Shown here: positions 1 through 64,000 of the stretch, piece by piece | Numbering within the stretch: position 1 is the first letter of the stretch | How the letters are laid out: the number at the start of each line of letters is the position of its first letter | The notes under the pieces: model-generated | The model's database searches: none | The model's input: only the letters and a program-made list of their open reading frames with translations | Told to the model about the DNA's origin: nothing | Assembly (NCBI GenBank): GCA_965213675.1 | Contig: OZ243916.1 | Coordinates: 1,024,001 to 1,088,000 of the forward strand | Direction of reading: 5' to 3' | Source of the DNA: an uncultured Candidatus Binatia bacterium | GTDB taxonomy: Bacteria; Desulfobacterota; Binatia; UBA9968; JAJDTQ01 | Length of the DNA: 64,000 bases | Position numbers and translations under genes: made by a program

Positions 1-693
1 GATGTTCTTGACGACGCCTTCCAGGATCACGCCTTCGTCGAGGACCGCCAGGGTCTCCTTCTTGAGCACCTCGCGTTCCTGCTCCAGCAGCATTTTGCGT
101 GACACCACCACGTTGTCGCGCATGCGGTTGTACTTGAGAATCGTGAAGCGGTCCCGCTTGCCCACGAACTGGTCGAGGTTGCGCGTCGGGCGAATGTCCA
201 CATGCGAGCCCGGGAGGAAGCCGTCCACCCCCAGATCCACCTTGAAACCGCCCTTGACGCGCGCCACGATGGTGCCCTCGATGGGGACGGCCTGCTCGTA
301 GGCCTTCTCGATCCGATCCCAGACCTTGATGCTCTCGGCCTTCTGACGCGAGAGCACGATCTCGCCCCGGTCCCCTTCCGGGGACTCGAAAAACACGTCC
401 ACATCGTCCCCGACCGCCACCTGCAGGGCGCCCTCGCGATCCTGGAACTCCTGCACGGAGATCCGGCCCTCGGTCTTGTAGCCCACATCCACCACCACGT
501 GAGTGGGGTTGATGTCGACGATCTTGCCGCTCACCACCCCGCCCGGCTGCACCGCCTGGATGCTCTCCTCGAACAGCGACCGAAAGTCATCCTCCGCGGG
601 CATGGTCTCCTCGCCGTGCGACGACTCTTCGCTCGCAACAGCGTCCTGGTCCCGCGGAGTCTCCTCGTTCTTGTGCGCCTCGCCTTCCGTCAT
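1..693 (-). CDS. rpsA: 30S ribosomal protein S1 (5' part; runs off window edge)
   Basis: Manual translation from ATG at 693: ...VVSGKIVDINPTHVVVDVGYKTEG...GTIVARVKGGFKVDLGVDGFLPGSHVDIRP... gives S1 repeats; ATGA overlap with cmk stop. Confidence 0.95.
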   Translation of the reverse strand, partial: MTEGEAHKNEETPRDQDAVASEESSHGEETMPAEDDFRSLFEESIQAVQPGGVVSGKIVDINPTHVVVDVGYKTEGRISVQEFQDREGALQVAVGDDVDVFFESPEGDRGEIVLSRQKAESIKVWDRIEKAYEQAVPIEGTIVARVKGGFKVDLGVDGFLPGSHVDIRPTRNLDQFVGKRDRFTILKYNRMRDNVVVSRKMLLEQEREVLKKETLAVLDEGVILEGVVKNI

Positions 694-1373
694 GAAACAG
701 TTCTCCCATTCTCATTGGATTTCTTCCTGACTTCTTCCAGCACCCGCTGCACCACCGCCTCCACCGGCAACGATGTCGAATCGATAAGCACGGCGTCGTC
801 CGCCTGACGCAACGGCGCCACGGCGCGCTCCGTGTCGCGACGGTCACGGCGCATCACGTCCGCAAGCGTGTCTTCCAGCGTCAGTCCCGGACTCTCCCCG
901 ACCAGCTCCTTGTGGCGCCGGCGCGCTCGTGTTTCCGGGGACGCATCCAGGTAGACCTTGACCTCGGCCTCCGGAAAGACCACCGTGCCCATGTCGCGCC
1001 CCTCGGCGACCACGGAACCGCCCCGCCCCATGGCGCGCTGCAACTCGGCCATGCGCTTGCGCACCGCGGCCAGGCCGGAAACTCTGGATGCCGTCTGTCC
1101 GACCTCCGCGGTGCGGATGGCGCCGCTCACGTCCACGCCGTCGAGCGTCACTGACGGCGCGTCCGCATCCGCGCCCAGGTCCACCGTGGTGTTCTGAAGG
1201 ATCCTGCCCAGCGCCGTCTCGTCGCCGCAATCGACCCCGTGACCCATGACCTTCCAGGCCAGCGCCCGATACATCGCGCCCGTGTCCATATAGCGGTAAC
1301 CCAGACTCCTCGCCACGGCCTTCGCGACGGTGCTCTTGCCCGCGCCGGCCGGGCCGTCAATGGCGACGATCAA
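690..1373 (-). CDS. cmk: Cytidylate kinase
   Basis: IAIDGPAGAGKST-type P-loop, DTGAMYRA, EGRDMGTVVFP; cmk-rpsA synteny. Confidence 0.97.
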   Translation of the reverse strand: MIVAIDGPAGAGKSTVAKAVARSLGYRYMDTGAMYRALAWKVMGHGVDCGDETALGRILQNTTVDLGADADAPSVTLDGVDVSGAIRTAEVGQTASRVSGLAAVRKRMAELQRAMGRGGSVVAEGRDMGTVVFPEAEVKVYLDASPETRARRRHKELVGESPGLTLEDTLADVMRRDRRDTERAVAPLRQADDAVLIDSTSLPVEAVVQRVLEEVRKKSNENGRTVS

Positions 1374-1437
1374 CTATCCTAGCCTCCCTCGGCAGCAGGC
1401 ACAAACGATGCGCCGCCGCCCGAATCCCCATCCCCCG

Positions 1438-2715
1438 TCAACCACGAAGCTTGTCCAGACATTCGAAGAAGCCGGGAAAAGAGACCCTCACACAATCCTC
1501 TCCGGACAGAAGTATTCCGTCCGCGGCGGAAAGGCCCGCCACCGCCAGAGCCATGGCCACCCGATGGTCGCCGTGGCTCTCCACCGAAGCCCCTTCGAGG
1601 GAATCCCTCCCCTCCACGGCCACGTCATCGCCGCGCACCTCCATGCGCGCGCCCATCCTGGAAAGTTCGCGGGTCATGGTGGCGATGCGATCGGACTCCT
1701 TGAAACGCAGTTCGCCCACGTCGCGGAAGAGCGTCGATCCGTGGGCCAGGGCCGCGGCCACGAACAATACCGGGTACTCGTCAATGGTCCGGGGCGCAAG
1801 CTCGGGCGCCACCTCGGTACCCGTGAGACTCCCGCCGCGCACACGGATATCGGCTACCGGTTCACCGGCTTCCTCCCGCCGCGCCGTGAGCTCGATGTCC
1901 GCGCCCATGGCGCGCAGCACCTCGATGACGCCGCTGCGGGTAGCGTTGCAACCCACGCCGCGCACAGTCACGTCGGAATCCGGGATCGTAGCCGCGGCCA
2001 CCGCCAGGAACGCGGCCGACGAGATATCTCCAGGCACGGCGAGGCGCGTTCCCCGAAGCTCCTGCCCGCCCGGCGCCACCACCGCACCGCCGGCGCTCTC
2101 CACCCTGGCGCCGAACCCCCGCAGCATGATCTCCGTGTGATCGCGTGAGCGGTACGGCTCCTCCACGCGCGTCTGGCCACGGGCCTGCAGGCCCGCCAGC
2201 AGCACCGCCGACTTCACCTGGGCGCTGGCCACGGGCGACGCGTAGTCGATGCCCTGGAGCGCGCCGCCTTCGATCTCCAGCGGCGCGCGCCCCTCGCGGT
2301 GCGTGATCCGCGCTCCCATGCGTGCAAGGGGCTCGATCACCCGCTTCATCGGGCGGGTGCGCAACGAGTCGTCCCCGTCCAGGGCGGCCCGGAAAGGCCG
2401 GCCCGCCAGCACCCCCGACAACAGGCGCATGGTGGTGCCGGAATTGCCGCAATCGACGGTTTCCCGCGGCGCCCGCAGCCCGTCCCAACCCCGGCCCTCG
2501 ATGCACAGCGCATCGTCCTCGCGCCGGAACGCCAGGCCCATGCGACGGAACGCCGCCACAGTGCTGGAATTGTCGGCGCCGGCGGACAGGTTGTAGATAC
2601 GTGTCTCACCCCGCGCCAACGCGCCCAGGATCACCGCGCGGTGTCCGATGGACTTGTCACCCGGCACTTCCAGTTCGCCCCGCAAGGGCCGCGAAGCCTG
2701 TTCCACCCGAACCAT
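1438..2715 (-). CDS. aroA: 3-phosphoshikimate 1-carboxyvinyltransferase (EPSP synthase)
   Basis: PGDKSIGHR, GNSGTTMRL, ASAQVKSA, KESDRI, GDHRVAMA; start taken at MVRVEQ (2715). Confidence 0.96.
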   Translation of the reverse strand: MVRVEQASRPLRGELEVPGDKSIGHRAVILGALARGETRIYNLSAGADNSSTVAAFRRMGLAFRREDDALCIEGRGWDGLRAPRETVDCGNSGTTMRLLSGVLAGRPFRAALDGDDSLRTRPMKRVIEPLARMGARITHREGRAPLEIEGGALQGIDYASPVASAQVKSAVLLAGLQARGQTRVEEPYRSRDHTEIMLRGFGARVESAGGAVVAPGGQELRGTRLAVPGDISSAAFLAVAAATIPDSDVTVRGVGCNATRSGVIEVLRAMGADIELTARREEAGEPVADIRVRGGSLTGTEVAPELAPRTIDEYPVLFVAAALAHGSTLFRDVGELRFKESDRIATMTRELSRMGARMEVRGDDVAVEGRDSLEGASVESHGDHRVAMALAVAGLSAADGILLSGEDCVRVSFPGFFECLDKLRG

Positions 2716-2717
2716 GC

Positions 2718-3572
2718 CTATGCCATCCTCTTGCGCGTCTCCAGCGCCCGTTCGAGTTCCCGTTCGAGCCGCGGCCCGTCGTTGCGTTCGATGTTGTCGG
2801 CGAAGCGTTCGATGGCGCGCGCGTATTCCCGAAGTCCCTTCAGAACCGCCTCCCGGTTGAGCAGGCAGATGTCGCGCCACAATTCCGGACGCCCCGCGGC
2901 GATGCGCGTAGTGTCCTTGAACCCGGTGCCGCAATATTCCGCGAGGTCCAGCGACCCGATCCGCGTGCGATCCAGGACGTTCACCAAGGCCGAAGCGGCG
3001 ACATGGGGCAGATGGCTCACCACGCCCAGGATCCGGTCGTGACGCGCAGCGTCCATGGACTCCACCTTCGAGCCGACCGCGCGCCAGAACGCCCGCAGTT
3101 TCCTGACCGCGGCAGCGTCGCTCTTCGGAGTCGGCGTGATGATGCAACGGCGCCGGACGAAAAGATCGGCCCTGGCCGCGTCCGGACCCCACTGATCGCT
3201 GCCCGCGATGGGATGCGCGCCCACGAAAGGCGGCCCGCCCTTCAGCAAGCGTTCCATGTCCGCCACCACCCGGCGCTTGACGCTGCCGACATCGCTGATG
3301 AGACAGCCGGGGTCGAGCCGGGGTAGGAACGACCGGGTCAAAGGCGCGATGGCGCTCACCGGCGTGGCCAACATCAGAAAGTCGGCGTCCTCCGGGAACT
3401 CCCCGGCCTCGAGAAACCAGGAGTCGAGAATGCCTATTTTTCTGGCGCGGCGCAGGGTCTTCTCGTTGCGGCCGTAGCCCACGACGCGCTGCACCAGCCC
3501 GCGCTCCCGCGCGGCCAGCGCCAGCGAGCCGCCGATCAGCCCCACTCCCGCGATCACCAGGGTGCGGAACAT
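2718..3572 (-). CDS. tyrA: Prephenate/arogenate dehydrogenase
   Basis: GVGLIGGS Rossmann motif, DVGSVK, GAHPIAG, SHLPH, GFKDTTRIA. Confidence 0.93.
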   Translation of the reverse strand: MFRTLVIAGVGLIGGSLALAARERGLVQRVVGYGRNEKTLRRARKIGILDSWFLEAGEFPEDADFLMLATPVSAIAPLTRSFLPRLDPGCLISDVGSVKRRVVADMERLLKGGPPFVGAHPIAGSDQWGPDAARADLFVRRRCIITPTPKSDAAAVRKLRAFWRAVGSKVESMDAARHDRILGVVSHLPHVAASALVNVLDRTRIGSLDLAEYCGTGFKDTTRIAAGRPELWRDICLLNREAVLKGLREYARAIERFADNIERNDGPRLERELERALETRKRMA

Positions 3573-4678
3573 CAGGCGGCGTCTCCATTCTCCGCCCGAA
3601 CCTGCGACAGGGCGCCGAGGAATCGCCGGTTCTCGTCCGCGGTCCCCACCGTCACGCGCACATGCTCCGGAAACTCGGGACCCACGGGGCGCACGATCAC
3701 GCCGCGCCGCAGAAGCCCCTCGTACACCCGCGCCGGGTCGCCGGTGCGCACCAGGATGAAGTTGGCCTGACTCGGCACCCACTCCACCCCGCGGGAGGTC
3801 AGCTCGTCGGTCAGATACGCCAGCCCCTGGCGGTTGACCTCCAGGCTGCGGCGCAGGTGCGCGGCGTCGTCCAGCGCCGCGGTGGCCGCCCACTGCGCCG
3901 CGGCATTGACGTTGAAGGGTTCCCGCACCTGGTTCATGACGGCAACGATATCCGGGCGGGCGATGCCGTAGCCAACCCGCAAACCCGCCAGCCCGTAGGC
4001 CTTGGAGAAAGTCCGCAGGCTCAGAAGCGAGCGATCCTCCCGGTGATACCGCAACGAGTCCGGATAATCCGGGTCGTCCACGTACTCGAAATAGGCCTCG
4101 TCCGCCACCACCAGCACGTCGGGTCCCACATGTTCGAGAAAGTCTTCCCACTCGGGACGCCGGTAGATGGTGCCCGTGGGGTTGTTGGGGTTGGCCAAAA
4201 AGACGCAGCGCGTATCGGGCGTCAGCGCCTGGGCCATGCTCTCCAGGTCGTAGCCGTAGTCCTTGAGCGGCACCGTGCGCACGTCCGCGCCCATGGCGGC
4301 AAGCGCGAGGCCGTAAGCCACGAAGCTGCCGCGGGACATCAGCGCCTGGTCGCCCGGTCGCAGGAACGTCCGCACCGCGAGATCGATCAGTTCGTTGGAG
4401 CCGTTGCCGAAGACCAACCGCTCCGGGGCCACGTCCAGCCTGGCCGCCAACGCTTGACGCAGGTGGTAACAGTCACCGTCGGGATAGAGATGCAGTTCGT
4501 CCAGGTGTGCCCGCAAGGCGGCCAAAGCCTTGGGCGACGGACCCAGGGGGTTCTCGTTGGAGGCGAGCTTGGCCGAGCCCTGGATGCCGTATTCCCGCTC
4601 CACCTCGTCGATGGGCTTGCCGGGCACGTAGGGCACGATACGCCGGATGTATTCCGGAACCTTGTCGGTGATGCTCAT
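3572..4678 (-). CDS. hisC: Histidinol-phosphate aminotransferase
   Basis: KLASNENPLG, GNGSNE, NPNNPTG, DEAY, RTFSKAYGLAGLRVGY. Confidence 0.95.
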   Translation of the reverse strand: MSITDKVPEYIRRIVPYVPGKPIDEVEREYGIQGSAKLASNENPLGPSPKALAALRAHLDELHLYPDGDCYHLRQALAARLDVAPERLVFGNGSNELIDLAVRTFLRPGDQALMSRGSFVAYGLALAAMGADVRTVPLKDYGYDLESMAQALTPDTRCVFLANPNNPTGTIYRRPEWEDFLEHVGPDVLVVADEAYFEYVDDPDYPDSLRYHREDRSLLSLRTFSKAYGLAGLRVGYGIARPDIVAVMNQVREPFNVNAAAQWAATAALDDAAHLRRSLEVNRQGLAYLTDELTSRGVEWVPSQANFILVRTGDPARVYEGLLRRGVIVRPVGPEFPEHVRVTVGTADENRRFLGALSQVRAENGDAA

Positions 4679-5751
4679 AGGCTCTGTGGATACGATCCGA
4701 GGACCTTCAGAAACACACAATTCTGTCCGAGCTGCTCCAGCGCCTTCTCGATGTGCGGCTCCTGCCGGTGACCCTTGAAGTCGATGAAGAAGACGTATTC
4801 CCAAGCCTTCTGGCGCGACGGCCGGGACTCGATCTTGGTGAGGTTGATGCCGTGACCGGCGAACGGCGCCAGCATGTCGTGCAGCACGCCCACGCGGTCC
4901 TTGGCCGCGAAGACGACGCTGGTCTTGTCCTCCCCCGTGGGCAGGGGCGGGTTGTCTCCGATGACATAGAAGCGGGTGACGTTGTCGCGGTTGTCGGCGA
5001 TGTTGGCCTGGACGATCTTGAGCCCGTAGACGTCGCCCGCCAGACGGCTGGCCACCGCCGCCACCTGCCGGTCCGCCCGCGCCTCCCGGGCCGCCTGGGC
5101 CGTGCTCGCCACTGCCTCCACCGAGGCGTCCGCGTGGTGCGCTCCCAACCAGCGGCGGCACTGCCCCAAGGCGTGGGAGTGGGACAGCACCCGGCGTACG
5201 TCGGCGGCCCGTCCCGAGCGGGACAGGAGGCACAACTCGATGTCGACGCTCACCTCGCCGCAGATCTGCACGTCGGATTCCTGAAGCAGATCCAGGGTGT
5301 GGGTCACCACTCCTTCGGTGGAGTTTTCGACGGGCACCACGCCGTAGTCGGCGTTGCCGGCGCTCACCTCGCGGAAGACGTCGGCGATGGCCGGTTCGGG
5401 CACGTATCGCACGGTGCTGCCAAAGTGGCGTTGCGCCGCCATGTGGGTGAAGGTCGCTTCGGGACCGAAGAACGCCACCTTCATGCGCGCTTCGATGCCG
5501 CGGCAGGCGGACAGCACCTCGCGGAACACGGCGCGCACGGACGCGGCGGGCAATGGCCCGGCGTTGGCTTCATTGACCCGCCGGTACACCTCGCGCTCGC
5601 GGCTGGCCACGTACACGGGTCTTCCAGTGAGACTCTTTTGCTGCCCGACCTTCAGGGCAAGCGATGCTCTCTCGTTGAGAAGCGCTAGGATCCTGGAATC
5701 AAGTCGGTCGATCTTTTTCCGGAGGGCATCCAACGATTCTCGGCGACTCAA
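4675..5751 (-). CDS. pheA: Chorismate mutase/prephenate dehydratase (P-protein)
   Basis: N-terminal LRKKIDRLD chorismate mutase domain, PVENSTEG, NVTRF, NLTKIESRP ACT domain. Confidence 0.96.
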   Translation of the reverse strand: MSRRESLDALRKKIDRLDSRILALLNERASLALKVGQQKSLTGRPVYVASREREVYRRVNEANAGPLPAASVRAVFREVLSACRGIEARMKVAFFGPEATFTHMAAQRHFGSTVRYVPEPAIADVFREVSAGNADYGVVPVENSTEGVVTHTLDLLQESDVQICGEVSVDIELCLLSRSGRAADVRRVLSHSHALGQCRRWLGAHHADASVEAVASTAQAAREARADRQVAAVASRLAGDVYGLKIVQANIADNRDNVTRFYVIGDNPPLPTGEDKTSVVFAAKDRVGVLHDMLAPFAGHGINLTKIESRPSRQKAWEYVFFIDFKGHRQEPHIEKALEQLGQNCVFLKVLGSYPQSL

Positions 5752-5962
5752 TGAAAACCTCGGGGGGAAGGATTCGGGACGGAAACCGCTACGTTAGCCC
5801 AACAGCCGGGCAATTGCAAATCCGCGGTGAGTTCGGGCTTCGCGTTGAGTTTGCCCGATCACCGTGCCAAACGCCTCCACCGACTTCAGGGTCGCGTCCC
5901 GCCGGAAAACCCCTGTTCGTCGATGCCAAGCGGCGCTCATGCTACCGTTGTGGCAAGCGTCC

Positions 5963-6838
5963 ATGCAACGACAGACCCAAGCCTACGTCTACGCCGGCGC
6001 CACGGTACTTTGCTGGTCCACCGTGGCGACCGCGTTCAAACTCTCCCTGCGCCACGTCGGCGCCGACGCGCTGGTGTTCTACGCATCCCTGGTCTCCACC
6101 GCGGTGCTGCTGTGCATCACCCTCGCCACCGGGCGGCTCAAACAACTCCGGGAGTGGCGCTCACGCGATCTGCGCACTTCCCTGGTTCTGGGTTTTCTGA
6201 ATCCCTTCCTCTACTACGTCGTGCTGCTTCGCGCGTACGACGTTCTGCCGGCCCAAGAGGCGCTAACGCTGAATTTCACCTGGCCCATGGTGCTGGCGCT
6301 GTTTTCCATCCTTCTGCTGGATCAGCCCATCAGCCTTCGCGCGATACTGGCCATGGGCATCAGCTTCTCCGGCGTGGCCGTCATCGCCACCCGCGGCGAC
6401 CTGCTCAGCCTCGACCCCGCCAACCCGCGGGGCGTGGCGCTGGCCCTCGGCAGCACGTTGATCTGGACGCTTTACTGGATCTACGGGGTCAAGGACCGGC
6501 GCGATCCGGTCACGCGCCTGCTGGTGAACTTCGTGTTCGGATGCGGTTTCTCGGGGGGGTTCCTTTGGCTTTCGGGAGGCATGGAGATACCCGCGCCCCT
6601 GGGCCTCGCCGGCGCGGCCTACGTCGGCACGTTCGAGATGGGCATCGCCTTCGTCACCTGGCTTCAGGCCCTGAAGCTCTCACGCACCACGGCTCAGGTG
6701 GGCCAATGGATCTACCTGACCCCGTTCCTCTCGCTGCTGGTGATCGCGCTCATCGTGGGAGAACCCATCTACCCGAGCACGCTGGCAGGCCTGGCCCTGA
6801 TTATCGGTGGGATGGTATTGCAGCGCCGGAGCGGTTGA
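5963..6838 (+). CDS. DMT/EamA family transporter
   Basis: About 10 hydrophobic helices in two EamA-like repeats; start MQRQTQ chosen (ORF open from 5864). Confidence 0.85.
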   Translation: MQRQTQAYVYAGATVLCWSTVATAFKLSLRHVGADALVFYASLVSTAVLLCITLATGRLKQLREWRSRDLRTSLVLGFLNPFLYYVVLLRAYDVLPAQEALTLNFTWPMVLALFSILLLDQPISLRAILAMGISFSGVAVIATRGDLLSLDPANPRGVALALGSTLIWTLYWIYGVKDRRDPVTRLLVNFVFGCGFSGGFLWLSGGMEIPAPLGLAGAAYVGTFEMGIAFVTWLQALKLSRTTAQVGQWIYLTPFLSLLVIALIVGEPIYPSTLAGLALIIGGMVLQRRSG

Positions 6839-6981
6839 ACAGCCAGGCACAGCGGGCGGACGGCCGGTGGTGAGTTCCCGGAACGCACCGAAGCGCCCGC
6901 GGGCCACCCGGCACCCCCGGAACCAACCGCCGCGGGTCCACGTCCGCATATTCCGGCTCCAGAGAGCCTGTCCGATCAGGT

Positions 6982-7980
6982 TCAGTGCCCGTGTCCCACT
7001 TCTCCGAAGGGCAGTTCGGTTCCCAAACCCTTCTCCCGCGCCAACCCGTGGATCCAGCTCGCCACACCGACGTCCAGGATGCCCATGCCCGGAGACTCGT
7101 AAAGGATGATCTCCTCGTCGCTCCGGCGCCCCGGCTCCGAGCCGGCCACCACATCGCAAAACTCCGCGGCCACGTCGTCCCTGGAGAACTTCCCGCTGGC
7201 CAGCAGCGACGGAAATGGCTTGCGCGGGGGGCTGTCGCCCAGCACCTGTTCCGTGCCGGAGAGGAACACCCGCGACCCTTCCACCGTGGCCTCGTCGAAC
7301 TCGCCGGGCGCCAGCGACATGACCAGGGCGCCGGGTTCGAGCCAGCTTCCCTCGAACACGATGGTGTTGCCCGAGGTGGCCAGTAACATGATGTCGGTGT
7401 GGCGCACGGCCTCTCGCCCCGAATCCACCGCCACCACCTCGATGCCCAGGGCCGCCGTCATCTCCTCACAAAAGCGGCGCCGGTTGTCGGCGCTCCGGCT
7501 ATAGGCCTTGATGCGGCGGATGTCGCGTACCGAACAACACGCCTGCACGAAGCCCTTGGCGTACCGACCCGTGCCAATGACCCCGATGGTCTGCGCATCC
7601 GCCCGCGCCAGATACTTTGCCGCCACGCCATAGGGAGACGCGGTGCGGATGGCGTGCAGGTGGTAGTCGGAGATGATCGCCACCATCTCCATGTCCTTCC
7701 AGTCGAACAGGCAGATGACCTCGGAGCGGTTCGTACCCTGGTATCCAGAGTAGACCCGCACGGCCGCGTAGCCCAGCTCCGGCGCCATCCCCGGCAGGAT
7801 GCGGATGTTGTGCCACAGGTGTCCCGGGTGGTCCGGGTGCTCCATGGTCAGCCGTTTGAGATGGAACGTGCTGCCCGCGGACTGCTGGCGCAGCACCTCC
7901 TCGATGACCGCCACCGCCTCGCCAAAGGCGTTGCGTCCCTCAATGGCCTTGAGTACGTCTTGTTCGGTGATGAACAGCAT
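6982..7980 (-). CDS. Ornithine cyclodeaminase/mu-crystallin family protein
   Basis: AIRTAS, IGTGRYA nucleotide-binding motif, YESPGMGILD C-terminal motif. Confidence 0.85.
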   Translation of the reverse strand: MLFITEQDVLKAIEGRNAFGEAVAVIEEVLRQQSAGSTFHLKRLTMEHPDHPGHLWHNIRILPGMAPELGYAAVRVYSGYQGTNRSEVICLFDWKDMEMVAIISDYHLHAIRTASPYGVAAKYLARADAQTIGVIGTGRYAKGFVQACCSVRDIRRIKAYSRSADNRRRFCEEMTAALGIEVVAVDSGREAVRHTDIMLLATSGNTIVFEGSWLEPGALVMSLAPGEFDEATVEGSRVFLSGTEQVLGDSPPRKPFPSLLASGKFSRDDVAAEFCDVVAGSEPGRRSDEEIILYESPGMGILDVGVASWIHGLAREKGLGTELPFGEVGHGH

Positions 7981-8212
7981 GGTTGCGCGGTTTCCTTGCC
8001 TGCTACCTCTTCTTGCGCATCGCCTCGCGCACCAGTCGGGAATACTCTGCAACTACCAGAGGCAGTTGCCGGTGTACCGCAAGCTCACGCATTGGCTCAA
8101 GGATGGTCGGTTTTCGGCCAGGGAACGTCGCCCGCGGGGCTCGCGCACGGCCTCCCTGAGCTCGGCATCGCTTGAGTTCCGTCGCGTCAAGGGTTTGGAA
8201 CGTCACTGTCCG

Positions 8213-9580
8213 TCAAGCCATCAACCGGCCCATGAGTCGTCGCGCCCGCTCCACGGCGCCCGGTTCGATGGAAAGCGTCGAGGCGAACCCGCCCAAGGGC
8301 TTGGTGGCGTCGATGCCCATCTTGGCGGTGATGGCGTCGGTGGCGGAAGGGTCCAGCAAGGTGCCCATGGCTTCGTCGACGATGAACACGTCCCGGTTGG
8401 CCTGCATGCGGGTGGCGATGGCCCAGAGCACCTGCTGTTCGTCGAAGACATCCACGTCGTCGTCCACGACCACCACCAGTTTGACGTAGTGGTCGGCGCC
8501 CATCACGCTGAAAATGGCCTGTTTGCCCTGTCCTTCCGCGGTCTTGCGGAGGGACACGTAGCAATGGAAGCTGCCGATGCCCGAGCGCACCGGCACATGC
8601 ACGGCCTTGAGGTTGGGAATGGTCTTTCCCAGCACGTTGGTGAACTCCACCTCCCGCGGCATGGACAGGCAGCGGCAGTGCTCCATGCTGTCGCCACCAT
8701 TGATGTCCTGGTAGACCGCGCCGTTGCGGTAGTGCAGCGCCGTGGCCTCGAACACGTTCTCGGTGCTGCGGTTCGAGGCGTATCCGGTGAATTCGCCGAA
8801 CGGCCCCTCCTTCTCGCGCACGCCGGCCAGAATCCGCCCCTCGATGACGATCTCCGACCAGCGGGGCACGTTCACGTCCACGGTCTCGCAGGGGCCCAGT
8901 TCCAGCGGTTCCCTCAGCAGTCCGCCTTGCAGCGCAAATTTCTCCACGCCCGCCGGCGGCAGCGTCAACGCCCCCAGGGAGACCAGCGGATGCACGCCGA
9001 TGCACACCGCCGCTTCCAGTGACTCGCCCCTTTCCTCGGCGCGGCGGAAGTACTCGAACATGCGCCGCCGGGAATGAAGGCTGACGCCCAGCCGGCGCGG
9101 CCCCTTGAGCTGCATGCGGTGAAACCCGACGGTGCTCATGCCCGACTCGGGGTCCCGCGCCACCACCAGCCCGGCGGTAACGTAGGGGCCGCCGTCCTGT
9201 TCGAAATGGGTCAGGATGGGGAGTTGGCGCAGATCCACGGCGTCGTTCAGCACGCTGTTGTCCTGGTACGGCGCGTCCGTCAGGACCGTGGGCGCCACGG
9301 GGCGCTGGATGCGCTCCTTGAACTCATGCACCAGCCCTTCCTCGGAGGCGCCGAAGGCCCATGCCAGGCGCGGCCGGTGCGCCAGCACGTTGGCCGCCAT
9401 GGGGAAGGCACTGCCGGCGATATTGCGGAACATCACCGCCGGGCAGGACGGCAGGCGCTCCGCTTCCATGACCAGCGCGGTGGCTTCGAACTCCCGCGAT
9501 ACCGGCTCGCTGACATCCAGGAACTGCTCGGGACACTCGTCCCGCAACCGCTTCAGAAAACTCTGCAAGTCCTGTGACAC
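8213..9580 (-). CDS. UbiD family (prFMN-dependent) decarboxylase
   Basis: DGGPYVTAG, EIVIEG, EGPFGEFTGY, VVVVDDDVD, LDPS...KMGIDATKP. Confidence 0.93.
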   Translation of the reverse strand: MSQDLQSFLKRLRDECPEQFLDVSEPVSREFEATALVMEAERLPSCPAVMFRNIAGSAFPMAANVLAHRPRLAWAFGASEEGLVHEFKERIQRPVAPTVLTDAPYQDNSVLNDAVDLRQLPILTHFEQDGGPYVTAGLVVARDPESGMSTVGFHRMQLKGPRRLGVSLHSRRRMFEYFRRAEERGESLEAAVCIGVHPLVSLGALTLPPAGVEKFALQGGLLREPLELGPCETVDVNVPRWSEIVIEGRILAGVREKEGPFGEFTGYASNRSTENVFEATALHYRNGAVYQDINGGDSMEHCRCLSMPREVEFTNVLGKTIPNLKAVHVPVRSGIGSFHCYVSLRKTAEGQGKQAIFSVMGADHYVKLVVVVDDDVDVFDEQQVLWAIATRMQANRDVFIVDEAMGTLLDPSATDAITAKMGIDATKPLGGFASTLSIEPGAVERARRLMGRLMA

Positions 9581-9676
9581 TGACCTCTCCTTGCCGTCAG
9601 TACGGCTTCGTCTTCTCCGCCAAAATAGTCACGTCAAGACTCACGTCCACACGAAACAGCACCGACACCGAAGACC

Positions 9677-9727
9677 GTCATTCCCGCGAAAGCTTGCCCT
9701 CGACCCCGATCGGGGGCGGGAATCCAG
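9677..9727. repeat. dRS3/RPE-like palindromic repeat, long form
   Basis: GTCATTCCCGCGAAAGC-TTGCCCTCGACCCCGATCGGGG-GCGGGAATCCAG; recurs at 43290 and, inverted, at 56580. Confidence 0.85.
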
Positions 9728-9771
9728 GGGGCGGGAAGAGGCGAATTCTCGTCCCACACGTCCAGCGGGAG

Positions 9772-11007
9772 TCATGAACCGTGTATCCGTTTGTTCACGG
9801 CATCGATGGAACAGTCGAGGGGCTCCGGTGGATCCACCGCCCGCAGCGCGGCATCCACGTCCTTGAGGCCGTGGCCGGTGGAAAGCACGACGATGCGTTC
9901 CGTGGGGGAGACGTCACCGCGGTCCACGAGCTTCACCAGCGCGGCCACCGCGGCCGCGGCCGCGGGTTCCGCAAACAGTCCGGCCGTCCTTCCCAGAAGC
10001 GGCATGGCTTCGAGAATCTCGCCGTCGGAGACGCTCACCGCGGCGCCGCCGGAGGCGCGCAGGTCCTGGAGCGCCATGACTCCGTTCCGCGGCAGCGCCA
10101 CGCTGATGCTGTCGGCGAGGGTGTTCTCCGTCACCGGCCGGATGGCGCCGTCGCCGTCGAAGGCACGCTTGATCGACTGCGAGCCTTCGGCCTGTGCGGC
10201 AACCAGGCGCGGCAGCCGGGAAATCCATCCCAGCCGATGAAGGTCCGTGAACCCCTTCCAGACACCGCTGAGGATGCAGCCGTCGCCCACGGCGACGAGG
10301 ACCGTATCGGGCGGCTCCCATTGGAGTTGCTCGGCGATCTCCAGCGCCGCGGTCTTCTTTCCCTCCACCGTGTAGGGGTTGTAGCCGGTGTTCCGGTTGT
10401 ACCATCCAAAGCGCTCGCAGGCTTCGACGCACAGGCTGAAAGCCTCGGAATAGCTGCCGCGGACGGCGAGTACGTCCGCGCCGAAGATCAGGAGCTGCGC
10501 CACCTTGGCCCGTGGCGCGGTCTCGGGAACGAGGATGTGGCAGCGCTGTCCCAGCGACGCCGACAGGCACGCCAGCGACGCCCCCGCGTTGCCGGTGGAC
10601 GCGGTGGCGCACTCGCGCCGGCCCAGCTCCGCACCCTTGAGCAGCACCAGTGAGCTTGCGCGGTCCTTGAGGGAGGCCGAAGGATTGGCAGTGTCGTCCT
10701 TGACCCACAGCCGCTCCAGGCCCAGGGCTTTCCTGAGACCCGGCGCCGGATAGAGCGGCGTTCCGCCCACCGCCAGCGGAAAATCGACCCGGCCGGCCGC
10801 CAGGGGAAGCATCGGCAGATAGCGCCAGTGGTCGCGAAAGGGAATTCCCGCAAGGCTGTCGCGGCTCGCCGCCGCGCGCATTCGATCGTAATCGTAGGAG
10901 ACCCGCAGCGTCCCCAGTTCGCCACACGTCGGGCAACTGTATCGGTTGGGATCCTCCGGGTACGCGGCGCCGCACAGAACGCAGGTCAGGCATTCGGGAA
11001 GGGGCAT
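9772..11007 (-). CDS. thrC: Threonine synthase-like PLP enzyme
   Basis: N-terminal CxxC..CxxC, NPSASLKDR, ASTGNAG, EGKKT, EPAAAA, TGHGLKD. Confidence 0.85.
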   Translation of the reverse strand: MPLPECLTCVLCGAAYPEDPNRYSCPTCGELGTLRVSYDYDRMRAAASRDSLAGIPFRDHWRYLPMLPLAAGRVDFPLAVGGTPLYPAPGLRKALGLERLWVKDDTANPSASLKDRASSLVLLKGAELGRRECATASTGNAGASLACLSASLGQRCHILVPETAPRAKVAQLLIFGADVLAVRGSYSEAFSLCVEACERFGWYNRNTGYNPYTVEGKKTAALEIAEQLQWEPPDTVLVAVGDGCILSGVWKGFTDLHRLGWISRLPRLVAAQAEGSQSIKRAFDGDGAIRPVTENTLADSISVALPRNGVMALQDLRASGGAAVSVSDGEILEAMPLLGRTAGLFAEPAAAAAVAALVKLVDRGDVSPTERIVVLSTGHGLKDVDAALRAVDPPEPLDCSIDAVNKRIHGS

Positions 11008-11176
11008 CGTCAGTGTCCAGTCCGAACGGAGTCCTTCCACGTAGCCTCGCAGCGCCAGTCCCGGACGCTGTCCAACGCCACGGGTGGAACCCACGTGGAT
11101 GCGGTGTTCCGTTCGTGCCGAGTCCGTCGACGAGGCTCGGGGCAGGCGCTGCGAAGTCGAATGCCGTGGTTCACGA

Positions 11177-12211
11177 CTACCGCACGATGTGCAGGTTCCG
11201 CCGCGCCAGGTTGGCCCGGTCCTCCTCGCGGATGGGGTGGTCGCGATCCGGGATCTCGGCGGTCGGCTCGTTGCCGAAGAGCGGGGTGGAGAAGTAGCGC
11301 ATGCCGGTGTCGTTGATCATGGTGACGATCATCCTCGTGGACGGCAGCGCCGCCGCGAGCTTGTTGGCCGCGGCCACGTTGCATCCGGACGAGATGCCGC
11401 ACAACACCCCCTCTTCCCGCGCCAGGCGCCGCGCCATGGCGATGGAGTCCTCGGACGAGACCGTCACCACGCCGTCCACATAGTCGAGGTCCAGGTTCTC
11501 CGGGATGAAACCGTCGCCGATGCCCTCGATGGCATGGGGGCCCCAGGCGCCGCCGGACAGGATCGGACATTCCTCGGGCTCCACGGCGTAGATCCTGGCG
11601 TCCGGATTCTGCTCCTTCAGGTACTTGCCGACCCCGGACACGGTACCGCCGCTGCCCTGGGAGGCCACGAACACGTCCACCTGGCCGTCGGTCTGGCACC
11701 AGATCTCGGGACCGGTGGTTTCGTAATGGGCCGCGATGTTGTCCCGGTTGGAGAACTGGCCGGGTTCCCAGTAACGGTCCGGTTCGGCGCGCTTGAGCTC
11801 CTCCACCTTTTCCAGGCACAGGTCCACGTCGCTCTCCGCCCCGGGGGTCAGCACCAGCTCGGCGCCGTAGGCGCGCATGGAGGCCTTGCGCTCCTCGCTC
11901 ATGCCCTCGGGCATCACCACTACCACCGGGTAACCGCACACCGCGCCGATCATGGAGGTGGCGATGCCGGTGCTGCCGGTGGAGGCTTCCAGAATGGTCA
12001 TGCCGGGCCGGAGCTCGCCACGCGCCTCCGCGCTTCGCACCATGCGTCGCAGGATGCGGTCCTTGAGACTCGACGACGGGTTCATGAATTCCAGCTTGCC
12101 ACACAGCGTCTGCGGCCCTGCCGCCACCTTGCGCAACCGCAGGAGCGGCGTGAGACCCGCGGCCTCCGTGATGTCCTCCGCGATCCGTCCGCGGGATGTC
12201 CAATCCGTCAT
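11177..12211 (-). CDS. PLP-dependent cysteine synthase family protein
   Basis: KLEFMNPSSSLKDR, EASTGSTG, GSGGT, HAIEGIG, GISSG. Confidence 0.9.
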   Translation of the reverse strand: MTDWTSRGRIAEDITEAAGLTPLLRLRKVAAGPQTLCGKLEFMNPSSSLKDRILRRMVRSAEARGELRPGMTILEASTGSTGIATSMIGAVCGYPVVVVMPEGMSEERKASMRAYGAELVLTPGAESDVDLCLEKVEELKRAEPDRYWEPGQFSNRDNIAAHYETTGPEIWCQTDGQVDVFVASQGSGGTVSGVGKYLKEQNPDARIYAVEPEECPILSGGAWGPHAIEGIGDGFIPENLDLDYVDGVVTVSSEDSIAMARRLAREEGVLCGISSGCNVAAANKLAAALPSTRMIVTMINDTGMRYFSTPLFGNEPTAEIPDRDHPIREEDRANLARRNLHIVR

Positions 12212-12249
12212 GGTGGTCCTTTTCAAGACAATCTCAAACGACCCGTGTC

Positions 12250-13122
12250 TCAGATCCCCAGCATCGCCCGCGGGTTGTCCACGATGAGCTTCTCCACGTT
12301 GCGCGGCGACACGCCCTTCTCGTACAACCCCTGAGCGTAGAGCCACAGCGCCTCAGGCGGAAGCGGGTTGTGGGACTGGCCCGTGTCGCTCATGACCACG
12401 CAGTTGTCAAAGCCCATGGCGTCCATGACGTCCTTGGTGAATTCCAGGTTCACGTACGCCCACATGGGCGAGATGGTGCAGTAGCCGAACTCGCCCAAGG
12501 CGCCGTAGCGCATCATCTGCTTCAGGAACTCCAGGTTCATGCCCGCGGGCACACGGAAGTAGGGATGGGTGATGAGGATCTTCTTGACCCCGCGCTCGTG
12601 GGCCGCCTTCACCAGGAGCTCGATTTCGCCAAGGGAGAGGTGCGCCGTGCCCAGAATGGCGTCGTACTTGGCGATGAGTTCCAGCACCACCAGGGCCTCG
12701 TCCACCACCTTGCCGTCCTTGACCGCGGAGATGGGCTCGCCCCACACGAAGTCGGAGCCGCTGGTCTGGGTGTCGTAGCTGCCGCGGGCGCCGTGGACGT
12801 CCACATGGTGCGCCGCGTCGATGGTGGGCATCCAGATTTCCTTGGCGCCTAGCCGCAGCCCCACTTCGGCCGCGGCCGGATTGATGCCGCCGACAAACTG
12901 GTTCATGACCACGCCGCCGAACACCTTGATGTCCGGGAACTCCTTCTGGATGAGATAGGCGCGGCTCACCGTGCTCTCGTGGTGGCACTTCAGCACGATG
13001 GCCGACATGCCCGCGTCCGCGGCGGCCTTGACCGCTTCCCGGTCATCCACCCGGCGCTGGAATACGCACGGATAGGAGTGCACATGCAGATCCACCGCGC
13101 CCTCGAGCTTCATGAATTCCAT
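12250..13122 (-). CDS. Metal-dependent hydrolase, amidohydrolase-like (DUF6282-type)
   Basis: DLHVH, KCHH, GGINP, WMPT, ITHP, SDTGQ; GGAGG RBS before ATG 13122; paralogue at 42244. Confidence 0.75.
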   Translation of the reverse strand: MEFMKLEGAVDLHVHSYPCVFQRRVDDREAVKAAADAGMSAIVLKCHHESTVSRAYLIQKEFPDIKVFGGVVMNQFVGGINPAAAEVGLRLGAKEIWMPTIDAAHHVDVHGARGSYDTQTSGSDFVWGEPISAVKDGKVVDEALVVLELIAKYDAILGTAHLSLGEIELLVKAAHERGVKKILITHPYFRVPAGMNLEFLKQMMRYGALGEFGYCTISPMWAYVNLEFTKDVMDAMGFDNCVVMSDTGQSHNPLPPEALWLYAQGLYEKGVSPRNVEKLIVDNPRAMLGI

Positions 13123-13284
13123 GGGGTTCCTCCCTCCGCTATGCCCGGCCACCGTCATGAGTGTGAAAAACACCAACTCGGTCATTCATGGCGTCAAGAA
13201 CCTGTATCCCCCAGAAACCTGCGCCGCAGGGATTCGCGAAAGCGGGAACGACGATTCGCGACGTCGGTGTCATTTCCTCTTCCG

Positions 13285-13974
13285 TCATCCCATTCCCAGC
13301 AATTCCAGGCCCAGTTCCCGGGCCACGGCGCCGAGGGCGGCCTGATTGCTGGTGACAATGGGCAGATCATACGCCGCCTGGAGTTGCGGCAACGTGGCCA
13401 CCGCCTGGAAGTTGGTGCACGAGATGAACAACGCGTCGACGTCCGGCGCCGCCCCCAGCCTTTCCTGGGCGAAGGCCAGGATCTCCGGCGGCTCCACCAG
13501 CGCCAGGTTGAAGTTGACGCTGATTCCCATGCCATGGATGGACGCTACTTCAATGCCGTCGTCCTCCACGCTGGCCTTGATGCGCGCGTTGAGATCTTCG
13601 ATGTACGGGGTGAGCACGGCCACGCGCCGCACCTTCAGATCCATGAGCTTGCGCCGCACCGACTCGATGACGCTTACCGTGGGCTTGCCGGTGACATCCG
13701 AGATGCGCCGGCACAGTTCCGCGTCGTAGGCGTTGCCCCGAAGCGCCCCGGCGCTGGTGCAGCCAAACACCACCACGTGCGGCTTCGCGGTGGCCACGTC
13801 GCCGGCGGCGGGCAGGCAGTGCTCGTCGAGCATCGCTTCCTCGCCCTTCACCGTGGTCGCCTCCATGTACATCCGTCCCGGATGGACCGTGGCCGGCGCC
13901 GGCAGATGGCGGTAGAAGTCCACCTCCATGACGGTGTTGGACGAGGGAATGAGCAGGCCGACTCGATGTGTCAT
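13285..13974 (-). CDS. Maleate cis-trans isomerase / Asp-Glu racemase family
   Basis: GLLIPSSNTVME, FGCTS, LTPY, ISCTNF, VTSNQA (two catalytic Cys motifs). Confidence 0.9.
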   Translation of the reverse strand: MTHRVGLLIPSSNTVMEVDFYRHLPAPATVHPGRMYMEATTVKGEEAMLDEHCLPAAGDVATAKPHVVVFGCTSAGALRGNAYDAELCRRISDVTGKPTVSVIESVRRKLMDLKVRRVAVLTPYIEDLNARIKASVEDDGIEVASIHGMGISVNFNLALVEPPEILAFAQERLGAAPDVDALFISCTNFQAVATLPQLQAAYDLPIVTSNQAALGAVARELGLELLGMG

Positions 13975-13998
13975 TGCGTTGCCTTCCGCGCCCCCGCC

Positions 13999-15012
13999 TC
14001 AGTCGTCGCTGAACTCGCCCCGGGTACGGGCCTCCTGGATGGCGAAGAACACCCGTTCAGGGGTGATGGGGGTTTCGGTAATGCGAATGCCGATGGCGTC
14101 GTAAATGGCGTTCAGGATCGCCGGCGTGGTGGGGATGGTGGCGGGCTCGGCCACGCCCTTGGCGCCGAACGGGCCACGGGGGTCGGGCACCTCCACGATC
14201 TCGCACTCGATGTCGGGAACGTCCATGGCGGTGGGCACCAGGTAGAACGCCAGCGAATGGGTGCGCGGGATGCCGCCTTCCAGGATATGCTGTTCGTAGA
14301 GGCCGTAGCCCAGCCCCATGGCGGCGCCGCCCTCGATCTGTCCTTCCACCGCCACCGGATTGATGGCCTTGCCGGCGTCCGTGGCCGACACCAGTTTGGT
14401 GAGGCGCACGCGACCGGTGTCGGTATCCACTTCCACTTCCGCCAGTTGCGTGGCCCAGCCGTAGGTGGCGTAGGCGTCCCCCTGGGAAGTCTCCGGGTCC
14501 ACGTCCGCGGTGGTGTTGTCGTGCCAGCCCCAGGCGGCGGCGCGCCGTCCGTGAAAGTGAAGCTGATGCGCCACCTTGCCCACGGACACCAGCTCGCGCC
14601 CCGACTCCATCTCGCACACCTGTCCGCGCCGCACCGCGAGGTTTTCCTTCGGGCACTCCAGCATGCGCGAGGCCATGTCCAGAATCTGTGCCCGCAACTC
14701 CGCGGCGGCGTTCTGCACCGCCACCCCCTGGACAAAGGTGGCGCGGCTGCCCGAGGTGGGACCGGCGTCCGGGGTGCTGCCGGTGTCCGCCGCCACCACG
14801 CGAATCTGGTCGGGCTCGATGCCCAGTTCTTCGGCGGCGACCTGGGTGACCACGGTCATGACGCCCTGCCCCATGTCGCAGGCGCCCGAGTAGATCGTGG
14901 TGGTGCCGTCCTCGGCCATCTCGATCTCGGCCGAGCCGATGTCGGCCCGGCTGAAGCCGTAGCCGATGCCGTAGTACATGGAGCCGATCCCCAACCCTTT
15001 TCGTATCGCCAT
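13999..15012 (-). CDS. Molybdenum hydroxylase, C-terminal (medium) Mo-binding subunit
   Basis: DMGQG, GPTSGSRAT, EGQIEGG, GAKGVAEP; start MAIRKG (alternative 15033). Confidence 0.9.
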   Translation of the reverse strand: MAIRKGLGIGSMYYGIGYGFSRADIGSAEIEMAEDGTTTIYSGACDMGQGVMTVVTQVAAEELGIEPDQIRVVAADTGSTPDAGPTSGSRATFVQGVAVQNAAAELRAQILDMASRMLECPKENLAVRRGQVCEMESGRELVSVGKVAHQLHFHGRRAAAWGWHDNTTADVDPETSQGDAYATYGWATQLAEVEVDTDTGRVRLTKLVSATDAGKAINPVAVEGQIEGGAAMGLGYGLYEQHILEGGIPRTHSLAFYLVPTAMDVPDIECEIVEVPDPRGPFGAKGVAEPATIPTTPAILNAIYDAIGIRITETPITPERVFFAIQEARTRGEFSDD

Positions 15013-15029
15013 GGCCGTCCACTCCGCCG

Positions 15030-16361
15030 TCAAGACTGTGCCGTCGCGCCCCCGCGGTTGAAGCGCATGTCGTGCGCGCTCATGTAGTCCTTGATGCGTT
15101 GCAGCGTCGCCTCGATGCCGCAGCCCTCGTTCATCAACTGTCCCGTGGAAGAGGCCAGCCCCGGCTTGAGGCAGTTCTTCAGGCGAAACTCCAGCGGCGA
15201 CAGGCCCAGCTTGTGCGCCAACTGATCCATCTGGGATTCGTGGGCCACCGCCGCCTGCATTACGCCGAAGCCGCGCATGGCCCCGGAGATGAGATTGTTG
15301 GTGTAGAGCGTATAGGTGTCCACCCGGATGTGAGGCACGTCGTAGGGGCCGGTGGCGTGGATGCCGGCCTTCTTGACGACGTACGCGCCCAGGGAAACTC
15401 CCGAACCGGTGTCGCCGTAGATGTCGCCGTCCAGGAAGGTGAGCCGCCCGTCGGCGCTGGCGCCGGTGCGGAAGCGCATGGCCATGGGGTGGCGCTTGGT
15501 GTTGGCGATCAGCGATTCCTCACGGGTGTAGACCAGGCGCACCGGGCGGCGCGTCTTGAGCGCCAGCAGCCCCACGTGGATCTCGGCGGTAATGTCATCC
15601 TTGCGTCCGAAGCCGCCGCCGATGGGCGCCTGAATCACCCGCACCTTGTTCATGGGGAGGTCCAGGGCCGGCGCGATCTGCCGGCGGTCACGGTAGGGAT
15701 ACTGGGTGCCCACCAGGATATGGAGCACCCCGGACGGATCGACATAGGCCAGTCCCGCTTCGGGCTCCATGGGGACGTGGTCCATGCGGTGGGTGTGGTA
15801 GGAGTTCTCCACGATCACGGCTGACTCCTGAACCCCCTTGTCCAGGTCGCCCTTGCGCACCGTGGTGTGCTGGAAGACGTTGCCGCCCTCGTGAATCTGC
15901 GGCGCGTCCGGGTCCAGCGCGTCGGCGTAGGTGAGGATCGGCCGCAGGTGCTCGACGTGCACCTTGATCTTCGAGACCGCCTCTTCCGCCGCCTCCTCGT
16001 CGTCCGCCGCCACCAGCGCCACGGCGTCGCCCACGGAGCGCACCTTGTCTTCCGCCAAGGCGCACTGATCGGGCACCGCCAGGCCGAAGCGGTTGGTGCC
16101 GGGCACGTCCGCGGCGGTGAGCACGGCGTGGACACCGGGCACCCGCTCGGCCTCGCTGGTATCGATGCGCTTGATCACCCCGTGGGGCGTGTCCGCCCAC
16201 AGGATCTTGCCGTGGAGCATACCCGGCACCACCATGTCGCCCACGTACTCGGTGGCGCCCAGGGTCTTCTCGAGGGCGTCCGGCTTGGTGACGTTCCTGC
16301 CGATCCAGTGATACGGACCCTGGCTCTGTCCGGCGGACGCGGTGGAGGGATCTTCGCTCAT
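15030..16361 (-). CDS. Molybdenum hydroxylase, N-terminal (large) Mo-binding subunit
   Basis: HVPMEPE, GGGFGRK, TKRHP, AMRGFG. Confidence 0.92.
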   Translation of the reverse strand: MSEDPSTASAGQSQGPYHWIGRNVTKPDALEKTLGATEYVGDMVVPGMLHGKILWADTPHGVIKRIDTSEAERVPGVHAVLTAADVPGTNRFGLAVPDQCALAEDKVRSVGDAVALVAADDEEAAEEAVSKIKVHVEHLRPILTYADALDPDAPQIHEGGNVFQHTTVRKGDLDKGVQESAVIVENSYHTHRMDHVPMEPEAGLAYVDPSGVLHILVGTQYPYRDRRQIAPALDLPMNKVRVIQAPIGGGFGRKDDITAEIHVGLLALKTRRPVRLVYTREESLIANTKRHPMAMRFRTGASADGRLTFLDGDIYGDTGSGVSLGAYVVKKAGIHATGPYDVPHIRVDTYTLYTNNLISGAMRGFGVMQAAVAHESQMDQLAHKLGLSPLEFRLKNCLKPGLASSTGQLMNEGCGIEATLQRIKDYMSAHDMRFNRGGATAQS

Positions 16362-16855
16362 GACGCCACGCCTCCGTTCCCTGCCTGTTCCTTCATGGCC
16401 ACGGCCGCCGCCCGCACCGCCTTGACGATCTTGCCGTAACCCGTGCAGCGGCAGATATTGCCGGCGATGGCGAACCGGATCTCCTCATCGGTGGGGTCGG
16501 CGTTGTCCTGCAGCAGCGCATAGGCGCTCATGATCATGCCCGGCGTGCAATAGCCGCACTGGACGCCGCCCTGCTCCACCATCTGGCGCTGGATGGGGTG
16601 TGGAACGCCTTCCTCGGCCAGCGCTTCGATGGTGACGATGTCCCGGTCCGCCGCGTCCGCCAGCAACACCAGGCAGGCAACCACCGGGCGCCCGTCCAGC
16701 AACACCGTGCACGAACCGCACTCGGCCTCGTTGCAGCCCTTCTTGCTGCCGGTGAGCCGGAGGGTCTCCCGCAGCACGTCCAGCAGAGACTCGCAGGCCT
16801 CGGCTTCCGCCTCCATGTCCCGGCCGTTCACCCGGAGCACATATCGCTGTTTCAT
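16358..16855 (-). CDS. Molybdenum hydroxylase 2x[2Fe-2S] subunit
   Basis: GCNEAECGSCTV, QCGYCTPG, GNICRCTGY. Confidence 0.95.
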   Translation of the reverse strand: MKQRYVLRVNGRDMEAEAEACESLLDVLRETLRLTGSKKGCNEAECGSCTVLLDGRPVVACLVLLADAADRDIVTIEALAEEGVPHPIQRQMVEQGGVQCGYCTPGMIMSAYALLQDNADPTDEEIRFAIAGNICRCTGYGKIVKAVRAAAVAMKEQAGNGGVAS

Positions 16856-17742
16856 GACGACTCCGTCCCGCCGCTGCTCCGCGCCCGTTCCACGGCCCGG
16901 CGCAGCACCCGCTGCACGAGGACGCGCACCATCTCCTTGCGATACGCCGCGGTGCCGCGAATATCGTCGATGGGGCGGCTTGCCTCCATGGCGGCGTCAC
17001 CGGCTCGCTGGAGCGACTCGGTCGTGGGCTCCCTGTCCCGCACCGCATCCTCCGCCGAGGGCGCCCGGATGGGTGTGGGCGCCACGGCGCCCAGGGCGAT
17101 GCGCACCGCCGCGATCCGCTGGCGCTCCGGATCCAGGGTAACCCAGGCCGCGGCGCTGGCGATGGCGATGTCCATGGCCGAACGCGGGGTGAAGCGTTCG
17201 AAGGCGTCGCCGCTGTGGGGCGCCGGCTCGGGCACGTCCACCGACAGCAGCAGTCCCGCGCTGCCCAGCACCGAGGCCCCCGGGCCCGCGAAGAAGTCCT
17301 CCACCGGCACGCTCTCCTGCCCGTGGTCGTTGCGAAGGCTCACCCTCGCCCCCAGCGCCATGAGAGGCGGTGCCGTGTCCGCCGACGGCGAGGCGTTGCA
17401 CAGGTTGCCGCCCACGCTGGCGATGTTCCGCAACTGCAACGATCCCACCACCCGGATCGCCTCGCACAGCGAGGGATAGCCGCGGGCCACCGCCGCCGCG
17501 GTTTCCAGGTCGCGCATGGGCGTACACGCGCCGATTCTGAGCCCGCCGCCACGCTCGCAACTCCAGTCGGCAAGTCCGGGGATGCGCTTGAGATTCACCA
17601 ATCCCTGGCACCGCGCCGCGCGCCGGCGCAACTGTATGACGATGTCGGTGCCGCCGGCAAGGGGCCTGCGCGTGCCGCCGCCTTCGCGCAGCAGTTCGCT
17701 CGCTTCGTCGAGGGAGGTCGGCTCGAAATAATCGAAGCGCAT
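16852..17742 (-). CDS. Molybdenum hydroxylase FAD-binding subunit
   Basis: LAGGTD, QLRNIASVGGNLCNASPSAD, PIDDIRG. Confidence 0.95.
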   Translation of the reverse strand: MRFDYFEPTSLDEASELLREGGGTRRPLAGGTDIVIQLRRRAARCQGLVNLKRIPGLADWSCERGGGLRIGACTPMRDLETAAAVARGYPSLCEAIRVVGSLQLRNIASVGGNLCNASPSADTAPPLMALGARVSLRNDHGQESVPVEDFFAGPGASVLGSAGLLLSVDVPEPAPHSGDAFERFTPRSAMDIAIASAAAWVTLDPERQRIAAVRIALGAVAPTPIRAPSAEDAVRDREPTTESLQRAGDAAMEASRPIDDIRGTAAYRKEMVRVLVQRVLRRAVERARSSGGTESS

Positions 17743-17745
17743 GGA

Positions 17746-18702
17746 TCACGCCCCCGCCGGCGCGCTCAGCTTGGGGATCACCTCCGAGGCGATGATCTCC
17801 AACTGCTCCGGCTGGTAGCGGTACGGGATCAGAATGATCCGATGGACGCCCGCGTCCACGTGGGCCTGGAGCTGCTCCACACATTGGTCCACGGTGCCAC
17901 GGATGGCGTGCTCGATGGTGGAATCGCTCCACTTGGCGATGTCCCACTCGGTGGAGAGCCAATGCCGCATGGGCGCGTCGGCTTCCTCGCGCGGAGGTCC
18001 CACGTAGATGGCCAACTGGTTGGTGGCCGTGAGCGACGAGGGGTCGCGTCCGGCCTGCTCCGCCGCCGCCAGCACCTTGGCCCAGCTCTTGGCGAAACCT
18101 TCCGGGGTATAGAAATAGGTCAGCCAACCGTCGCCCTTGCGCCCGGCCCGGCGCAGCACGCGGTCGATGTAGCCGCCGATGAGAACGGGCGGATGGGGTT
18201 TCTGCACCGGTTTGGGCAGGAGCACGGCCGAGCGCAGGTTCAACTCGTCCACCTGCTCGGTGACGAAGTCCTCGGTCCACAGCCGCAGCAGCAAGTCGAG
18301 GTTGCGCTCGAAGATGCGGCCGCGATCCTTGAAGGAGATGCCCACGGCGTCGAACTCACGGGCGTACCAGCCGGAAGCGGCCCCGAGGACGAGGCGGCCG
18401 TTGGAGATCTGGTCCAGGGTGCCCAGGACCTTGGCCGCCACCACGGGGTTGCGCAGCGGCAGCACCATCACCCCGGTGCCCAGGCGGACCCGTCGGGTGC
18501 GCACCGCGATGGCCGTGAGGATGGTGAGGGAATCCAGCACCGGGAAGCTCGGGTCCACGCCGAGGAGGATGTGGTCCCAGGCCCACAGCGACTCGAAGCC
18601 CAGTTCCTCCGCGTGTTCCGCGTAGCGGATCAATCCCTCCACGTCCGGGGTCTCACCCGGACCGACAAAGTTGCGAATGGCGACGCCAAACTGTACCGGC
18701 AT
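17746..18702 (-). CDS. LLM-class flavin/F420-dependent oxidoreductase
   Basis: AEELGFESLWAWDH, RLGTGV, LDQISNGRLVLG, PKPVQKPHPP. Confidence 0.9.
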   Translation of the reverse strand: MPVQFGVAIRNFVGPGETPDVEGLIRYAEHAEELGFESLWAWDHILLGVDPSFPVLDSLTILTAIAVRTRRVRLGTGVMVLPLRNPVVAAKVLGTLDQISNGRLVLGAASGWYAREFDAVGISFKDRGRIFERNLDLLLRLWTEDFVTEQVDELNLRSAVLLPKPVQKPHPPVLIGGYIDRVLRRAGRKGDGWLTYFYTPEGFAKSWAKVLAAAEQAGRDPSSLTATNQLAIYVGPPREEADAPMRHWLSTEWDIAKWSDSTIEHAIRGTVDQCVEQLQAHVDAGVHRIILIPYRYQPEQLEIIASEVIPKLSAPAGA

Positions 18703-18714
18703 GCGTTTTGACTC

Positions 18715-19476
18715 CTACCCCAGAAAGTTCCTTTCCGGGTCGATGCTGCGAAGGGTCTCCAACTCCTCGGCGCTGGGCGGGTCGGTGACCGGGAGGTCGT
18801 CGGGAACCGGCAGGTCAAAGCCGGTGTTGTCCCGCACCTGCTCGACGGTGACGCCGGGATGCAGGCTCTCCAAGCGCAGGCGCCGGCTCTGCGGATCGAA
18901 CGCCAGGGTGCCCAGGTGGGTGACGATGCGGCTCACCGTGCCAAAGACGAGACCGGCCTTGCGGCGCGAATCGCCGCCGGAAAGAAAACCCGGACTGGTC
19001 ACGAAGTCCACATTGGGCACGAAACGGCGCCGCTCGTGCATGGTCACCACCATCACCCGGCGGCACAGCGAGATGATGTCGTTGGCGCCGCCGCTGCCCG
19101 GCAGGCGCACCTTGGGGCGTTCGTAGCTGCCGATGACGCTGGAGTTCAAGTTGCCGTAGGGGTCTATCTGCGCGCCGCCCACAAAGCCCACGTCCAGGAA
19201 CCCCCGCTGCGCGAACAGGAACGTATCGGTGATGCCCGGCAGCATCTGCGCCTGCGGCGCGGTACGCATCTCGTTGGTGGAGTACGGCAGCCGCCCGGGC
19301 ACCATGCGCGGCCCCATGCTGCCGCCCTCCACCACGATGACGAGCTGCGGCGCGCGCGTCTTCTGCGCCAGCACCGCGGACACCAGGGGCACGCCCACGC
19401 CCGCGAACACGGACGTGACCCCCGCGAGCTGGCGCGCCGCGACCACGGCCAGAAGTTCGGTGTCCGAGTAGCTCAT
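18715..19476 (-). CDS. CoA-transferase subunit B (glutaconate CoA-transferase-like)
   Basis: VVEGG, GGAQIDPYGNLNSS, RLPGSGGANDI, VDFVTSPG. Confidence 0.9.
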   Translation of the reverse strand: MSYSDTELLAVVAARQLAGVTSVFAGVGVPLVSAVLAQKTRAPQLVIVVEGGSMGPRMVPGRLPYSTNEMRTAPQAQMLPGITDTFLFAQRGFLDVGFVGGAQIDPYGNLNSSVIGSYERPKVRLPGSGGANDIISLCRRVMVVTMHERRRFVPNVDFVTSPGFLSGGDSRRKAGLVFGTVSRIVTHLGTLAFDPQSRRLRLESLHPGVTVEQVRDNTGFDLPVPDDLPVTDPPSAEELETLRSIDPERNFLG

Positions 19477-20429
19477 CGCGGCCCCAGCAGCTCCTCGGCG
19501 CAGCGCCGCTGGCGCGCGAGCGCCTCTTCGCCGAAGAGCGCGAGATACTGCTCGTGGCTGGAAACGCCGTGGACGTAGCGTTCCAGGTAGTCGTTGAGGG
19601 CGCCGGTGCCGCGCTGCTTGACGGCGTCGGTATAGGCCTCGAAGTGGGCGAAGTCGGCCTCGTAAAGGCCGTAGCATTCATGCGGAAAGGAACCGTAGGG
19701 CGCCTCCACCACCGCGTCCACCACGAGTCCCGGGATCACCGTGCGGTCGGGCTGGCGGCGGATCTCCTCCTCGTCGATGATCTCCTCGGCGGTGACGATG
19801 ACGGTGGCGGCCGCCTTGGCGATGTCCGTGTCCATGTGCGGATAGCCGTCAATCTGGCAGTTGCCGAAGCGGTCGGCGCGGTGCACATGGAGCAACGCCA
19901 CCTCGGGGAACAGGGCCGGCACGAGGCACAGGGTCTCGCCGGTGAACGGACATTCCATGACCCTGGTGTCGGTCACGCCCATGAGGTCCGAGCCCAGCAT
20001 CGTGAGGGTGGGCAGAAACGGCACCCCCATGGCGCCCGCGCGGTAGCGCAGTCCGAGCCCGAGATGGCTCCACTCCTCGAAACGGATGCGCCCCCCTTCC
20101 ACCTCCTCGCGCAGCTTGAGAGACAGTCCCCAAGGCAGGGCGATGTCGAACCAACTGGTCATGAGCCCGTCCACGGCCCTGGACGCCATGAACAGTTCGC
20201 CCTCGTAGCACATGAGGTTGCGCGACAGGGTGAGGCCGCTCCGGCGTTGGCGCAACACCTCCATGAGCGCCGCCAGCGGGGTGCGCGAGAAGAGACAGCC
20301 GCCGATGGCGATGTGATCGCCGTCGCGCACCTTCCGCACGGCTTCCGTCAGGGTGGTGAGCTTGTCGCCCGTGGACTGGGGCTTGGCTTCAAGCCGCCTG
20401 CGGGCTTCCACGAAATCGGCCGACTTCAT
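19473..20429 (-). CDS. CoA-transferase subunit A
   Basis: DGDHIAIGG, AGAMGVPFLP, HVHRADRFGN, VTAEEI. Confidence 0.9.
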   Translation of the reverse strand: MKSADFVEARRRLEAKPQSTGDKLTTLTEAVRKVRDGDHIAIGGCLFSRTPLAALMEVLRQRRSGLTLSRNLMCYEGELFMASRAVDGLMTSWFDIALPWGLSLKLREEVEGGRIRFEEWSHLGLGLRYRAGAMGVPFLPTLTMLGSDLMGVTDTRVMECPFTGETLCLVPALFPEVALLHVHRADRFGNCQIDGYPHMDTDIAKAAATVIVTAEEIIDEEEIRRQPDRTVIPGLVVDAVVEAPYGSFPHECYGLYEADFAHFEAYTDAVKQRGTGALNDYLERYVHGVSSHEQYLALFGEEALARQRRCAEELLGPR

Positions 20430-20690
20430 CGGGAGCGCGCGCCTCCTCGCAACCCCGCGGCGAGACCCTCGGGGGTGTGATGATCCGTAGTCTGCGTGGT
20501 GCGCGCTGCCATGCTCACGGCTGCTAACACCTTGCCCGGATTCAGTCAACTCCGCGGGGACTCGAAGGACGCCATCTCGCCCAACGCCCCTTGGTCCGCC
20601 GGTCCTTCCAAGCCGATGTGGCAACAAGAGTCTGTGAAGGGCGATCTACCTCCCGAGCCTCTCCATGCCTCTAACTTTGCAACACCAACT

Positions 20691-21620
20691 CTAACGGCCG
20701 TCCAAAAAGCGGGCGCAAAGCCCTGTGATGGCGTCGACCCGGTCCGGGTGCAGCCGCTGGAGGTCCCGGTCGGCGCGGAACCATGTGAGCTGGCGCTTGG
20801 CCAGACGACGGGTCGCCTGCCGCATGGCCGCGAGCGTATCGTCCTCGCCGATCCGGCCCATGAGACGTTGCACCGCCTGACGGTAGCCGACGCTCTGCAT
20901 GCTGTGAAGGCCCGCGTGATAGCCTTGCTCCAGGAGCGCACGTGTCTCGTCCAAGAGCCCGGCCGCCAGCATCTCCCCGCAGCGCCGGTCGATGCGCCGG
21001 TAGAGTTCCGCCCTCGGCCGCTCCAGGGCCACCCCGAGCACGTCGAAAGGACGGTCGCCGAAACCGTGCGTCCGTTGCCATTCGCTCAATGGCCGTCCCG
21101 TGCTTGCATGGACCTCCAGCGCGCGCACGATGCGTACCCGGTCCCGCGGGTCGATGCGCCGCGCCGCTGCCGGGTCCACGCGTTCGAGCCGTTCGAAGAG
21201 AGGACCGACGCCGTGCTCCGCCGCGGCCCGTTCCAGGCCGGCGCGCAGCACCGCATCCCGGCCCGGCCCCTTGAAGAGCCCTTGCGTCAGCGCCTTCACG
21301 TACAGGCCCGTGCCCCCCGCCACCAGCACGTGGCGCCCGCGCGCGCGTATGTCCGCGATGGCCGCGAGCGCGTGCTCCCGGAACCGCGCCGCGTTGAAGC
21401 CCTCGTCGGGGTCGATCACGTCCACCAGGTGGTGCCGCGCCCGCCGTCGCTGATCCGGCGTGGGCTTGGCCGTGCCGATATCCATGTAGCGGTACACCTG
21501 CATGGAGTCGGCGTTGACGATCTCCGCGTTCAGACGCTCCGCGACCTCCAGGGCCACGTCGGTCTTGCCCACCCCGGTGGGACCGACGATGCACAAGATC
21601 CTGGGTTTGGCGGCGGTCAT
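20691..21620 (-). CDS. miaA: tRNA dimethylallyltransferase
   Basis: GPTGVGKT, DSMQVYRYMDIGTAKP, GGTGLY, AKRQLTWFR; follows mutL. Confidence 0.97.
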   Translation of the reverse strand: MTAAKPRILCIVGPTGVGKTDVALEVAERLNAEIVNADSMQVYRYMDIGTAKPTPDQRRRARHHLVDVIDPDEGFNAARFREHALAAIADIRARGRHVLVAGGTGLYVKALTQGLFKGPGRDAVLRAGLERAAAEHGVGPLFERLERVDPAAARRIDPRDRVRIVRALEVHASTGRPLSEWQRTHGFGDRPFDVLGVALERPRAELYRRIDRRCGEMLAAGLLDETRALLEQGYHAGLHSMQSVGYRQAVQRLMGRIGEDDTLAAMRQATRRLAKRQLTWFRADRDLQRLHPDRVDAITGLCARFLDGR

Positions 21621-21753
21621 GGGAGCGTTCGAGGGACGATGCGCGATGATTCCTGAACCAGTCCTTGCCCTGTCCCACGATTCATGTTGGAGGGGTCTGG
21701 ACAAGTCCCTTCCGCGCGGACGAGCCCCGGCGGGTCCGGCGGCGCGGCGGGGA

Positions 21754-23682
21754 TCAGGCTCGGCGGAACAGGCGCTCCAACTGACCGCGGCTGAACTGGA
21801 CCATGACCGGGCGGCCGTGGGGACACTGGGTGGCGAACTCGGTCCGGTCGAGCTCGCGCAGCAGCGCCTCCATCTCCTCCTTTTCGAGCGCCCGGTTGGC
21901 GCGGATGACGCTGTGGCACGCGAGGGTCATCAGTCGCTCCTGAAAGCCGCGGTGCAGTTCCGCGGAGTAGCCGGTCTCGGCGAGTTCGCTGACGATGGCG
22001 CGCACCGCGTCGCGGTAGTCGCCTTCGGACAGGAGCGCCGGCACCGCCCTGAGCGAAAACGTGTTGCGGCCGAACGGCTCCAGCGTGAATCCCGCCCGCT
22101 CCAACGTGCCCAGGTGCTCCTCCAGCACCATGGCCTCGGTGACCGGCAACTCCAGGATCTGCGGCATCAGCAGTTCCTGGCGTTCGATGCGGCCCTTTTC
22201 CAGATCCTGGCGCATGCGCTGATAGGCGATGCGTTCATGCGCGGCGTGCTGGTCGATGAGCACCATTCCGGGATCGCCCTGGCACAGGATGTAGCAACCC
22301 AGCACCTGCCCCACCACCGCCAGCGACGCGAAGGCGACTCGTCCCTGCTCAGCCGGTGACGCAGACGCCGGCGCTCCAGACCCAGTCAGCGGAAGCCCGC
22401 GGCGCGGCCCCAGCGGCAGTATCGGTTGGCCCTTGCCCGCGTCGTAGAACGAAGCGGGCTCGTGTATCCCCGCCGACCCCCGCGGGCCGGAACCGGGGGT
22501 GGCGCCAAAGCCGGGGAGTTTTTCGGAACCGGGCGAGAACCCGGGGGCGCAGGCTCCCGCACCGCCGGGGAGAATTCCGGAGCCGCCCGAGTGGTCAGGA
22601 CCCGGCGCGTTCTCCGAGTGGCCGAAATTCCCGGAACCGAACGGCGGGCGCCCGGCATCCGCGAGGTCCGGCGACGGATTGGCCGTCGACGCGCCTTCGG
22701 CCGCGACCCTCAAGCCACCGCGCACGGCTCGCAGAACCGTCTCGTAAAGCTCGGACTGACGCCGGAAGCGCACCTCGGTCTTGGCCGGATGCACGTTCAC
22801 GTCCACGTAGGCGTGGGGTATCTCCAGGTAGAGGATCGTCGCCGGGTAGCGCCCCTTCATGAGAAGCGTGTCATAGGCCTTGAGCATGGCGTGGTTCAAC
22901 AGCCGGTCACGCACGAAACGGCGGTTGACGAAGCTCACCATGTAACGGGAACTGCCGAAAGACTTCGGCGCCTGGCTGGCAAAACCGGTGCATCGCAGAT
23001 GCTCGCCATTGAGCGAGAACGGCGCCAGGTCGCTGCCGGCGTCGCCGAACACCTGCCGCACGCGCTCCTGGAGCCGTTGGGTGGCAACGTAGTCCGCCAA
23101 CCGCTTGCCGCCATGATGCAGGCGGAAGTGCACCGACGGATGCGCCAGCGCCGTGCGGTTGACCATGTCGGTCACGTACTTGATCTCGGTGCGCGGCGAC
23201 TTCATGAACTTGAGTCGCGCCGGCACGTGGAAGAAAAGGTCGCGCACTTCCACGGTGGTGCCCACGGGACAGCCCGCGGCCGCGGGAGCGCCCTTGCGGC
23301 CGTTCTCCACCCGGTAGCGGCAACCGGTCTCCTCGAACGCGGGGCGCGACACCATCTCCACCGCCGCCACCGAGGCGATGCTGGGCAGCGCCTCGCCGCG
23401 AAACCCCATGGTGGCGATGGCCCCGAGATCCGCCTCGCTCTTGATCTTGCTCGTGGAGTGGCGCTCGAAGGCCAGGGGAAGATCCTCGGCGGCCATCCCT
23501 TCGCCGTCGTCGCTGACCCGGATGAGAGAAGTGCCGTTGCCTTCCACGAGCACGGAGATCTCCGTGGCGCCGGCGTCGAGGGCGTTGTCCAGCAGTTCCT
23601 TGACCACGGACGCCGGCCGCTCCACCACCTCGCCGGCGGCAATGCGGTCGATCAGGTTGTCGGGCAACACCGCGATCTTCAT
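21754..23682 (-). CDS. mutL: DNA mismatch repair protein MutL
   Basis: IAAGEVVERPASVVKEL, GFRGEAL, DVNVHPAK, DQHAAHER, CPHGRP. Confidence 0.97.
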   Translation of the reverse strand: MKIAVLPDNLIDRIAAGEVVERPASVVKELLDNALDAGATEISVLVEGNGTSLIRVSDDGEGMAAEDLPLAFERHSTSKIKSEADLGAIATMGFRGEALPSIASVAAVEMVSRPAFEETGCRYRVENGRKGAPAAAGCPVGTTVEVRDLFFHVPARLKFMKSPRTEIKYVTDMVNRTALAHPSVHFRLHHGGKRLADYVATQRLQERVRQVFGDAGSDLAPFSLNGEHLRCTGFASQAPKSFGSSRYMVSFVNRRFVRDRLLNHAMLKAYDTLLMKGRYPATILYLEIPHAYVDVNVHPAKTEVRFRRQSELYETVLRAVRGGLRVAAEGASTANPSPDLADAGRPPFGSGNFGHSENAPGPDHSGGSGILPGGAGACAPGFSPGSEKLPGFGATPGSGPRGSAGIHEPASFYDAGKGQPILPLGPRRGLPLTGSGAPASASPAEQGRVAFASLAVVGQVLGCYILCQGDPGMVLIDQHAAHERIAYQRMRQDLEKGRIERQELLMPQILELPVTEAMVLEEHLGTLERAGFTLEPFGRNTFSLRAVPALLSEGDYRDAVRAIVSELAETGYSAELHRGFQERLMTLACHSVIRANRALEKEEMEALLRELDRTEFATQCPHGRPVMVQFSRGQLERLFRRA

Positions 23683-23725
23683 GAGAGGATTGTGTGACCA
23701 AGTCCGGACCAAGTCAATGCTTCCA

Positions 23726-24613
23726 TCAGCCGCCGTGGCTGAGCACCCACACGCCGCCGACAATGAGCGCGGCGGCCACGCCGTCCCGCGCGGTCACGGC
23801 CTCCAGGGCGCGCAGCGTGAAGCGGGACAGCACGAACGTGATGAGCGGCGAGATGCGCCAGATGGGCGCCACCAGGACCGCGGGGGCCAGCAGCAGCGCC
23901 TGGTAGGTAAAGAGCGAAGCGAGGGCCTCGGTGACCCCTGCGATGGCGAAAAGAACCGCGCTCGCCAGGGGCACCCGCTCCTGCCGCCAAGCCTGGATTC
24001 CCAGCCAGGGACCGGCCGTGAACAGGAGCACCGTGGAGGTCGTGTGATTGATCAGGGTCGCCAGGGCGGGCACGCCCGCGGCCAGCAAACCCCACCTCTT
24101 GAAGATCGGATTGATCCCGAAGGCCAGGGAGGACAGTAGCGGGTACATGAAATACACCAGCCGGTTGGGCGCGCCCTCCCCTTCCAGCGGACTCGCCGAC
24201 AGCAGCAGCACACCGGCCACGATCACCACCACCCCGACGAAGATCTCCCAACCCACCTGCTCGCTCAGGAGCGCCCACCCGAGAAACACCGTGATGAGCG
24301 GCGAGGAGTTCTTCACCGTCACGGCCTTGGACGCGCCGACGCTGTCGATGCCCAAATTCAAGAAGACCTTCCCCAGACAGGCCGCCACGCCCGTCAGCAC
24401 GAAGGACAGCATCGGAGCCTCGTCCAGCCACGCGAACTCCCCGCGCCAGGCCGTCGCCGCCACCAACGTCGCAAGGGACCAGTACTGGGTCACCAGCGTC
24501 GCCATGGTCACGTTCGACCGCGCCATGCCCTTCTTGAGAAGAGCCGGCCCCACGCCCCAGATGATGCCCGCAGCCAGGGCGTAGAGGACGGCTTGGGTGG
24601 GGTTGTCGATCAT
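23726..24613 (-). CDS. DMT/EamA family transporter
   Basis: About 10 predicted TM helices with an internal repeat (SSPLIT / ISPLIT). Confidence 0.8.
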   Translation of the reverse strand: MIDNPTQAVLYALAAGIIWGVGPALLKKGMARSNVTMATLVTQYWSLATLVAATAWRGEFAWLDEAPMLSFVLTGVAACLGKVFLNLGIDSVGASKAVTVKNSSPLITVFLGWALLSEQVGWEIFVGVVVIVAGVLLLSASPLEGEGAPNRLVYFMYPLLSSLAFGINPIFKRWGLLAAGVPALATLINHTTSTVLLFTAGPWLGIQAWRQERVPLASAVLFAIAGVTEALASLFTYQALLLAPAVLVAPIWRISPLITFVLSRFTLRALEAVTARDGVAAALIVGGVWVLSHGG

Positions 24614-24716
24614 GAATCGGGAGGGGTTGCTCGTGTGGCGTGCAGACGGGTCGGATTCGAGGTGTGTCCCGGGCGTGTGGTGGCTTTCAACAGGGGTGTC
24701 TCAGGCGAAGAAGTTC

Positions 24717-24741
24717 GTCCAGGGGGCTCCGCCCCCTGGAC
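24717..24741 (-). promoter_or_regulatory. Perfect 11-bp hairpin with GGA loop just downstream of a DGR-like variable repeat (candidate DGR homing hairpin)
   Basis: Coding strand: TGA-ATCTTTACCTCTTTACCTCATTTGTGGGG-GTCCAGGGGGC GGA GCCCCCTGGAC; no following U-tract. Confidence 0.7.
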
Positions 24742-24770
24742 CCCCACAAATGAGGTAAAGAGGTAAAGAT

Positions 24771-26954
24771 TCACGGGGTGAGCGTTCTGGCGATACGGAA
24801 CCCGACGTCGATGAACCGGTACGTGGAGGAGTACCTGAAGCGGTTGGCGGACCGGAGGTTCCTCGGTACGTCGAACCAGGAACCGCCGCGCAACACGCGC
24901 TGGCTGCAATCCCCCCCACTCACCCAAGCACTCCCGTCAGTCGGCGCTCCTTCGTAGCTGCCGTGCCAACAGTCCTCCACCCACTCCCGTACATTCCCAT
25001 GTACATCGTCCAATCCAAATCCATTCGCCAGATAACTCCCCACTGGTATCGTCCGCTTACGATAGTGCCCCTTCCAACCCAACCCGTACGTGTAGTTCCC
25101 GTTGTAGTTCGCCTGGTCCGTCCCAATCGTCGTTCCCGTATGAAACGGCCCTGCCGTCCCCGCTCGCGCCACATACTCCCACTCCGCCTCACTCAGTAGA
25201 CGATACCCCTTCCCTGTCCGCCTCGATAACCACGCCACGTACCCCTTCGCGTCCTCCCAACTCACGTTCACCACCGGTCGCCCCCCGCGTCCCCATCCCC
25301 TATCATCCGGCCGATACCCCCGACATCCTCCCCCTGCTACACACGCATCCCACTCCCCAAAAGTTACCTCGTACTTCCCCACCGCAAACGCCTTGCCTAT
25401 CCGCACCCGGTGACGCGGCCCCTCGCCCGAGTCCCTGCCTTCTTCTCCATCCGGCGATCCCATCGTGTACTCCCCAGACGGTACCACCACCATCTCCGGA
25501 CACTCCCCGCAGTCCCGAAACTCCCGCCCAGGTCGCTCCGCCTCCTCCCGGGCCTTCCGAGCCGCCGCCGCCTTCGCTCTTGCCCTTCTCTCCCGTTCCG
25601 CGGCCTCCTGAGCCAAACGCTCCCGCTCCGCCTCCTCCTGTTTTCGCCGCGCCGCTTCCGCTCGCGCTACATCCTCCCCGATCGCCTTCAATGCGCCAGC
25701 CTGTTCCCGCGTCAGGTATCCCGTCGCCGCCAACCCTTTCTCTTTCTGCCATGCCTCAATCGCACTCCGCGTCTTCTTCCCGAACAAGCCGTCCGCATAT
25801 CCGACCCCGAGTCGCAACTTCGCCAACCCCTGCTGGATCAGTACCCGCGCGGGCCGGTGCAAACCCAATGCATCTTCCATCGCCTTATGATCCGGCGCCT
25901 TCAATGCCGGTTCTCCTGGCAATGCGTCTTCCCGCGCCGGCGCCCTCGACATCGCAGCCCCTCCGGTCTCCGCTGTGCTGTCTCTCTTGTCGTCTCCCTC
26001 CTCCTTTCCTCCCAGGGCTCCTGCCTTTGCTGCGTCCATCCCCGGCCGCGCTGGAAAACCCTTTCCTTCCGCCGCCACCGCCGCCAGCACCACTTTCCCC
26101 GATCCCATCAGGTTCGCCTTCTGCACCCGACGGTGCACCCGACGCGCCGCCCGCGTCATCCAACGGTCCAGGTAACCCTTCGCCTCCTCCGCCGTCACTC
26201 TCCCGTCCTTGTCCGCGTCCCCTTTGCCGTACAGCGCGTTCAGCAGATGATGCGTGAACAGCCCGTGCCTTGCCTTGTCGTCCCACGACGCAATCTGCTC
26301 CCCGCTCGCCGCAGTCAACGCCGTCACCTTCCGCGATGCCGCTTGCGGCAGCGTCGCCTTCACAAACACCGGGCTCGCCGAACCTATCAGTCCGCCCTCG
26401 TTCGTCCCGCCCGAAAAACACGCGTCCAGAAACACCGCCACGCTCCGGGCCTCCGCCAACTTCCCCAGGTTCTCGTACAACAAATCGATGGGATACCCGT
26501 CGTCCTCCGCCGCCTTCGGGTCAACGTCCACCGGCAGCAAATATCCCCTCTTGTCGCGTTGCCCCGGCACCCCGTGCCCTGAGTAGAACACCACCACGTC
26601 CGAGCCCCCCTCCGGGTCCAGGTAGCTCCACAAAAGGCTCCCCGATGGGTCGCTCCGGGTTCCCAAGGCATCGTACAGTTGCCGCCGCCGCGCGTCCCGC
26701 AAATCGATCACGTTCTCCGCATCGAATCCCAGCACATCCAGCACGTACCTCTTGAACGCCTCCGCGTCCCGGTGCGCATACGTTACGTCCGGAACGTCCC
26801 GGTGCTCGTAGTCCCCGTTGCCGATGATCACCGCCACCCCACGCGCATTGCGCACCTCCGCCCACGCCAATGGACTCTCATGAGTCATCCACAGGCCCGC
26901 GCCCATGGCAACTACCCAGACAACAGCCACCCGCCGCCAGCAACGTCTTCTCAT
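24771..26954 (-). CDS. Secreted caspase-like (C14) + peptidoglycan-binding + coiled-coil + FGE/SUMF1 C-type-lectin-fold protein; candidate DGR target 1
   Basis: Signal peptide; YSGHG and LDACFSG dyad; IQQGLAKL..ADGLFGKKTRSAIEAWQ; FRDCGECPEMV..PVVNVSW..RLLSEAEWEY..RGGSW..GFRIAR. Confidence 0.9.
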   Translation of the reverse strand: MRRRCWRRVAVVWVVAMGAGLWMTHESPLAWAEVRNARGVAVIIGNGDYEHRDVPDVTYAHRDAEAFKRYVLDVLGFDAENVIDLRDARRRQLYDALGTRSDPSGSLLWSYLDPEGGSDVVVFYSGHGVPGQRDKRGYLLPVDVDPKAAEDDGYPIDLLYENLGKLAEARSVAVFLDACFSGGTNEGGLIGSASPVFVKATLPQAASRKVTALTAASGEQIASWDDKARHGLFTHHLLNALYGKGDADKDGRVTAEEAKGYLDRWMTRAARRVHRRVQKANLMGSGKVVLAAVAAEGKGFPARPGMDAAKAGALGGKEEGDDKRDSTAETGGAAMSRAPAREDALPGEPALKAPDHKAMEDALGLHRPARVLIQQGLAKLRLGVGYADGLFGKKTRSAIEAWQKEKGLAATGYLTREQAGALKAIGEDVARAEAARRKQEEAERERLAQEAAERERRARAKAAAARKAREEAERPGREFRDCGECPEMVVVPSGEYTMGSPDGEEGRDSGEGPRHRVRIGKAFAVGKYEVTFGEWDACVAGGGCRGYRPDDRGWGRGGRPVVNVSWEDAKGYVAWLSRRTGKGYRLLSEAEWEYVARAGTAGPFHTGTTIGTDQANYNGNYTYGLGWKGHYRKRTIPVGSYLANGFGLDDVHGNVREWVEDCWHGSYEGAPTDGSAWVSGGDCSQRVLRGGSWFDVPRNLRSANRFRYSSTYRFIDVGFRIARTLTP
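24804..24875 (-). repeat. DGR-like variable repeat VR1 (partner at 45337-45408)
   Basis: 15 substitutions against VR2 in 24 codons, all non-synonymous, 14 at codon positions 1-2, flanked by near-identical sequence. Confidence 0.8.
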
Positions 26955-26982
26955 CGAAACCCTCCCGAACCTCGACTTGTCC

Positions 26983-27621
26983 CTACCGCGTCAGGCTCCG
27001 CGCCACGCGGAAACCAATCTCGTCCCCCCGAAACGAAAACCCCATGGTCAGATTGTCGTAGTTGCGGAATCCCGCGCGGAGTACCGACTTCCAGTCATTC
27101 CAGGAACCGCCGCGGATCACGTGCGCGGAACAAATCTCGTAGGAGGGCGGTTGCCACGAAGCATCGGGCGTCGCATCCGCCGCCGGACCGAAGCGGACGT
27201 TCCTGCCGGAGAAACGCGGCGCGGCGCTCAGCTTCTCCACCGTGATCTCGGCGCCCTCGATGACCATATGCACGTCGGTATCCGGGTTTAGGTTCATTCT
27301 ACCTAGGAGAATGGTGAGCCATTCCTCCACCTTGTGCGCCGGCGCGGAGGTGACGTAAGCGTATCTGCGCATCGCTGCATCGGAGCTCATCAGGGTGTGA
27401 CTCCGGTAACCCGGAAACTCCCCCGCCATGACGTCGATGATGTTCCGCGCCTCGCCCGGAGCAAAGTAGCGCAGCGTCACCGTGTAGGGCGTCACCAGCC
27501 CGTGCCTGCCATCTGGAAACGACTCACCGCGCTGCGCCGGCCCACCCGGCTGCACCGCGCAACCCGACAACACCCACGCAAGCACTACCGCGCCAACGAC
27601 TGTCTTCAAGAGATGTGACAC
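26983..27621 (-). CDS. Putative lipoprotein: unrecognised 'EFPGY' domain fused to an FGE C-terminal fragment
   Basis: GGAGG RBS plus GTG start, lipobox VLSGC, PYTVT..VMAGEFPGY..EEW domain, tail VIRGGSW..IGFRVAR. Confidence 0.75.
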   Translation of the reverse strand: MSHLLKTVVGAVVLAWVLSGCAVQPGGPAQRGESFPDGRHGLVTPYTVTLRYFAPGEARNIIDVMAGEFPGYRSHTLMSSDAAMRRYAYVTSAPAHKVEEWLTILLGRMNLNPDTDVHMVIEGAEITVEKLSAAPRFSGRNVRFGPAADATPDASWQPPSYEICSAHVIRGGSWNDWKSVLRAGFRNYDNLTMGFSFRGDEIGFRVARSLTR

Positions 27622-27674
27622 GTGGTGGCCTCCTTCCGTCGATGCGGTCCGCTTATCATACATTTCGGGGGGGC

Positions 27675-28631
27675 CTATTCGGAAATCGCCCTATCGTCGC
27701 CGGATCGTGTGCGGTTGGAGGTGGGGACGATCCTCTCCACGGTGATGTCCGTGCCCTCGATGGCGATGCGGACATCCCTGTCGGGATCGAAATTCATGTC
27801 CGCGAGCAGGATCGCCAGCCATTCCTCCATCCTGGCGGTCGTGGCCGTGGTGACATAGGCGTACCGCCGCACGCCCTGATCGGTACGCATCAGCTGGTGG
27901 CTACGGTAGCCCGGAAACTCCTCCGCCATGACCGCGATCATGGTCAACGCTTCTCGTCTGTCAAAGAGCCTGAAAGTGACGGTGTAGGGGGTCTCGATGC
28001 CACCACCCGGAACATCGCGGAAGCGGGCGAGCCTCGCGACCAGCCCGTTTCCGAGGGTCGTGGCGAGTTCCCTGGCGTGGCCCCCCACCACCCGGGCGAT
28101 GCAGCCCGGTTCGTCGAGGCAACCCGGGGGACCGAGGTACGACTGCTCCACTTCGACGCTGTCCTCGAACCGGTTGGAAGCCAGGTCGTAGATGTCGCTC
28201 TTCATGCGGATCCCGATGCGGGTGACGCTGTACAAGGATCTGACTTCCGCACGGACGCTGATCAACGCCAAGGCGCGCACCGCATGCGTGGCATCGGCGC
28301 TCTGGTTCATCAACTTGGCCATGTCGATGAGGTCCATCCGGGGGCGACGGTCGCGTATCTGCCAATCGAGGTCCACGGCCACCGCGGCCTCCTCGACGAC
28401 TCGGAAACCCGCGCGGCTCATTACGCCTTTAAGCTCGGCGATGACGCGCTGGAAGATCTCGTGACTGCGTGGGATGGTGGATGGGTCCTCGTCCTCGCCC
28501 GCCACGAGCACCGGCACGGCAGCGGCGCGAGCCGGCGCCTGCGCAAAGGATACGGCCGGCGTCATCAAAATGATGAGCGCCGCGAGGATCGCTCCCAGCA
28601 GAAAACCAGAGTATTGCGCATGGATCCGCAT
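27675..28631 (-). CDS. Secreted hypothetical protein with 'EFPGY' domain
   Basis: Signal peptide; full-length similarity to 32613-33674. Confidence 0.8.
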   Translation of the reverse strand: MRIHAQYSGFLLGAILAALIILMTPAVSFAQAPARAAAVPVLVAGEDEDPSTIPRSHEIFQRVIAELKGVMSRAGFRVVEEAAVAVDLDWQIRDRRPRMDLIDMAKLMNQSADATHAVRALALISVRAEVRSLYSVTRIGIRMKSDIYDLASNRFEDSVEVEQSYLGPPGCLDEPGCIARVVGGHARELATTLGNGLVARLARFRDVPGGGIETPYTVTFRLFDRREALTMIAVMAEEFPGYRSHQLMRTDQGVRRYAYVTTATTARMEEWLAILLADMNFDPDRDVRIAIEGTDITVERIVPTSNRTRSGDDRAISE

Positions 28632-28683
28632 ATTCGATTCCCTATGTTGGTTCTACCCCGTGGGTCGCGAACTCTCCGACCCC

Positions 28684-29109
28684 CTACCCGCCGCCCGGGA
28701 CGGACGGTGCTCCGTACGTCTCCACTCCGCTTGGCGCATCGATGACATTCACGGGATGGTCCCGCTGGATGGACACCACCTCGGGCATACCGAGAAGGCG
28801 CATCACCGTGGCAGCGTCGGCTTCCAACGCCATCATCGGCAGGTTCTCGAAGACCCTGGCCGATTCCTGGGCCGGGGCGTCGAGCCGCGCGAGGATGGCC
28901 TCCGCCACGATCCCGATGGCATTCGCCGACGGCGCGGCTGCGCCTGGCGGACCCGCGGCGCCTTCCGGCAACGCGAACTCGACGACGATTTTCTGACGCT
29001 CCGAGGCCTTCTGCATTCCCGGGCCGGCCGGTGCGCATGCCAGCCCCGCCGCCATGAGCAGCCATGCCGCGGTCATCCTGCCTGCGTTCCTCATGGTCGT
29101 CATCGTCAT
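28684..29109 (-). CDS. Small lipoprotein, stand-alone subtilase propeptide/I9-inhibitor-like
   Basis: Lipobox-like AGLAC; RVFENLPMMALEAD..LLGMPEVVSIQRD resembles the prodomain of the upstream S8 gene (RRYEHLPVIAMKVD..VRIWRD). Confidence 0.6.
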   Translation of the reverse strand: MTMTTMRNAGRMTAAWLLMAAGLACAPAGPGMQKASERQKIVVEFALPEGAAGPPGAAAPSANAIGIVAEAILARLDAPAQESARVFENLPMMALEADAATVMRLLGMPEVVSIQRDHPVNVIDAPSGVETYGAPSVPGGG

Positions 29110-29113
29110 GTCT

Positions 29114-31192
29114 TCAGCCTCCAATGGGCTGCCAAGCGCCTTCCGTGCCTGACGGTGCGCCCGTGCTCGGCGGTGCGTCCTTGTTCGCCGGCTCGTCTTT
29201 GGCTGGCGGTTGGCCGCCTTTGTCGCCGCCACCCGCGGCCCCGGAATCGCGATCGCTTCCATGGACCCCCAACGCCCGCAGCGCACCCGCCACGTTCAAC
29301 GTGGGCTTGCGGATGCCATTGCGTTCATCCGTGATCTGCCGCCCGGCGTTCAGCAACGCACGGTAGAGATCGCGCACCGGGCTACGCGGCGACGCCTGTC
29401 GCAACACGGCAAATGCCCCGGCCACGTGCGGCGCGGCCATGGAAGTTCCGGGAAGCTCCTTGAACGGCGCTTCGTTCGTCGGCGACCGCGGCACAGACGA
29501 CAGAATATCCACACCCGGAGCCAGAATGTCGAGCGTTGGCGCGCTGTTGGAGAAGTCCGCCACTTTCGTCTGCTTGTCCACGGCGCCGACGCTCACGATG
29601 CCACGTACGCACGCGGGATGCGCAATGCCCCGGGTCTGACCTTCGTTGCCCGCCGCGGCCACGATCACCACCCCCTCCGCGGCCAGCAGGCGCACGGCGA
29701 GGTCGTAGATGCTGTCCTGGCATGGCGTGGCGGCGTGCCGCGGCGAACCGAGGCTCATGTTGATGGACGCGATGTGGACACGCCCGCTCCGGGCCACGCC
29801 GATGAGCCAGTCCAGGGCGCCCAGCACCGTGGAATTGCTCGCGCCGAGTTTCCCGTCCACGCGACTGAAGACATTGATGGCGATCAGGCCTGCTTCCGGG
29901 GCCACGCCCGCCATATCCACGCCCCGGCCCACGGCGATGCCAGCCACGTGGGTGCCGTGGTTAGCCACCGGCCGGGCTGCTCCGGGCCCCGCCATCCGGC
30001 GTTTCCCGTTGGGGCAGCGGCTTGAGAAACAGGCCTCGGCCACGGGACGTCCGGCGATGAAAGGATGGTTCACGTCCACACCCGTGTCCACCACGGCCAC
30101 GAACGTACCTTTGCCCGTATAACCGCCTCGGTGCGGCCCGTGCGCCCCCACCATGGGTCCGCTGTCGTCCAGGTAAGGTACCACCGGGAGGTCTCGCCAG
30201 ATGCGCACCCCGGCATCGTAGCCCTTGGCCGCGGCGAGTCCCTTGGCGTCCACCTTCATGGCAATGACCGGCAGGTGCTCGTAGCGGCGCACCTCGGTCA
30301 TCCGGCCCCGTCCGCCCACGGCCTTCACGAACGCGTCACCGGTCACCGCCACCAGCCCGGCCTTCCAACCGGTGCTCCCGCTCGTCTCATCGCCGGTGAC
30401 CGGGTGCCAACCCGTCACCAGCACGGCCGCCGTCTCCTGCCCGTCGGCCGCGGCCGACAACATTTCGTACTCGTCCACCGCGGCCCGCTCGCCGCTCGAT
30501 TCCGTCGATCCTGGGGATAACGGGCCGCCTGGGACTGGCGCCGTACCCGGCGCCGCCGGGTCGGCGGCGGTCATGGACACGACGCGCTCCGACCGATCTC
30601 GGGTCTCTGGAGCGCGCCGCACCGAAGCGTTGGGCGATGCGGGAGTGTCCGACTCCTCCATGGCGCTTGGAGCAGCTTGGGCGAAGACCACAATCTCCAC
30701 CCGCCGATGTCGCGACGAGTTTGCCGGCATACCCGCCAACAGCCGATCCTCACCGTAGCCCGCGTGGCGAAACCGCGCAGGTTCCAGTCCGAGCCCCTGC
30801 ACCAGGTACCGCACCACCGCACCCGCGCGCCTTTCGGAGAGTTGCTGGTTGTACGCCGCCCTCCCGGAGGCGTCGGTGTGGCCGTAGACACCCACGTCGT
30901 AGGATCTGAGCCGATCTCCGCCCAACGCCGCGCCCAGTTCGTCCAGTTGCTGCCGCGCCCTGGCGGTCAACTCGGCCGAGTTGACCGCGAACGGCACCCT
31001 CAGGTCCACAGAACGCTGTTCCTCCCCCGTCACCGGCACCAGCCGGTCCGTCAGTTCCTGGCGGTCGACGGGTTGCGACCGCGCCGCCGCCGGCACGAAC
31101 ACCGGCGCGATCACGACAAGGAGCGCGAGCGTGAGCCCCGCCAGCCGCGACCCCGGACGTGCCCACCCTGGCATACGCGAGAACCGCTTCAT
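29114..31192 (-). CDS. OmpA-domain + S8 subtilase fusion protein
   Basis: Signal peptide; GHTDASG..NQQLSERRA..GYGE..RRVEI (OmpA_C); VAVVDTG, HGTHVAG, AAGN, GTSMAAPHVAG. Confidence 0.92.
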   Translation of the reverse strand: MKRFSRMPGWARPGSRLAGLTLALLVVIAPVFVPAAARSQPVDRQELTDRLVPVTGEEQRSVDLRVPFAVNSAELTARARQQLDELGAALGGDRLRSYDVGVYGHTDASGRAAYNQQLSERRAGAVVRYLVQGLGLEPARFRHAGYGEDRLLAGMPANSSRHRRVEIVVFAQAAPSAMEESDTPASPNASVRRAPETRDRSERVVSMTAADPAAPGTAPVPGGPLSPGSTESSGERAAVDEYEMLSAAADGQETAAVLVTGWHPVTGDETSGSTGWKAGLVAVTGDAFVKAVGGRGRMTEVRRYEHLPVIAMKVDAKGLAAAKGYDAGVRIWRDLPVVPYLDDSGPMVGAHGPHRGGYTGKGTFVAVVDTGVDVNHPFIAGRPVAEACFSSRCPNGKRRMAGPGAARPVANHGTHVAGIAVGRGVDMAGVAPEAGLIAINVFSRVDGKLGASNSTVLGALDWLIGVARSGRVHIASINMSLGSPRHAATPCQDSIYDLAVRLLAAEGVVIVAAAGNEGQTRGIAHPACVRGIVSVGAVDKQTKVADFSNSAPTLDILAPGVDILSSVPRSPTNEAPFKELPGTSMAAPHVAGAFAVLRQASPRSPVRDLYRALLNAGRQITDERNGIRKPTLNVAGALRALGVHGSDRDSGAAGGGDKGGQPPAKDEPANKDAPPSTGAPSGTEGAWQPIGG

Positions 31193-31222
31193 CCCCGACT
31201 CCTTTCTCTTCGTTCGGCCCTA

Positions 31223-32023
31223 TCAGAAGAACCGCCGGGAACGGACCGTTGCACACGCCGACCCATCGTCCGAGCGGACCTGTCGCTGGCCGAGCGGCGC
31301 GGCGCTGCATCCCTCTTCACGGCCGGAATGCCACCGATCCTGGTGAAGGGGACGACCGTGGTTCCGGCCATCGCCAGCCCGTGCGTCGTCGCCCTGTCGG
31401 AAGCCGACTCCGTCATCAAGGAAACGGGCGCCGCGCGCCTCATCCAGCAGCGATGTGAAGGCCGCGTCCTTCTGATAGCGCACCCACCAGTCCATGACCG
31501 CGGCCACATACTTCAGAGTGCCGTCGTGCATCACCGGCCCCTCGTTGCAGCGCAACAGCGGCCCACGCCGGTAGTGCGACAACGTCAGGTCCCATCGTCC
31601 ATCGTAGCGCCGGTTGAGCCGCTCCAGCAAGGTCACACCCACGCCCGCGTTGGCGCGCGGGTGCTCAAGCCCGTAGGCGCGAAGGCCCAATTCCTCCCAT
31701 GCGACGGACGGCAGCACCTGCATGACGCCCACGGCCTTCGGTGCGCTGCTTTCGCGGAAGCGCTCCTTCCGCCCGACCCGCGCCACCGCCAGCGCCAGTT
31801 CCGGCGGCACCGAGCTCTTGAGGGCCGCCGCCGCCACCGCCCGCTGCCCCACGGTCCAACGCGTCTCACCCCACACCGATCCGTGTCCGAACAGTCCCAG
31901 AAACACCGCCGCCAGCGCGAGCCGGCCCACGCTTGGAAACCGGCGCACTTGTCGTTGCCGCTGGCTGCTCATGTTCTCCTTGTCACGTGTCACGCGCACT
32001 CCGCAATCCTTCTTGTTCCCCAT
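31223..32023 (-). CDS. Transglycosylase SLT-domain-like protein
   Basis: VPPELALAVAR.., GVMQVLP, LEHPRANAGVGVTLL, YDGRWDLTLSHY, TLKYV; start uncertain. Confidence 0.75.
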   Translation of the reverse strand: MGNKKDCGVRVTRDKENMSSQRQRQVRRFPSVGRLALAAVFLGLFGHGSVWGETRWTVGQRAVAAAALKSSVPPELALAVARVGRKERFRESSAPKAVGVMQVLPSVAWEELGLRAYGLEHPRANAGVGVTLLERLNRRYDGRWDLTLSHYRRGPLLRCNEGPVMHDGTLKYVAAVMDWWVRYQKDAAFTSLLDEARGARFLDDGVGFRQGDDARAGDGRNHGRPLHQDRWHSGREEGCSAAPLGQRQVRSDDGSACATVRSRRFF

Positions 32024-32191
32024 GACATGTTTCCTTTCTCGACATTGGGCGCCACGAACGACGCTTCACGGTCCAGATGGAAGGCATTGAAGGGTATTTG
32101 TGAAAGGCGGGCAATGGCCCCTGAAAGACTGCCCAAGTCCGGCAAGGCCCCACGTTCGTTCGAGAGTTCGGTCTCCCCGTCGTCATTCCCG

Positions 32192-32516
32192 CCAGTGTGG
32201 CGTCTGGTTAATTCGCGAACGCGAAAATTCGCTATCGCCGTCCCTTCGGTCGGTCGATTGAGGAGAAACTCAGGTCATATTTGACGAAATCGAGCGGCCG
32301 AAGGGACGGATGAGAGCGGATTTGAGCCGTGAAGTCCTGCGGCGCAGGGTCCTAGTGTGGTGTCTGGTTAATACGCGACATAATCTGCGGGTCTTTTTCG
32401 CCGTCGGCTGCGTTGCTCTTCCTCGCGTGGTACACGCCACTGCTCGTCATCGCGCCTTGCCGACAACAAAAAATCCTCCGCACATTATGACGCGTATTAA
32501 CCAGACACCACACTGG
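32192..32516. mobile_element. Composite palindromic MITE-like element nested in a dRS3-like repeat
   Basis: Termini CCAGTGTGGCGTCTGGTTAAT / ATTAACCAGACACCACACTGG; internal second end CTAGTGTGGTGTCTGGTTAATACGCG at 32352; flanks GTCATTCCCG and CGCGGAATCCAG. Confidence 0.7.
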
Positions 32517-32543
32517 CGCGGAATCCAGCGTCGCCCCACATTC

Positions 32544-32579
32544 AACGTGGGTATCGGAAGCACCCGATACCCACGTTTT
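32544..32579. terminator. Probable rho-independent terminator downstream of the 32613 gene
   Basis: AACGTGGGTATCGG-aagcac-CCGATACCCACGTT-TT, 14-bp perfect stem. Confidence 0.55.
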
Positions 32580-32612
32580 GACCGGCGACGCCGCTGACTG
32601 GCGACGGTTATC

Positions 32613-33674
32613 TTACTTGAAGCGGGCGCGCTCGTCGGGCGAACGCGGCCGGTCGCCCGTGGGGACGATTTTCTCCACCAGGATGTCGGCGCCGTTGATG
32701 GCGATGCGGATCTCCCTGTCAGTGTCGAAGTTCATGTCGTCGAGGAGAATCGTGATCCACTCTTCCATCTTGTGAGGCTTGGCCGAGGTGATGTAGGAGT
32801 ACTTGCGCGTGGCTTGGTCCGAGCGCAGCAGGGTGTGTGTGTTGTATCCTGGGAACTCGTCGGCCATGACGCCGATGACGGTGAGCGCTTCCCGCCGCTC
32901 GAAGTACTTGAGCGTCACGGTGTACGGAGTCTGCATTCCATGGCCGCTGCCGGAAGCGCGCCGGCGGCTGCCGGTGACCGCGTCACCCGAGCCGCTGCCA
33001 GTCCCGGCGGAGACTCGACGCGGGGCTCCGCCGCCAGCAGCCGCATTGCGCAGGTGAGCCAACTTGGTGGCCATGGTGACGCCCAGATCCGCGGCCAACT
33101 CGCGCGCCCGGTCGCCCACGACCTCGTCGATGCAAAGCTCGCGTTGGGACAGGCAGTTGGCGGGAGCGGGGTAACCTCTTTCCGCGATCTCGTATTCCTT
33201 GGGAGCATCGTTGCCAACGACGTCGACGATCTCACCGTTGAGCCGTACACGGACTTCCGTGCGGGCGCCGTCGCCCTTGGGCTGCGCCGCTGCGCGGACA
33301 CGAATCAGGAACAGGGCTCGTACCTGGTGCGAAGCGGTATCACTTCTGTTCATGCTCTTGGCAAGATCGATCAGGTCCATCTTGGGCCGGCGATCACTGA
33401 CCTTCCAACCCAAGTCCACGGCCACCGCTTCCTCGTCCACCACGCGGAACCCCTCGCGGGCCATGTTTTCGCGCAGAACGCTGATGACGCGCCTGAAGAT
33501 CTCGCTGCCGCGCCGGACCGTGAACTTGTCATCGTCCCAAGCCGCCACCAACACCGGCACGTCGCTGTACTGATGGGTCTGCGCCACGGTGGGTCCACAG
33601 GCCGCAAGAACCAGGGCCAGGGCGGGCAGCACCGTACCCAAGGCAATTCGTGTCTTCCTCATGAAACTCATCAT
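32613..33674 (-). CDS. Lipoprotein with 'EFPGY' domain (paralogue of 27675-28631)
   Basis: AAGGAGG RBS, lipobox VLAAC; shared VPVLVA..EIF.RVI..GFRVV.E.AVAVDL.W...DRRP.MDLID and PYTVT..EFPGY. Confidence 0.8.
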   Translation of the reverse strand: MMSFMRKTRIALGTVLPALALVLAACGPTVAQTHQYSDVPVLVAAWDDDKFTVRRGSEIFRRVISVLRENMAREGFRVVDEEAVAVDLGWKVSDRRPKMDLIDLAKSMNRSDTASHQVRALFLIRVRAAAQPKGDGARTEVRVRLNGEIVDVVGNDAPKEYEIAERGYPAPANCLSQRELCIDEVVGDRARELAADLGVTMATKLAHLRNAAAGGGAPRRVSAGTGSGSGDAVTGSRRRASGSGHGMQTPYTVTLKYFERREALTVIGVMADEFPGYNTHTLLRSDQATRKYSYITSAKPHKMEEWITILLDDMNFDTDREIRIAINGADILVEKIVPTGDRPRSPDERARFK

Positions 33675-34057
33675 GTCTGCCTCCTTCTGCCGTCTTTGGA
33701 TTCGGTCATGGAACACCCATGCCACCGTGGCCATGGAAGGGCCAGACTCTGTTTCGCTCAATTGCGCGCTCCGACACGTTCCAGGATGGCGCCCAATACT
33801 TCGCTCTGTTGCCTGACCGACTCCTTTTGTTGTCGACTAGATACGCTGTCTCCTGAAGAGAATCAACATCCATCAAAGGGGCCCGTGGACCTTCGAAGAG
33901 TCCGCCGCAAGCGGGAATCCAGGCGGGAAGAAGCGGATGGGTGGGATCGCGGTTTGAAAAACATGAGCATCCGTGGACAATGCTGTCTAACTCTTCCATG
34001 GAAACATACAGGAGGGAGACGCGCATCTTCCAGCCACTTTCGTCGAATTTCCATTGA

Positions 34058-35623
34058 GTGACGGACATGTCGAGTCGGATTCTGCACGGAGCGGACGAGG
34101 TCCTTCGCGGGACATTCTGGGACTTGGCCCAGATCGGCGACCCGGAGGGACCCAAGTACCCCGAGCCGGTGCTTCGGCGGTTGGCGGCGAAGATCCTGGA
34201 GGGGCGTGCCCACGAGCCTCTGGTGTTCCGCCTTTGCCATCTGGCGCGGGCGGCCGCGTTCGCGGCGGCGGAGGGGCCGTCCGGGTGGCTGGAGTTCTTC
34301 TGCGCGCCGGGAGCAGGGCGGTCCGGCTGGGCCGCGGGTTGGCTGCGGGCACGCCTGCCGGAGGAGTTGGAAGAGCGCGGGGAAGGTGCGCCGGTCACCG
34401 CCACGGCCCAACAACTGGCACTCCGATACCGGGAAAGGGCGGAGCCGGTCACGATCTCGTTTGGCGCTGCGCCGCTTCTCGCGGCCTTCATGGAATTCCT
34501 TCTGAACGCGCTCCCTTACCCGACGCTGAGCGACGCCATGGCCGTACTGTCGCGCCCGGAACTCGGTTGGCGGGAGCTTCAGGACACGGCCAATGCCCTG
34601 TCTCGCGCCGTCTACGCGTGGCTGCGCGAGCATACCCGGCCGGTGCAGGACAGCCGTCACTTCGACGCCATGACGCGGTTTATGTCCGGTCGCAGCGGAC
34701 GCGGCGACTTCAGTGCCGAGGATATCGACGACGACGCGGTGCTGGACTTCTGGCGCGCGGCTTCGCTGGAAGCCGGCTCCGAGTTCCGCACCTTCCGCAA
34801 GACCTTTCGGACGTTCCTCCGTCTGGCTGAGGCCCTGCGCGAGGAGGCATTGCGCGACGGGCTGGAAAACCCGCAGACTCTGACCGCCGTCGCGGGACGG
34901 GCGGGTCGTGAACCCGTGGACCCGTCTTCGCCGGGGCTCGACCTGATGCACGCGTCGGGGCCGGCCACGGCTCTCTGGGAGGGTTCGGAAGAGGACAACG
35001 ACGCCTCCCCGCTGGAGGCGCTCGCGGGGTCGGAGATCAAGCTGCTCCTGGCGAGCGAGATCAAACGGCTGGCGCTCGTGGACGCCCACCCGGTATTCCT
35101 CCCGCGGCTCGCCCGCTCGCTCCTGCGCGACCACTGCTTCGGGCAGGCCCAGGGACGCATTTCCCAGGCGCTCCGCGCCAACCCGAACGCCGCCCGTGCA
35201 CTTGCCGCCGAACCGCCTGAGACCGGCTATGACCGGGAGGCGGCCGCGCTGCTGGCGCTGTCCATCCATCTCGACGATCTCCTGGTGGCCGCCGCGGCGG
35301 CCTTGGCGGGCGCAGGGGACCGCGGCGGCGCCGTGCGGCGGCTCGACTTCGAGACCCTGGGCCGGGGACGCCGTGCGCTCAAGGGATTGCGGCGCAGGGG
35401 TTTCGACCGGGTCCGGTCCGGCGAGCCCGAGGCCCTGGCCGACCTGCGGCGGGCGGCTCCCGCCATGGCGGCGCTGCGTGAACGGCTGGCGCCGCTGTGT
35501 GCGCAGCTTCGGGAGGGCGCCCCTTGGGCGCCGTGCCAGCAGGAGGACGAAACCGTGTTCGCGCGACAGTTTGCCCGCATCTACGGCGACGCGGGCGCGG
35601 GAGAAGGAGGGACGGCCGCATGA
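34058..35623 (+). CDS. Hypothetical protein (521 aa, largely helical)
   Basis: Long ORF with host-like codon use; ATGA coupling to next gene; start may be ATG 34067. Confidence 0.75.
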   Translation: MTDMSSRILHGADEVLRGTFWDLAQIGDPEGPKYPEPVLRRLAAKILEGRAHEPLVFRLCHLARAAAFAAAEGPSGWLEFFCAPGAGRSGWAAGWLRARLPEELEERGEGAPVTATAQQLALRYRERAEPVTISFGAAPLLAAFMEFLLNALPYPTLSDAMAVLSRPELGWRELQDTANALSRAVYAWLREHTRPVQDSRHFDAMTRFMSGRSGRGDFSAEDIDDDAVLDFWRAASLEAGSEFRTFRKTFRTFLRLAEALREEALRDGLENPQTLTAVAGRAGREPVDPSSPGLDLMHASGPATALWEGSEEDNDASPLEALAGSEIKLLLASEIKRLALVDAHPVFLPRLARSLLRDHCFGQAQGRISQALRANPNAARALAAEPPETGYDREAAALLALSIHLDDLLVAAAAALAGAGDRGGAVRRLDFETLGRGRRALKGLRRRGFDRVRSGEPEALADLRRAAPAMAALRERLAPLCAQLREGAPWAPCQQEDETVFARQFARIYGDAGAGEGGTAA

Positions 35624-36177
35624 GCCGGAGTTGGAACACCCTGTCGGATCCGGAACGCGACCGCGTGCGCCGCGCTTTCGTCCTGAGCGTGGGCGCGGAC
35701 GCGCTGGCGGCATCGGAAGAGCCGCCGGACGTGGTCCGTCCGCCTCGTTTCGATCAACTCTACGCCGCGGCCCGTGACCCGCTGGCGGCGCTGACCCCGG
35801 CGCTGGGCGCGGCGCTGGCAACGCACGAGCGCGCCCGCGCCACGTTCGAAGCGCTGCTTCGGGAAGCCGCGGCCTGCTGGTTCCCGGTTGCGGCCGCGGC
35901 GGCCGCCCCGGGCGGCCTCGATTCCCGCGAAGAGGGAGGTTTTCGCATCTGGCTCCGTCCCTCCAGTGCCGGCCACGGCCAAGTCTACGTGCTCCTGCGC
36001 GCGGCCGAGGGGCGCGACGTCCAGCCTCGGGCCATCGTGGCGGCGTCCCCCGCGGCGGCGCCCGTGTGTACCCCCCTTCCGGAGGACATCGACGGCGTCT
36101 ATCAACTCATCCAGCGCGAGGATTCGCCCTTGGTGCGCGCCATCCGCGATCCCGCCTCAAAGCTCGCTCTCCGCTGA
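35620..36177 (+). CDS. Hypothetical protein (185 aa)
   Basis: AAGGAGG RBS and ATG overlapping the upstream stop. Confidence 0.75.
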   Translation: MSRSWNTLSDPERDRVRRAFVLSVGADALAASEEPPDVVRPPRFDQLYAAARDPLAALTPALGAALATHERARATFEALLREAAACWFPVAAAAAAPGGLDSREEGGFRIWLRPSSAGHGQVYVLLRAAEGRDVQPRAIVAASPAAAPVCTPLPEDIDGVYQLIQREDSPLVRAIRDPASKLALR

Positions 36178-36189
36178 CGGGTCCACGTC

Positions 36190-37572
36190 GTGCGCGCCCG
36201 GGTCTACATCGCCACCACCGAGGGACCGGTCCTGGTGCAGCGGCTGGCTCCCGAGGAGGGGTTGGCCGAGGCCGAGTTGTCCGCGGTGTGTCTGGACGGC
36301 ACCCCCACCCGGTTGCCCATCACCGGCGCCTACACTTGGTTCGTACGCGATCACGTGCGCTCTTTTTCCGGCGGCGCGGCCTACCGGCTGGACCTGGACG
36401 CGCGCATCGACGGGGGAAGCAGTTGGATGCTCGGGGCGTGGGTCGCGCACCTGCTGCTGTCCGAGGGACGTCTGGCCGTGGGAGACGACAGCGCGGATGC
36501 CGCCGTGTTCGCCACCGGCGAGGTGGCGGTGGCCACCGACGCCGAGCGCCGCACCGAGGTGCGGTCCGTGGGCCACGTCACGGACAAGGTGGCGCGTCTG
36601 GCCCAGCGCGCCGCGGAGGAGGCCGCCGCCGGACGCCGGGTTGTGCTGCTGGTGCCACGGGAAAACGCGGTCGAGGCCGGAGCGGCCGTGGAACGGTTGC
36701 CGGCAACGGTCCGGGAGCGGCTGACGCTGCGCGTGGCGTCCGATACCGCGGAGGTGCGGGAGGTGTTGACCCCGCCGGACGGCGCTGCGCCGGCCACTCC
36801 TGCTGCGGCCGCGTCCGCCACGGCTTCGTCCGCCACGGAGCCGCCGACTGCGACATCGCCTGCTCGCGTCGATGACCGGCGCCGGGGAGGCAAACTGGCC
36901 GTGGCGCTGTTGGCTTGCGTCCTGCTGGGAACGGGGGCCGCCGGCTTTTGGAGTTGGCGCAACGTGGAGCGGGAGTGGGAAGACCTTCGCCTCGCCGGCC
37001 GTTACGTCGAACTGGCGCGTTCGCTGGACGGGTTTCCGCTTCGAGCCGCAGCCGACCACGTGCGCACCCGGTGGCTGGACCCGGGGGCGGCCGCGGGTTT
37101 CACGTTGCAGGTGGCGGCGCGCCGCCCCGCCGACGGCGGGTCATGCTCCGGCATGCGCTTCCGCGGGAGCGTCCTGGCGACCACGCCGGTCAACGCCTCC
37201 GGCCCGCTCTACCGCCTTACGCAACCGCGCTCGTTGTGCGGGTTGGAGATCCAGACGTCGCCGCCCGAGACTGGCACTGCCGGGTACGCCTGGATATCCT
37301 TGCGCATGGTACCCGAGGGTCCGGTCCCCGTGGCGCTGTTGCCTGCGCACCGCGTGGTCTCGAGCACGCTCGCGGACTCCCCGGTCGCGCTGTCGCTGGA
37401 CCTGCCGCTCTATGTCCAGGATCATTGGGCCTGGGCAGTCACCTCGGTGTGGGCGCCCGCGCCGTCGGAGGATGTGGCGCCGCTTCTGGAAACCGGAGAC
37501 GACGCGGCCCTTGACGCGCTGACGAAGCTGGGGCTCAGGGTGACCCGGGCCCGGGTCGAGTGGGCCCGATAA
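36190..37572 (+). CDS. Membrane-anchored Lon-protease(S16)-like domain protein
   Basis: IDGGSSW / FATGEV / VGHVTDK / LLVPREN parallel Lon motifs DGPSAG / MTGEI / IGGLKEK / LIPxEN; Ala/Pro/Thr linker, one TM helix, C-terminal domain. Confidence 0.65.
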   Translation: MRARVYIATTEGPVLVQRLAPEEGLAEAELSAVCLDGTPTRLPITGAYTWFVRDHVRSFSGGAAYRLDLDARIDGGSSWMLGAWVAHLLLSEGRLAVGDDSADAAVFATGEVAVATDAERRTEVRSVGHVTDKVARLAQRAAEEAAAGRRVVLLVPRENAVEAGAAVERLPATVRERLTLRVASDTAEVREVLTPPDGAAPATPAAAASATASSATEPPTATSPARVDDRRRGGKLAVALLACVLLGTGAAGFWSWRNVEREWEDLRLAGRYVELARSLDGFPLRAAADHVRTRWLDPGAAAGFTLQVAARRPADGGSCSGMRFRGSVLATTPVNASGPLYRLTQPRSLCGLEIQTSPPETGTAGYAWISLRMVPEGPVPVALLPAHRVVSSTLADSPVALSLDLPLYVQDHWAWAVTSVWAPAPSEDVAPLLETGDDAALDALTKLGLRVTRARVEWAR

Positions 37573-37654
37573 TTGGGACAAGAAGATTGCAAGTCATGGT
37601 GAACGAGGTCATGGCGAGAGCAGGGACAAGGCTGCTGCTGGCCGCCGTGGCAGC

Positions 37655-39511
37655 TTATCTGGACCGTGACGCCCGCCGGCTGCCGGTGGAAACGAGATCC
37701 CGCGCCACCCGGAAACCGGTGTCGAAGTTGCGGCTTTCCGCCGCATCGCTTCCGCGCGCCGCCGACCGAAGCACACCCGGATGGCTGTACCAGGAGCCGC
37801 CGCGCAACATGCGCCGGTCGCAGTCGCCCCTTCGGAGCCAGGCCGCGCCGTCGTCCGGCCCACCCGCATAGTCCTTGTGAAGACAATCCTCCACCCACTC
37901 CCAAGCGTTCCCGAGCATGTCCGACAACAGAAACCCGTTCTCCCCGTGGGTTCCCACCTCCGCGGTGCGGACTCCTTGGTCGCGACACTCGGACGTGGCG
38001 ACAGCGCGATAATTCGCCCGGAATCCCGCGTCCGCACCGTTGGCGTTCTGGCACTGCCCCGTCACCTCGTCACCCCAGTACCGCGCCGAGGTCGTGCCGG
38101 CCCGGGCCGCGTACTCCCACTCCGCCTCCGACAACAACCGGTAACCCCGGCCCGTCTTCTCCGACAGCCACGCCGCGTATGCCTTGGCGTCATCCCAACT
38201 GACGCACACCACGGGATGGCGTTGCCCTTGATCGAAGCCCGGCTCCCGCCACGAACGCGCACCATCCTGCCGCCATTGGTCCAGACTGCCGTCTCCGAAC
38301 CAGCACCCGCCCGCCGTCTCGCGTCCGCTCTCCTCCACGAAGGCGGCATACTCTTCCCGGGTCACCTCGTACTTTCCCACGGCCAACGGCGACTCAATCC
38401 GAACCTGGCGTTGCGGCCCTTCATCCTTACCTCGCGTCCTCTCATCCGGCGGCGAACCCATCGTGTACGCACCGGGGCCGATCACAATCATTTCCGGGCA
38501 CGCATCGCAGTCGCGGAAGACCTGGCCGGGCCCGAGCGGCGCGCCCGGACCGAGCCCGGCCTCAACACCCGCCATTGACTTGGCGGAAAGAAATTCCCGG
38601 ACCGCGTTGACCGGCCTGCCATGGGAACGGGAATGGACCATGACCCGCAACTCGACCTTGTCCGTCAGGAAGACCAGCTCGCCCTTCAGATCGTAGACGG
38701 GATCCCGGAGATCGCCGCCCCCCACCGACGCCCCTCGGGGAGGCGCCGCGAGCAATTCCACGACGCGGTTCCTTAGCCCCCCTGCCACATGTTCCGCGAG
38801 CGGAGACTTCCCGCGCACACGCTGATCGTCGATGGACACGTCGCCGAGCCCTCCCCGCAGGCTTCGGGCGACATCGCCCGCCACGGCGCTCAGGGCCTGT
38901 TCCAACGACAACGGCGCGTACAGCCATTTCTCTTGAAAGAACACCGACGCACTGCCCAGCCGGCTCAGGTCCGTCGCAATGGCCGCGCAATAGAGCGTGA
39001 GTCCACTCTCCACGGCGGTGCTCGTGCACGAAAGAATGATGGGCGTCTGATGGCTGCGGAGCGCCGCCTGATAGGCCTCGAACCAGTCGGCCGCGCCCGT
39101 GTTCTCCAACGCGCGCGCGACGGCTGCGTGTTTCCTGGGGTCCGTGACAGTGAACAGTCCGATCTCCCCTGTTTCCCTCAGCGCATTGATCATCCAGCCA
39201 TAAACCAACCGGCGCTGGCGACCTCCCAACGTCACGGCGCGCGGGTCCAGGGGTTGGAACGTGATCCGCTTGTCGTCTTGCGGAGCCTTCCGTATCGCGT
39301 CCGGGAACGACCTGAGCAGGTTGCCAGCCCAATCCTTGGCCGCCTCCCTGGCGTGAGCCGAACCGTCCCGTGGCCCGGCCCCTTGGCCCCAGACCGTAGA
39401 CACACCTGCCGCGGCAAGCGTCAGCGATACGAACCAAGCCCAAACCCCCGTCGCCAGACGATGCCGCCAGCGATGCTGCGTCTTCGTTGTCATCGTCTTC
39501 CTCCGGCTCAA
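37655..39511 (-). CDS. Secreted FGE/SUMF1-domain protein with unknown N-terminal domains
   Basis: Signal peptide; FRDCDACPEMI, HPVVCVSW, RLLSEAEWEYAARAG, DMLGNAWEW, RGGSW, GFRVAR. Confidence 0.88.
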   Translation of the reverse strand: MSRRKTMTTKTQHRWRHRLATGVWAWFVSLTLAAAGVSTVWGQGAGPRDGSAHAREAAKDWAGNLLRSFPDAIRKAPQDDKRITFQPLDPRAVTLGGRQRRLVYGWMINALRETGEIGLFTVTDPRKHAAVARALENTGAADWFEAYQAALRSHQTPIILSCTSTAVESGLTLYCAAIATDLSRLGSASVFFQEKWLYAPLSLEQALSAVAGDVARSLRGGLGDVSIDDQRVRGKSPLAEHVAGGLRNRVVELLAAPPRGASVGGGDLRDPVYDLKGELVFLTDKVELRVMVHSRSHGRPVNAVREFLSAKSMAGVEAGLGPGAPLGPGQVFRDCDACPEMIVIGPGAYTMGSPPDERTRGKDEGPQRQVRIESPLAVGKYEVTREEYAAFVEESGRETAGGCWFGDGSLDQWRQDGARSWREPGFDQGQRHPVVCVSWDDAKAYAAWLSEKTGRGYRLLSEAEWEYAARAGTTSARYWGDEVTGQCQNANGADAGFRANYRAVATSECRDQGVRTAEVGTHGENGFLLSDMLGNAWEWVEDCLHKDYAGGPDDGAAWLRRGDCDRRMLRGGSWYSHPGVLRSAARGSDAAESRNFDTGFRVARDLVSTGSRRASRSR

Positions 39512-39696
39512 AGATTCCCGGGGAAGGCGTACTGGCGTCGGGAAGCTGTCCCGTCTCTCCCCCTTGACCGGATCTCTTTCCCCGCACTATATCAAATCCG
39601 TTTTGTTGTGACCGAGGTGGAAGACCTGCGGACACCTTCACTGTCTATCGAGGTCACTGATGACCGGGAAGCGAAGGCCCGGGGCAACGCGCTGGG

Positions 39697-40308
39697 CTAT
39701 AGAAATTTGACGAGGGCTACGATCAGGCCGCCTTGGGCGATCAGGGCGCCGAACAGCCATTTCACCAGTTCAGCCTTCACCGTCTCGATGGCTGCGCTGG
39801 TTTCGTGGCGCAGGGCTTCAACGCTGGCCTTTGTTTCTTGCCGTAGGGCATCGATGCTGGCCTCAACCTTGGCGATGTCCGCCTTGGTTTCTTGCCGCAG
39901 GGATTCGATGCTGGCCTCAACCTTGGCGATGTCTGTCTTGGTTTCTTGCCGCAGGGCATCGATGCTGGCCTCAACCTTGGCGATGTCCGCCTTGGTCTCT
40001 TGTCGCAGGGATTCGATGCTGGCCTTGGTCTCTTGTCGCAGGGATTCGATGCTGGCCTTGGTCTCTTGTCGCAGGGATTCGATGCCGGCCTTGGTCTCCT
40101 GTCGCAGGGATTCGATGCCGGCCCTGGTCTCCTGTCGCAGGGATTCGACCTCTGTCTTTACCGCGGCGACATCGGCTTTTGTGGCGAGGTTGGCGTTGAG
40201 GAGGGCGACATGCTCTTCGGCGAGTGTCTCGGCCTGCTTCTCGGTGAAGCCGCTCTCGGTCAGACGCTTGACGAAGCGATGCGTGTCGAAGGCGATAGCC
40301 TCAGCCAT
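39697..40308 (-). CDS. DUF1640/CCDC90-like coiled-coil protein with tandem repeats
   Basis: AFDTHRFVKRLTESGFTEKQAE, LATKAD, repeated SLRQETKA, C-terminal TM LVKWLFG. Confidence 0.85.
   Translation of the reverse strand: MAEAIAFDTHRFVKRLTESGFTEKQAETLAEEHVALLNANLATKADVAAVKTEVESLRQETRAGIESLRQETKAGIESLRQETKASIESLRQETKASIESLRQETKADIAKVEASIDALRQETKTDIAKVEASIESLRQETKADIAKVEASIDALRQETKASVEALRHETSAAIETVKAELVKWLFGALIAQGGLIVALVKFL
39830..40150. repeat. In-frame tandem repeats (33-bp and 54-bp units)
   Basis: TTGTCGCAGGGATTCGATGCTGGCCTTGGTCTC-type units (ESLRQETKASI) followed by ESLRQETKADIAKVEASI units. Confidence 0.9.
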
Positions 40309-40416
40309 GAAGCGAACATAACAACCTTACCCGTGCGGGACAAGTACAAACGAGGCTTCCAACCTGGTTCCCGGCACCAGTGAAAAGACAATCGCCGCCA
40401 TGCGCCGGCAACCCAG

Positions 40417-40674
40417 GGAAGGTCTGAACAATGGCGGTTGTGGCCGGCAAGCGGAACGGCCGACCTGTTAGTGGCGTATACGGCTCTATCCGCTTCTCCA
40501 GACGCTTCCACGGTATCAGCCCCTCCATCTTCTCCAAAAACTCCTCCTGCCGCGTCCGCCGCTTCTTCCGATCATGTTCCATCTCCGCGAAGCTCGCCTG
40601 TCTCATCGTTTCCCCTCCATGCACTGCCGTTTTCGCCATTATGACGTGCGAAAGGTCTCTTGTTCAGATCTTCA
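40417..40674 (-). mobile_element. Internally deleted IS5-family element (258 bp)
   Basis: TIRs GGAAGGTCTGAACAA / TTGTTCAGATCTTCA, flanks CCAG and CTAG, transposase N-terminus MRQASFAEMEHDRKKRRTRQEEFLEKMEGLIPWKRLEKRIEPY from 40606. Confidence 0.85.
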
Positions 40675-40805
40675 CTAGCGCACCTTGAGGTGAATTCGTT
40701 ATGAATTGCGGGAACGAAGGAGGCCACGGAATGACGGAGCGCATGCGACGCGGCGCTGACAAGACCCGTCGCGGAAATGTTCGGGCGCTCTGAACGGATG
40801 CATTC

Positions 40806-42035
40806 ATGACCAGGAGCGGGATCAAGGTAGACGTGACGGAGCTTGTGGATCTGACCGGCGAGTTGATCAGGATCCCGAGTTTCTGTCCGGACGAGACCCC
40901 GGTGGCGCTGTTCCTGCGGGACTACCTCTCGGATCGCGGTTACCAGGTAGAGCTTCAGGAAGTGGAGCCCGGCCGCCACCAGACCATCGCCACGCTGAAG
41001 GGCTCGGGCCGCGGCCCGAGCCTGATGTTCAACGGCCACATCGACATCAACTCCCTCACCCGTGGGGGCAAGCGGGACCCCTGGACGCCGTCGGTGGAGG
41101 GAGACCGGCTCTACGGCCACGGAGTCCAGAACATGAAAGGCGGCGTCGCCTCCATGATCGCCGCCGCCGAGGCCATCCGCCGCGCCGGTTTGACGTTGCG
41201 CGGCGACTTGGTGCTGGCCTGCGTGGCGGGCGAGACCCAGGGCGGCGAGGGCACCCACTTCCTGATGGAGAGCGGCTTCCGCACCGACGCCGCGGTGCTG
41301 ACTGAGCCCTTTGGCATCGGCAACCTCGTCACCGTGCACGGCGGCATCGTCCACTTCGCCATCCACACCTACGGCGTCACTGGACATGTGAGCCGGATCG
41401 AGGAGACCGTCAACGCCGTGGAGCAGATGACCCGCGTCATTGACGCATTGCGGCACGTCACATTCACCTGCACGCCGAGGGCCGACCTCCCTGCCCTGCC
41501 CCGACTGAACGTCGGCAGCATCATCGGCGGCCGCGGCGAGGGCTACGTGCTGACCGAGCCGCCCTACGTGCCCGACCTCTGCACCATCATCGTGGACGTG
41601 CACTTCGTGCCGGGGCAGAGCGTGGACTCGGTCATCGCTGACGTGAGGCGCGCCCTCGACCCCCTGAAGGACGGCGACCCGGGTGTCGAATACGCCATCG
41701 AGATCCCGCCGCCCGCCTTCTTCAAGGGCTGCCGGCGGCTAGTGATGGACCCCCTGGACGTGCCCCCGGACGCCGCCATCGTCCAGGCCGTGGCCCGGAA
41801 CCACCAAAGGGTCACCGGCTCCCCGCCAAGGCTCATCGGCGCCCACCTGCCCATGTCCTACTCCGCCGGCGACAGTTGCTGGTTGTGGAAATACGGCATT
41901 CCCTGCCTCCACTACGGCCCCGGCGGCGGCTTCCTGGACCCCGGCCCGGACGGCAGCTACATTTTCATCAGCGAGATGGTTACGTGCGCCGAGGTGCTGG
42001 CGCACACGGCCATGGAAGTGTGTGGAGCGGAATGA
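40806..42035 (+). CDS. M20 family (ArgE/DapE-like) deacylase
   Basis: LMFNGHID, RLYGHGVQNMKGG, AGET, LTEP, YGPG. Confidence 0.88.
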   Translation: MTRSGIKVDVTELVDLTGELIRIPSFCPDETPVALFLRDYLSDRGYQVELQEVEPGRHQTIATLKGSGRGPSLMFNGHIDINSLTRGGKRDPWTPSVEGDRLYGHGVQNMKGGVASMIAAAEAIRRAGLTLRGDLVLACVAGETQGGEGTHFLMESGFRTDAAVLTEPFGIGNLVTVHGGIVHFAIHTYGVTGHVSRIEETVNAVEQMTRVIDALRHVTFTCTPRADLPALPRLNVGSIIGGRGEGYVLTEPPYVPDLCTIIVDVHFVPGQSVDSVIADVRRALDPLKDGDPGVEYAIEIPPPAFFKGCRRLVMDPLDVPPDAAIVQAVARNHQRVTGSPPRLIGAHLPMSYSAGDSCWLWKYGIPCLHYGPGGGFLDPGPDGSYIFISEMVTCAEVLAHTAMEVCGAE

Positions 42036-42243
42036 GCACCATGGAACTTCTCCCCCCTTCGCTGTTCAACTCCGCCCGCGGGCCCGTGACACCGACGCCG
42101 CACTCACTCATTCCGTGCGTCACCCCGGATCAGCTCCGGGGCCGGTTCCGGGATCCAGAAGCAGCAAGGAACCGGCCGTGCGGCCGGCATCGTCGTGTCG
42201 CATGGCCGCTGGGTCAGGGCCGGGATGGTCGGGAGGCGGTGCG

Positions 42244-43152
42244 GTGAGCAACAAGGACTACGATGTCACCGGCGCGGTAGACCTGCATGTTCACTGCGGG
42301 CCGGAGGGAATCCCGCGCCGGTTCGACGCGCTATCGCTGGCGCGGCACGTGGAGCGATCGGGGCTCGGCGGCGCGGTGCTCAAATCGCACATGGCCGCCA
42401 CCGGTAGCTGGGCACGGATGGCCCACGATGCCACCGGCGTCCGGCTGCACGGATCGGTGGTGCTCAACCACTATGTCGGCGGCATCAATCCCGCGGCGGT
42501 GCGCGGCGCCCTGGGACCGTCGGTGGGCGGCGAGCCCTGTCTCAAAGTCGTGTGGCTGCCGACGGTCCACGCGGCAGCGCATCTCAGCGCCCGGCAACAC
42601 GAGGGCGAACAGTACGACATCCCGCCCGAGTGGTGCGGCGGAGCGGTTTCCGCACTGGCCCGGCCCCTTGACGAAGTCGAACCCATCAACGTGCTTGCCG
42701 CCCACTTGCGGCCGCGCCTGGACGAGATCCTGCGCATGGCCGCCGACCATGATCTGGTGCTGGCCACCGGGCACGCGGGGCGGGACGAAGTGTTCTACGT
42801 CATGGAAAGGGCCAACGCGCTCCGAGTGCGAAAGGTCATCGTCACCCACCCCTGCTACGATCCCCCGGCCATCGACGTTGCGGAGCTCGCCCAGCTGGCC
42901 GCGGCCGGGGCCTACATTGAGCTGAGCTTCATCCTGGTGGACATGGGCCTGGTGTCGTACGAGCACACCGCAGCGATCCTGAGGCGGGTGGGCGCGGAGC
43001 AGACCATCCTGTCCACGGACGTGGGGCAGGTGGATCGGGTCGCTCCCGCCGAAGGACTGGCTGAACTCGGAGCGGGTCTGCTCGCGGAGGGAGTACCGCG
43101 TGAGGACATCGACACCGCGATGAAGCGTAATCCCCGGTTCCTGGTAGGGTAG
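42244..43152 (+). CDS. Metal-dependent hydrolase, amidohydrolase-like (DUF6282-type)
   Basis: GAVDLHVH, LKSH, VGGINP, WLPT, ATGH, VTHP, STDVGQ; paralogue of 12250-13122. Confidence 0.75.
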   Translation: MSNKDYDVTGAVDLHVHCGPEGIPRRFDALSLARHVERSGLGGAVLKSHMAATGSWARMAHDATGVRLHGSVVLNHYVGGINPAAVRGALGPSVGGEPCLKVVWLPTVHAAAHLSARQHEGEQYDIPPEWCGGAVSALARPLDEVEPINVLAAHLRPRLDEILRMAADHDLVLATGHAGRDEVFYVMERANALRVRKVIVTHPCYDPPAIDVAELAQLAAAGAYIELSFILVDMGLVSYEHTAAILRRVGAEQTILSTDVGQVDRVAPAEGLAELGAGLLAEGVPREDIDTAMKRNPRFLVG

Positions 43153-43218
43153 TGAACCCGTTCGTCCGGAGCCATCAACCCGAAAAACCATGTCCGTTCG
43201 AACGTCCGGTGTCCCGTC

Positions 43219-43529
43219 CGTCATTCCCTGCCCCCCTCATCGTCATTCCCAAGTCCCTATTGATCGTCTTTCCCAAGACCCTACTCTTCGTAATTCCCGC
43301 GAAAGCTTGCCCCCGACCCCGATCGGGGGCGGGAATCCAGGGGCGGTGGTGGGGCGCCCAAACCGCTGACCCCGGCCACCCCTGGATTCCCGCTTTCGCG
43401 GGAATGACGAAGAGGGGAGACTTGGGGTTGAGGATGAGGGGTGCCGGGGTTGACGAAGAGGGGGCAGCCAGGAATGACGAAGAGCGGGACCTGGGGTTGA
43501 CGATGAGGGGTCCGGGAACGACGAAGAGG
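43219..43529. repeat. Large palindromic repeat cluster: paired dRS3-like repeats flanked by degenerate ~21-24 bp tandem units
   Basis: Left units CGTCATTCCC..., core 43290-43408, right units GGGAATGACGAAGAGG / GGGGTTGACGATGAGG. Confidence 0.8.
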
Positions 43530-43551
43530 TTGTAGAAGGATTGCGGTTTGC

Positions 43552-44724
43552 CTACCAGGCCATCTCCAGGCACTCCAGCACCTGCGATGCGGAGTGGATC
43601 TTCTTGGGGTTGTTGTGGGTGCTGATGTCGTCCAGCGCCGCCTCGGCCAGGGAAGGCAGCGCGTCGCGGGGGATCTCCAGGTCCCGCAGCCGCAACGGCA
43701 GCCCCATCTCCACGTTCATGCCGTAGACCACCTCGGGCGCCTCGGCGGCGGCCTTGCGGTCGTCAGCCTCGTCGACCCCCATGACCCGGGCCATGCGGGC
43801 CATGGCTTCGGTGGTGCCGTCGAGGTTCCAGCGCATGGCGTAGGGCAGCATCAGGGCGTGGATGTTGGCGTGGGGCACCGTGAAGCGGCCGCCGATGACA
43901 TGCACGATGCCGTGGTGAATGCCGGTCCAGGCGCTGTAGACGCCCATGCTGGAGAGGGTGGCGGCCACCTGCATCTCGCCGATGGCCTCGAGGTCGTTCA
44001 TGTCGTTCACAAGCCGTGGCAGCCAAGTGGTGATGGGGCCGATGGCGGCCAGACAATAGGCCTGGCTCAGGATCTGGGTCTGCGTCGAGTAGACGGCTTC
44101 CACGCAGTGGGCCAGCGCATTCATGCCGGATGCGGCCAGGAGTTTCGGCGGAGCGGTCTGGGCGGCCTCCGGATCCAGCATCACCGTCCGCGGCGACATC
44201 TTGGGATCGGCGAGAATGAGCTTGTGGCCGCCTTCCGCCAGCCCCGCGGAATAGCTGTATTCGCCGCCGGAGAACGTCGTCGGGATGGCGATGTGCGGCA
44301 GCTTGGGCGCCGGCATGGGCGGCACTTCCTTCTTGTCGGGCGGGATGAAGTGGGTCGCCAGATCCTTCAGCGGACGGCCCTCGGCCAGGAGCGCGGCCAT
44401 ACCCTTGGCGGTGTCGATGGAGCTGCCGCCGCCCACGCTCACGAACGCGTCCGCGCCGGCATCCGCGGCCCGCTGCGCCGCCACGCCAATGGAATCCGTG
44501 GGCGAATGCGGCTGCACCGTGTCGAAGACTCCCACGCACAGATCGCCCAAGGCGTCGCGCACCGCATCCAGCAGGTAGGTCTTGGCGATGGACGGCGAGG
44601 TGACGACAAACACCCGGCTCGCCTCCAGGCGTCGGACCTCCTCCGCCAACCGATTTACCACCCCGCGGCCGAAAACAATGCGCTCCACGCGCGGATTACT
44701 GTACTCGAACGCTGAAACCGCCAT
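43552..44724 (-). CDS. Iron-containing alcohol dehydrogenase (maleylacetate reductase-like)
   Basis: VGGGSSIDTAK, AIPTT, SGMNALAHCVE, HHGIVH, PHANIH. Confidence 0.9.
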   Translation of the reverse strand: MAVSAFEYSNPRVERIVFGRGVVNRLAEEVRRLEASRVFVVTSPSIAKTYLLDAVRDALGDLCVGVFDTVQPHSPTDSIGVAAQRAADAGADAFVSVGGGSSIDTAKGMAALLAEGRPLKDLATHFIPPDKKEVPPMPAPKLPHIAIPTTFSGGEYSYSAGLAEGGHKLILADPKMSPRTVMLDPEAAQTAPPKLLAASGMNALAHCVEAVYSTQTQILSQAYCLAAIGPITTWLPRLVNDMNDLEAIGEMQVAATLSSMGVYSAWTGIHHGIVHVIGGRFTVPHANIHALMLPYAMRWNLDGTTEAMARMARVMGVDEADDRKAAAEAPEVVYGMNVEMGLPLRLRDLEIPRDALPSLAEAALDDISTHNNPKKIHSASQVLECLEMAW

Positions 44725-44829
44725 CCCTCACCTCCTGGATAATCGGTACGATTTGAGACACCCGGGCGGGTTTGTCAACGGCTCTTCTCACTTCAATGGA
44801 ACAGCGAAGTCCTCGCGGAAGCCCCGGCT

Positions 44830-45297
44830 TCATGCATCCGCGACCTCGAACGCCGTCAGGTTGCGCGTCTCACGACCGAACTCCACGGCGATGAGATGGA
44901 CCGGCTTCCCCGTGCTCCGGTAGCGGTCCGCGTAACCCCTCGAACGCAACCATCGCCGAACCCGGCGGCGACAACTCCACCACCTTGAACTCGAACAGCC
45001 GGCCGCTGTTGTCCAACTGCCGTGTGTCGTCCGGAACCCAGTAGCGCAACACTCGTTGAGGCTCTAGCGGACCTCCCGGTTGGGATAACCGAGTCAATAC
45101 ACGACCTTGCCCGCCAGCTTCTCCACCGATTCGACGGTCAGACGGCCGGTCTGGAACAGCAGGGCCTCGGTGCCGATGTGATCGACATCAAAGGCCGAGA
45201 GGAGTGCCCCGTGCCCGTCATCCGCTCCAGGGGCCAACGACCCGACCCGGCGCCGAAACAGCGTCTCCACCGGAAACCGGGGCGTGCCCGTCGCCAT
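44830..45297 (-). pseudogene. Degraded AAA-ATPase/PD-(D/E)XK nuclease gene fragment
   Basis: Frameshifted pieces ATGTPRF.VETL, LLSAFDVDHIGTEALLFQTG, LFEFKVVE, RGYADRYR..PVHLIAVEFGRETRNLTAFEVADA*. Confidence 0.8.
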
Positions 45298-45303
45298 AAA
45301 GAT

Positions 45304-47454
45304 TCACGGGGCGAGCGTTCTGGCGATACGGAACCCGAAGTCGTCGTACCGGTTCGAGGTGGGGTTCCTGAAGCGGTTGGCGGACCGGAGGAACCTCGGA
45401 ATGTCGCCCCAGGAACCGCCGCGCAACACGCGCTGGCTGCAATCCCCACCACTCACCCAAGCACTCCCGTCAGTCGGCGCTCCTTCGTAGCTGCCGTGCC
45501 AACAGTCCTCCACCCACTCATATACATTCCCATGTACATCGTGCAATCCAAATCCGTTCGCCAGAAAACTCCCCACTGGTATCGTCCGCTTACGATAGCG
45601 CCCCTTCGAACCCAACCCGTACGTGTAGTTCCCGTCGTAGTTCGCCTGGTCCGTCCCAATCGTCGATCCCATATGAAACGGCCCTGCCGTCCCCGCTCGC
45701 GCCACATACTCCCACTCCGCCTCACTCAGTAGACGATACCCCTTCCCTGTCCGCCCCGATAACCACTCCACGTACCCCTTCGCATCCTCCCAACTCACCC
45801 TTATCACTGGACGCCGCCCTCGTCCCCATCCCCCATCATCCGGCCGATACCCCCGACACCCTCCCCCTGCTACACACGCATCCCACTCCCCAAAAGTTAC
45901 CTCATACTTCCCCACCGCAAACGCCTCCCCTATCCGCACCCGGTGACGCGGCCCCTCCTCCCTGAACCTGCCTTTTTCTCCATCCGGCGATCCCATCGTG
46001 TACTCCCCAGACGGTACCACCACCATCTCCGGACACTCCCCGCAGTCCCGAAACTCCCGCCCAGGTCGCTCCGCCTCCTGCGCTCGACGCGCCGCCTCTT
46101 CACGCGCCTTCGCCTCCTGCGCCAACCGTTCCCGCCGCTGCCGCTCCAACTCTGCCCGCTGCCGTGCCGCCGCTTCCGCCATCTCCCTTGCCCTGCGCGC
46201 CTGCTCCTGCTTCTCTCGCGCGGTCTCTTCGCCCAATACCTTCAACGCCGCACCCTGCTCGGCCGTCAATCGCCCCGTCTCCCGCAACCCCTTCGAGGCC
46301 TGCCACCGCCGAATCGCCTCCTCCGTCCGCTTGCCGAAAATCCCATCCGGTTTCCCCAGATCGAAATTCAACGACGACAACCCCTCCTGGATCAGGCGCT
46401 TCGTCGCGAGATCCCAATCCGGCTCTGCCGCCGGCGCCGGGACCCTCTGAAACTCCGGTCGGGGAGGTTGAGCGCCGGGACCCGACAACCGCGGTCGCTC
46501 CGGAAAAACGCCGTCCGCACGGGCCAACGCCAGCACTTGGTCGCCACTTCCTTGCAGCGTGGCGTTCTGGATACGCTTTTCGTTCAGCCACAAGGAGTTG
46601 GTCATGTACAATTCGAGATAGGAGATCGCCTCCTTCGCCGTCACCCTGCGGTCGCTGTTAGCGTCTGCCTTCCCGTACAGTGCGTCCAGCAGGTGGTGCG
46701 TGAACCGCCCATGCTGCGCTTCCCTGTCCCAAGTGGCGATCTGCGTGCTCCTCGCCGCGGTCAGTACTACCAACCCTGCTCCCGTTTCGGGCAGCCGCGC
46801 CTCGGACGAGACCGCCGAACCCGTCACGATCACGCCCCCATCGCTGTTGCCCGAGAAGCAGGTGTCCAGGAACACCCGCACCGACCTGACGCCCCGCAGC
46901 TTTCCCAGATTCCGGTAAAGCACCTCGAGGCTGTACCCTTCCACCCGGGCCGCGGAGACCGGCACGTCCACGGGCAAGAGATAGGGCTTCCCCTTGTGCG
47001 CGCCAGGCACGCCATACCCTTGGTCCCCGGCAGGGACGCCGTGCCCCGAATAGTACACCAACACATCCTTGTCCGAGTCCTGGTCCATGCCTCGAAGGAG
47101 CGCCAGTCGCGCCTTAAGGTCGTTCATCTCCGTGTCCGGCCCGCCCAGCACCTCCAGCATCTGCCGCCGGGTGGCGTTGGGTATGTGAATCACGTCCTCC
47201 CTGGCGTAACCGAGGACGTCCACGACGTAGCGCTTGAACGCTTCCGCGTCCCGGAGCGCGTAGTCCACGGGCGGAATGTTTCTGGACTGGTAATCCTTGT
47301 TGCCGATGATCACGGCGATGCCAGGCCGCTCGGCTTGCGCTTCCGCGCTCCAGACCGCCACGCACACCACCGCCACGACGGCCGGCAACAACCCCTCGCA
47401 AACCGACCTTGTCCAGCTTGTCCACGGTGTCGCCACGAGTTCTTTCGCCATCAC
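45304..47454 (-). CDS. Secreted caspase-like + PG-binding + coiled-coil + FGE protein; candidate DGR target 2
   Basis: YSGHG and LDTCFSG; IQEGLSSL..PDGIFGKRTEEAIRRWQ; last ~780 bp colinear and near-identical to 24764-25546. Confidence 0.9.
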   Translation of the reverse strand: MMAKELVATPWTSWTRSVCEGLLPAVVAVVCVAVWSAEAQAERPGIAVIIGNKDYQSRNIPPVDYALRDAEAFKRYVVDVLGYAREDVIHIPNATRRQMLEVLGGPDTEMNDLKARLALLRGMDQDSDKDVLVYYSGHGVPAGDQGYGVPGAHKGKPYLLPVDVPVSAARVEGYSLEVLYRNLGKLRGVRSVRVFLDTCFSGNSDGGVIVTGSAVSSEARLPETGAGLVVLTAARSTQIATWDREAQHGRFTHHLLDALYGKADANSDRRVTAKEAISYLELYMTNSLWLNEKRIQNATLQGSGDQVLALARADGVFPERPRLSGPGAQPPRPEFQRVPAPAAEPDWDLATKRLIQEGLSSLNFDLGKPDGIFGKRTEEAIRRWQASKGLRETGRLTAEQGAALKVLGEETAREKQEQARRAREMAEAAARQRAELERQRRERLAQEAKAREEAARRAQEAERPGREFRDCGECPEMVVVPSGEYTMGSPDGEKGRFREEGPRHRVRIGEAFAVGKYEVTFGEWDACVAGGGCRGYRPDDGGWGRGRRPVIRVSWEDAKGYVEWLSGRTGKGYRLLSEAEWEYVARAGTAGPFHMGSTIGTDQANYDGNYTYGLGSKGRYRKRTIPVGSFLANGFGLHDVHGNVYEWVEDCWHGSYEGAPTDGSAWVSGGDCSQRVLRGGSWGDIPRFLRSANRFRNPTSNRYDDFGFRIARTLAP
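45337..45408 (-). repeat. DGR-like variable repeat VR2
   Basis: See VR1; encodes GDIPRFLRSANRFRNPTSNRYDDF versus FDVPRNLRSANRFRYSSTYRFIDV. Confidence 0.8.
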
Positions 47455-47783
47455 GTGCAGTCTCCTTCGTTCAATCGCCGGACATCAGCTCGCCGTGAAA
47501 AAACAACACAGCGATGGACAGTTTTCAACAGGTGGCCGGCAGGTCCATTCAAAGTCGGCAAACCCTTCACGGTCCGTCCTGTCAGTCGCCCCTTTCACCG
47601 TTCGTCCTGAGCCCTTCGGGAGGCTCAGGATAGACTTCGCGGAGCGAAGTCCCAGGACGCCATCATCACCCGGCGGAACCCACTTTCACCCCCTCGTGTG
47701 CGACGCCAAACCGACATGGAAGATTGCCACGAAAGCCGGATCCATGGGCGGGTTTCGTCGGCCTGGGCGCCCCACCGCCGCCC

Positions 47784-47810
47784 CTGGATTCCCGCTTTCG
47801 CGGGAATGAC
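47784..47810. repeat. dRS3/RPE-like palindromic repeat, short form
   Basis: CTGGATTCCCGCTTTCGCGGGAATGAC, identical to 43382-43408. Confidence 0.85.
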
Positions 47811-48093
47811 GGAAGAGGGACACGGGCATGGGGAATGGTTGCACGGCCAGCAGGGTGATTTCCCAAACATGGCGATCAGGAAGAAGGGTTGCGGGGGTTG
47901 GGAAGGGTTGCGGGGGTGACGGAGAGGGGGGGCTGGACTTTCAAAGTACCCGGAGGTCGTCGGTCACGGCCATCGCCACGGCGTGGGCCGCGCGGTTTGA
48001 CACATCCCCAGCTCGCGGGCATGCTTCGGCCGTGCACTCCACCGCACGTCACGGACTGCACACCCTCACACACCCACTCCCGGGAGACGAAAC

Positions 48094-49545
48094 ATGAGCG
48101 ACGTTCGTTTTGTGGACACCACCGTGCGCGACGGCAATCAGAGCCTGTGGGCGCTGAACATGCGCACGGACGCCATGCTCGCGGTGGCGGAGCACATTGA
48201 CGAGGCCGGGTTCGAGTCGGCCGAGTTCTTCGTCACGGTGATGTTCAAGAAGCTCGTGCGCGAGCAGAAGGAAGACGCCTGGGACTGGTTCCGGCTGGGC
48301 ACCAAGCGCTTCCGCAAGACGCCGCTCAGGCTTCACGGCGGGCTCAAGCTCATCGAGAAGATCCCGGTGTGCGTGTTCGAGCTGATGATCCGGCGCATCA
48401 TGGACTACGGCATCACGCTCACGCGCACGTCCAACTCGTGGAACAACTACGAGGAGTTCGAGGTGGAGAAGGCCGGGCTCAAGAAACTCGGCATGGACAC
48501 GGTGGTGAACCTGATCTACTCGGTGTCGCCGCGCCACACCGATGAATACTACGCGCAAAAGGCGCGGGAGGCGGCGGCCCTGAACCCGGTGCGCATTTGC
48601 TTCAAGGACGTGGGCGGACTCCTCACCCTGGAGCGGGCGCGCACGCTCATTCCCATCGTGCTGGAGAACATCGGCGACACGCCGGTGGAGTTCCACGCCC
48701 ACTGCAACAACGGGTTGGCGCCGCTCTGCTATCTGGAAGCCGTGGACATGGGCCTGACCACGCTCCACACCGGCATCCCGCCGCTGGCCAACGGCTCGGC
48801 CCAACCCTCCATCTTCAACGTGGCGCGGAACCTGCGCGCCATGGGGCACAACCCGATCATCGACGAGGAGGCGCTCCGGCCGGTGAGCGAGAAGCTCCAC
48901 TACATCGCCCGGCGCGACAATCTGCCGGTGGGCCGGGTGGTGGAATACGACGAGTCCCAATACACCCACCAGGTCCCCGGCGGCATGATCTCCAATTTTC
49001 GCCACCAGCTCGCCCTCATCGACAAGCGCGACAAGCTCGACGCGATCCTGGAGGAATGCGTGCAGGTGCGCAAGGAGTGGGGCTACCCCATCATGGTGAC
49101 GCCGCTGTCCCAGTTCGTGGGCACCCAGGCGGCCATCAACGTCATCGTTGGCGAGCGCTACAAGGAAGTCACCGACCAGGCCATTCAGTACGCCCTCGGG
49201 TACTGGGGCAAGGAAGGGGCCGAGTACATGGACCCGGAGGTCAAGGACAAGATCCTGGGCCGGCCGCGCGCCAGGGAATGGGAACACTGGGAGTTGCCGG
49301 CGCCGTCCATCCAGGAAGTGCGCCGGCAGATCGGCGCCACGCATCTGTCCGACGAGGAGTTCCTGCTGTGGGTGTTTGCCGGCGAGGAGGCGGTCAAGGC
49401 CCTGCCCGACGGCGGCCGCCCCAAGGAATACCTGAGCGCCCGCACGCCGCTGGTGCGTCTGGTGGGCGAGTTGACCCGCCAGGAAAAGGCGAACCACATT
49501 CACATTCGGAAGCCGGACTTCTCGCTGACGCTGGGGCGCGCGTGA
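48094..49545 (+). CDS. Pyruvate carboxylase subunit B / oxaloacetate decarboxylase alpha-like carboxyltransferase (no biotinyl domain)
   Basis: DTTVRDGNQSL, FKDVGG, HAHCNNG, HQVPGGMISN, GYPIMVTPLSQFVGTQA. Confidence 0.88.
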   Translation: MSDVRFVDTTVRDGNQSLWALNMRTDAMLAVAEHIDEAGFESAEFFVTVMFKKLVREQKEDAWDWFRLGTKRFRKTPLRLHGGLKLIEKIPVCVFELMIRRIMDYGITLTRTSNSWNNYEEFEVEKAGLKKLGMDTVVNLIYSVSPRHTDEYYAQKAREAAALNPVRICFKDVGGLLTLERARTLIPIVLENIGDTPVEFHAHCNNGLAPLCYLEAVDMGLTTLHTGIPPLANGSAQPSIFNVARNLRAMGHNPIIDEEALRPVSEKLHYIARRDNLPVGRVVEYDESQYTHQVPGGMISNFRHQLALIDKRDKLDAILEECVQVRKEWGYPIMVTPLSQFVGTQAAINVIVGERYKEVTDQAIQYALGYWGKEGAEYMDPEVKDKILGRPRAREWEHWELPAPSIQEVRRQIGATHLSDEEFLLWVFAGEEAVKALPDGGRPKEYLSARTPLVRLVGELTRQEKANHIHIRKPDFSLTLGRA

Positions 49546-49590
49546 GGCGACTGAGGAAAGGGACGCGATGGAATTCTGGATCGTGTCGAA

Positions 49591-49767
49591 TCAGTTGACG
49601 AAAGCCTTCACCACCAAGCCAACGACGCCCGCGAGGACCAATGCCACCATCACTTCCGAACGAATCAGTCGTGATTCGAAGCTCGCGATTTCTTCCGCTG
49701 CGTCACGAGCCTTGTCGTCCGGAGCTCCGGCAGCCTTGAGCGCGTCATAGGTCTTGGACAGCATCAT
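49591..49767 (-). CDS. Small hypothetical membrane protein
   Basis: MMLSKTYDALKAAGAPDDKARDAAEEIA.. plus C-terminal TM. Confidence 0.65.
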   Translation of the reverse strand: MMLSKTYDALKAAGAPDDKARDAAEEIASFESRLIRSEVMVALVLAGVVGLVVKAFVN

Positions 49768-49888
49768 GGCCCTATTTGGATTATAGCCATTCCCGGCGCC
49801 CATGCAAAAGCCTGCGGGCAACCGGGGAAACGAGCAATTCCCCGTTTGGCCTTGATGGTTTCGGCAAGGAGCGTGGCGAGTTTGTAGA

Positions 49889-49915
49889 TTGACACGCTTC
49901 CCCCGATCCGATAAT
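49889..49915 (+). promoter_or_regulatory. Candidate sigma70 promoter
   Basis: TTGACA-15 nt-GATAAT upstream of the 49978 gene; spacer is short. Confidence 0.4.
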
Positions 49916-49977
49916 CCCCGGAAGACGGTCATCCGTCATCCGGGACCGCTCCATTCCATTCCCAGGGAGGGTACACC

Positions 49978-51090
49978 GTGACCTCAGCCAATCCCCGCCG
50001 CATCATCGACGGCGACGGCCACGTGGTCGAAGATCTCGCGGCCATCGTCGGCCACATGCCGCCGGCCTACATCGGCAAGACCTTTTCGTCCGCGCGCGCC
50101 CGGAGCCCTTTTCCGCCCATCGACCACCTGCACTCGGCCAACCGGCACTACGTTCCGGAAGGGGCCTTCGCCGATGTCGGGCCGGAGGGCTGGGAGGTGT
50201 TCCTGGAGGACGTGCGCATCGACGCCACCGTTCTCTACACCAGCGCCGGGCTGGCCTTCGGCAAGATCGTGAGCCGGGACTGGGCCATCGAGCTGGCGCG
50301 CGCCTACAACAACTGGATCCACGAGACCTACGTGGCCCGAAGCCCGCGCTTTCAGGCCATGGGCCTATTGCCGCTCCAGGAACCCAGGGCGGCGGTCGAG
50401 GAACTGCGCCGCATGGTGGAGGAGCTGGGCCTGTGCGGCGCCATGCTGCCGTCCACCGGCGCCAACATGCCGCACCTCGGCTCGGAGCGCTATTGGCCCC
50501 TCTACCAGGAGGCCGAGCGGCTGGGCTGCGCCATCGGCATCCACGGCGGCGCCCACGAAGGCATGCTCATGGACGACATGACGCCGTACGCGCCGGTGAA
50601 TGCCCTGGGCCACCCCATGGGACAGATGATCGGCTTCGCCGGCATCGTCTTCAACGGCATTCTCGACAAGTTCCCGGGGCTGCGCATCGGTTTCCTGGAG
50701 GCAGGCTGTGCCTGGCTGCTCACCTGCCTGGAACGCTTTACCAGCTCCTGGGCGAGCCACGTGCAATACGACCCCCGCGGGCGCTTCCTCAAACTCGACG
50801 ACGGCATGAACATCACGGACTACGTGTGCCGGCACATCGACGAGGACCGCATCTTCGTGGGCGTGGAGGGCGACGAACTGTCCATCGCCGAGGCCGTGCG
50901 CGTGGTGGGCAACAAGCCGTTCCTGTTCTCCTCGGACTATCCCCACGAAGTGGACGCGGCCACCTGCAAGCACGAGCTGCAGGAGCTGGAGGAGAACGCG
51001 GAACTGAGCGACGACGACAAGGACGCCATCCTTTTCCGCAATGCCCAGCGCTTCTACCGGCTGGGCGAAGGAACCGCGCAGAGGGCGTAG
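49978..51090 (+). CDS. Amidohydrolase_2 family protein
   Basis: IDGDGHVVE, ARAYNNW, IHGG, FLEAG, FSSDYPH. Confidence 0.9.
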   Translation: MTSANPRRIIDGDGHVVEDLAAIVGHMPPAYIGKTFSSARARSPFPPIDHLHSANRHYVPEGAFADVGPEGWEVFLEDVRIDATVLYTSAGLAFGKIVSRDWAIELARAYNNWIHETYVARSPRFQAMGLLPLQEPRAAVEELRRMVEELGLCGAMLPSTGANMPHLGSERYWPLYQEAERLGCAIGIHGGAHEGMLMDDMTPYAPVNALGHPMGQMIGFAGIVFNGILDKFPGLRIGFLEAGCAWLLTCLERFTSSWASHVQYDPRGRFLKLDDGMNITDYVCRHIDEDRIFVGVEGDELSIAEAVRVVGNKPFLFSSDYPHEVDAATCKHELQELEENAELSDDDKDAILFRNAQRFYRLGEGTAQRA

Positions 51091-51112
51091 GAGCGAGAAC
51101 GGGAGACCTGCT

Positions 51113-52201
51113 GTGAGCACGTTACAAGATCAGACAGTCGTGGACGGCGACGGCCACGTGGTGGAAGACCACGAGGCCATCTGGCAGCGCATGCCCGAGG
51201 ACTACCGGGGCGGCAACTGGTCCGTGCGCAGTCCCTTTGCGCCCAACGACCACCTGCATTCCACCAACCGCCATTTCGTCCCCGAAGGCGCCTTCGCCAA
51301 GGTGGGACCCGACGGCTGGGTGGAGTTCCTGGAGGACGTGGGCGTGGAACGCACGGTGCTCTACCCTTCCAACGGCCTCGCCTTCGGCCGGATCGTGAGC
51401 CGGGACTGGGCCATCGAGCTGGCGCGCGCCTACAACGACTGGATCCACGACGAGTACACCACCCGAAACCCGTGTTTTCAGGCCGTGGGGCTGATCCCGC
51501 TGCACGAGCCGGACGAAGCGGTGACGGAGCTTCGGCGCATCGTCGAGGAACTCCACTTCGCCGGCGCCGTGCTGCCGGGCACCGGCGCCAGCCAGCTTCA
51601 GAACCACTTGGGGGACGAACGTTACTGGCCCATCTACGAAGAGGCCGACCGGCTCGGCTGCGCCATCGCCATCCACGGCGGCGTGCACGACAACATGGGC
51701 CTCGACGACATGAGTCCCTACGCTCCCGTGAACGCCCTGGGGCACCCCTTCGGTCAGATGGTCAACTTCGCCGGCATCGTCTTCAACGGGGTGCTGGATC
51801 GCTACCCCAACGCCCGCTTCGGCTTCCTGGAAGCCGGCGCGGCATGGTTCGTCAACTGCCTGGAGCGGTTCGAGCGCTCCTGGAGCAGCCACGTGCAATA
51901 CGATCCCAACGGCCGCTTCCTCAAGCTCGGAGACAACGAATCGGTCACCGACTACGTGCTCAAGCACGTGGACGCGGGCCGCATCTTCGTGGGCGTGGAG
52001 GGGGACGAGCTGACCCTGCCCTTCGCCGTGCGCATCGCCGGCAACAAGCCGTTCCTCTACTCTTCGGACTTCCCCCACGAAGTGAACCACGCCACCGCCA
52101 AGGAGGAAATCCGCGAACTGCGGGAAAATCCGCGGCTCACGGAGGACGACAAGTCGGCGATTCTCCACCGCAACGCCCGGCGCTTCTACCAGCTCGGTTA
52201 G
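51113..52201 (+). CDS. Amidohydrolase_2 family protein (tandem paralogue)
   Basis: VDGDGHVVE, ARAYNDW, IHGG, FLEAG, YSSDFPH. Confidence 0.9.
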   Translation: MSTLQDQTVVDGDGHVVEDHEAIWQRMPEDYRGGNWSVRSPFAPNDHLHSTNRHFVPEGAFAKVGPDGWVEFLEDVGVERTVLYPSNGLAFGRIVSRDWAIELARAYNDWIHDEYTTRNPCFQAVGLIPLHEPDEAVTELRRIVEELHFAGAVLPGTGASQLQNHLGDERYWPIYEEADRLGCAIAIHGGVHDNMGLDDMSPYAPVNALGHPFGQMVNFAGIVFNGVLDRYPNARFGFLEAGAAWFVNCLERFERSWSSHVQYDPNGRFLKLGDNESVTDYVLKHVDAGRIFVGVEGDELTLPFAVRIAGNKPFLYSSDFPHEVNHATAKEEIRELRENPRLTEDDKSAILHRNARRFYQLG

Positions 52202-52340
52202 GGTCCCGTTCCATGGTCCAGGCGTGCATGCCCTTCGCGCAACCGACCCTTGATGGAAGGCTAGGAAGGCGAGGCCGTGGTGCGGATCGTGATCGCCTTG
52301 CCTTCGCGCAACCACATTCCCGAGTCCTGCACGGCGACTT

Positions 52341-53618
52341 GTGGTGACGCGCCGCCCGCCCCTCTCCGTCCCCTTTTTCTACGGCTGGGTGGTCGTGGCG
52401 CTGACCTTCTGCGTCAACCTCACGGCCGCCGGAACACGCTCCGCGGCCACCCTGCTCATCAAACCGCTGGAAGCGGAATTCGGCTGGAGCCGCGCCCTGG
52501 TGTCCGTCCCCGGCGCCCTGAACCTCCTCCTGTTCGGCATGGGTGCGCCGTTGGCGGGGTGGCTGGTGGACCGCTACGGCGCCCGCCGGGTGGTGTATTA
52601 TTCCCTGGGCATGGTGACGGTGGGTCTGGCGGCGACGGCGTTCATCCAGCAATGGTGGCAGCTCCTGTTCTTCTGGGGCCTCGTGGTGGGCATCGGCACC
52701 AGCGCCACCCCGGTGCTGGCCGCGTCGGTGGCCAACCACTGGTTCGTGAGGCACCGCGGCGTCACCATCGGCATTCTCACCAATGGCAACGCCGCCGGAC
52801 AGATGCTCTTTCTGCCGGTGCTCACCCTCGTCATCGGCGCCTCCGGCTGGCGCGGCAGCATGCTGTTCATGGCCGCCGTCGCCTTCGGCCTGATGTTGCT
52901 GGTGTCCCTGTGGATGCGCGACGAGCCTGCGGATGTGGGCCTGGAACCGTTGGGACAACAGGACACCGGCAGCGTCGCCGCGGCCGCCCGGCGCGACGTG
53001 CCGGCGTCGGCCACCCCTGTGCGCGACGCCTTCCGCAGCTCCACCTTCTGGCTTTTGAGCGCCGGCTTCTTCGTCTGCGGGGTCACCGCCAACGGGCTCA
53101 TCGGCCTGCACCTGATACCCCATGTGGTGGAAGATCTCGGCATCGCGCCGGTAATCGCCAGCCTTGTGGTCGGGGTCATGGGGGGCATCAGCTTCATCGG
53201 CACCATTGGCGCCGGCTGGCTTGTGGACCGGGTGGACGCGCGCAAGGTACTGGCCTTGGCGTACTTTCTGCGCGGCTGCGCGCTGTTCCTGCTGCCCTTC
53301 GTCGACAGCCTGCCGGGATTGATCTTGTTCGCCACGGTGTACGGCATCGACTGGTACGCCACCGGTCCCGCCACCACCGCCATCGCCGCGGACACCTTCG
53401 GCCGGTACGCGGTGGCGCGGATCTTCGGCTGGATCTTCCTGGCCCACCAACTCGGCGCCAGCACCGCGGGCAACCTCGCCGGCGTGGTCTACGACGCCTT
53501 CGGCGAGTACCAATACGCGTTTCTCGCCGGCGCCACCATGGCGCTCATCGCGGCGGCGCTGGTGATGCAGATCACGCCCAAGACCGCGCCTTTGACCCCG
53601 GCCGCGGGCACGGCGTGA
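52341..53618 (+). CDS. MFS transporter
   Basis: FFYGWVVV, GWLVDRYGAR motif A, 12 TM. Confidence 0.9.
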   Translation: MVTRRPPLSVPFFYGWVVVALTFCVNLTAAGTRSAATLLIKPLEAEFGWSRALVSVPGALNLLLFGMGAPLAGWLVDRYGARRVVYYSLGMVTVGLAATAFIQQWWQLLFFWGLVVGIGTSATPVLAASVANHWFVRHRGVTIGILTNGNAAGQMLFLPVLTLVIGASGWRGSMLFMAAVAFGLMLLVSLWMRDEPADVGLEPLGQQDTGSVAAAARRDVPASATPVRDAFRSSTFWLLSAGFFVCGVTANGLIGLHLIPHVVEDLGIAPVIASLVVGVMGGISFIGTIGAGWLVDRVDARKVLALAYFLRGCALFLLPFVDSLPGLILFATVYGIDWYATGPATTAIAADTFGRYAVARIFGWIFLAHQLGASTAGNLAGVVYDAFGEYQYAFLAGATMALIAAALVMQITPKTAPLTPAAGTA

Positions 53619-53714
53619 CGGCCCACTGAAGAGCGGCAACGCCGCGCCCCAGCCCTTTTGACGGCTCGGACCGGCGCCACGGAAATCGATCGACGAGAAT
53701 CATACGGAGGCCCC

Positions 53715-54725
53715 ATGCAACTACCGCCCATCGCCGCCACCACCATCGGCAGCTTCCCGCGACCGCGGTGGCTGGCCACCGCCGTCCGCAGCACGGTGAC
53801 GTTCAACCTCGATGGCGAGCTGCTCCAGGAAGGACTGGATGACGCCACCACCGTGGCCATCCGCGATCAGGAGCGCGCCGGCCTTGACCTCGTCACCGAC
53901 GGCGAGCAGCGCCGGCCGCACTTCATCGACCACATCCTGAACTCCATGCACGGCGTGGACACGGTGAACCGTGTGGCCAAGGGCGTGTACCGGCGGCGCG
54001 AGGAGGTGCACCAGGTGCCGCGGGTGCATGGCCCCATCAGCCGGCGGGTTCCCGCCGTCGTGGAGGACCTGCGCTTCGCCAAGGCGCGCACGGACCGACC
54101 CGTGAAGATGGCGGTGCCCGGCCCCATGACCGTTATCGACAGCACACTGGACGAACACTACGGCGACGAGGCCGCCATGGCCATGGATGTGGCCGCGGTG
54201 CTGAACGCCGAGTTGCGCGACCTCCAGGCGGCGGGCGCGGACGTGTTACAGATCGACGAGCCCGCCATGACCCGTTACCACGAGAAGGTGGCCGACTACG
54301 GCGCCCGCGCCCTCGACCGCTGCGTCGAGGGCATCACCATCCCCACCGTCGTGCACCTGTGCTACGGCTATCCCGGCGGCAAGAGCCTGCAGCACGAGTA
54401 CGAGTACCCGGAACTGTTCCCCTTGCTGCTGGAAACCGGCATCGGCGGCTTCGCCGTGGAATTCGCCCGCAGCCACTACGACCCGGCCATCCTCGAACCG
54501 TGCAAGGAGCGCCTCGTCATGTTCGGCGCCGTCGACCCCAGCGACGTCCCGGCGCCCCCGGTGGACACCGTGGTGACGCGAATACGCGAGGTGCTCCGCT
54601 ACCTCGACCCCGACAAGCTCCTGCTGGCGCCCGACTGCGGCCTCATGACGGTCAGCCGCGAGTTGGCCTTCGCCAAGGCCAGCCTGCTTGCGGACGCCGC
54701 CGCGGAGCTGCGCCGGACGCTGTGA
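53715..54725 (+). CDS. Cobalamin-independent methionine synthase-like protein (catalytic domain only)
   Basis: TTIGSFPRP, TDGEQRR, LQIDEP, HLCYG, APDCG zinc ligands. Confidence 0.88.
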   Translation: MQLPPIAATTIGSFPRPRWLATAVRSTVTFNLDGELLQEGLDDATTVAIRDQERAGLDLVTDGEQRRPHFIDHILNSMHGVDTVNRVAKGVYRRREEVHQVPRVHGPISRRVPAVVEDLRFAKARTDRPVKMAVPGPMTVIDSTLDEHYGDEAAMAMDVAAVLNAELRDLQAAGADVLQIDEPAMTRYHEKVADYGARALDRCVEGITIPTVVHLCYGYPGGKSLQHEYEYPELFPLLLETGIGGFAVEFARSHYDPAILEPCKERLVMFGAVDPSDVPAPPVDTVVTRIREVLRYLDPDKLLLAPDCGLMTVSRELAFAKASLLADAAAELRRTL

Positions 54726-54766
54726 CGGCACGACGGGCGCCCACCGCATCCCTACGGACGTCAACG

Positions 54767-55273
54767 ATGTACCGCGCCGTGAAACTCCCCGACCCCATTG
54801 CCGGCCGTCTCTACGTCGGCAGCATGCCCGGACGCTACGAAGCGTTCCAGGACGCATGGCGCGCCATCATCGACCACGGCATCACGCGCGTCATCTGTCT
54901 CGTGCCCCCGGAGGAACTGCGCGACAAGTCGCCGCGCTACGCCCACGCCCTTGACGAGACCGGAACGCCGTGGGTGCACGAGAGCTTCCCCGTCGAGGAT
55001 TTCGAGGCTCCCGTGGACCGTGACGCGTTCTGGCAAATGGCCCGCAAGGCCGCCAAGCTCCTCGGCGAAGGCGAAACTCTACTGGTGCACTGCGCCGCCG
55101 GCATCGGCCGCACCGGCATGTTCGGTGTATGCGTGCTGCTGGCCCTGGGCGTGACCCCGGCCGCGGCGCGCGCGGCACTGCGCAAGGTCGGCTCCGCCCC
55201 GGAGAACGCCGCCCAGGACGCCGTGATCCAATGGGCCGCGGAACTCCTTCACCGGTCGAAGATGGCGGGCTGA
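54767..55273 (+). CDS. Dual-specificity/tyrosine protein phosphatase family
   Basis: FPVEDF loop and HCAAGIGRTG (CX5R). Confidence 0.88.
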   Translation: MYRAVKLPDPIAGRLYVGSMPGRYEAFQDAWRAIIDHGITRVICLVPPEELRDKSPRYAHALDETGTPWVHESFPVEDFEAPVDRDAFWQMARKAAKLLGEGETLLVHCAAGIGRTGMFGVCVLLALGVTPAAARAALRKVGSAPENAAQDAVIQWAAELLHRSKMAG

Positions 55274-55338
55274 AAGCGCGTGGAAGGGAAATCAGCGGCC
55301 AGTTGACAGATTCCGAGGCCCGGGCCATCATTCAGGGT

Positions 55339-55452
55339 ATGGATACGCGGCAAGCCGCCAGGATACTGCAAGGAGCCGGCTTCAACGAGGCCCAGGCGGC
55401 GGCCGTCGTCCACACCATCCGATATCGAGCTCCGCGGAGGACATGCCAATGA
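55339..55452 (+). pseudogene. Remnant of a DUF1640-like gene
   Basis: MDTRQAARILQGAGFNEAQAAAVV resembles FDTHRFVKRLTESGFTEKQAETL of the 39697 gene. Confidence 0.45.
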
Positions 55453-55967
55453 GCCGCATCACCCCCCCTCTCAATTTCGCCCGCTGGATCGATGAGCACC
55501 GTCATCTACTCAAGCCGCCGGTGGGCAACCAGGTGGTATATACGGACACCGAGTTCACGGTGATGGTCGTGGGCGGTCCCAACACGCGCAAGGACTACCA
55601 TGTGGACGAGGGCGAGGAGTTCTTCTACCAACTCGAAGGCGACATGACGCTCCGGATCATGGAGGACGGCGCGCCGCGGGACATCCCCATCCGCGCGGGC
55701 GAGATCTTTCTGCTGCCTCCCAAGGTGCCGCATTCGCCGCAACGGCAGGCCGACACCGTGGGCCTCGTCATCGAGCGCCAGCGCCGCGACGGCGAGTTGG
55801 ACCTGTTCCAATGGTACTGCGACGACTGCCACGCCAAGATCTACGAGGAATCGGTGCAACTCACGGACATCGTCGCCCAGCTCCCGCCCATCTTCGAGCG
55901 CTTCTGGAAGAACGAGGCCAACCGCAAGTGCGACGGCTGCGGCTCGGTCATGGGGCCGCTCAACTGA
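55449..55967 (+). CDS. nbaC: 3-hydroxyanthranilate 3,4-dioxygenase
   Basis: LKPPVGN, VGGPNTRKDYH, EEFFYQLEG, VPHSPQR, rubredoxin-like CDDC / CDGC. Confidence 0.95.
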   Translation: MSRITPPLNFARWIDEHRHLLKPPVGNQVVYTDTEFTVMVVGGPNTRKDYHVDEGEEFFYQLEGDMTLRIMEDGAPRDIPIRAGEIFLLPPKVPHSPQRQADTVGLVIERQRRDGELDLFQWYCDDCHAKIYEESVQLTDIVAQLPPIFERFWKNEANRKCDGCGSVMGPLN

Positions 55968-56539
55968 GCCGCGATCCGCGCGCCCCTGCTTCCAAGCTGT
56001 ATCGCGGTCTGGCCAACGCCCTGACCCTGGGACGTTTCGCCGTCCCGGTCCCTTTCATTCACCTGATGGTCGAAACCGCCAAGGGAGCCCCCGGCTCCCC
56101 TGGTGCGCTCCTGTGCGGCCTGTACGTGATCACCGCGTCCTCCGACCTTCTCGACGGCTTCCTCGCCCGCCGCTCCGGCGCCCCGAGCGCGCGCTGGGGT
56201 CGTCTGGACGCCTTGGCGGACGTGTTCTTCAACACCACGGCGCTCCTGGCAGCCGCCTGGCTGGGGCTCATCGGCTACTGGGTGCCGCTCGGTGTTGCCG
56301 CCCTCGCGGCCCAGTTCCTGTACCGCAACAGGAAACCGCGGGCCAACACCGGAGTTCAGCTTCTGGAGGACCTCCCGGGGAAGGCCGCGGGCGTCATCTA
56401 CTACCTGCTGGTAGGCGCCGTCACATTGGGCCTGTGGCTGGATCGGGACCCGGCGCTGTGGCTCGATCAGGCGGGAAACGCGGTGTTCGTGTACACGGCG
56501 CTCGTCTTTGCCCGGAATCTTCGACGGACCACGCCATGA
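55964..56539 (+). CDS. CDP-alcohol phosphatidyltransferase family protein
   Basis: ANALTLGR, SDLLDGFLARR...WGRLDALAD; start uncertain. Confidence 0.8.
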   Translation: MSRDPRAPASKLYRGLANALTLGRFAVPVPFIHLMVETAKGAPGSPGALLCGLYVITASSDLLDGFLARRSGAPSARWGRLDALADVFFNTTALLAAAWLGLIGYWVPLGVAALAAQFLYRNRKPRANTGVQLLEDLPGKAAGVIYYLLVGAVTLGLWLDRDPALWLDQAGNAVFVYTALVFARNLRRTTP

Positions 56540-56579
56540 AACATTTCGCGTCACTCCGGTGTCCCCACCCACGCCCCGC

Positions 56580-56630
56580 CTGGATTCCCGCCCCCGATCG
56601 GGGTCGAGGGCAAGCTTTCGCGGGAATGAC
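56580..56630. repeat. dRS3/RPE-like palindromic repeat, long form (inverted)
   Basis: Reverse complement of 9677-9727; lies between convergent genes. Confidence 0.85.
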
Positions 56631-56777
56631 GTTTCGTAGGCCGTGTATCGAATCGCTCTCCACGAACTGTTTTGCAACATTGGGGTATACGCTGACGAAC
56701 TTGGCGGCTCGTGCCCGACGGCCCGATCATGCCGGTGGATAGCCCCGGGGCGCGCCGCCGAAGTCCACTGGTCCCAT

Positions 56778-58031
56778 TCAACGGTCGCCGGCGTACAGTT
56801 TGAGCGGCATGAGGCAGGCCGCCGCCGCGAAGACGAAGACCCCGGCGAGCACGAAGGCGGAGCCCAAGCCGTAGAGGTCGGCCAGGTAACCCGCGATGAT
56901 GGGCGTGGGCAGGACCGCGACTTGGGCGATCACCGTGGTCAGCCCTTGGGAGGACGCCTGTACGTTGGCGCCGGAGACATCCGCGATTACCGCGGTGATC
57001 ACGTTCATCAGGGTGTAGAAGAAGGTGCCGATGGCAGTGATGACGAGGGTCAGGGCCAGCACCGGCGGCGCCACCGCCAGCAGCACGTAGAGAACCCCGA
57101 GGATGAGCATCGACGGCACCAGCACGAACTTCCGGCCGTAGCGATCGGAGAGATAGCCCAGCGGAGTCTGGGAAAAGATGCCGACGACGTGAAGCAGCAT
57201 CCAGTAGACCCCGAGCAGGCTTGCGGAGAGTTGCAGCTCTTCCACCAGATATATGGGCAGAAACGTCAGCACCACCACACGGCCCATGGTCAGAAGGCCT
57301 CGCGAGGCGGAAATGGCCACGAAGGTCCCGTCCTTCAACAACGCCATCATGTCCGCGAAACGTCCGAGACGTGACCGGGGGACCTCATCCTGACGGAACA
57401 TCCCCAGAAGGCCGCGCAGGACCAGGAGACCGAACAGGACTCCCGGCACGACCTGCCACCAGAGGATATCTTCCCACGGCAGGGCCGCCAGCAGCACGCC
57501 TTGGGCGAGCGGCGACAGGCTGTCGCTGACGGTGGCGCCGGTACCGTGAACCGAGATGGCGGTGCCCCGGCGCTCCGGGAACTTGGATGTGAGCGTGGCC
57601 GCCGCCGTGGGGTGCCACAGGGCCGTGCCGAATCCGATGAGCACACTGGCGGCGAAGGCGGCGCCAAAACCGCCGCGGCTGCCGAAAAGCAGATAGGCCA
57701 ACCCCATCATCACCAGGGACGAGGCCAGGATCAGGTCCCGATACCGATGAAGCGCGTCGGCCAGAATTCCGGCGGGAAGGTTCAGGGTACCCTGTCCGAA
57801 CTGGCGCGCGGTCCCCAGCGCCCCCGCCTGCACCGCATTGAGGCCGAGTCCCGTCTTGATGAACGGCAGCGCCACCGGATACAACTGTTGAAACCAGTGA
57901 ATCGCGATGTGCCCCCCGGTGACGACGGTCAGCAGACGCAGCCGTTCGGGCCCCAGGTCGCGAGCGGCGTCCACAAGCCGCCGGGCGCGGGAGCGGGCGA
58001 CCGGGTCCGACGTTGGAGAATCTATCGACAT
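56778..58031 (-). CDS. MFS transporter (FSR-like)
   Basis: GTALWHP, GYLSDRYGRK, 12 TM. Confidence 0.88.
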   Translation of the reverse strand: MSIDSPTSDPVARSRARRLVDAARDLGPERLRLLTVVTGGHIAIHWFQQLYPVALPFIKTGLGLNAVQAGALGTARQFGQGTLNLPAGILADALHRYRDLILASSLVMMGLAYLLFGSRGGFGAAFAASVLIGFGTALWHPTAAATLTSKFPERRGTAISVHGTGATVSDSLSPLAQGVLLAALPWEDILWWQVVPGVLFGLLVLRGLLGMFRQDEVPRSRLGRFADMMALLKDGTFVAISASRGLLTMGRVVVLTFLPIYLVEELQLSASLLGVYWMLLHVVGIFSQTPLGYLSDRYGRKFVLVPSMLILGVLYVLLAVAPPVLALTLVITAIGTFFYTLMNVITAVIADVSGANVQASSQGLTTVIAQVAVLPTPIIAGYLADLYGLGSAFVLAGVFVFAAAACLMPLKLYAGDR

Positions 58032-58044
58032 GGCGCCACTTGGC

Positions 58045-58455
58045 TCACGGCTTCCACGGATTCACCAACTCGACGCCCGTGGCAACGAAATCGGCCTCGT
58101 TGCGTGTGACGACGGTCAGGCTGTAGCTCAGCGCCGTAGCAGCGATCAGCCCGTCCATCACGGGCAGCCTTTGACAGCGGGCCGTCAAGCGGCCCCAATG
58201 GTCCGCAACATGCGCGTCAAGCGGCAGAACACGCTCTCCCAGCCACATCGGCAGCTCCGTTTCCAACCAAGTAGTCAGCCGTAACCGCCGCTGACCTCGT
58301 CCCAGCATCATGATTCCCTTGCGGATCTCGCCCAGGGTCAAGACGCTGACGAAGATGGACGTCTTCGGCGTGTTCTCGAACCACCCGCGAACCTGCGACG
58401 ACGGCCGCGGTTTCACCAATTCCGACAAGGCGCAGGTATCGATCAGGAAACTCAC
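58045..58455 (-). CDS. vapC: VapC-family PIN toxin
   Basis: FLIDTCALSE, TLGEI, DGLIAATA, VTRNEADF. Confidence 0.92.
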   Translation of the reverse strand: MSFLIDTCALSELVKPRPSSQVRGWFENTPKTSIFVSVLTLGEIRKGIMMLGRGQRRLRLTTWLETELPMWLGERVLPLDAHVADHWGRLTARCQRLPVMDGLIAATALSYSLTVVTRNEADFVATGVELVNPWKP

Positions 58456-58703
58456 AGATCGATCTTGCGCGGCAGTGACTTGTCCCGCTCGATGTCGAGG
58501 TCCAATCCCACTCGTGAGGATACCCGCAGAAACTCGCGCGTCGAGAGTTCCGGACGTTTCAGGCGGTCATAGTCGTCCGCCGACAACAGCACGGCGGCGC
58601 GACGGCCCCGCACGGTAATGGTCTGCGGGCCCGAATCCTCGGCATCCCGTACCATTTCGCTGAAGCGCGCCTTGGCTTCCTGTACTTGCCAGTCCTGACT
58701 CAT
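58452..58703 (-). CDS. Phd/YefM-family antitoxin
   Basis: WQVQEAKARFSEMV..GPQTITVRGRRAAVLLS; overlaps toxin start. Confidence 0.92.
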   Translation of the reverse strand: MSQDWQVQEAKARFSEMVRDAEDSGPQTITVRGRRAAVLLSADDYDRLKRPELSTREFLRVSSRVGLDLDIERDKSLPRKIDL

Positions 58704-58712
58704 GGTTTCCTC

Positions 58713-58750
58713 CTGACCATGCATGGATCGATTCTGACCATCCTGACCAT
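58713..58750. promoter_or_regulatory. Candidate TA autoregulatory operator
   Basis: CTGACCAT three times (58713, 58734, 58743) directly upstream of the antitoxin. Confidence 0.5.
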
Positions 58751-58772
58751 TTACTACAGGGCATACCGAACT

Positions 58773-59771
58773 TCAACTTCCTGCGCCTGCAGGCCTCCGT
58801 GAGAACAGATCCGCGTACACCCGCGGCAGGAAGATCAAGCCGAAGGAGCCGTTGGCGAGCATGAAGGTGAGGTGGGCGGCGAGGCTGTAGGCGAGCAGGT
58901 CCGCCTCGGCGGCGTAACCGCCGAAGAAGAATATCCAGGCCGCCTGGGAGGTGCCCAGGTGGGCCACGGTGACGGGCAGCGCCGCCACCAGGTAGACGAT
59001 GGGCAGAAAGGCCAGCAGCGGCAGCATGGGGACATCGATGCCGAAGAACGTGAGCGCCCGGGCGTGCACCAGGAGCGAGAGGAAGAACACCGAGCCCTTG
59101 AGGGCAAGGATCGCCAGGGCCTGGAACCAGCGCGCCTTGCGGAATGTGGACAGGAGCACGTTGCCGCCGAAACGCCGCCCCAGCGCCCCCAACCGTCCCT
59201 GGGCGACGCCCATCACCGTGAGCCAGGCCAATGTCAGCAACACCGGCAGGAGGAAGAAGACCGCTGGCGTGCCGCCGGGGAAGGCGATCGAGCCCACGGT
59301 GGCGAAGAAGATGAGGTTGGTGGCCTCCAGCAGGATGAGCAGCATCACGCTGCTGATGACCTCCCCCAGTGGCGTACGGAAGCGACGGTTCAGGTACAGC
59401 GCCAGCGCCGCCTGGGCAAGTTGCGTGTTGATGATGGCCACCACGTAGGTGGAGGCGCGCACCGGCAGCAGCTCCCGGTAGCGGATGGGTCCGTGAAACC
59501 AGCGGATCAGGATGGTGAGCGCCGTCGAGTCCACCAGGAAAAAACAAAGGGAAAACAACCCCATGACGCCTAAGAACGGCAGCAGGCGAGCCCCGGAAAC
59601 CGCCTGCCAAAAAGCGTCGAAGGGAATGCGCCAGAAGATGACGCCGAAGATGACGAGGGTCAAGGTCACCGGGACGAGACGCGCCCAAGGGCTCTGTCCC
59701 TTCGGCGGAGCCGTGCGCTGTCCGCTGGGCGGCGCGGTTGTGTCGTGAGTCGCCGGATCGTTCACATGCAT
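58773..59771 (-). CDS. Lysylphosphatidylglycerol synthase TM / flippase-like (UPF0104) membrane protein
   Basis: Multi-TM; ALPVTVAHLGTSQAAW motif. Confidence 0.7.
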   Translation of the reverse strand: MHVNDPATHDTTAPPSGQRTAPPKGQSPWARLVPVTLTLVIFGVIFWRIPFDAFWQAVSGARLLPFLGVMGLFSLCFFLVDSTALTILIRWFHGPIRYRELLPVRASTYVVAIINTQLAQAALALYLNRRFRTPLGEVISSVMLLILLEATNLIFFATVGSIAFPGGTPAVFFLLPVLLTLAWLTVMGVAQGRLGALGRRFGGNVLLSTFRKARWFQALAILALKGSVFFLSLLVHARALTFFGIDVPMLPLLAFLPIVYLVAALPVTVAHLGTSQAAWIFFFGGYAAEADLLAYSLAAHLTFMLANGSFGLIFLPRVYADLFSRRPAGAGS

Positions 59772-59795
59772 GGTCCGTGGCGGGTTGTCCGTCCA

Positions 59796-60767
59796 TCATC
59801 CCGGCTTGTCGCGGCTTGCCTGCCGGTCACCGGGCGTCGACAATTCATCCAGCAGATCCTCCACCGGGGTCAACGGAAACGGCAGCAGGGCGCGAGTCTC
59901 CGTGGCATCCCCCAGGTGTTCATTGAACAGCGTATCGAACAGCGTCCGGTTCCAGCCCCACCCCAGACGTCCGCTCATGACGGCCGCGGCCTCCGCCAGC
60001 CAACCCGGCACACCCAGCACCCGCGGACGCCGGCCCATGCGCGACGCGGCCCGCCGCAGCAGTTCCACGTAGGTCAACGTGTCCGGCCCCACCAGATCCA
60101 GCACATGCGCCGGCGCGGTCTCCACCGCAAGCGCCCACTGCATCGCGCGGGTCACGTCCGCCAGCGCCACCGGCTGGATGCGCACCCGCCCGCCGCGCAC
60201 CAGCGGCGCCACGCGCCGGCCAGCCAGGTGAAACAGAGTACGCGCCGACGGCGTCCCCCGTCCCAACACCATGGGGACGCGGAAAACCACCGCATCGAAT
60301 CCCGCCCGCCGTATGGCGGACTCCGCCAATGCCTTGGAACGCAGGTACTCGTTGGCCGAGTTCAGCGCCGCGCCGGGGGCGCTCAAGTAGACAAACCTGC
60401 GGGCGCCGGCAGCCTGGGCGGCCGACACCACTTTTCGTGTCGTCCAGGTATTGGCGTCGTGAAGGCGCTCTCCGCGCCGGGGTTGGAGCGCCCCGGCGAG
60501 GTGCACGATGGCGTCGGCCCCTTGAACCGCGGCCGCCAGCGCTTCTGGCTGTTCGTAGTCGACCTGTCGGACTTCAACGGGGAAACCGTCGAGAACAGCC
60601 GCCTGAGCGGGTCCTCTCACCATGGCGCGCACCCGCTCAACGGCCGGAGGCGTACGCTCGGCCAGACGGCGAATCAACGCCACCCCCACCACTCCGTTGG
60701 CCCCTGTGACTGCGATATCGATGGCAAGACTCCCCGCTCCACCCGTCTCTGGATTTTCGCGCCACAT
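59796..60767 (-). CDS. NAD-dependent epimerase/dehydratase (NDUFA9-like SDR)
   Basis: VTGANGVVG, IVHLAG, YLRSK, QPVALADV; start uncertain. Confidence 0.85.
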   Translation of the reverse strand: MWRENPETGGAGSLAIDIAVTGANGVVGVALIRRLAERTPPAVERVRAMVRGPAQAAVLDGFPVEVRQVDYEQPEALAAAVQGADAIVHLAGALQPRRGERLHDANTWTTRKVVSAAQAAGARRFVYLSAPGAALNSANEYLRSKALAESAIRRAGFDAVVFRVPMVLGRGTPSARTLFHLAGRRVAPLVRGGRVRIQPVALADVTRAMQWALAVETAPAHVLDLVGPDTLTYVELLRRAASRMGRRPRVLGVPGWLAEAAAVMSGRLGWGWNRTLFDTLFNEHLGDATETRALLPFPLTPVEDLLDELSTPGDRQASRDKPG

Positions 60768-60897
60768 ACGGCGCCAAGCTCTCGCGGGAATGACGATTCA
60801 AGAGGTCTCCGCCGCATGCGTCTTGACACGGGCTGTCTCGCGGGAACGACGGCAAGCGGCGTCAGGGCTACGCAAGTGTGGACACGGCAGGACTCAC

Positions 60898-62142
60898 TCA
60901 GCTCAGCATCCGGTGCGTGGGCGCCAGCAGCTTCTCCACCGGCAGGCCGTGGGTGCAGGCGCCGGCACATGCCTGGGTCGGGCAAGTGAGGCAGGCAGCG
61001 GCGCCCTGGCCGAGGAGAGCGTATTCGCTGCGCGCAAGCTTCTCGTCCTGGTAGTCGCGGGCGTACATGCGCGTACGCAGGACGTCGGCGATGGGAACGC
61101 CGTAGGGACAGGCACCCTCGCAGTCGTTGCACGCGTGGCGGCAGTACGAAGCGCCGTTCATGCGCGCGTAGCCCTGGAGCAGATCGAGGTCGCCGCGGGC
61201 GGCGCTGGTCCAGCCGGAAGCGCCCAGGTACTCCTTGATGACGCCCACATCGGTCATGGAGATGATCAGCGCATGCACGTCCGGATTGGACAGCACCCAA
61301 CGAAAGGCCGCCTGGGCATAGGTGGCGCCGTCCTTCTCGAACGGCCGCATGTCGTTCAAGCGAGCGCCCATGAGGGTCTTCATGGCGATGACGCCCACGT
61401 TCCTGGCCCTGGCCTTCTTGAGCACGCGCGGGAGATCCGGCTGACGCGCGATGAAATCGAAGCCGCGCGTGAAGCGTTCGTAGAACTTGGGATCCTGGCC
61501 GAAGTTGTAGGACAGAAGGAGGACATCCATCATGTCCTGGTCCAGCGCGTAGTCCAGACACTGGATAAGCCGGCCGGCGTGGCCGGACATGCCGGAAAAG
61601 CGAATCTTCCCCTGCTTGCGCGCCTGTTCCACGAAGGCGTGCCACTCGGGGTTTTCGAGCCGGCCGATGTCGTTGACCGCATGGGTGAAGTAGACGTCCA
61701 CGTAGTCGGTCTGAAGGCGCCGCAGGCTACCTTCGAGTGAGCGCAGCATCGACGCCCGGTCCTCGCCGCTGCTGGTATGGGTCTTGGAGGCGATGAAGAC
61801 CTTGTCGCGCTTGCCCCGCAAGGCGTTGCCGATGGTGATCTCGGAATCGCCGCCGCGGTAGCTGTCGGCCGTGTCGAAGTAATTGATGCCCCGGTCCAGG
61901 GCGTCCAACACCAGATGTTCCTCACCCGCATCCAGGCGGCTCGAACCGAATGAGATGTCGGAGACCTCAAGACCGGTGCGGCCCAGGGTGACGTAGCGCT
62001 TCACCTCGGCCCGGGTCTGGGCGCGCGCCTTGCCTGCGCCGGCTGCGGTAAAGGGCAGAAGCCCGGCGGCCACCCCCGCCATCGCGCCCCGGCGCAGAAG
62101 CTCGCGCCGCCCCAGCTTGTCACCATCGTCGGACTTCTTCAT
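60898..62142 (-). CDS. Aldo/keto reductase with Tat-like leader and C-terminal Fe-S cysteines
   Basis: GRRELL twin-Arg; LGRTGLEVS, FDTADSY, SLRRLQTDYVD; CRHACNDCEGACP and CLTC..CAGAC. Confidence 0.88.
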   Translation of the reverse strand: MKKSDDGDKLGRRELLRRGAMAGVAAGLLPFTAAGAGKARAQTRAEVKRYVTLGRTGLEVSDISFGSSRLDAGEEHLVLDALDRGINYFDTADSYRGGDSEITIGNALRGKRDKVFIASKTHTSSGEDRASMLRSLEGSLRRLQTDYVDVYFTHAVNDIGRLENPEWHAFVEQARKQGKIRFSGMSGHAGRLIQCLDYALDQDMMDVLLLSYNFGQDPKFYERFTRGFDFIARQPDLPRVLKKARARNVGVIAMKTLMGARLNDMRPFEKDGATYAQAAFRWVLSNPDVHALIISMTDVGVIKEYLGASGWTSAARGDLDLLQGYARMNGASYCRHACNDCEGACPYGVPIADVLRTRMYARDYQDEKLARSEYALLGQGAAACLTCPTQACAGACTHGLPVEKLLAPTHRMLS

Positions 62143-62388
62143 GGCGGCTCCTTCGTTCCTGAACGTGCCCGCGAAACGGGACTGGCGCGACCGCCGGTCG
62201 CCCCAGCAGATCATTGCGCTTGCCAGACACAAGGTTCCCCGCGCAACCCATGGCAGAAATATACGTGACACGCCACGGACTGCAACACAGGACCACCCCA
62301 CGCTGACCGGGCATCCGTGTGGAGCGCCCGATGGGTTACCGGCTGACCGTGACCTGTGGGCTGACCCGCGCGGGACGACTTCCCGGCG

Positions 62389-63128
62389 TCACTCGCCGGC
62401 GACCCCCACGAGCGAAGTCAGCAGCGGCTCGTCGGCCGCCAGGTCCGCGCTGGCGCCGTCGTAGACGATGCGGCCGCGGTTCATCACCACGGTGCGCTCC
62501 GAGAACTCCAGGGCGATGCCGGTGTGCTGCTCCACCAGGATGATGGCAAGCCCTTCCTGGGCGCGGAGTGTGTGCATGGCCGACACCAGTTGCTCGATAA
62601 TGACCGGCGCCAGGCCCTCGGTGGGCTCGTCCATGAGCAGCACCGTGGGGTTTCCCGCCAGCGCCCGGGCAATGGCCAGCATCTGCTGCTCGCCGCCGGA
62701 GAGCTGGCCGCCCTTGTGGGTCGTGCGCGAGCCCAGTTGCGGGAACAGCTCGTAGACCTGCTCGAAGGTCCAGCCGCCTGCCCGGCGCGCCACCGCCAGA
62801 TTCTCGTACACGCTCAGCGACGGGAACACTTCCCGTTCCTGGGGCACCAGGCCCAGGCCGGCGCGGGCGCGGTCGTAGGTGCGGGCGTCGGAGATGTCGC
62901 GGCCCGCCAACTCGATGCGGCCGGCGTGGAGCGTGGTGTAGCCCATGGCGGTACCCAGAAGCGTGGTCTTCCCCACCCCGTTGCGGCCAATGATGCTCAG
63001 CCGTTCGCCCCGGTCCAGAGTCAGGTCGATGTCTTCCAGCACGACGGTATGGCCATAGCCGGCCTGGACGCCGGTGAGGGCAAGGGCCTTGATCGGGCGC
63101 GCCTCCGGCGCCGTGTCAGCGGCGCGGC

Positions 63129-63132
<4 letters not shown>
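62389..63132 (-). CDS. Branched-chain amino acid ABC transporter ATP-binding protein (LivF-like)
   Basis: [31 protein letters not shown]. Confidence 0.93.
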
Positions 63133-63986
<854 letters not shown>

Positions 63987-64000
63987 CAGCCCGCCTGGAT

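Follow-up and report, generated by a model that had tools for sequence, protein, structure and literature searches.

Two genes of an uncultured Candidatus Binatia bacterium, A and B, end in short variable regions (VR_A and VR_B) that are probably leftover and now frozen targets of a diversity-generating retroelement (DGR) whose core, i.e., accessory protein bAvd, reverse transcriptase (RT) and template repeat (TR), was lost. The DGR origin of both ends is strongly supported by sequence comparison. No accessory protein, TR or DGR RT of a complete DGR was found in the 4.53-Mb assembly. All coordinates refer to the window, i.e., the whole 64,000-nt stretch of DNA that was analysed.

Architecture of the two genes

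Gene A (24771-26954, minus strand; 727 aa according to ORF list and translation) and gene B (45304-47454, minus strand; 716 aa counted from GTG, with an ATG one codon on) were compared with Pfam profiles. For gene A, we observe a caspase domain (Peptidase_C14, PF00656) at 26220-26843 (E 8.6e-14), PG_binding_1 at 25689-25856 (E 2.5e-10) and FGE-sulfatase (PF03781) at 24786-25505 (E 5.5e-50). The respective matches of gene B, likewise on the minus strand, are located at 46666-47322 (E 3.6e-13), 46243-46398 and 45319-46038 (E 2.7e-50). In both proteins the PF03781 match is full length and C-terminal and carries the variable residues. Reading the translations by eye, we also found the motifs SGHG and D(A/T)CFSG in both (DACFSG in gene A), which we take to be the putative His-Cys catalytic dyad of Peptidase C14, as well as a hydrophobic N-terminal leader in gene A. 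A catalytic formylglycine-generating enzyme has a cysteine pair in its C-terminal part; in both proteins, the final 40 residues contain no cysteine (by eye). Judging from the sequence, A and B may encode orthocaspase-like proteases that are tethered to the cell wall and presumably exported, with a lectin tip that would bind a variable ligand and steer the protease.

Sequence matches to solved structures relate the FGE module to PvdO (5hha, E 1.7e-64), to our knowledge no DGR target, and to TvpA (Treponema denticola variable protein 1, PDB 2y3c; E 2.5e-15 over module residues 116-257). TvpA has an FGE-type C-type-lectin fold with C-terminal variable residues, too, but is a stand-alone lipoprotein, whereas the modules of A and B are part of larger fusions. 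In an exact protein-cluster look-up, the gene A protein forms a singleton cluster, so that no VR variants are on record, while the GTG-start translation of gene B was absent from the protein collection (exact look-up).

A hypervariable core within a shared module

The FGE module of gene A (copy A, 24764-25546) aligns without gaps to that of gene B (copy B, 45297-46079), both 783 nt long and on the minus strand, with 93.4% identity over 773 coding bases. The homology begins at the first FGE-domain codons and ends 7 nt past the stop codon. Within the module, we distinguish a core of 24 codons between GGSW and GFR, i.e., 24804-24875 in VR_A and 45337-45408 in VR_B (both minus strand). It shows 15 differing sites in 11 codons, all of which are non-synonymous; 14/15 differences lie at codon positions 1-2 and 11/15 have an A in one copy (hand count from the codon table). 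The third-position C is invariant, which results in an NNC pattern. Alignment and codon table thus bear out the earlier note, which had described the two stretches as colinear, indel-free and near-identical and had listed the same core differences. Outside the core (table codons 8-230, 669 nt), 35 sites differ in 28 codons, nine of them synonymous. That is, divergence amounts to 20.8% in the core vs 5.2% in the rest of the module, and the differences cluster in the core far above the local background.

Could A and B stem from a single gene whose strain variants were collapsed or duplicated during assembly? The four public runs of one study that hold the stretch (contigs matched at 80% likeness) represent a mixed community. 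It contains numerous related FGE genes, and several of these have a far higher depth than this organism. Per run, 57-81 contigs fall on the 1-kb stretch, most of them <95% alike and with breaks around the VR, and the assembly contains strain-variant contigs, too. Such an artefact is nevertheless scarcely credible, given that a single 3.97-Mb contig contains both copies, separated by 20 kb, in different genomic contexts, with N-terminal halves that share 52% aa identity, and that the neighbours of gene B are syntenic with a relative. Furthermore, exact short contigs of the VR_A end are present in two of the runs (X1 and X4), while X2 and X4 contain 157-nt contigs that deviate from it by 16 letters and that we read as the gene B end. 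Contigs of such mixed-community runs neither show nor exclude VR heterogeneity or a template, and their uncovered parts mean nothing.

Comparison with templates of the genus

Among 27 genomes of the same genus, six (G005, G007, G011, G015, G026, G027) contain target-bAvd-RT-TR cassettes. Each has a VR-like match, an RVT_1 match over profile positions 8-204 and, within 2 kb, a second match that is TR-like. VR_A (24780-24899, minus strand, 120 nt) and VR_B (45313-45432, minus strand) are homologous to the TRs of these relatives, with the homology of VR_A ending at ACGCTC. The relatives' templates read TGG AAC AAC AAA CCG AGG AAC ... AAC AAC AAC AAC GG. The earlier note had inferred a template from the two copies alone, and 25 of its 28 codons equal the G015 TR (by eye). 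Of the three codons that disagree, two are among the three middle ones, where the relatives' templates vary as well.

The adenine test uses the six relatives' TRs in place of an own one; they are 77-82% identical to VR_A and VR_B. All six templates agree on an adenine at 25 positions, and these account for 11 of the 15 A/B differences. Three further differences lie at the 12 positions where some of the templates have adenine, while a single one is found among the 83 never-adenine positions, i.e., A and B agree at 82/83 of the latter. Relative to the G015 TR, VR_A is changed at 16/30 adenine sites but only 7/90 other sites, the respective values for VR_B being 15/30 and 7/90. Over all six TRs, 15-19 of 30-32 adenine sites are changed compared to 7-13 of 88-90 others (Fisher p 4e-7 to 3e-4). 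The relatives' own TR-VR pairs show a similar picture (14-19 of 30-32 vs 2-11 of 88-90). Mismatches to the relatives' TRs are thus concentrated on template adenines, in agreement with the earlier reading of the 3' ends as DGR-type VRs on FGE-type C-type-lectin folds.

Behind VR_A, we find a conserved post-VR element (24719-24764, minus strand) composed of two parts, namely the motif ACCTCTTTACCTC (24752-24764, minus strand) and the GC hairpin CCAGGGGGCGGAGCCCCCTGG (24719-24739, minus strand), which folds as an 11-bp stem. The element is present, at times imperfect, behind 11/13 variable ends compared by eye and is unique in this genome at <=2 mismatches. In this comparison of 13 ends, neither element nor hairpin was found downstream of VR_B. 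That is, of the putative cis elements for homing, both VRs have the conserved, IMH-like 3' end, while the post-VR element with its hairpin is restricted to VR_A. The hairpin could alternatively be a terminator. Counting against long-frozen ends, the complete element and hairpin of VR_A and the identity of A and B at 82/83 never-adenine positions, despite 5.2% divergence outside the core, would equally fit an active or only recently lost template.

We also considered an origin without any retroelement, i.e., divergence of the paralogues under positive selection on the binding surface, or patchy gene conversion with FGE paralogues. In line with this, the core is a surface-determining part of a lectin fold, the remainder of the module shows mostly non-synonymous changes as well (19/28 differing codons), and FGE genes also occur at 37655-39511 and, as a fragment, at 26983-27663. 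We regard it as very improbable, since the differences are distributed according to template adenines (11/15 on the 25 all-template adenines, 1 on the 83 never-adenine positions) and the invariant third-position C with its NNC pattern equals mutagenesis of AAC codons. In addition, the relatives' AAC-rich repeats are RT-linked, their bona fide cassettes have the post-VR element in common with A, and similarity to the other FGE genes is weak and does not extend beyond 42 to 83 nt. This similarity to the VR, 42 nt long in one search and 83 nt in the other, lies in a third FGE gene. Its stretch 37789-37830 in the window was rejected as a template, as that gene lacks the AAC pattern.

Search for the retroelement

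The assembly is a metagenome-assembled genome (MAG) of 4.53 Mb in 21 contigs (C1 with 3.97 Mb plus 20 small ones), 97.7% complete with 8% contamination; the circularity of C1 is not established and a 2-kb cassette could be missing. Of the small contigs, 13/20 are covered >=48% by C1 at 84-97% identity and hence add little new sequence.

Within the whole assembly, the RVT_1 profile search yields no candidate, while the same search recovers the DGR RTs of six relatives, and tblastn with the G015 RT gives a best E of only 0.033. Neither bAvd (PF22296), PF05635 nor the bAvd protein of G026 is matched in the assembly. PF05635 was rejected as the Avd family of this cassette, since the relatives' protein scores as PF22296. 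At the nucleotide level, a word-7 blastn of the assembly reveals no third VR-like copy, and the cassette DNA of G015 and G026, TRs included, matches only VR_A and VR_B. Furthermore, the sequences that flank the cassettes of G011 and G015 are 413 bp and about 570 bp apart in C1, respectively, such that both cassette sites are empty here. The absence of TR and RT from the window, as stated in the earlier note, is thus confirmed by sequence and RVT_1 searches. Its central proposal, i.e., that one remote template makes this genome the host of a DGR acting in trans on several targets, is not sustained by an assembly without RT, bAvd, TR and cassette DNA and with empty cassette sites; nor does the assembly hold the A-rich copy beside RT and avd that the proposal implied.

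The relatives provide context for this absence. In G026, the ORFs for bAvd (E 2.6e-15) and RT (RVT_1, E 2.2e-13) adjoin a target composed of Peptidase_C14, PG_binding_1 and FGE. The cassette sits alone on a 5.6-kb contig, which indicates that it assembles badly. Both G015 and G026 have multi-target DGRs with remote targets. Gene B is flanked by PYC_OADA and Fe-ADH, and the gene between the same neighbours in G015 is such a remote target. Other genomes show stages of decay: G006, a single contig, keeps its TR beside an RT cut down to residues 1-36, 188-235 and 275-316; in G010, a 24-aa RT remnant is left; and the VR-like ends of G002 and G023 are changed at 11-18 of the 25 all-adenine sites, without any RVT_1 match in these genomes. 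We conclude that the cassette has repeatedly been gained, moved, decayed and lost in this genus.

A living DGR, the reading of the earlier note, has to be weighed as well. Its bAvd-RT-TR core would be present in the organism but missing from the assembly, be it that it failed to assemble, resides on a mobile element outside the bin or occurs in part of the population only, and would rewrite both ends in trans. The intact, putative cis elements of VR_A agree with this, as does the identity of A and B at 82/83 never-adenine positions, compared to a divergence of 5.2% outside the core. Also in favour, the assembly is a MAG, and one relative has its cassette on a stand-alone 5.6-kb contig. The remote targets in G015 and G026, among them the G015 gene in the neighbourhood of gene B, show that such DGRs exist in the genus, and a strain-variable intact RT/TR and diversification in trans are described for Thiohalocapsa PB-PSB1 (PMC10907252). 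We consider a living DGR possible, if unlikely, because RT, bAvd, TR and cassette DNA are all absent from 4.53 Mb, two cassette sites are empty, and most small contigs merely duplicate C1. VR_B also lacks the post-VR element that is kept by 11/13 compared ends, the gene A protein is a singleton, and JGI metagenome contigs scanned for the pattern of fixed VR positions yielded 0 copies, a weak result given that records of this genome or of very near ones may be left out. The specific variant that an off-chromosome core, present in some cells or on an unbinned mobile element, still rewrites both ends in trans, with hairpin-independent homing at B, is in our view improbable.

For leftover, frozen targets, i.e., the reading we prefer, we propose the following course of events. 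A DGR of the genus type (target - bAvd - RT - TR) most likely rewrote the C-terminal lectin domains of A and B by adenine-specific mutagenesis from an AAC-rich 120-nt template. In the order that we infer, gene conversion would first have homogenised the FGE module of A and B, and at least one variable end would next have been rewritten anew. Later, the core cassette of bAvd, RT and TR would have been lost, where we favour true loss over incomplete assembly. The remaining VRs would now evolve like ordinary sequence.

Relation to known systems and implications

A comparable situation is reported for Treponema denticola (2016, PMC4891356). According to that study, isolates without RT and TR keep FGE/CLec-type targets whose VRs differ mostly at TR adenines, i.e., core-adjacent as well as remote targets were left behind and the authors infer loss of the core system. 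Our data provide the same picture, since the VRs differ from the TRs of related genomes mostly at adenines. The two cases differ in phylum (Candidatus Binatia here), in the targets, which are caspase and PG-binding fusions here but lipoproteins there, and in scope, i.e., species of a genus vs isolates of one species.

The fusion itself has a counterpart in cyanobacterial DGR targets, for which an N-terminal orthocaspase-like peptidase fused to a C-terminal diversified CLec domain was described (2020, PMC7517822). The peptidase-CLec graft, the dispersed paralogous remote targets and the VR at the 3' terminus are common to both systems. In contrast, the genomes described there retain RT and TR and a cytosolic location is predicted for the majority of the cyanobacterial targets, while we find a leader peptide (gene A) and a PG_binding_1 domain. 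For Thiohalocapsa PB-PSB1, Dore et al. (2024, PMC10907252) describe degenerate loci without their own RT or TR, whose VRs differ from a TR elsewhere at adenine sites only. The targets are likewise of the FGE-type CLec kind with peptidases near them, but an intact RT/TR able to act in trans is present, whereas none was found here. Multi-target DGRs with remote targets are thus already known from the literature as well as from G015 and G026, such that the trans reading, even if true, would not be new. Within the literature collection searched, no paper combines diversity-generating retroelements with Binatia.

The two paralogues alone provided a clean DGR signature, from which the template was reconstructed correctly although it had not been seen. 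Such a signature is, however, no proof of a living retroelement. For annotation, this implies that DGR leftovers is the proper term for VR-like ends that lack RT and TR. In this genus, cassette loss would have left frozen binding specificities on caspase-like proteases with predicted export. The genus provides a natural series, i.e., intact cassettes, an RT-deleted cassette that still has its template, and bare variable ends, which lets one ask for the fate of a hypervariable receptor after its diversification stops.

Variable ends of the two caspase-FGE genes

Gene A (24771-26954, minus strand, 727 aa) and gene B (45304-47454, minus strand, 716 aa) match the same Pfam profiles (Peptidase_C14, PG_binding_1 and FGE-sulfatase), and by eye both carry an N-terminal hydrophobic leader as well as the caspase motifs SGHG and D(A/T)CFSG. 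Solved structures matching their FGE module include PvdO, a periplasmic protein (5hha, E 1.7e-64), and TvpA, a variable protein of a DGR (2y3c, E 2.5e-15). The N-terminal halves share only 52% protein identity, while the last 783 nt are gap-free, colinear and 93.4% identical, i.e., homology extends from the first codons of the FGE domain to 7 nt past the stop codon.

Within the core, i.e., the 24 codons between GGSW and GFR, 15/72 sites differ (20.8%), none of them synonymously, compared to 35/669 sites (5.2%) and 9 synonymous among 28 differing codons in the shared module outside the core. The codon table thereby reproduces all counts of the earlier note: the 15 sites fall into 11 of the 24 codons, and all 11 of these codons are changed non-synonymously; 14 of the sites occupy codon positions 1-2, and at 11 of them one copy has an A.

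Three further minus-strand genes of the window were annotated. Immediately upstream of gene A, 26983-27663 encodes a putative lipoprotein of 226 aa, in which just the final ~50 residues of an FGE domain are present (GGSW ... GFRVARSLTR; Pfam E 6.8e-4, under the cut-off). It has a 25-nt stretch in common with the 5' flank of the variable region (VR). An OmpA and subtilase (Peptidase_S8) protein (29114-31192) lies between the two caspase-FGE genes, and part of it recurs in diverged form on a small contig (C11). A 203-aa coiled-coil protein with ESLRQETKA-like tandem repeats (39697-40308) is CCDC90-like (E 1.6e-20).

Templates in related genomes

DNA matches to the variable end were found in 12/27 genomes of the same genus. 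Six of these (G005, G007, G011, G015, G026, G027) show a cassette-type layout: one match is located at a target gene's 3' end, and within the next 2 kb lie an RVT_1 match (covering profile positions 8-204) and a second match of 120 nt, which is the template repeat (TR). In G026, profile matches give the order Peptidase_C14, PG_binding_1 and FGE target, then bAvd, then RVT_1. All six templates contain TGG AAC AAC AAA CCG AGG AAC CTC CGG TCC GCC AAC CGC AAC AGG AAC, next to it three variable codons, and after these AAC CGG AAC AAC AAC AAC GG. The template that had been predicted from the two variable ends equals that of G015 in 25/28 codons (by eye). In the G015 cassette (L049:3780-4300), a bAvd-like frame is apparently interrupted, with reading resumed in another frame past a stop. 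Non-adenine mismatches to the G015 template number 11/90 in its cassette-internal VR versus 2/90 in its remote target VR2.

Mismatches of the window's VRs concentrate on the adenines of these six templates. With respect to each template, 15-19 of 30-32 adenines are replaced versus 7-13 of the 88-90 remaining positions (Fisher p 4e-7 to 3e-4). The 15 differences between A and B are distributed as 11 on the 25 positions with A in all templates, 3 on the 12 with A in some and 1 on the 83 without A in any. The relatives' own TR-VR pairs show the same bias (14-19 of 30-32 adenine versus 2-11 of 88-90 other sites). Thus, the ends of genes A and B are genuine products of DGR mutagenesis.

Search for a retroelement in the same genome

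The assembly comprises 4.53 Mb in 21 contigs (97.7% complete, 8% contamination), with the window on its 3.97-Mb contig (C1). An RVT_1 profile search of this genome gave no candidate, while the same search did detect the relevant RTs of relatives; with the DGR RT of one relative as query, tblastn reached a best E of 0.033, and there was no match to PF05635, PF22296 (bAvd) or a relative's bAvd protein. The earlier note had proposed a remote template serving both genes in trans. BLASTN across the assembly did not recover one: even with word size 7, the two variable ends matched only each other and, weakly, a third, unrelated FGE gene (37655-39511, minus strand), the only further DNA match to the VR flank. 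Its 618-aa FGE-sulfatase protein (E 3.5e-59) is without caspase domain and AAC-type variable end. The full cassette DNA of two relatives matched via TR-to-VR similarity only, besides chance-level short words and, in the case of G026, a dispersed repeat. Thus, the first observation is correct, but the system it pointed to is absent from this genome assembly.

A hairpin or cruciform 3' of the VR is a known requirement or enhancer of DGR homing. Downstream of the gene A stop codon, we find ACCTCTTTACCTC and a GC hairpin (24719-24739) with a predicted 11-bp stem, which occurs once in the genome at up to 2 mismatches. By eye, this pair, at times imperfect, follows 11/13 of the variable ends compared; the two without it are those of gene B and a truncated target of G015. 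PMC7517822 mentions hairpins/cruciforms downstream of VRs in homing; alternatively, the gene A hairpin could be a terminator.

Loss or assembly gap

A cassette might also be unassembled or strain-variable. Here, 13/20 small contigs are covered by C1 to at least 48% at 84-97% identity, which identifies them as strain variants rather than missing chromosome; they may account for the 8% contamination figure. Four other contigs (C6, C9, C14, C20) have nothing in common with C1 and a lower G+C of 54-63%. The flanks of the G011 and G015 cassettes lie 413 bp and about 570 bp apart in C1, so both known cassette sites are empty, and cassette location differs among relatives.

Decay is also seen across the genus. 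In the single-contig genome G006, a decayed DGR (L011, G006:C1:356750-359900, about 475-1640) comprises an almost unmutated template (1/25 all-A sites changed) and a variable end, with RT fragments between them covering residues 1-36, 188-235 and 275-316 only. G010 (L012) retains a 24-aa RT remnant 3' of its variable end, and in G002 and G023, which lack any RVT_1 match, 11-18 of the 25 all-A sites are altered in the variable ends. G020 and G024 show variable-end matches together with many raw RVT_1 matches. The four public runs with the stretch consist of contigs from a mixed community, all from a single study; a metagenome pattern scan gave no matches, and no close variant of the gene A protein is on record. 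Given the empty sites and the decay across the genus, we favor that the cassette was probably lost from this lineage, while an unassembled or strain-variable cassette appears less likely.

History of the two genes

The N-terminal half of gene A shares 82% DNA identity with a G026 gene, the FGE module of which reaches only 78% to those of A and B, and the N-terminal half of gene B has no match above 66%. The 93.4% identity of the A and B modules thus indicates homogenization within the lineage, most simply by gene conversion with a tract ending just past the gene B stop codon. Adenine sites would have diverged afterwards (12.5% of the 120 nt). Never-adenine sites are identical at 82/83, whereas the module's rate of 5.2% would predict about 4 differences. 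We take this as suggestive rather than strong evidence for rewriting of at least one end after conversion; alternatively, purifying selection on the motif may have kept these sites identical.

Gene B lies between PYC_OADA and Fe-ADH genes, as does a G015 target, and the gene A 3' end with its EamA neighbor also occurs in G015, cut off there by a repeat. Genes A and B are old remote targets, not cassette-internal ones. The genus has two short dispersed repeats, namely the truncating one (~380 nt, L051:4209-4587; 6 or more copies, 83-92% identical) and an element of ~150 nt next to the G026 cassette (L045:1932-2082, reverse-complemented cassette coordinates; dozens of partial copies in the window's genome).

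Wider occurrence and known systems

The G015-type RT family occurs widely. When species-representative genomes were scanned with the G015 RT, 124 relatives were obtained, of which 80 were kept (L052-L131; RT 60-100% aa identity, 120-nt template mostly 72-100% DNA identity). A TR-like 120-mer is present in 78/80 loci and at least two in 69/80, which we read as putative template plus VR. The respective MAGs are labeled with many phyla and classes by their submitters, at least one label being at odds with the genus grouping.

No paper linking DGRs with Binatia was found in the library searched. Three published cases cover the finding. Cyanobacteria have orthocaspase-CLec targets and remote targets (PMC7517822), matching the architecture observed here, and Thiohalocapsa combines degenerate loci with trans diversification (PMC10907252). 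In Treponema denticola, leftover targets without RT or TR were likewise recognized because they differ in an adenine-specific manner from templates in related genomes (PMC4891356).

Follow-up and report, generated by a model that had tools for sequence, protein, structure and literature searches.

A predicted exported caspase-fold protein with a peptidoglycan-binding domain and a lectin-fold head carrying a DGR-type variable region

Gene A, in the 64,000-nt stretch of DNA analysed here (the window), raises the question of whether a caspase-like protease could be guided by a lectin-fold head that a diversity-generating retroelement (DGR) has rewritten, all within one exported protein. An earlier note on this DNA had proposed a variable, wall-tethered receptor whose ligand binding could trigger or target proteolysis, and the open reading frame of gene A was found exactly where the note had placed it, on the minus strand (Table 1). 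The order of domains that it had described, namely Peptidase_C14, PG_binding_1 and FGE domains, was recovered with HMMs behind a signal-peptide-like start read from the translation; the stalk that it had called a coiled coil is probably not one. Residues 427-473 contain 12 E, 11 R, 3 K and 16 A with a single L and a single V, and because this stretch has no heptad hydrophobic core, it is more likely a single ER/K helix acting as a rigid spacer. Homologues of gene A numbered 1112 at E <= 0.001, and all three domains were present in 108 of the 120 that were listed. The N-terminus suggests that the protein is probably exported and periplasmic, and the Pfam match of PG_binding_1 (E = 2.5e-10, 40.8 bits against a cut-off of 23) suggests that it may be tethered to the wall.

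Table 1. Positions of gene A, its parts, paralogue B and neighbouring genes in the window
Feature	Position	Strand	Basis
Gene A, C14 / PG_binding_1 / FGE-fold protein, 727 aa	24771..26954	-	ORF list, Pfam
Signal-peptide-like N-terminus, residues 1-32	26859..26954	-	read from translation: basic start, hydrophobic core, A-W-A before Glu33
Peptidase_C14 caspase-fold domain	26220..26843	-	Pfam, AF2 model, Foldseek, profile alignment
EF-hand-like loop DADKDGRVTAEE, residues 246-257, inside C14 domain	26184..26219	-	conserved columns, profile matches
Low-complexity linker, residues 301-366	25857..26054	-	sequence
PG_binding_1 domain, residues 367-422	25689..25856	-	Pfam
ER/K-rich stretch, likely helix, residues 427-473	25536..25676	-	composition, from which helicity is presumed
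FGE-sulfatase / C-type-lectin-fold head, residues 484-723	24786..25505	-	Pfam, PDB relatives
Putative DGR-type variable region (VR), residues 694-717	24804..24875	-	A/B differences versus TR adenines of relatives
Conserved 3' element of gene A: TCTTTACCTCTTTAC motif, then hairpin	24717..24770	-	fold, comparison with relatives
Paralogue B, 716 aa, same three-domain plan	45304..47454	-	Pfam
VR of paralogue B	45337-45408	-	comparison with gene A
226-aa lipoprotein-like protein with 50-aa FGE tail and 318-aa exported protein, sharing a C-terminal domain	26983..28631	-	ORF list
Subtilase (S8) with OmpA-like domain and SLT lytic transglycosylase	29114..32023	-	Pfam
382-aa lipoprotein-like paralogue of the 318-aa protein	32613..33761	-	repeat D1; homologues in 4 loci
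Divergent operon g521 / g226b / g460	34058..37572	+	ORF list; conserved in L010, L011, L012, L013, L022
618-aa exported protein, uncharacterised N-terminal domain and PvdO-like FGE head	37655..39511	-	Pfam, E = 3.5e-59

The protease part of this architecture is a caspase-fold domain with an intact catalytic dyad, as the earlier note had claimed and as the Pfam HMM, an AlphaFold2 (AF2) model, Foldseek and an alignment of the dyad confirmed; the check by HMM and structure prediction proposed for it thus backs the caspase fold on both counts. Peptidase_C14 (PF00656) matched residues 38-245 of gene A with E = 8.6e-14 and 52.2 bits, and paralogue B with 50.2 bits, against a cut-off of 21.4. The motifs SGHG (residues 125-128) and DACFSG (residues 177-182) of gene A, the latter corresponding to DTCFSG (residues 197-202) in paralogue B, contain the dyad of His127 (26574-26576) and Cys179 (26418-26420), neither of which varies among the 22 homologous C14 domains aligned. 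The model of residues 31-300 (pLDDT 85, pTM 0.87) retrieved MALT1 paracaspase, caspase-11, caspase-7, the yeast metacaspase Yca1 and GSU0716 (best E = 6.7e-11, TM 0.60/0.68), and the C14 profile places GHG and DxCxSG opposite YSGHG and DSCHSG of solved metacaspases (metacaspase-1 7qp0, E = 9e-6). We accordingly predict a cysteine protease domain of the orthocaspase/metacaspase type. Asp177, two residues N-terminal to Cys179, is nearly invariant among the aligned domains; it may form an acidic S1 pocket, as work on metacaspases and MALT1 would have it, and it suggests a preference for Arg or Lys at P1, as in those enzymes. The domain may also be calcium-gated. Alignment A3 has an EF-hand-like loop with conserved columns D216, D220, T224 and E227, and this part of the profile matches solved EF-hand proteins (1jfj, whole-sequence E = 5.4e-4, with weak matches for single stretches). 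A two-copy prediction of the C14 domain from the same alignment scored 0.00 against a mark of 0.42, which counts neither for nor against a dimer.

At the other end of the protein, FGE-sulfatase (PF03781) matched with E = 5.5e-50. The closest solved relative of this head was PvdO (5hha, E = 6.6e-64 over residues 469-725), a single-domain protein of the siderophore pathway for pyoverdine maturation that is periplasmic, as the product of gene A probably is, and that is not known as a DGR target. The match to the DGR protein TvpA of Treponema denticola (2y3c) was far weaker (E = 1.4e-13), so that the sequence similarity is modest, yet TvpA is an exported protein, as gene A's is predicted to be, and shares with it the FGE/C-type-lectin fold and a variable region at the C-terminus. 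TvpA is not known to have a protease or peptidoglycan-binding domain. FGE enzymes have a catalytic cysteine pair after an RGGS motif, in the region corresponding to residues 689-727 of gene A, and no cysteine occurs among these residues. The head appears to be a putative binding head of C-type-lectin fold, FGE-like and related to PvdO and TvpA.

We compared gene A with paralogue B, in which the earlier note had seen divergent N-terminal parts joined to a nearly identical FGE module. The comparison bore this out: protein identity was 46% in the C14 domain, 44% in the middle parts and 90% in the FGE modules outside the VR, and the low-complexity linkers aligned poorly, with 13% identity and gaps. 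DNA identity was about 50% up to a sharp boundary at residue 468 and 94% beyond it. The C14 domain of gene A was closer to its orthologues in four other MAGs (73-76% identity) than to that of B, and the heads of A and B were closer to each other than to any foreign head (77% identity at most). Because the jump in identity is sharp and the conservation of the two domains is so unequal, near-identical heads on anciently diverged N-termini indicate gene conversion within the genome, which the note had put forward along with module swapping. A and B would thus be old paralogues: conversion made about 760 bp of their heads uniform, and almost all later divergence of the heads fell at positions of template adenines.

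The remaining differences between the heads of A and B cluster in residues 694-717, within the C-terminal part of the FGE/C-type-lectin fold. In this region of the last 24 codons, 11 of 24 codons differ, all nonsynonymously, and 14 of the 15 changes fall at codon positions 1-2, the sole third-position change being located on an AAA/AAT template codon. To read this pattern we used relatives that carry DGR cassettes, in which pairs of template (TR) and VR with adenine-specific mismatches were found at loci L009, L018, L028, L034, L061 and L083, and on the other strand at L033. At L018 the gene order is bAvd, RT, TR and then a C14-PEGA-PG_binding-FGE target. The TR of L009 has two further matching VRs, on a different contig of its MAG, with A at 15 of 16 and 16 of 18 mismatched positions; the TRs of L018 and L028 likewise fit remote VRs. 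When TR-adenine columns were defined as those with A in at least three of four foreign TRs (29 of 135 columns), 12 of the 16 A/B differences fell in them (P = 1.2e-6). Six TR-adenine columns have the same non-A base in both VRs; these were either inherited or are not adenine in the true template. The results suggest that the VRs of A and B are of DGR type.

Downstream of the VR of gene A, the conserved 3' element includes an 11-bp, GC-rich hairpin with a GGA loop (24717-24741), at which no terminator was called. The same element follows VRs at L009, L011 (two), L028, L018, L034, L025 and L013, and seven of these eight VR ends were matched to a TR. It is absent after the VR of paralogue B. In phage BPP-1, efficient retrohoming depends on hairpins 3' of the VR, according to the part of that report available to us (PMC3240598), and by analogy the hairpin of gene A is a putative target-site recognition element, which gene A would have retained and gene B would have lost.

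Two readings dispense with a retroelement at this locus. Ordinary point mutation under positive selection might have produced the differences in the tail, and outside the VR the heads differ by 20 nonsynonymous and 9 synonymous codons, which makes selection for change plausible. However, selection of this kind seems scarcely credible as the cause, given that the A/B differences lie where the TRs of relatives have adenine, that the template codon under the single third-position change is AAA/AAT, and that gene A shares its 3' element with proven TR/VR pairs. It is also very improbable, if not to quite the same degree, that the head is a PvdO-like enzyme, or a partner of one, acting on a periplasmic metabolite or peptide, with the caspase as its maturation protease and the tail a product of ordinary divergence. 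PvdO is indeed the best solved relative, and pyoverdine_PvdO was the top NCBIfam match of the head; yet the score of 236 bits lies far under the equivalog cut-off of 500, the place of the FGE catalytic pair holds no cysteine, DGRs rewrite homologous heads in relatives, and pyoverdine-type genes were not seen in the neighbourhood examined.

We then searched for a cassette that could serve A and B. The host assembly (4.53 Mb in 21 contigs, 97.7% complete) contained no RVT_1 match, and tblastn with a threshold of E <= 10 detected neither RT nor Avd in it; the VR scaffold occurred in the VRs of A and B, and a third copy, which could have been a TR, was not found. IUPAC patterns of this scaffold, with N at the variable sites, gave 0 matches in genome_contigs and 0 in metagenome_contigs for a cognate TR. 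The nearest foreign TR had 5 non-adenine mismatches to the A/B VRs, and the TRs of four same-genus genomes had at least 7, so that none of them is cognate. A self-repeat at 39981-40148 was considered as a TR/VR pair and proved to be a tandem coding repeat, and a 50-nt repeat pair in locus L053 was too short to count. Because RT, Avd and TR were missing from the assembly, we treat ongoing diversification as a possibility only; the description of the head as diversified in the earlier note thus stands as history, in view of the VR differences at template adenines and the full cassettes of relatives, and not as a demonstrated present activity. A and B would accordingly be either remote or orphaned targets, and the 97.7% completeness in 21 contigs leaves room for an RT and Avd of the organism in an assembly gap. 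In public sequencing runs, exact copies of VR A were found in four of four (Logan contigs, which hide rare variants, from one study and two samples, possibly including the source sample). Because paralogue B and the heads of other organisms match the same stretch, per-site variation in these runs is not assignable. In two runs, a low-depth contig (3.4-3.6x) carried two VR-like pieces 1,494 nt apart.

We give nearly an even chance to the reading in which the targets are orphaned, that is, the lineage has lost the cassette, neither VR changes any longer, and A and B now act with fixed specificities. This would agree with the outcome of the search in the host assembly and with the distribution of the RT of the relevant clade: of the 24 same-genus genomes searched for it, 19 gave no match and one more had fragments only. 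In addition, just 157 nt separate gene A from a downstream EamA transporter gene, in the place where a same-genus genome has Avd-RT-TR; gene B has no 3' hairpin element; and the exact VR A in all four runs adds weak evidence. On the other hand, gene A has an undamaged hairpin element, the reading frames of A and B are both open, and one related MAG has its cassette on a 5.6-kb contig apart from the remote targets, so assembly or binning could have missed a cassette here too. The intact hairpin would also fit active remote targeting, a serious but somewhat less probable possibility, in which an unassembled or unbinned cassette of the organism, or of a mobile element in the population, still diversifies gene A. 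Remote targeting is common in relatives, a repeated 760-bp head would break short-read assemblies, and the spacing on the low-depth contig resembles the 1,524-1,599 nt between VR and TR at L009, L034 and L061. However, this contig lies several-fold below the depth of the gene A contigs and may therefore belong to another organism, and no cognate TR was present in any collection searched.

Taken as a whole, we consider it probable that gene A encodes an exported, peptidoglycan-anchored caspase with a DGR-type lectin head, homogenised by conversion, which is a remote or orphaned target and may guide proteolysis. The protease domain would hang by a flexible linker from the peptidoglycan-binding domain, and the ER/K helix on the other side of this anchor would carry the binding head. 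In relatives, an Avd-RT-TR cassette lies beside one caspase-lectin gene and serves remote copies as well. The variable head may bind a ligand that changes over time in the cell envelope, bringing the tethered protease close to its substrate, where it is predicted to cut after Arg or Lys, possibly under calcium gating. The bound molecule itself could be this substrate, or else a product of the conserved gene cluster nearby.

Fusions of caspases with FGE domains and orthocaspase DGR targets have already been published, and gene A is a variant of that type. Asplund-Samuelsson et al. (2012) surveyed 671 sequences, of which 33 had a metacaspase or orthocaspase fused to FGE-sulfatase and 11 had a peptidoglycan-binding domain (PMC3501461), and gene A likewise has its C14 domain N-terminal to the FGE-sulfatase domain. 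In the portions of that survey available to us, FGE was read as a sulfatase-modifying enzyme with no link to DGRs, and the three-domain exported form and the gene cluster of gene A were not described. Vallota-Eastman et al. (2020) described cyanobacterial DGR variable proteins with an orthocaspase N-terminus on a C-terminal C-type-lectin variable domain, including remote variable proteins and paralogues as for A and B; as far as the accessible text goes, these are mostly predicted to be cytosolic (PMC7517822), whereas gene A is probably exported and has a peptidoglycan-binding domain. The host also differs from the cyanobacterial set: its closest MutL, at 74% identity, is from a MAG labelled Candidatus Binatia, and no DGR cassette was found in its genome.

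DGR-diversified C-type-lectin heads linked with caspase-like or trypsin-like peptidases have been proposed as sensors by Dore et al. (2024; PMC10907252) and Kaur et al. (2020; PMC7159879), and ideas of ligand sensing and proteolysis are thus already in print for cytoplasmic DGR targets. In the sections of these papers at hand, some DGR targets of conflict systems are predicted to be periplasmic, and the sensors are built around STAND or MoxR-vWA NTPases, neither of which was seen among the ORFs scanned in the gene A cluster; gene A, unlike them, would combine protease and head in one exported chain with a wall anchor. A bioRxiv preprint of 2025 on Pepco/EACC1, from which excerpts were available, describes effector-linked proteases fused to FGE and peptidoglycan-binding sensors as well as EACC1-linked cysteine proteases associated with DGRs (PMC12642450). 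The C14 domain of gene A is most like NCBIfam NF047832, 'caspase, EACC1-associated type' (E = 6.5e-22), but its 78 bits (80.1 in the genome search) fall below the cut-off of 140, and reading through the ORFs, the small ones by eye, brought up no small gene resembling EACC1 or Pepco. Our literature search found no paper joining diversity-generating retroelement with Peptidase_C14 by name, and the sponge-symbiont angle gave nothing relevant.

DGR lectin heads on death-type proteases have been proposed as bacterial antigen sensors, with ligand or substrate known for none. In the form encoded by gene A, the sensor would share a soluble periplasmic protein with its anchor and the protease, and a single chain of this kind would be experimentally simpler than the multi-component cytoplasmic systems. 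It has candidate partners in a conserved set comprising a subtilase, a lytic transglycosylase, lipoproteins and a Lon-like transmembrane protein. Gene A with its hairpin and gene B without one form a ready-made pair for asking which features turn a remote gene into a DGR target, and the homogenised 760-bp head suggests that conversion may allow one template to go on fitting several receptors. As the mutagenic cassette was not found in the host genome, the value of that genome is limited.

Gene A lies within an envelope gene cluster that is conserved in MAGs labelled as several phyla. The pair of genes immediately upstream has the same orientation and homologues at L010, L011, L012 and L022; the FGE tail of the 226-aa protein is a weak Pfam match (E = 6.8e-4). 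At L010, L012 and L022 the subtilase and SLT pair adjoins caspase-lectin genes. For the 382-aa protein, the protein atlas gave leads only (DUF2066, DUF6175 and CsgG/LpoB-like, with scores of 0.88-0.97). Pfam, NCBIfam and PDB sequence searches returned nothing usable for g521, g226b, g460 and the small ORF at 28684..29103. The AF2 model of g460 (pLDDT 77.5), however, had Lon proteolytic domains as all its top Foldseek matches (best E = 9.2e-7), and the protein is predicted to comprise a cytoplasmic Lon-protease-like domain, one membrane helix and a periplasmic domain, with DGG-S-W, ATGEV and K133 invariant.

A bolder extension, which we regard as unlikely, is periplasmic surveillance. In such a system, several peptidoglycan-anchored caspases with lectin heads that a retroelement can rewrite would capture foreign proteins on their way into the envelope, such as phage parts or competitor toxins, and the calcium-gated protease would cut either the captured protein or the periplasmic domain of g460, the latter alarming the cytoplasm; conversion would spread one scaffold so that a single template serves all heads. 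If true, the cytoplasmic DGR 'antigen sensor' systems would have an equivalent on the envelope side. PADLOC recognised no known defence system in the neighbourhood, with a weak caspase match (E = 2.6e-7) and a subtilase match. The minus-strand ORFs at 33863..35821, 36157..37059 and 48049..49503 were rejected as genes, being antisense shadows of plus-strand genes, and the protein atlas was uninformative on a spurious 652-aa ORF. The 618-aa protein, which has a PvdO-like head of its own, has a homologue with 64% identity at L011.

The three domains that the earlier note had assigned to gene A, namely a caspase-fold Peptidase_C14 domain (C14), a PG-binding domain and a C-terminal FGE-sulfatase module of the C-type-lectin fold (the head), were all matched by Pfam (see the table). 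The residues before Glu33, as read from the translation, open with a basic stretch that is followed by a hydrophobic core and then A-W-A, and the proposed signal peptide accordingly reads like a Sec signal. A low-complexity linker of 66 residues joins C14 to the PG-binding domain, which is separated from the head by 47 residues (12 E, 11 R, 3 K, 16 A, 1 Leu and 1 Val). The charged stalk was thus confirmed as E/R/A-rich, but because it has no heptad core, a single ER/K helix seems more likely than the coiled coil previously suggested.

Coordinates of gene A, its domains and 3΄ element, gene B and the operon containing g460
Feature	Position	Strand	Description
Gene A	24771..26954	minus	ORF encoding 727 aa
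Peptidase_C14 in gene A	residues 38-245		Pfam E 8.6e-14
PG_binding_1 in gene A	residues 367-422		Pfam E 2.5e-10
FGE-sulfatase in gene A	residues 484-723		Pfam E 5.5e-50
3΄ element of gene A	hairpin 24717-24741		TCTTTACCTCTTTAC past stop, 10 nt, then hairpin
Gene B (paralogue)	45304..47454	minus	716 aa; C14, PG_binding_1 and FGE-sulfatase as in gene A (Pfam)
Two genes upstream of g460	34058-36177	plus	
g460	36190-37572	plus	one membrane helix, cytoplasmic Lon-like domain

We aligned the tblastn matches to gene A residues 31–300 in the loci compared (mostly from other genomes) that exceeded 200 residues and were stop-free, giving 22 rows with genes A and B among them. His127 (GHG) and Cys179 (DxCxSG) were conserved in 22/22 C14 domains, and Asp177 was almost invariant. 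The AlphaFold2 model of the same residues (pLDDT 85, pTM 0.87) had as Foldseek neighbors MALT1 paracaspase (E 6.7e-11), caspase-11, caspase-7, the yeast metacaspase Yca1 and bacterial GSU0716, and the alignment profile matched the solved metacaspases 7qp0 (E 9e-6) and 4f6o (E 1.4e-4), the His and Cys motifs being in register. HMM, fold and dyad therefore support the C14 domain with intact His and Cys that had been claimed, and not what had been named as refuting it, a domain recognized by neither HMM nor structure or an inactive one. The gene A product is probably an exported orthocaspase, predicted to be active, with a wall anchor and a variable lectin head of the type associated with diversity-generating retroelements (DGRs), in which ligand binding might reasonably be supposed to be coupled to proteolysis. 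The C14 profile also matched EF-hand calcium-binding proteins, weakly, across the conserved loop DADKDGRVTAEE (gene A residues 246–257), whose gene B counterpart is DANSDRRVTAKE. Five consecutive C14 domains, with 33–56% identity to that of gene A, were seen within 9 kb at 2405–11584 of L066, a locus from a MAG labelled Thalassospiraceae.

Caspase–FGE fusions and orthocaspase DGR targets are already known: metacaspase–FGE fusions were catalogued in 2012 (PMC3501461), and cyanobacterial DGR variable proteins with orthocaspase N-termini were reported in 2020 (PMC7517822). For lectin heads diversified by DGRs, a role as antigen sensors in conflict systems has been proposed (PMC7159879, PMC10907252), and a 2025 preprint mentions effector-linked proteases that form fusions with FGE and peptidoglycan-binding sensors (PMC12642450). 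The exported three-domain form and its gene cluster were not found described in the accessible parts of these sources, whose target lists may already contain the architecture.

The nearest solved relative of the gene A head was PvdO (5hha; E 6.6e-64, residues 469–725); against the NCBIfam PvdO equivalog model the head scored 236 bits, below the cut-off of 500; the DGR protein TvpA (2y3c) was matched at E 1.4e-13, and no cysteine occurs within residues 689–727. In the codon alignment, DNA identity between genes A and B was ~50% through residue 467 and then 94% from residue 468 until 12 nt beyond the stop codon. Gene A C14 shared 73–76% identity with orthologues in four MAGs (L009, L010, L012 and L022) and just 46% with gene B, whose own top C14 match was 61% (L011); outside the variable region (VR; gene A residues 694–717), the two heads shared 90% identity, and no foreign head exceeded 77% identity to either of them. 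These C14 identities, together with the likeness of the heads, indicate that the N-terminal parts are old paralogues and that the heads were homogenized within this genome. The earlier proposal of divergent N-termini, near-identical FGE modules and gene conversion was borne out by these values and by the shift at residue 468, and gene conversion between the two genes is well supported as a reading of the sequences. In a related MAG, the equivalent tract common to one DGR-adjacent and one remote target spans only the final ~250 nt.

Within codons 470–693, 29/224 differed between genes A and B (20 nonsynonymous and 9 synonymous), and within codons 694–717, 11/24 differed, all 11 nonsynonymously, with 14/15 base changes at codon positions 1–2. 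When both VRs were aligned to four template repeat (TR)/VR pairs of relatives (135 columns), 12/16 A/B differences fell in the 29 columns with adenine in at least three of the four foreign TRs (Fisher p 1.2e-6). The sole third-position change corresponded to an AAA/AAT codon in the template, and 6 template-adenine columns carried an identical non-A base in both VRs.

Self-comparison of 87 sequences (the window and 86 loci, 8 of these from its own genome) revealed TR/VR-like repeat pairs whose mismatches were adenine-specific; these lay at FGE gene ends in L009, L018, L028, L034, L061 and L083, and on the opposite strand in L033. Reverse transcriptase (RT) matches of at least 300 aa occurred in 6 loci and fragments in 3 others. 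The order in L018 was bAvd (accessory protein), RT (RVT_1 E 3.2e-15), TR and target, the last containing C14, PEGA, CarboxypepD_reg, PG_binding_1 and FGE. Mismatches lay at A in 14/15 positions between the L009 TR and its adjacent VR, in 15/16 and 16/18 for two VRs on a separate contig of the same MAG, and in 18/22 between the L028 TR and a VR in L025; the L018 TR matched VRs in L049 and L013. Judged from these repeats, templates of relatives serve remote genes too. Searches for the RT of this clade detected it in 5/24 same-genus genomes (near full length in four, fragmentary in one) and in 1/16 from other families of the same order; the A-type C14 domain was detected in 1/24 same-genus genomes, which had the order target, Avd, RT and TR. 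At a same-genus locus (L173; G011:C1:1142000-1154000), the DGR cassette and its caspase–lectin target lie between pieces of the subtilase, OmpA and g460 genes, so that the cluster looks rearranged or decayed there.

The DGR cassette is missing from the window's own genome as assembled (4.53 Mb, 21 contigs, 97.7% complete, 8% contamination): the RVT_1 profile had no match, a relative's RT and Avd gave none at E ≤ 10, and the VR scaffold had two copies and no third. None of the TRs of four same-genus genomes, including the one with the A-type C14, was cognate to VR A or VR B. The description of the head as diversified thus held in part, since A/B differences concentrate at relatives' template adenines, but RT, Avd and TR were not found in the assembly. 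Part of the large contig is repeated in one small contig. A third gene with a C14 domain (frame of 396 aa; Peptidase_C14 score 134 bits) occurs with equal scores at C7:28694-29374 and C1:1724823-1725503, one copy being on the main contig and the other on a small one, and the small contigs are thus in part copies of the main contig. Four public runs (one study, two samples), from which the window may itself derive, were available as contigs only, hiding rare variants; an exact VR A copy was present in 4/4 and one with 16 differences, assignable to gene B, in 3/4 (X2, X3 and X4). At window positions 24722–24988, X2 and X4 also had a low-depth contig (3.4–3.6) with two VR-like pieces separated by 1,494 nt, a spacing expected of target, Avd, RT and TR; its 119-nt piece differed from VR A at 0 positions in one run and 17 in the other.

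The hairpin following gene A has an 11-bp GC-rich stem and a GGA loop, with no T run behind it, and a terminator was not called. Near-identical 3΄ elements followed the VRs of L009, L011 (two), L028, L018, L034, L025 and L013; none was found after gene B or the L083 VR. In phage BPP-1, efficient retrohoming requires a hairpin immediately downstream of the VR (PMC3240598). From this precedent and the retention of the element at gene A alone of the two paralogues, we infer that gene A would still be a competent DGR target and gene B would not.

Gene A is the final member of a minus-strand run; preceding it are genes for a lipoprotein-like protein (382 aa), SLT and an S8 subtilase that also has an OmpA-like domain, then a small ORF, then genes for proteins of 318 and 226 aa. 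Gene B is solitary among metabolic genes. Beyond this run lie the divergent plus-strand operon g521, g226b and g460 and then a 618-aa exported FGE protein. Homologues of cluster genes accompanied caspase–lectin genes in L010, L011, L012 and L022, and some did in L013, the MAG labels of cluster-bearing loci being Immundisolibacterales, Binatia, Thermodesulfobacteriota and Gammaproteobacteria. No family library named g460 or its two upstream genes; the three accompany the cluster in five relatives' loci. Homologue comparison showed DGG-S-W, ATGEV and Lys133 to be invariant in the g460 cytoplasmic domain, and its model (pLDDT 77.5) had solely Lon proteolytic domains as top Foldseek matches (best E 9.2e-7); the domain is thus predicted to fold like the proteolytic domain of Lon protease, with conserved Ser and Lys.

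The 226-aa lipoprotein-like ORF next to gene A (26983–27663, minus; LSGC lipobox) shares a domain with the 318- and 382-aa proteins and carries a 50-aa FGE tail, equivalent to only the final ~50 residues of the head; because this is too short for lectin-domain folding, it may be a VR remnant or decoy. The minus-strand ORFs 33863–35821, 36157–37059 and 48049–49503 were rejected as genes; their tblastn matches in relatives stem from opposite-strand genes, and they are probably antisense shadows of plus-strand genes in GC-rich DNA. The window's MutL shares 74% identity with the MutL of a MAG labelled Candidatus Binatia. A 203-aa protein (39697–40308, minus) has tandem 11- and 18-residue repeats (ESLRQETKA...; 33 and 54 nt in DNA); its C-terminal tail is hydrophobic, and Pfam gave a CCDC90-like match. 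A short palindromic element (CGTCATTCCCGCGAAAGC...GGGAATCCAGGGG), possibly a REP or MITE-like repeat, recurs at 9676–9743, 43289–43356, 43370–43421 and 47772–47823, and its copies flank a segment with an Fe-ADH gene and gene B.

Follow-up and report, generated by a model that had tools for sequence, protein, structure and literature searches.

Positions 24771-39511 of the window, by which we mean the whole 64,000-nt stretch of DNA that was analysed from an uncultured Candidatus Binatia bacterium, carry genes for several predicted proteases, wall-binding proteins and lectin-fold proteins next to a divergent three-gene operon. The question raised by this locus is whether these genes make up one system and what such a system would do. 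We give roughly an even chance to the reading that the region represents one conserved, horizontally mobile envelope cluster for periplasmic recognition coupled to proteolysis in biological conflict. As a whole, it has the appearance of a system for recognition or defence at the envelope that has not been described before.

Gene content of the envelope cluster

All proteins that a first-pass annotation had listed for this interval were found to be encoded there by Pfam searches and inspection of the translations, from which signal peptides and lipoboxes were read by eye (Table 1). A gene was indeed present at 32613, but its product was the third EFPGY paralogue and not the SLT protein. The three EFPGY paralogues themselves were confirmed by the translations and by DNA repeat family D1. 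Six genes, from the SLT gene (first) to CaspFGE1, formed a run with gaps of 7-52 nt, and the start of op2 overlapped the stop of op1 by 4 nt. CaspFGE2 was separated from the main block by the metabolic genes M20, DUF6282 and Fe-ADH; a further contig of this assembly, 4.2 kb long, joins a divergent subtilase gene directly to M20. As for the IS remnant suggested at the right border, the DNA proved to be multi-copy, its core matching 7 further places in the genome with 86-95% identity over 110-195 nt, but the ORF at 40301-40639 had no Pfam match. At least five conserved protein families without a Pfam model are represented in the cluster, namely op1, op2, op3, EFPGY and the N-domain of FGE2.

Table 1 Features of the cluster and its surroundings, with window coordinates.
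Feature	Coordinates	Strand	Description
CaspFGE1	24771-26954	-	Signal peptide, Peptidase_C14, PG_binding_1, charged coiled linker, FGE/C-type-lectin-fold domain
EFPGY_A	26983-27663	-	Lipoprotein; C-terminal EFPGY domain plus ~50-aa C-terminal FGE fragment
EFPGY_B	27675-28631	-	Secreted; N-terminal domain and EFPGY domain
lipo200	28684-29106	-	Small lipoprotein, from translation; neighbour of subtilase gene
OmpA-subtilase	29114-31192	-	OmpA-like peptidoglycan anchor, pro-region, S8 subtilase (Pfam, NCBIfam)
SLT	31223-32023	-	SLT-domain lytic transglycosylase-like protein (Pfam SLT)
EFPGY_C	32613-33761	-	Lipoprotein; divergent from op1
op1	34058-35623	+	Predicted cytoplasmic, all-alpha; 521 aa
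op2	35620-36177	+	185 aa
op3	36190-37572	+	Predicted Lon-fold domain, one transmembrane helix, periplasmic beta-rich domain; 460 aa
FGE2	37655-39511	-	Signal peptide, ~330-aa N-domain, FGE/lectin-fold domain
Repeat	40301-40639	-	Multi-copy repeat, possible IS remnant; right border of cluster
CaspFGE2	45304-47454	-	CaspFGE1 paralogue with the same three domains; outside 24771-39511

The two caspase-lectin proteins, CaspFGE1 and CaspFGE2, matched Peptidase_C14 with 52.2 and 50.2 bits (Pfam cut-off 21.4) and FGE-sulfatase with 170.8 and 171.9 bits, and CaspFGE1 also matched PG_binding_1. Their caspase domains contained YSGHG and DACFSG/DTCFSG motifs, read from the translations, which presumably represent the His/Cys catalytic dyad. 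The score against the NCBIfam model NF047832 (caspase, EACC1-associated type) was 78 bits, under the curated cut-off of 140. Judging from this architecture, the caspase-lectin proteins are the predicted periplasmic, peptidoglycan-tethered input proteins of the cluster. Elsewhere, the caspase of related loci is combined with PEGA, MORN or FGE modules instead. FGE2 matched FGE-sulfatase with 201 bits and had no variable-codon pattern.

The subtilase matched OmpA and Peptidase_S8 (156.1 bits) in Pfam. Its DTG, HGTH and GTSMAAP motifs, again read from the translation, presumably correspond to the Asp/His/Ser triad of S8. The neighbouring lipoprotein lipo200 had been described as propeptide-like. 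A colinear likeness to the pro-region of the subtilase was indeed seen, but at a non-significant BLASTP E value of 0.28 and with no Pfam match for lipo200. Its gene follows the subtilase gene in three other loci. The pair resembles subtilases with an I9-type propeptide/inhibitor in having an S8 domain after a pro-region and a small neighbour with non-significant pro-region resemblance, but differs in the N-terminal OmpA anchor, and Pfam found no I9 in either protein. The SLT protein scored 34.3 bits (Pfam cut-off 21.3), its catalytic Glu not being confidently placed by eye. The FGE fragment of EFPGY_A had an E value of 6.8e-4, below the cut-off. The EFPGY family comprised 121 protein clusters, with one member named 'Flagellar assembly T-like' by one source. 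Atlas leads for this family were CsgG/LpoB-type lipoproteins.

Distribution and rearrangement of the gene set

A total of 11 related loci were fetched, eight of which span op1-op3 (L004, L005, L006, L009, L011, L012, L014 and L015). The three op genes were contiguous and co-oriented in all eight, always accompanied by genes for a caspase and an SLT protein. Only three of these loci (L004, L005 and L015) also had S8, EFPGY and the small lipoprotein, and there the whole set including OmpA was found in an order different from that of the window; in L011, the 9 kb downstream contained none of the three. The spanning loci, at 49-72% identity, were rearranged in gene order. Thus the expectation that homologues co-occur elsewhere was borne out, since further genomes and metagenomes contain the set in rearranged form. 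Related records were labelled Binatia, Thermodesulfobacteriota and Nitrospinaceae, and homologues were also named from Defluviicoccus and Rhodospirillaceae MAGs. Because L009/L011 and L012/L014 are near-duplicates, the eight loci amount to about six distinct versions. Furthermore, G000, G301 and G302 share a phylum, and G302 shares the genus, so that these loci are not fully independent.

The cluster is rare and patchily distributed: of the genomes sampled, op1 occurred in 1 of 301 for the phylum and 2 of 151 for the class, and in the genus 2 of 9 genomes had it. The congeneric copy was 63% identical in op1 and 56% in op3, compared with 78-85% for mutL between the same two genomes, and was located ~1.15 Mb from mutL and not beside it. 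This greater divergence and different chromosomal position suggest horizontal transfer. Synteny stopped at mutL in the three relatives compared beyond that gene (G291, G659 and G731), and IS3-type transposases flanked two related loci. One related locus adjoined alpha-2-macroglobulin and PBP1C genes. Within the genus, caspase/FGE homologues were present in 16 of 21 genomes and EFPGY in 2 of 21. Since many genomes of the genus thus have caspase-lectin genes but lack the other cluster genes, the modules are not strictly interdependent, and the lectin-caspase module clearly appears, from its gene distribution, to work without its partners.

The variable region and the membrane Lon-fold protein

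CaspFGE1 ends in a DGR-type variable region of ~110 nt, which encodes the C-terminal tip of the FGE/C-type-lectin-fold domain. The two window paralogues differed at 15 positions within a core of 72 nt, 14 of which were the first or second position of a codon, as against 26 differences in 528 nt outside the core. When the variable regions of the window were compared with the TRs of relatives, 17 of 29 (cas1) and 16 of 28 (cas2) mismatches fell at TR adenines, with differences over the initial ~75 nt confined to adenines. RT and TR were present in three related genomes, in which the mismatches of the caspase-lectin variable regions lay at TR adenines (14/16, 16/20 and 15/18 in G301; 19/24 in G659). 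In the congener G659, the cassette consisted of target, bAvd-like ORF, RT and TR, and was situated between S8 and op3 fragments and an OmpA gene. The mismatch pattern indicates that in relatives the ligand-binding tip of the lectin domain is rewritten by a DGR.

Searches of the genome of the window itself returned no match to RVT_1 and none to bAvd. The DGR RT protein of G301 matched only the two variable regions there, through the overlap of RT with TR, and the TR search gave just three matches, all at coding 3' ends. The proposal of a DGR-diversified input therefore holds for the three relatives and is matched by the same codon pattern in the window paralogues, but the assembly of the window carries no detected RT, Avd or TR. 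As this assembly is 97.7% complete, diversification may be extinct here, although the element may also lie in a part of the genome missing from the assembly.

No Pfam match was obtained for op1, op2 or op3. For op1 no known family or fold was recognised, and it belongs to a broad unnamed family of 583 representative clusters; for op2, likewise, no known family was recognised. In op3, Pfam, NCBIfam and a PDB sequence profile search gave no relevant match. Foldseek retrieved 3wu6_F with an E value of 2.6e-4 and a probability of 1.00, among 12 PDB matches at E <= 0.001, those listed all being Lon. VIA comparison with Lon domains gave Z scores of 12.8, 12.4 and 11.7, the best being to 1xhk_B (rmsd 2.9, 142 aligned). 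S78 and K133, a candidate catalytic dyad, were invariant in 52 homologues within DGGxSW...K motifs, and C319 and C350 were invariant in the periplasmic beta-rich domain. The non-catalytic Lon-like domains of RadA, ComM and BrxL were also among the fold matches. The fold match confirms the earlier Lon-like call, with which the invariant Ser/Lys pair agrees, and op3 is modelled as a Lon proteolytic fold with a cytoplasmic Ser/Lys domain, one membrane helix and a periplasmic domain. Its 460 aa contain no ATPase domain and thus no AAA+ module of the LonA/LonB type.

CalpL (7qda_A) acts in type III CRISPR signalling, and its mechanism there offers a basis of comparison for op3. Both have a Lon fold without an AAA+ motor and a gene beside small partner proteins, which are possible substrates. 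In contrast to CalpL, neither a SAVED sensor nor a sigma or anti-sigma factor was found here, op3 is predicted to be a membrane protein with a periplasmic domain, and its fold match to CalpL (Z 8.2) was weaker than that to Lon itself (Z 11-12.8).

Possible functions and relation to known systems

The function that we infer as most likely is NTPase-free periplasmic recognition coupled to proteolysis. In the periplasm, the variable lectin domains would recognise a ligand that is foreign or subject to change, and this would set off proteolysis at the wall by the caspase and the subtilase. As a Lon-like membrane protein, op3 may pass the signal through the inner membrane to op1 and op2, unless transmission runs the opposite way. 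The role would be one of biological conflict or recognition, directed at phage, competitor or host; we likewise infer a protease cascade acting in defence, competition or host interaction. A more specific version is put forward only tentatively, namely a periplasmic immune-like device without an NTPase, in which caspase-fused hypermutable lectin receptors patrol the wall and the binding of an invader is relayed through caspase, subtilase and Lon-like protein to two cytoplasmic proteins of new families.

We consider it unlikely that the cluster serves adhesion or host interaction together with wall remodelling and not defence, with lectins binding changing host, prey or matrix glycans and with proteases and the SLT protein processing or inserting envelope proteins. 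The three wall-binding modules and the SLT gene would fit such a role, as would the 'Flagellar assembly T-like' relative and CsgG/LpoB-type leads of EFPGY and the locus adjoining alpha-2-macroglobulin and PBP1C genes; bacterial DGR targets are also often surface ligand-binding proteins. However, the PG_binding_1 tether and the lack of an outer-membrane or secretion component in the cluster argue against surface display, and the caspase-lectin fusion and the cytoplasmic Lon-like module would be left unexplained. Still more doubtful is an inside-out self-destruction, in which op1 and op2 would sense a cytoplasmic event, the Lon-like protein would signal outward, and wall proteases and the SLT protein would lyse the infected cell. 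It is in keeping with a cytoplasmic op1 of a broad family, with periplasmic enzymes that are all degradative, and with the use of Lon-fold domains by the phage defence proteins BrxL and CalpL, both among the fold matches of op3. A DnaG-type CHC2 zinc finger, found N-terminally in 1 of 20 distant op1 members scanned, hints at nucleic-acid binding, but this fusion is a single cluster of three members, and a periplasmic hypervariable receptor is hard to square with a purely cytoplasmic trigger. The least probable view is that the DGR target array, the subtilase pair and the op1-op3 operon have no joint function and are independent modules gathered in a variable IS-rich region, as caspase/FGE genes without the rest of the cluster in congeners, flanking transposases, the border repeat, the end of synteny at mutL and the subtilase-M20 contig might suggest, but caspase and SLT genes accompany op1-op3 in every spanning locus despite rearrangement, 49-72% identity and different phylum labels, and G659 keeps S8 and op3 fragments beside its caspase-DGR cassette and OmpA gene.

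If periplasmic recognition coupled to proteolysis is the function, a fusion of hypervariable receptor and death-type protease would be tethered to the wall in the periplasm and joined to a new membrane Lon-fold family. The cluster also offers a small set of genes for direct tests of what DGR diversification is for in bacteria. In agreement with the earlier statement that no named system has this content, the only matches in PADLOC-DB v2 were to the generic models 'caspase' and 'subtilase' and, weakly, to ZorB-type OmpA, with 10 of the 12 cluster proteins scanned remaining without a match, and a literature search found no such system in the parts of the sources that it covered. Pfam detected no MoxR ATPase with a vWA protein and no STAND NTPase in 30 window proteins scanned, and neither Pfam nor PADLOC revealed an NTPase, nuclease, pore-former or other recognised effector among the scanned proteins.

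DGR-diversified FGS/C-type-lectin sensors with caspase/trypsin effectors have been described in NTP-dependent conflict systems (Kaur et al. 2020, PMC7159879; Kaur et al. 2021, PMC8195603; Dore et al. 2024, PMC10907252). According to the parts of these papers used here, such systems are NTPase-centred, and most of their sensors have a predicted cytoplasmic location, a few being predicted to be periplasmic or secreted. Common to both are a caspase-family protease, a variable region at the C-terminus of an FGE/lectin-fold domain, the presence of several paralogues in a genome, and RT and TR that are adjacent or remote; some described versions also carry OmpA or PEGA wall-binding domains. In contrast, no MoxR, vWA, VMAP, STAND NTPase or EAD adaptor was detected here, and the sensor-protease is predicted to be exported and tethered to peptidoglycan. 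Its partners, a subtilase, an SLT protein, EFPGY lipoproteins and a membrane Lon-fold protein, do not appear in those parts of the descriptions. The orthocaspase-CLec variable proteins of cyanobacterial DGRs, which include remote targets (Vallota-Eastman et al. 2020, PMC7517822, as far as the portion used extends), similarly have a caspase-type peptidase at the N-terminus and a DGR-variable lectin-fold domain at the C-terminus, and have paralogous and remote targets. They belong to another lineage. The proteins studied here have a signal peptide and PG_binding_1, and their genes form part of a conserved envelope cluster of many genes. On the reading favoured here, the known DGR-lectin/caspase conflict systems would have in this cluster a periplasmic counterpart that works without an NTPase.

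Gene content and surroundings of the cluster

The cluster lies on the right-hand side of miaA-mutL-EamA, in a window with a G+C content of ~66%. Six minus-strand genes, from the SLT gene through the caspase-lectin gene CaspFGE1, were arranged in a run with gaps of 7-52 nt. Pfam searches returned no match for op1, op2 and op3 (the products of the plus-strand operon), the EFPGY paralogues, the small lipoprotein or the first 330 aa of the lectin-fold protein FGE2, with lenient thresholds applied to the EFPGY proteins, op2, the FGE2 N-domain and the small lipoprotein. In the PHROGs library, the FGE domains were the sole parts matched, and tRNA and Rfam scans across the window gave no match. Visual inspection of the translations gave the caspase motifs YSGHG and DACFSG, those of the subtilase, and the signal peptides and lipoboxes. 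EFPGY_A terminated in an FGE/lectin fragment of ~50 aa (RGGSW...GFRVAR; window 26983-27150, minus strand). This fragment was missing from the homologue in a related locus, L004, and may have been left behind when a lectin gene recombined here.

Features of the cluster and its flank, in window coordinates
Feature	Position	Strand	Remarks
CaspFGE1	24771-26954	-	Pfam C14, PG_binding_1 and FGE
EFPGY_A	26983-27663	-	no Pfam match for the EFPGY part
EFPGY_B	27675-28631	-	no Pfam match
Lipoprotein, 140 aa	28684-29106	-	no Pfam match
OmpA-S8 subtilase	29114-31192	-	Pfam OmpA and S8
SLT-domain protein	31223-32023	-	Pfam SLT
EFPGY_C, third paralogue	32613-33761	-	upstream of the six-gene run; divergent from op1-op3
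op1	34058-35623	+	no Pfam match
op2	35620-36177	+	start overlaps the op1 stop; no Pfam match
op3	36190-37572	+	no Pfam match
FGE2	37655-39511	-	converges on op3; Pfam FGE
Coiled-coil protein, 203 aa	39697-40308	-	CCDC90-like (74 bits); 33- and 54-nt tandem DNA repeats; C-terminal membrane anchor
CaspFGE2, second caspase-PG_binding-FGE gene	45304-47454	-	past M20, DUF6282 and Fe-ADH genes; outside the range first annotated (24771-39511)

Several further elements were observed around the cluster. In a 4186-bp contig (C11) of the same assembly, G000, M20/DUF6282 (98.9% nt) adjoined a divergent OmpA-S8 gene (82.6% nt, 78% aa) and a fragment resembling EFPGY_A with nothing in between. It matched window positions 27369-27507, 29159-31249 and 40689-42318, leaving out the SLT gene, EFPGY_C, op1-op3, FGE2 and the coiled-coil gene. 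Its right junction was located just beyond a multi-copy repeat at 40.3-40.7 kb, and the contig reflects strain variation or else a chimera of the assembly. The coiled-coil gene had at least four more partial copies elsewhere in the genome. A ~60-nt palindromic REP-like element recurred at 9676-9743, 43263-43435, 47747-47823 and 56574-56640, and two sets of its copies flanked the M20/DUF6282/Fe-ADH/CaspFGE2 block on both sides. Two tandem paralogous Amidohydro_2 genes were located at 49915-52201 on the plus strand, their DNA being 73-81% identical across several blocks.

Co-occurrence and distribution of the gene set

The cluster had been described in the first-pass annotation as an envelope multi-protease island, and its homologues do co-occur in other genomes. 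All window proteins were compared by tblastn with three loci from one genome-contig scan and eight from one metagenome-contig scan, several of them drawn from one phylum. Eight of these 11 loci (L004, L005, L006, L009, L011, L012, L014 and L015, including the near-duplicates L009/L011 and L012/L014) spanned op1-op3, which were contiguous and co-oriented; L008, L010 and L013 end early and do not span them. Caspase and SLT genes were present in all eight spanning loci, and SLT was immediately upstream of op1 in six. The S8 domain, small lipoprotein, EFPGY genes and OmpA domain were also found in L004, L005 and L015. S8 and EFPGY gave no tblastn match in the other five spanning loci, two of which are short contigs; L011 lacked them across 9 kb downstream, a stretch with LuxR-type regulator and transposase genes. 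L004 was made up almost entirely of this gene set (three caspase-FGE genes, FGE2, three EFPGY genes, op1-op3, SLT, OmpA-S8 and the lipoprotein) in an order unlike that of the window. The C-terminal modules of the caspases varied among loci, with three PEGA domains, PG_binding_1 and MORN in L011 and PEGA and FGE in L015, which fits a variable sensor position.

Two loci contained additional neighbours. An alpha-2-macroglobulin (bMG10, TED) and PBP1C gene pair adjoined the cluster at L012:6-3889; these proteins form a periplasmic anti-protease and wall-repair pair. At L006:1297-2373 (Nitrospinaceae), two ORFs that match consecutive portions of the ARPP-1 model, and may be a single split gene, were situated between a caspase-FGE gene and SLT-op1-op3.

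The gene op1 was detected in one of 301 genomes of a phylum sample, in two of 151 of a class sample and in two of nine of the genus, with G000 counted in both of the latter. The second genus member, G731 (the record of L005), shared 63%, 58% and 56% identity with the window for op1, op2 and op3, compared with 78-85% for mutL, and the L004 copy (72%) was nearer to that of the window than this congeneric copy. In G731 the cluster was at ~2.26 Mb and mutL at 1.11 Mb. The order CoA-transferase-miaA-mutL was held in G731 and another relative, G659, and miaA-mutL in a third, G291, while the synteny comparison found no shared genes past mutL in any of the three. Taken together, the rarity of the cluster, its divergence relative to mutL, its different position, the closer L004 copy and the end of synteny at mutL point to horizontal spread with frequent loss. 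Members were also found in records labelled Nitrospinaceae, Defluviicoccus and Rhodospirillaceae. No match was obtained for op1 or op3 in a plasmid collection, or in viral contigs.

The op3 protein and the families without Pfam matches

An AlphaFold model of op3 (52 homologues in the alignment, mean pLDDT 81.5) comprised an N-domain (residues 1-195), a long helix including the membrane segment, and a beta-rich C-domain. The N-domain matched the Lon proteolytic domain 3wu6_F in Foldseek (E 2.6e-4, probability 1.00) and that of 1xhk_B in VIA (Z 12.8), where RadA, ComM, BrxL and CalpL scored below Lon domains. S78 and K133 were invariant in the alignment and belonged to a DGGxSW...ATGEV...K...P..N pattern, which we take to resemble the Lon motifs. 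The original Lon-like call is borne out by the fold and by the invariant Ser/Lys pair, a putative catalytic dyad assigned by eye. An ATPase module was absent from op3. Basic residues ahead of the helix, the lack of an N-terminal signal and two invariant Cys residues in the C-domain suggest, from sequence, a cytoplasmic Lon-like domain and a periplasmic C-domain. The C-domain yielded weak immunoglobulin- or macroglobulin-like matches only (VIA, Z ~7). A homologue search gave 77 relatives of op3, and its profile, like those of op1, op2 and EFPGY, retrieved nothing relevant among PDB sequences.

The 64 close relatives of op1 shared 51-76% identity across most of the protein, with two shorter partial matches in addition, and none had a Pfam match. 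A profile search of 1.84 billion representatives returned 583 matches at E <= 0.001, of which 167 were at E <= 1e-30, and every family name retrieved was 'hypothetical protein'. Among 20 distant members scanned, one had an N-terminal DnaG-type CHC2 zinc finger and one a weak TPR match; the former, P0161 (699 aa, from a cluster of three members), fuses the zinc finger (121 bits) to an op1-like body. The op1 model was all-alpha (pLDDT 77.8). Foldseek against the PDB gave no convincing match (best E 0.31), nor did BFVD (best E 0.11), and a VIA wide search, in which residues 314-489 alone were well tested, returned helical bundles only (best Z 6.2). The Atlas feature search remained at noise level (0.83). 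EFPGY_C had 121 relatives, one of them in cultured Aestuariispira insulae and named 'Flagellar assembly T-like protein' by a source; its Atlas leads, to be taken as leads only, were DUF2066-, DUF6175- and CsgG/LpoB-like lipoproteins.

Retroelement link, proposed working and known systems

The proposal that a diversity-generating retroelement (DGR) diversifies the input of the cluster was supported only through relatives. CaspFGE1 and CaspFGE2 shared 52% identity over the caspase part and 78% over the C-terminal part. Their last 600 nt differed at 41 sites, 15 in a 72-nt core (14 at codon positions 1 or 2) and 26 over the remaining 528 nt. In G000 (97.7% complete), searches found no RVT_1 match, no homologue of a relative's DGR reverse transcriptase (RT), no accessory protein bAvd and no third repeat copy as a candidate template repeat (TR). 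The FGE fragment ending EFPGY_A was ruled out as the missing TR, as it had no DNA similarity to the variable regions (VRs).

In relatives, the element was evident. A 4-kb contig of G301 contained a target 3' end, an RT ORF and an AAC-rich TR, and 14 of 16 mismatches to the local VR fell at TR adenines. Against two of the caspase-FGE genes within L004, the same TR gave 16 of 20 and 15 of 18 mismatches at adenines; the third gene did not fit. G302/G731 had a similar cassette, whose TR equalled the window VRs at every non-adenine position over the first ~75 nt. G000, G301 and G302 belong to one phylum and are therefore not independent witnesses. The congener G659, without op1 and EFPGY, showed the order S8 fragment, op3 C-terminal fragment, full caspase-PGB-FGE gene, bAvd-like ORF (37.5 bits, just below the cut-off of 40), RT (RVT_1, 64 bits), TR and OmpA gene, with 19 of 24 TR/VR mismatches at TR adenines. 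Judged by this arrangement and the adenine-specific mismatches, the retroelement of this close relative belongs physically to the cluster, with the caspase-lectin genes as targets. The window's caspase-lectin genes look like frozen targets, or like targets served in trans by an unassembled element. Across the genus, caspase/FGE homologues were common (16 of 21 genomes) whereas EFPGY was rare (two of 21), indicating that the lectin-caspase/DGR unit can exist alone. Logan contigs (four runs, one study) broke up across the FGE/VR region at 24793-25517, with alternative short contigs there; this was dropped as a sign of live diversification, because sequence from the paralogue at 45.3 kb would land on this region too.

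The analysis shows the domain content, the op3 fold, a gene set that is conserved and mobile, and DGR targeting in relatives. A working model can be proposed on top of these. The lectin tip would bind a periplasmic ligand, whereupon the caspase on the same protein and the subtilase anchored to the wall would cut. The subtilase would perhaps be restrained by its pro-region and by the small lipoprotein, which bears a weak likeness to that pro-region (E 0.28). The SLT protein would open the wall locally, and the Ser/Lys domain of op3 would link the periplasm to cytoplasmic op1 and op2, with signalling in either direction. We give a role in conflict or recognition through regulated proteolysis about an even chance of being correct. 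A role in host adhesion or wall remodelling is considered unlikely, and an inside-out suicide device somewhat less likely still. That the genes are a chance assemblage is the least probable reading.

No named system with the content of the cluster was found, in line with the first-pass annotation: PADLOC recognised none, and a literature search, whose reach stopped short of supplementary neighbourhood tables and large DGR target surveys, found no paper on such gene content. The other partners of the window cluster go unmentioned in the accessible parts of the closest reports, both those by Kaur et al. and by Dore et al. and the one on cyanobacterial orthocaspase-CLec proteins. As far as these parts go, Kaur et al. 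and Dore et al. describe systems with MoxR/vWA or STAND NTPases at their core, unlike the window cluster, for which Pfam detected neither among the window proteins. On the same partial sources, the closest described counterparts are the DGR-linked FGS/lectin and caspase conflict systems (Kaur et al., Dore et al.) and the cyanobacterial orthocaspase-CLec variable proteins.
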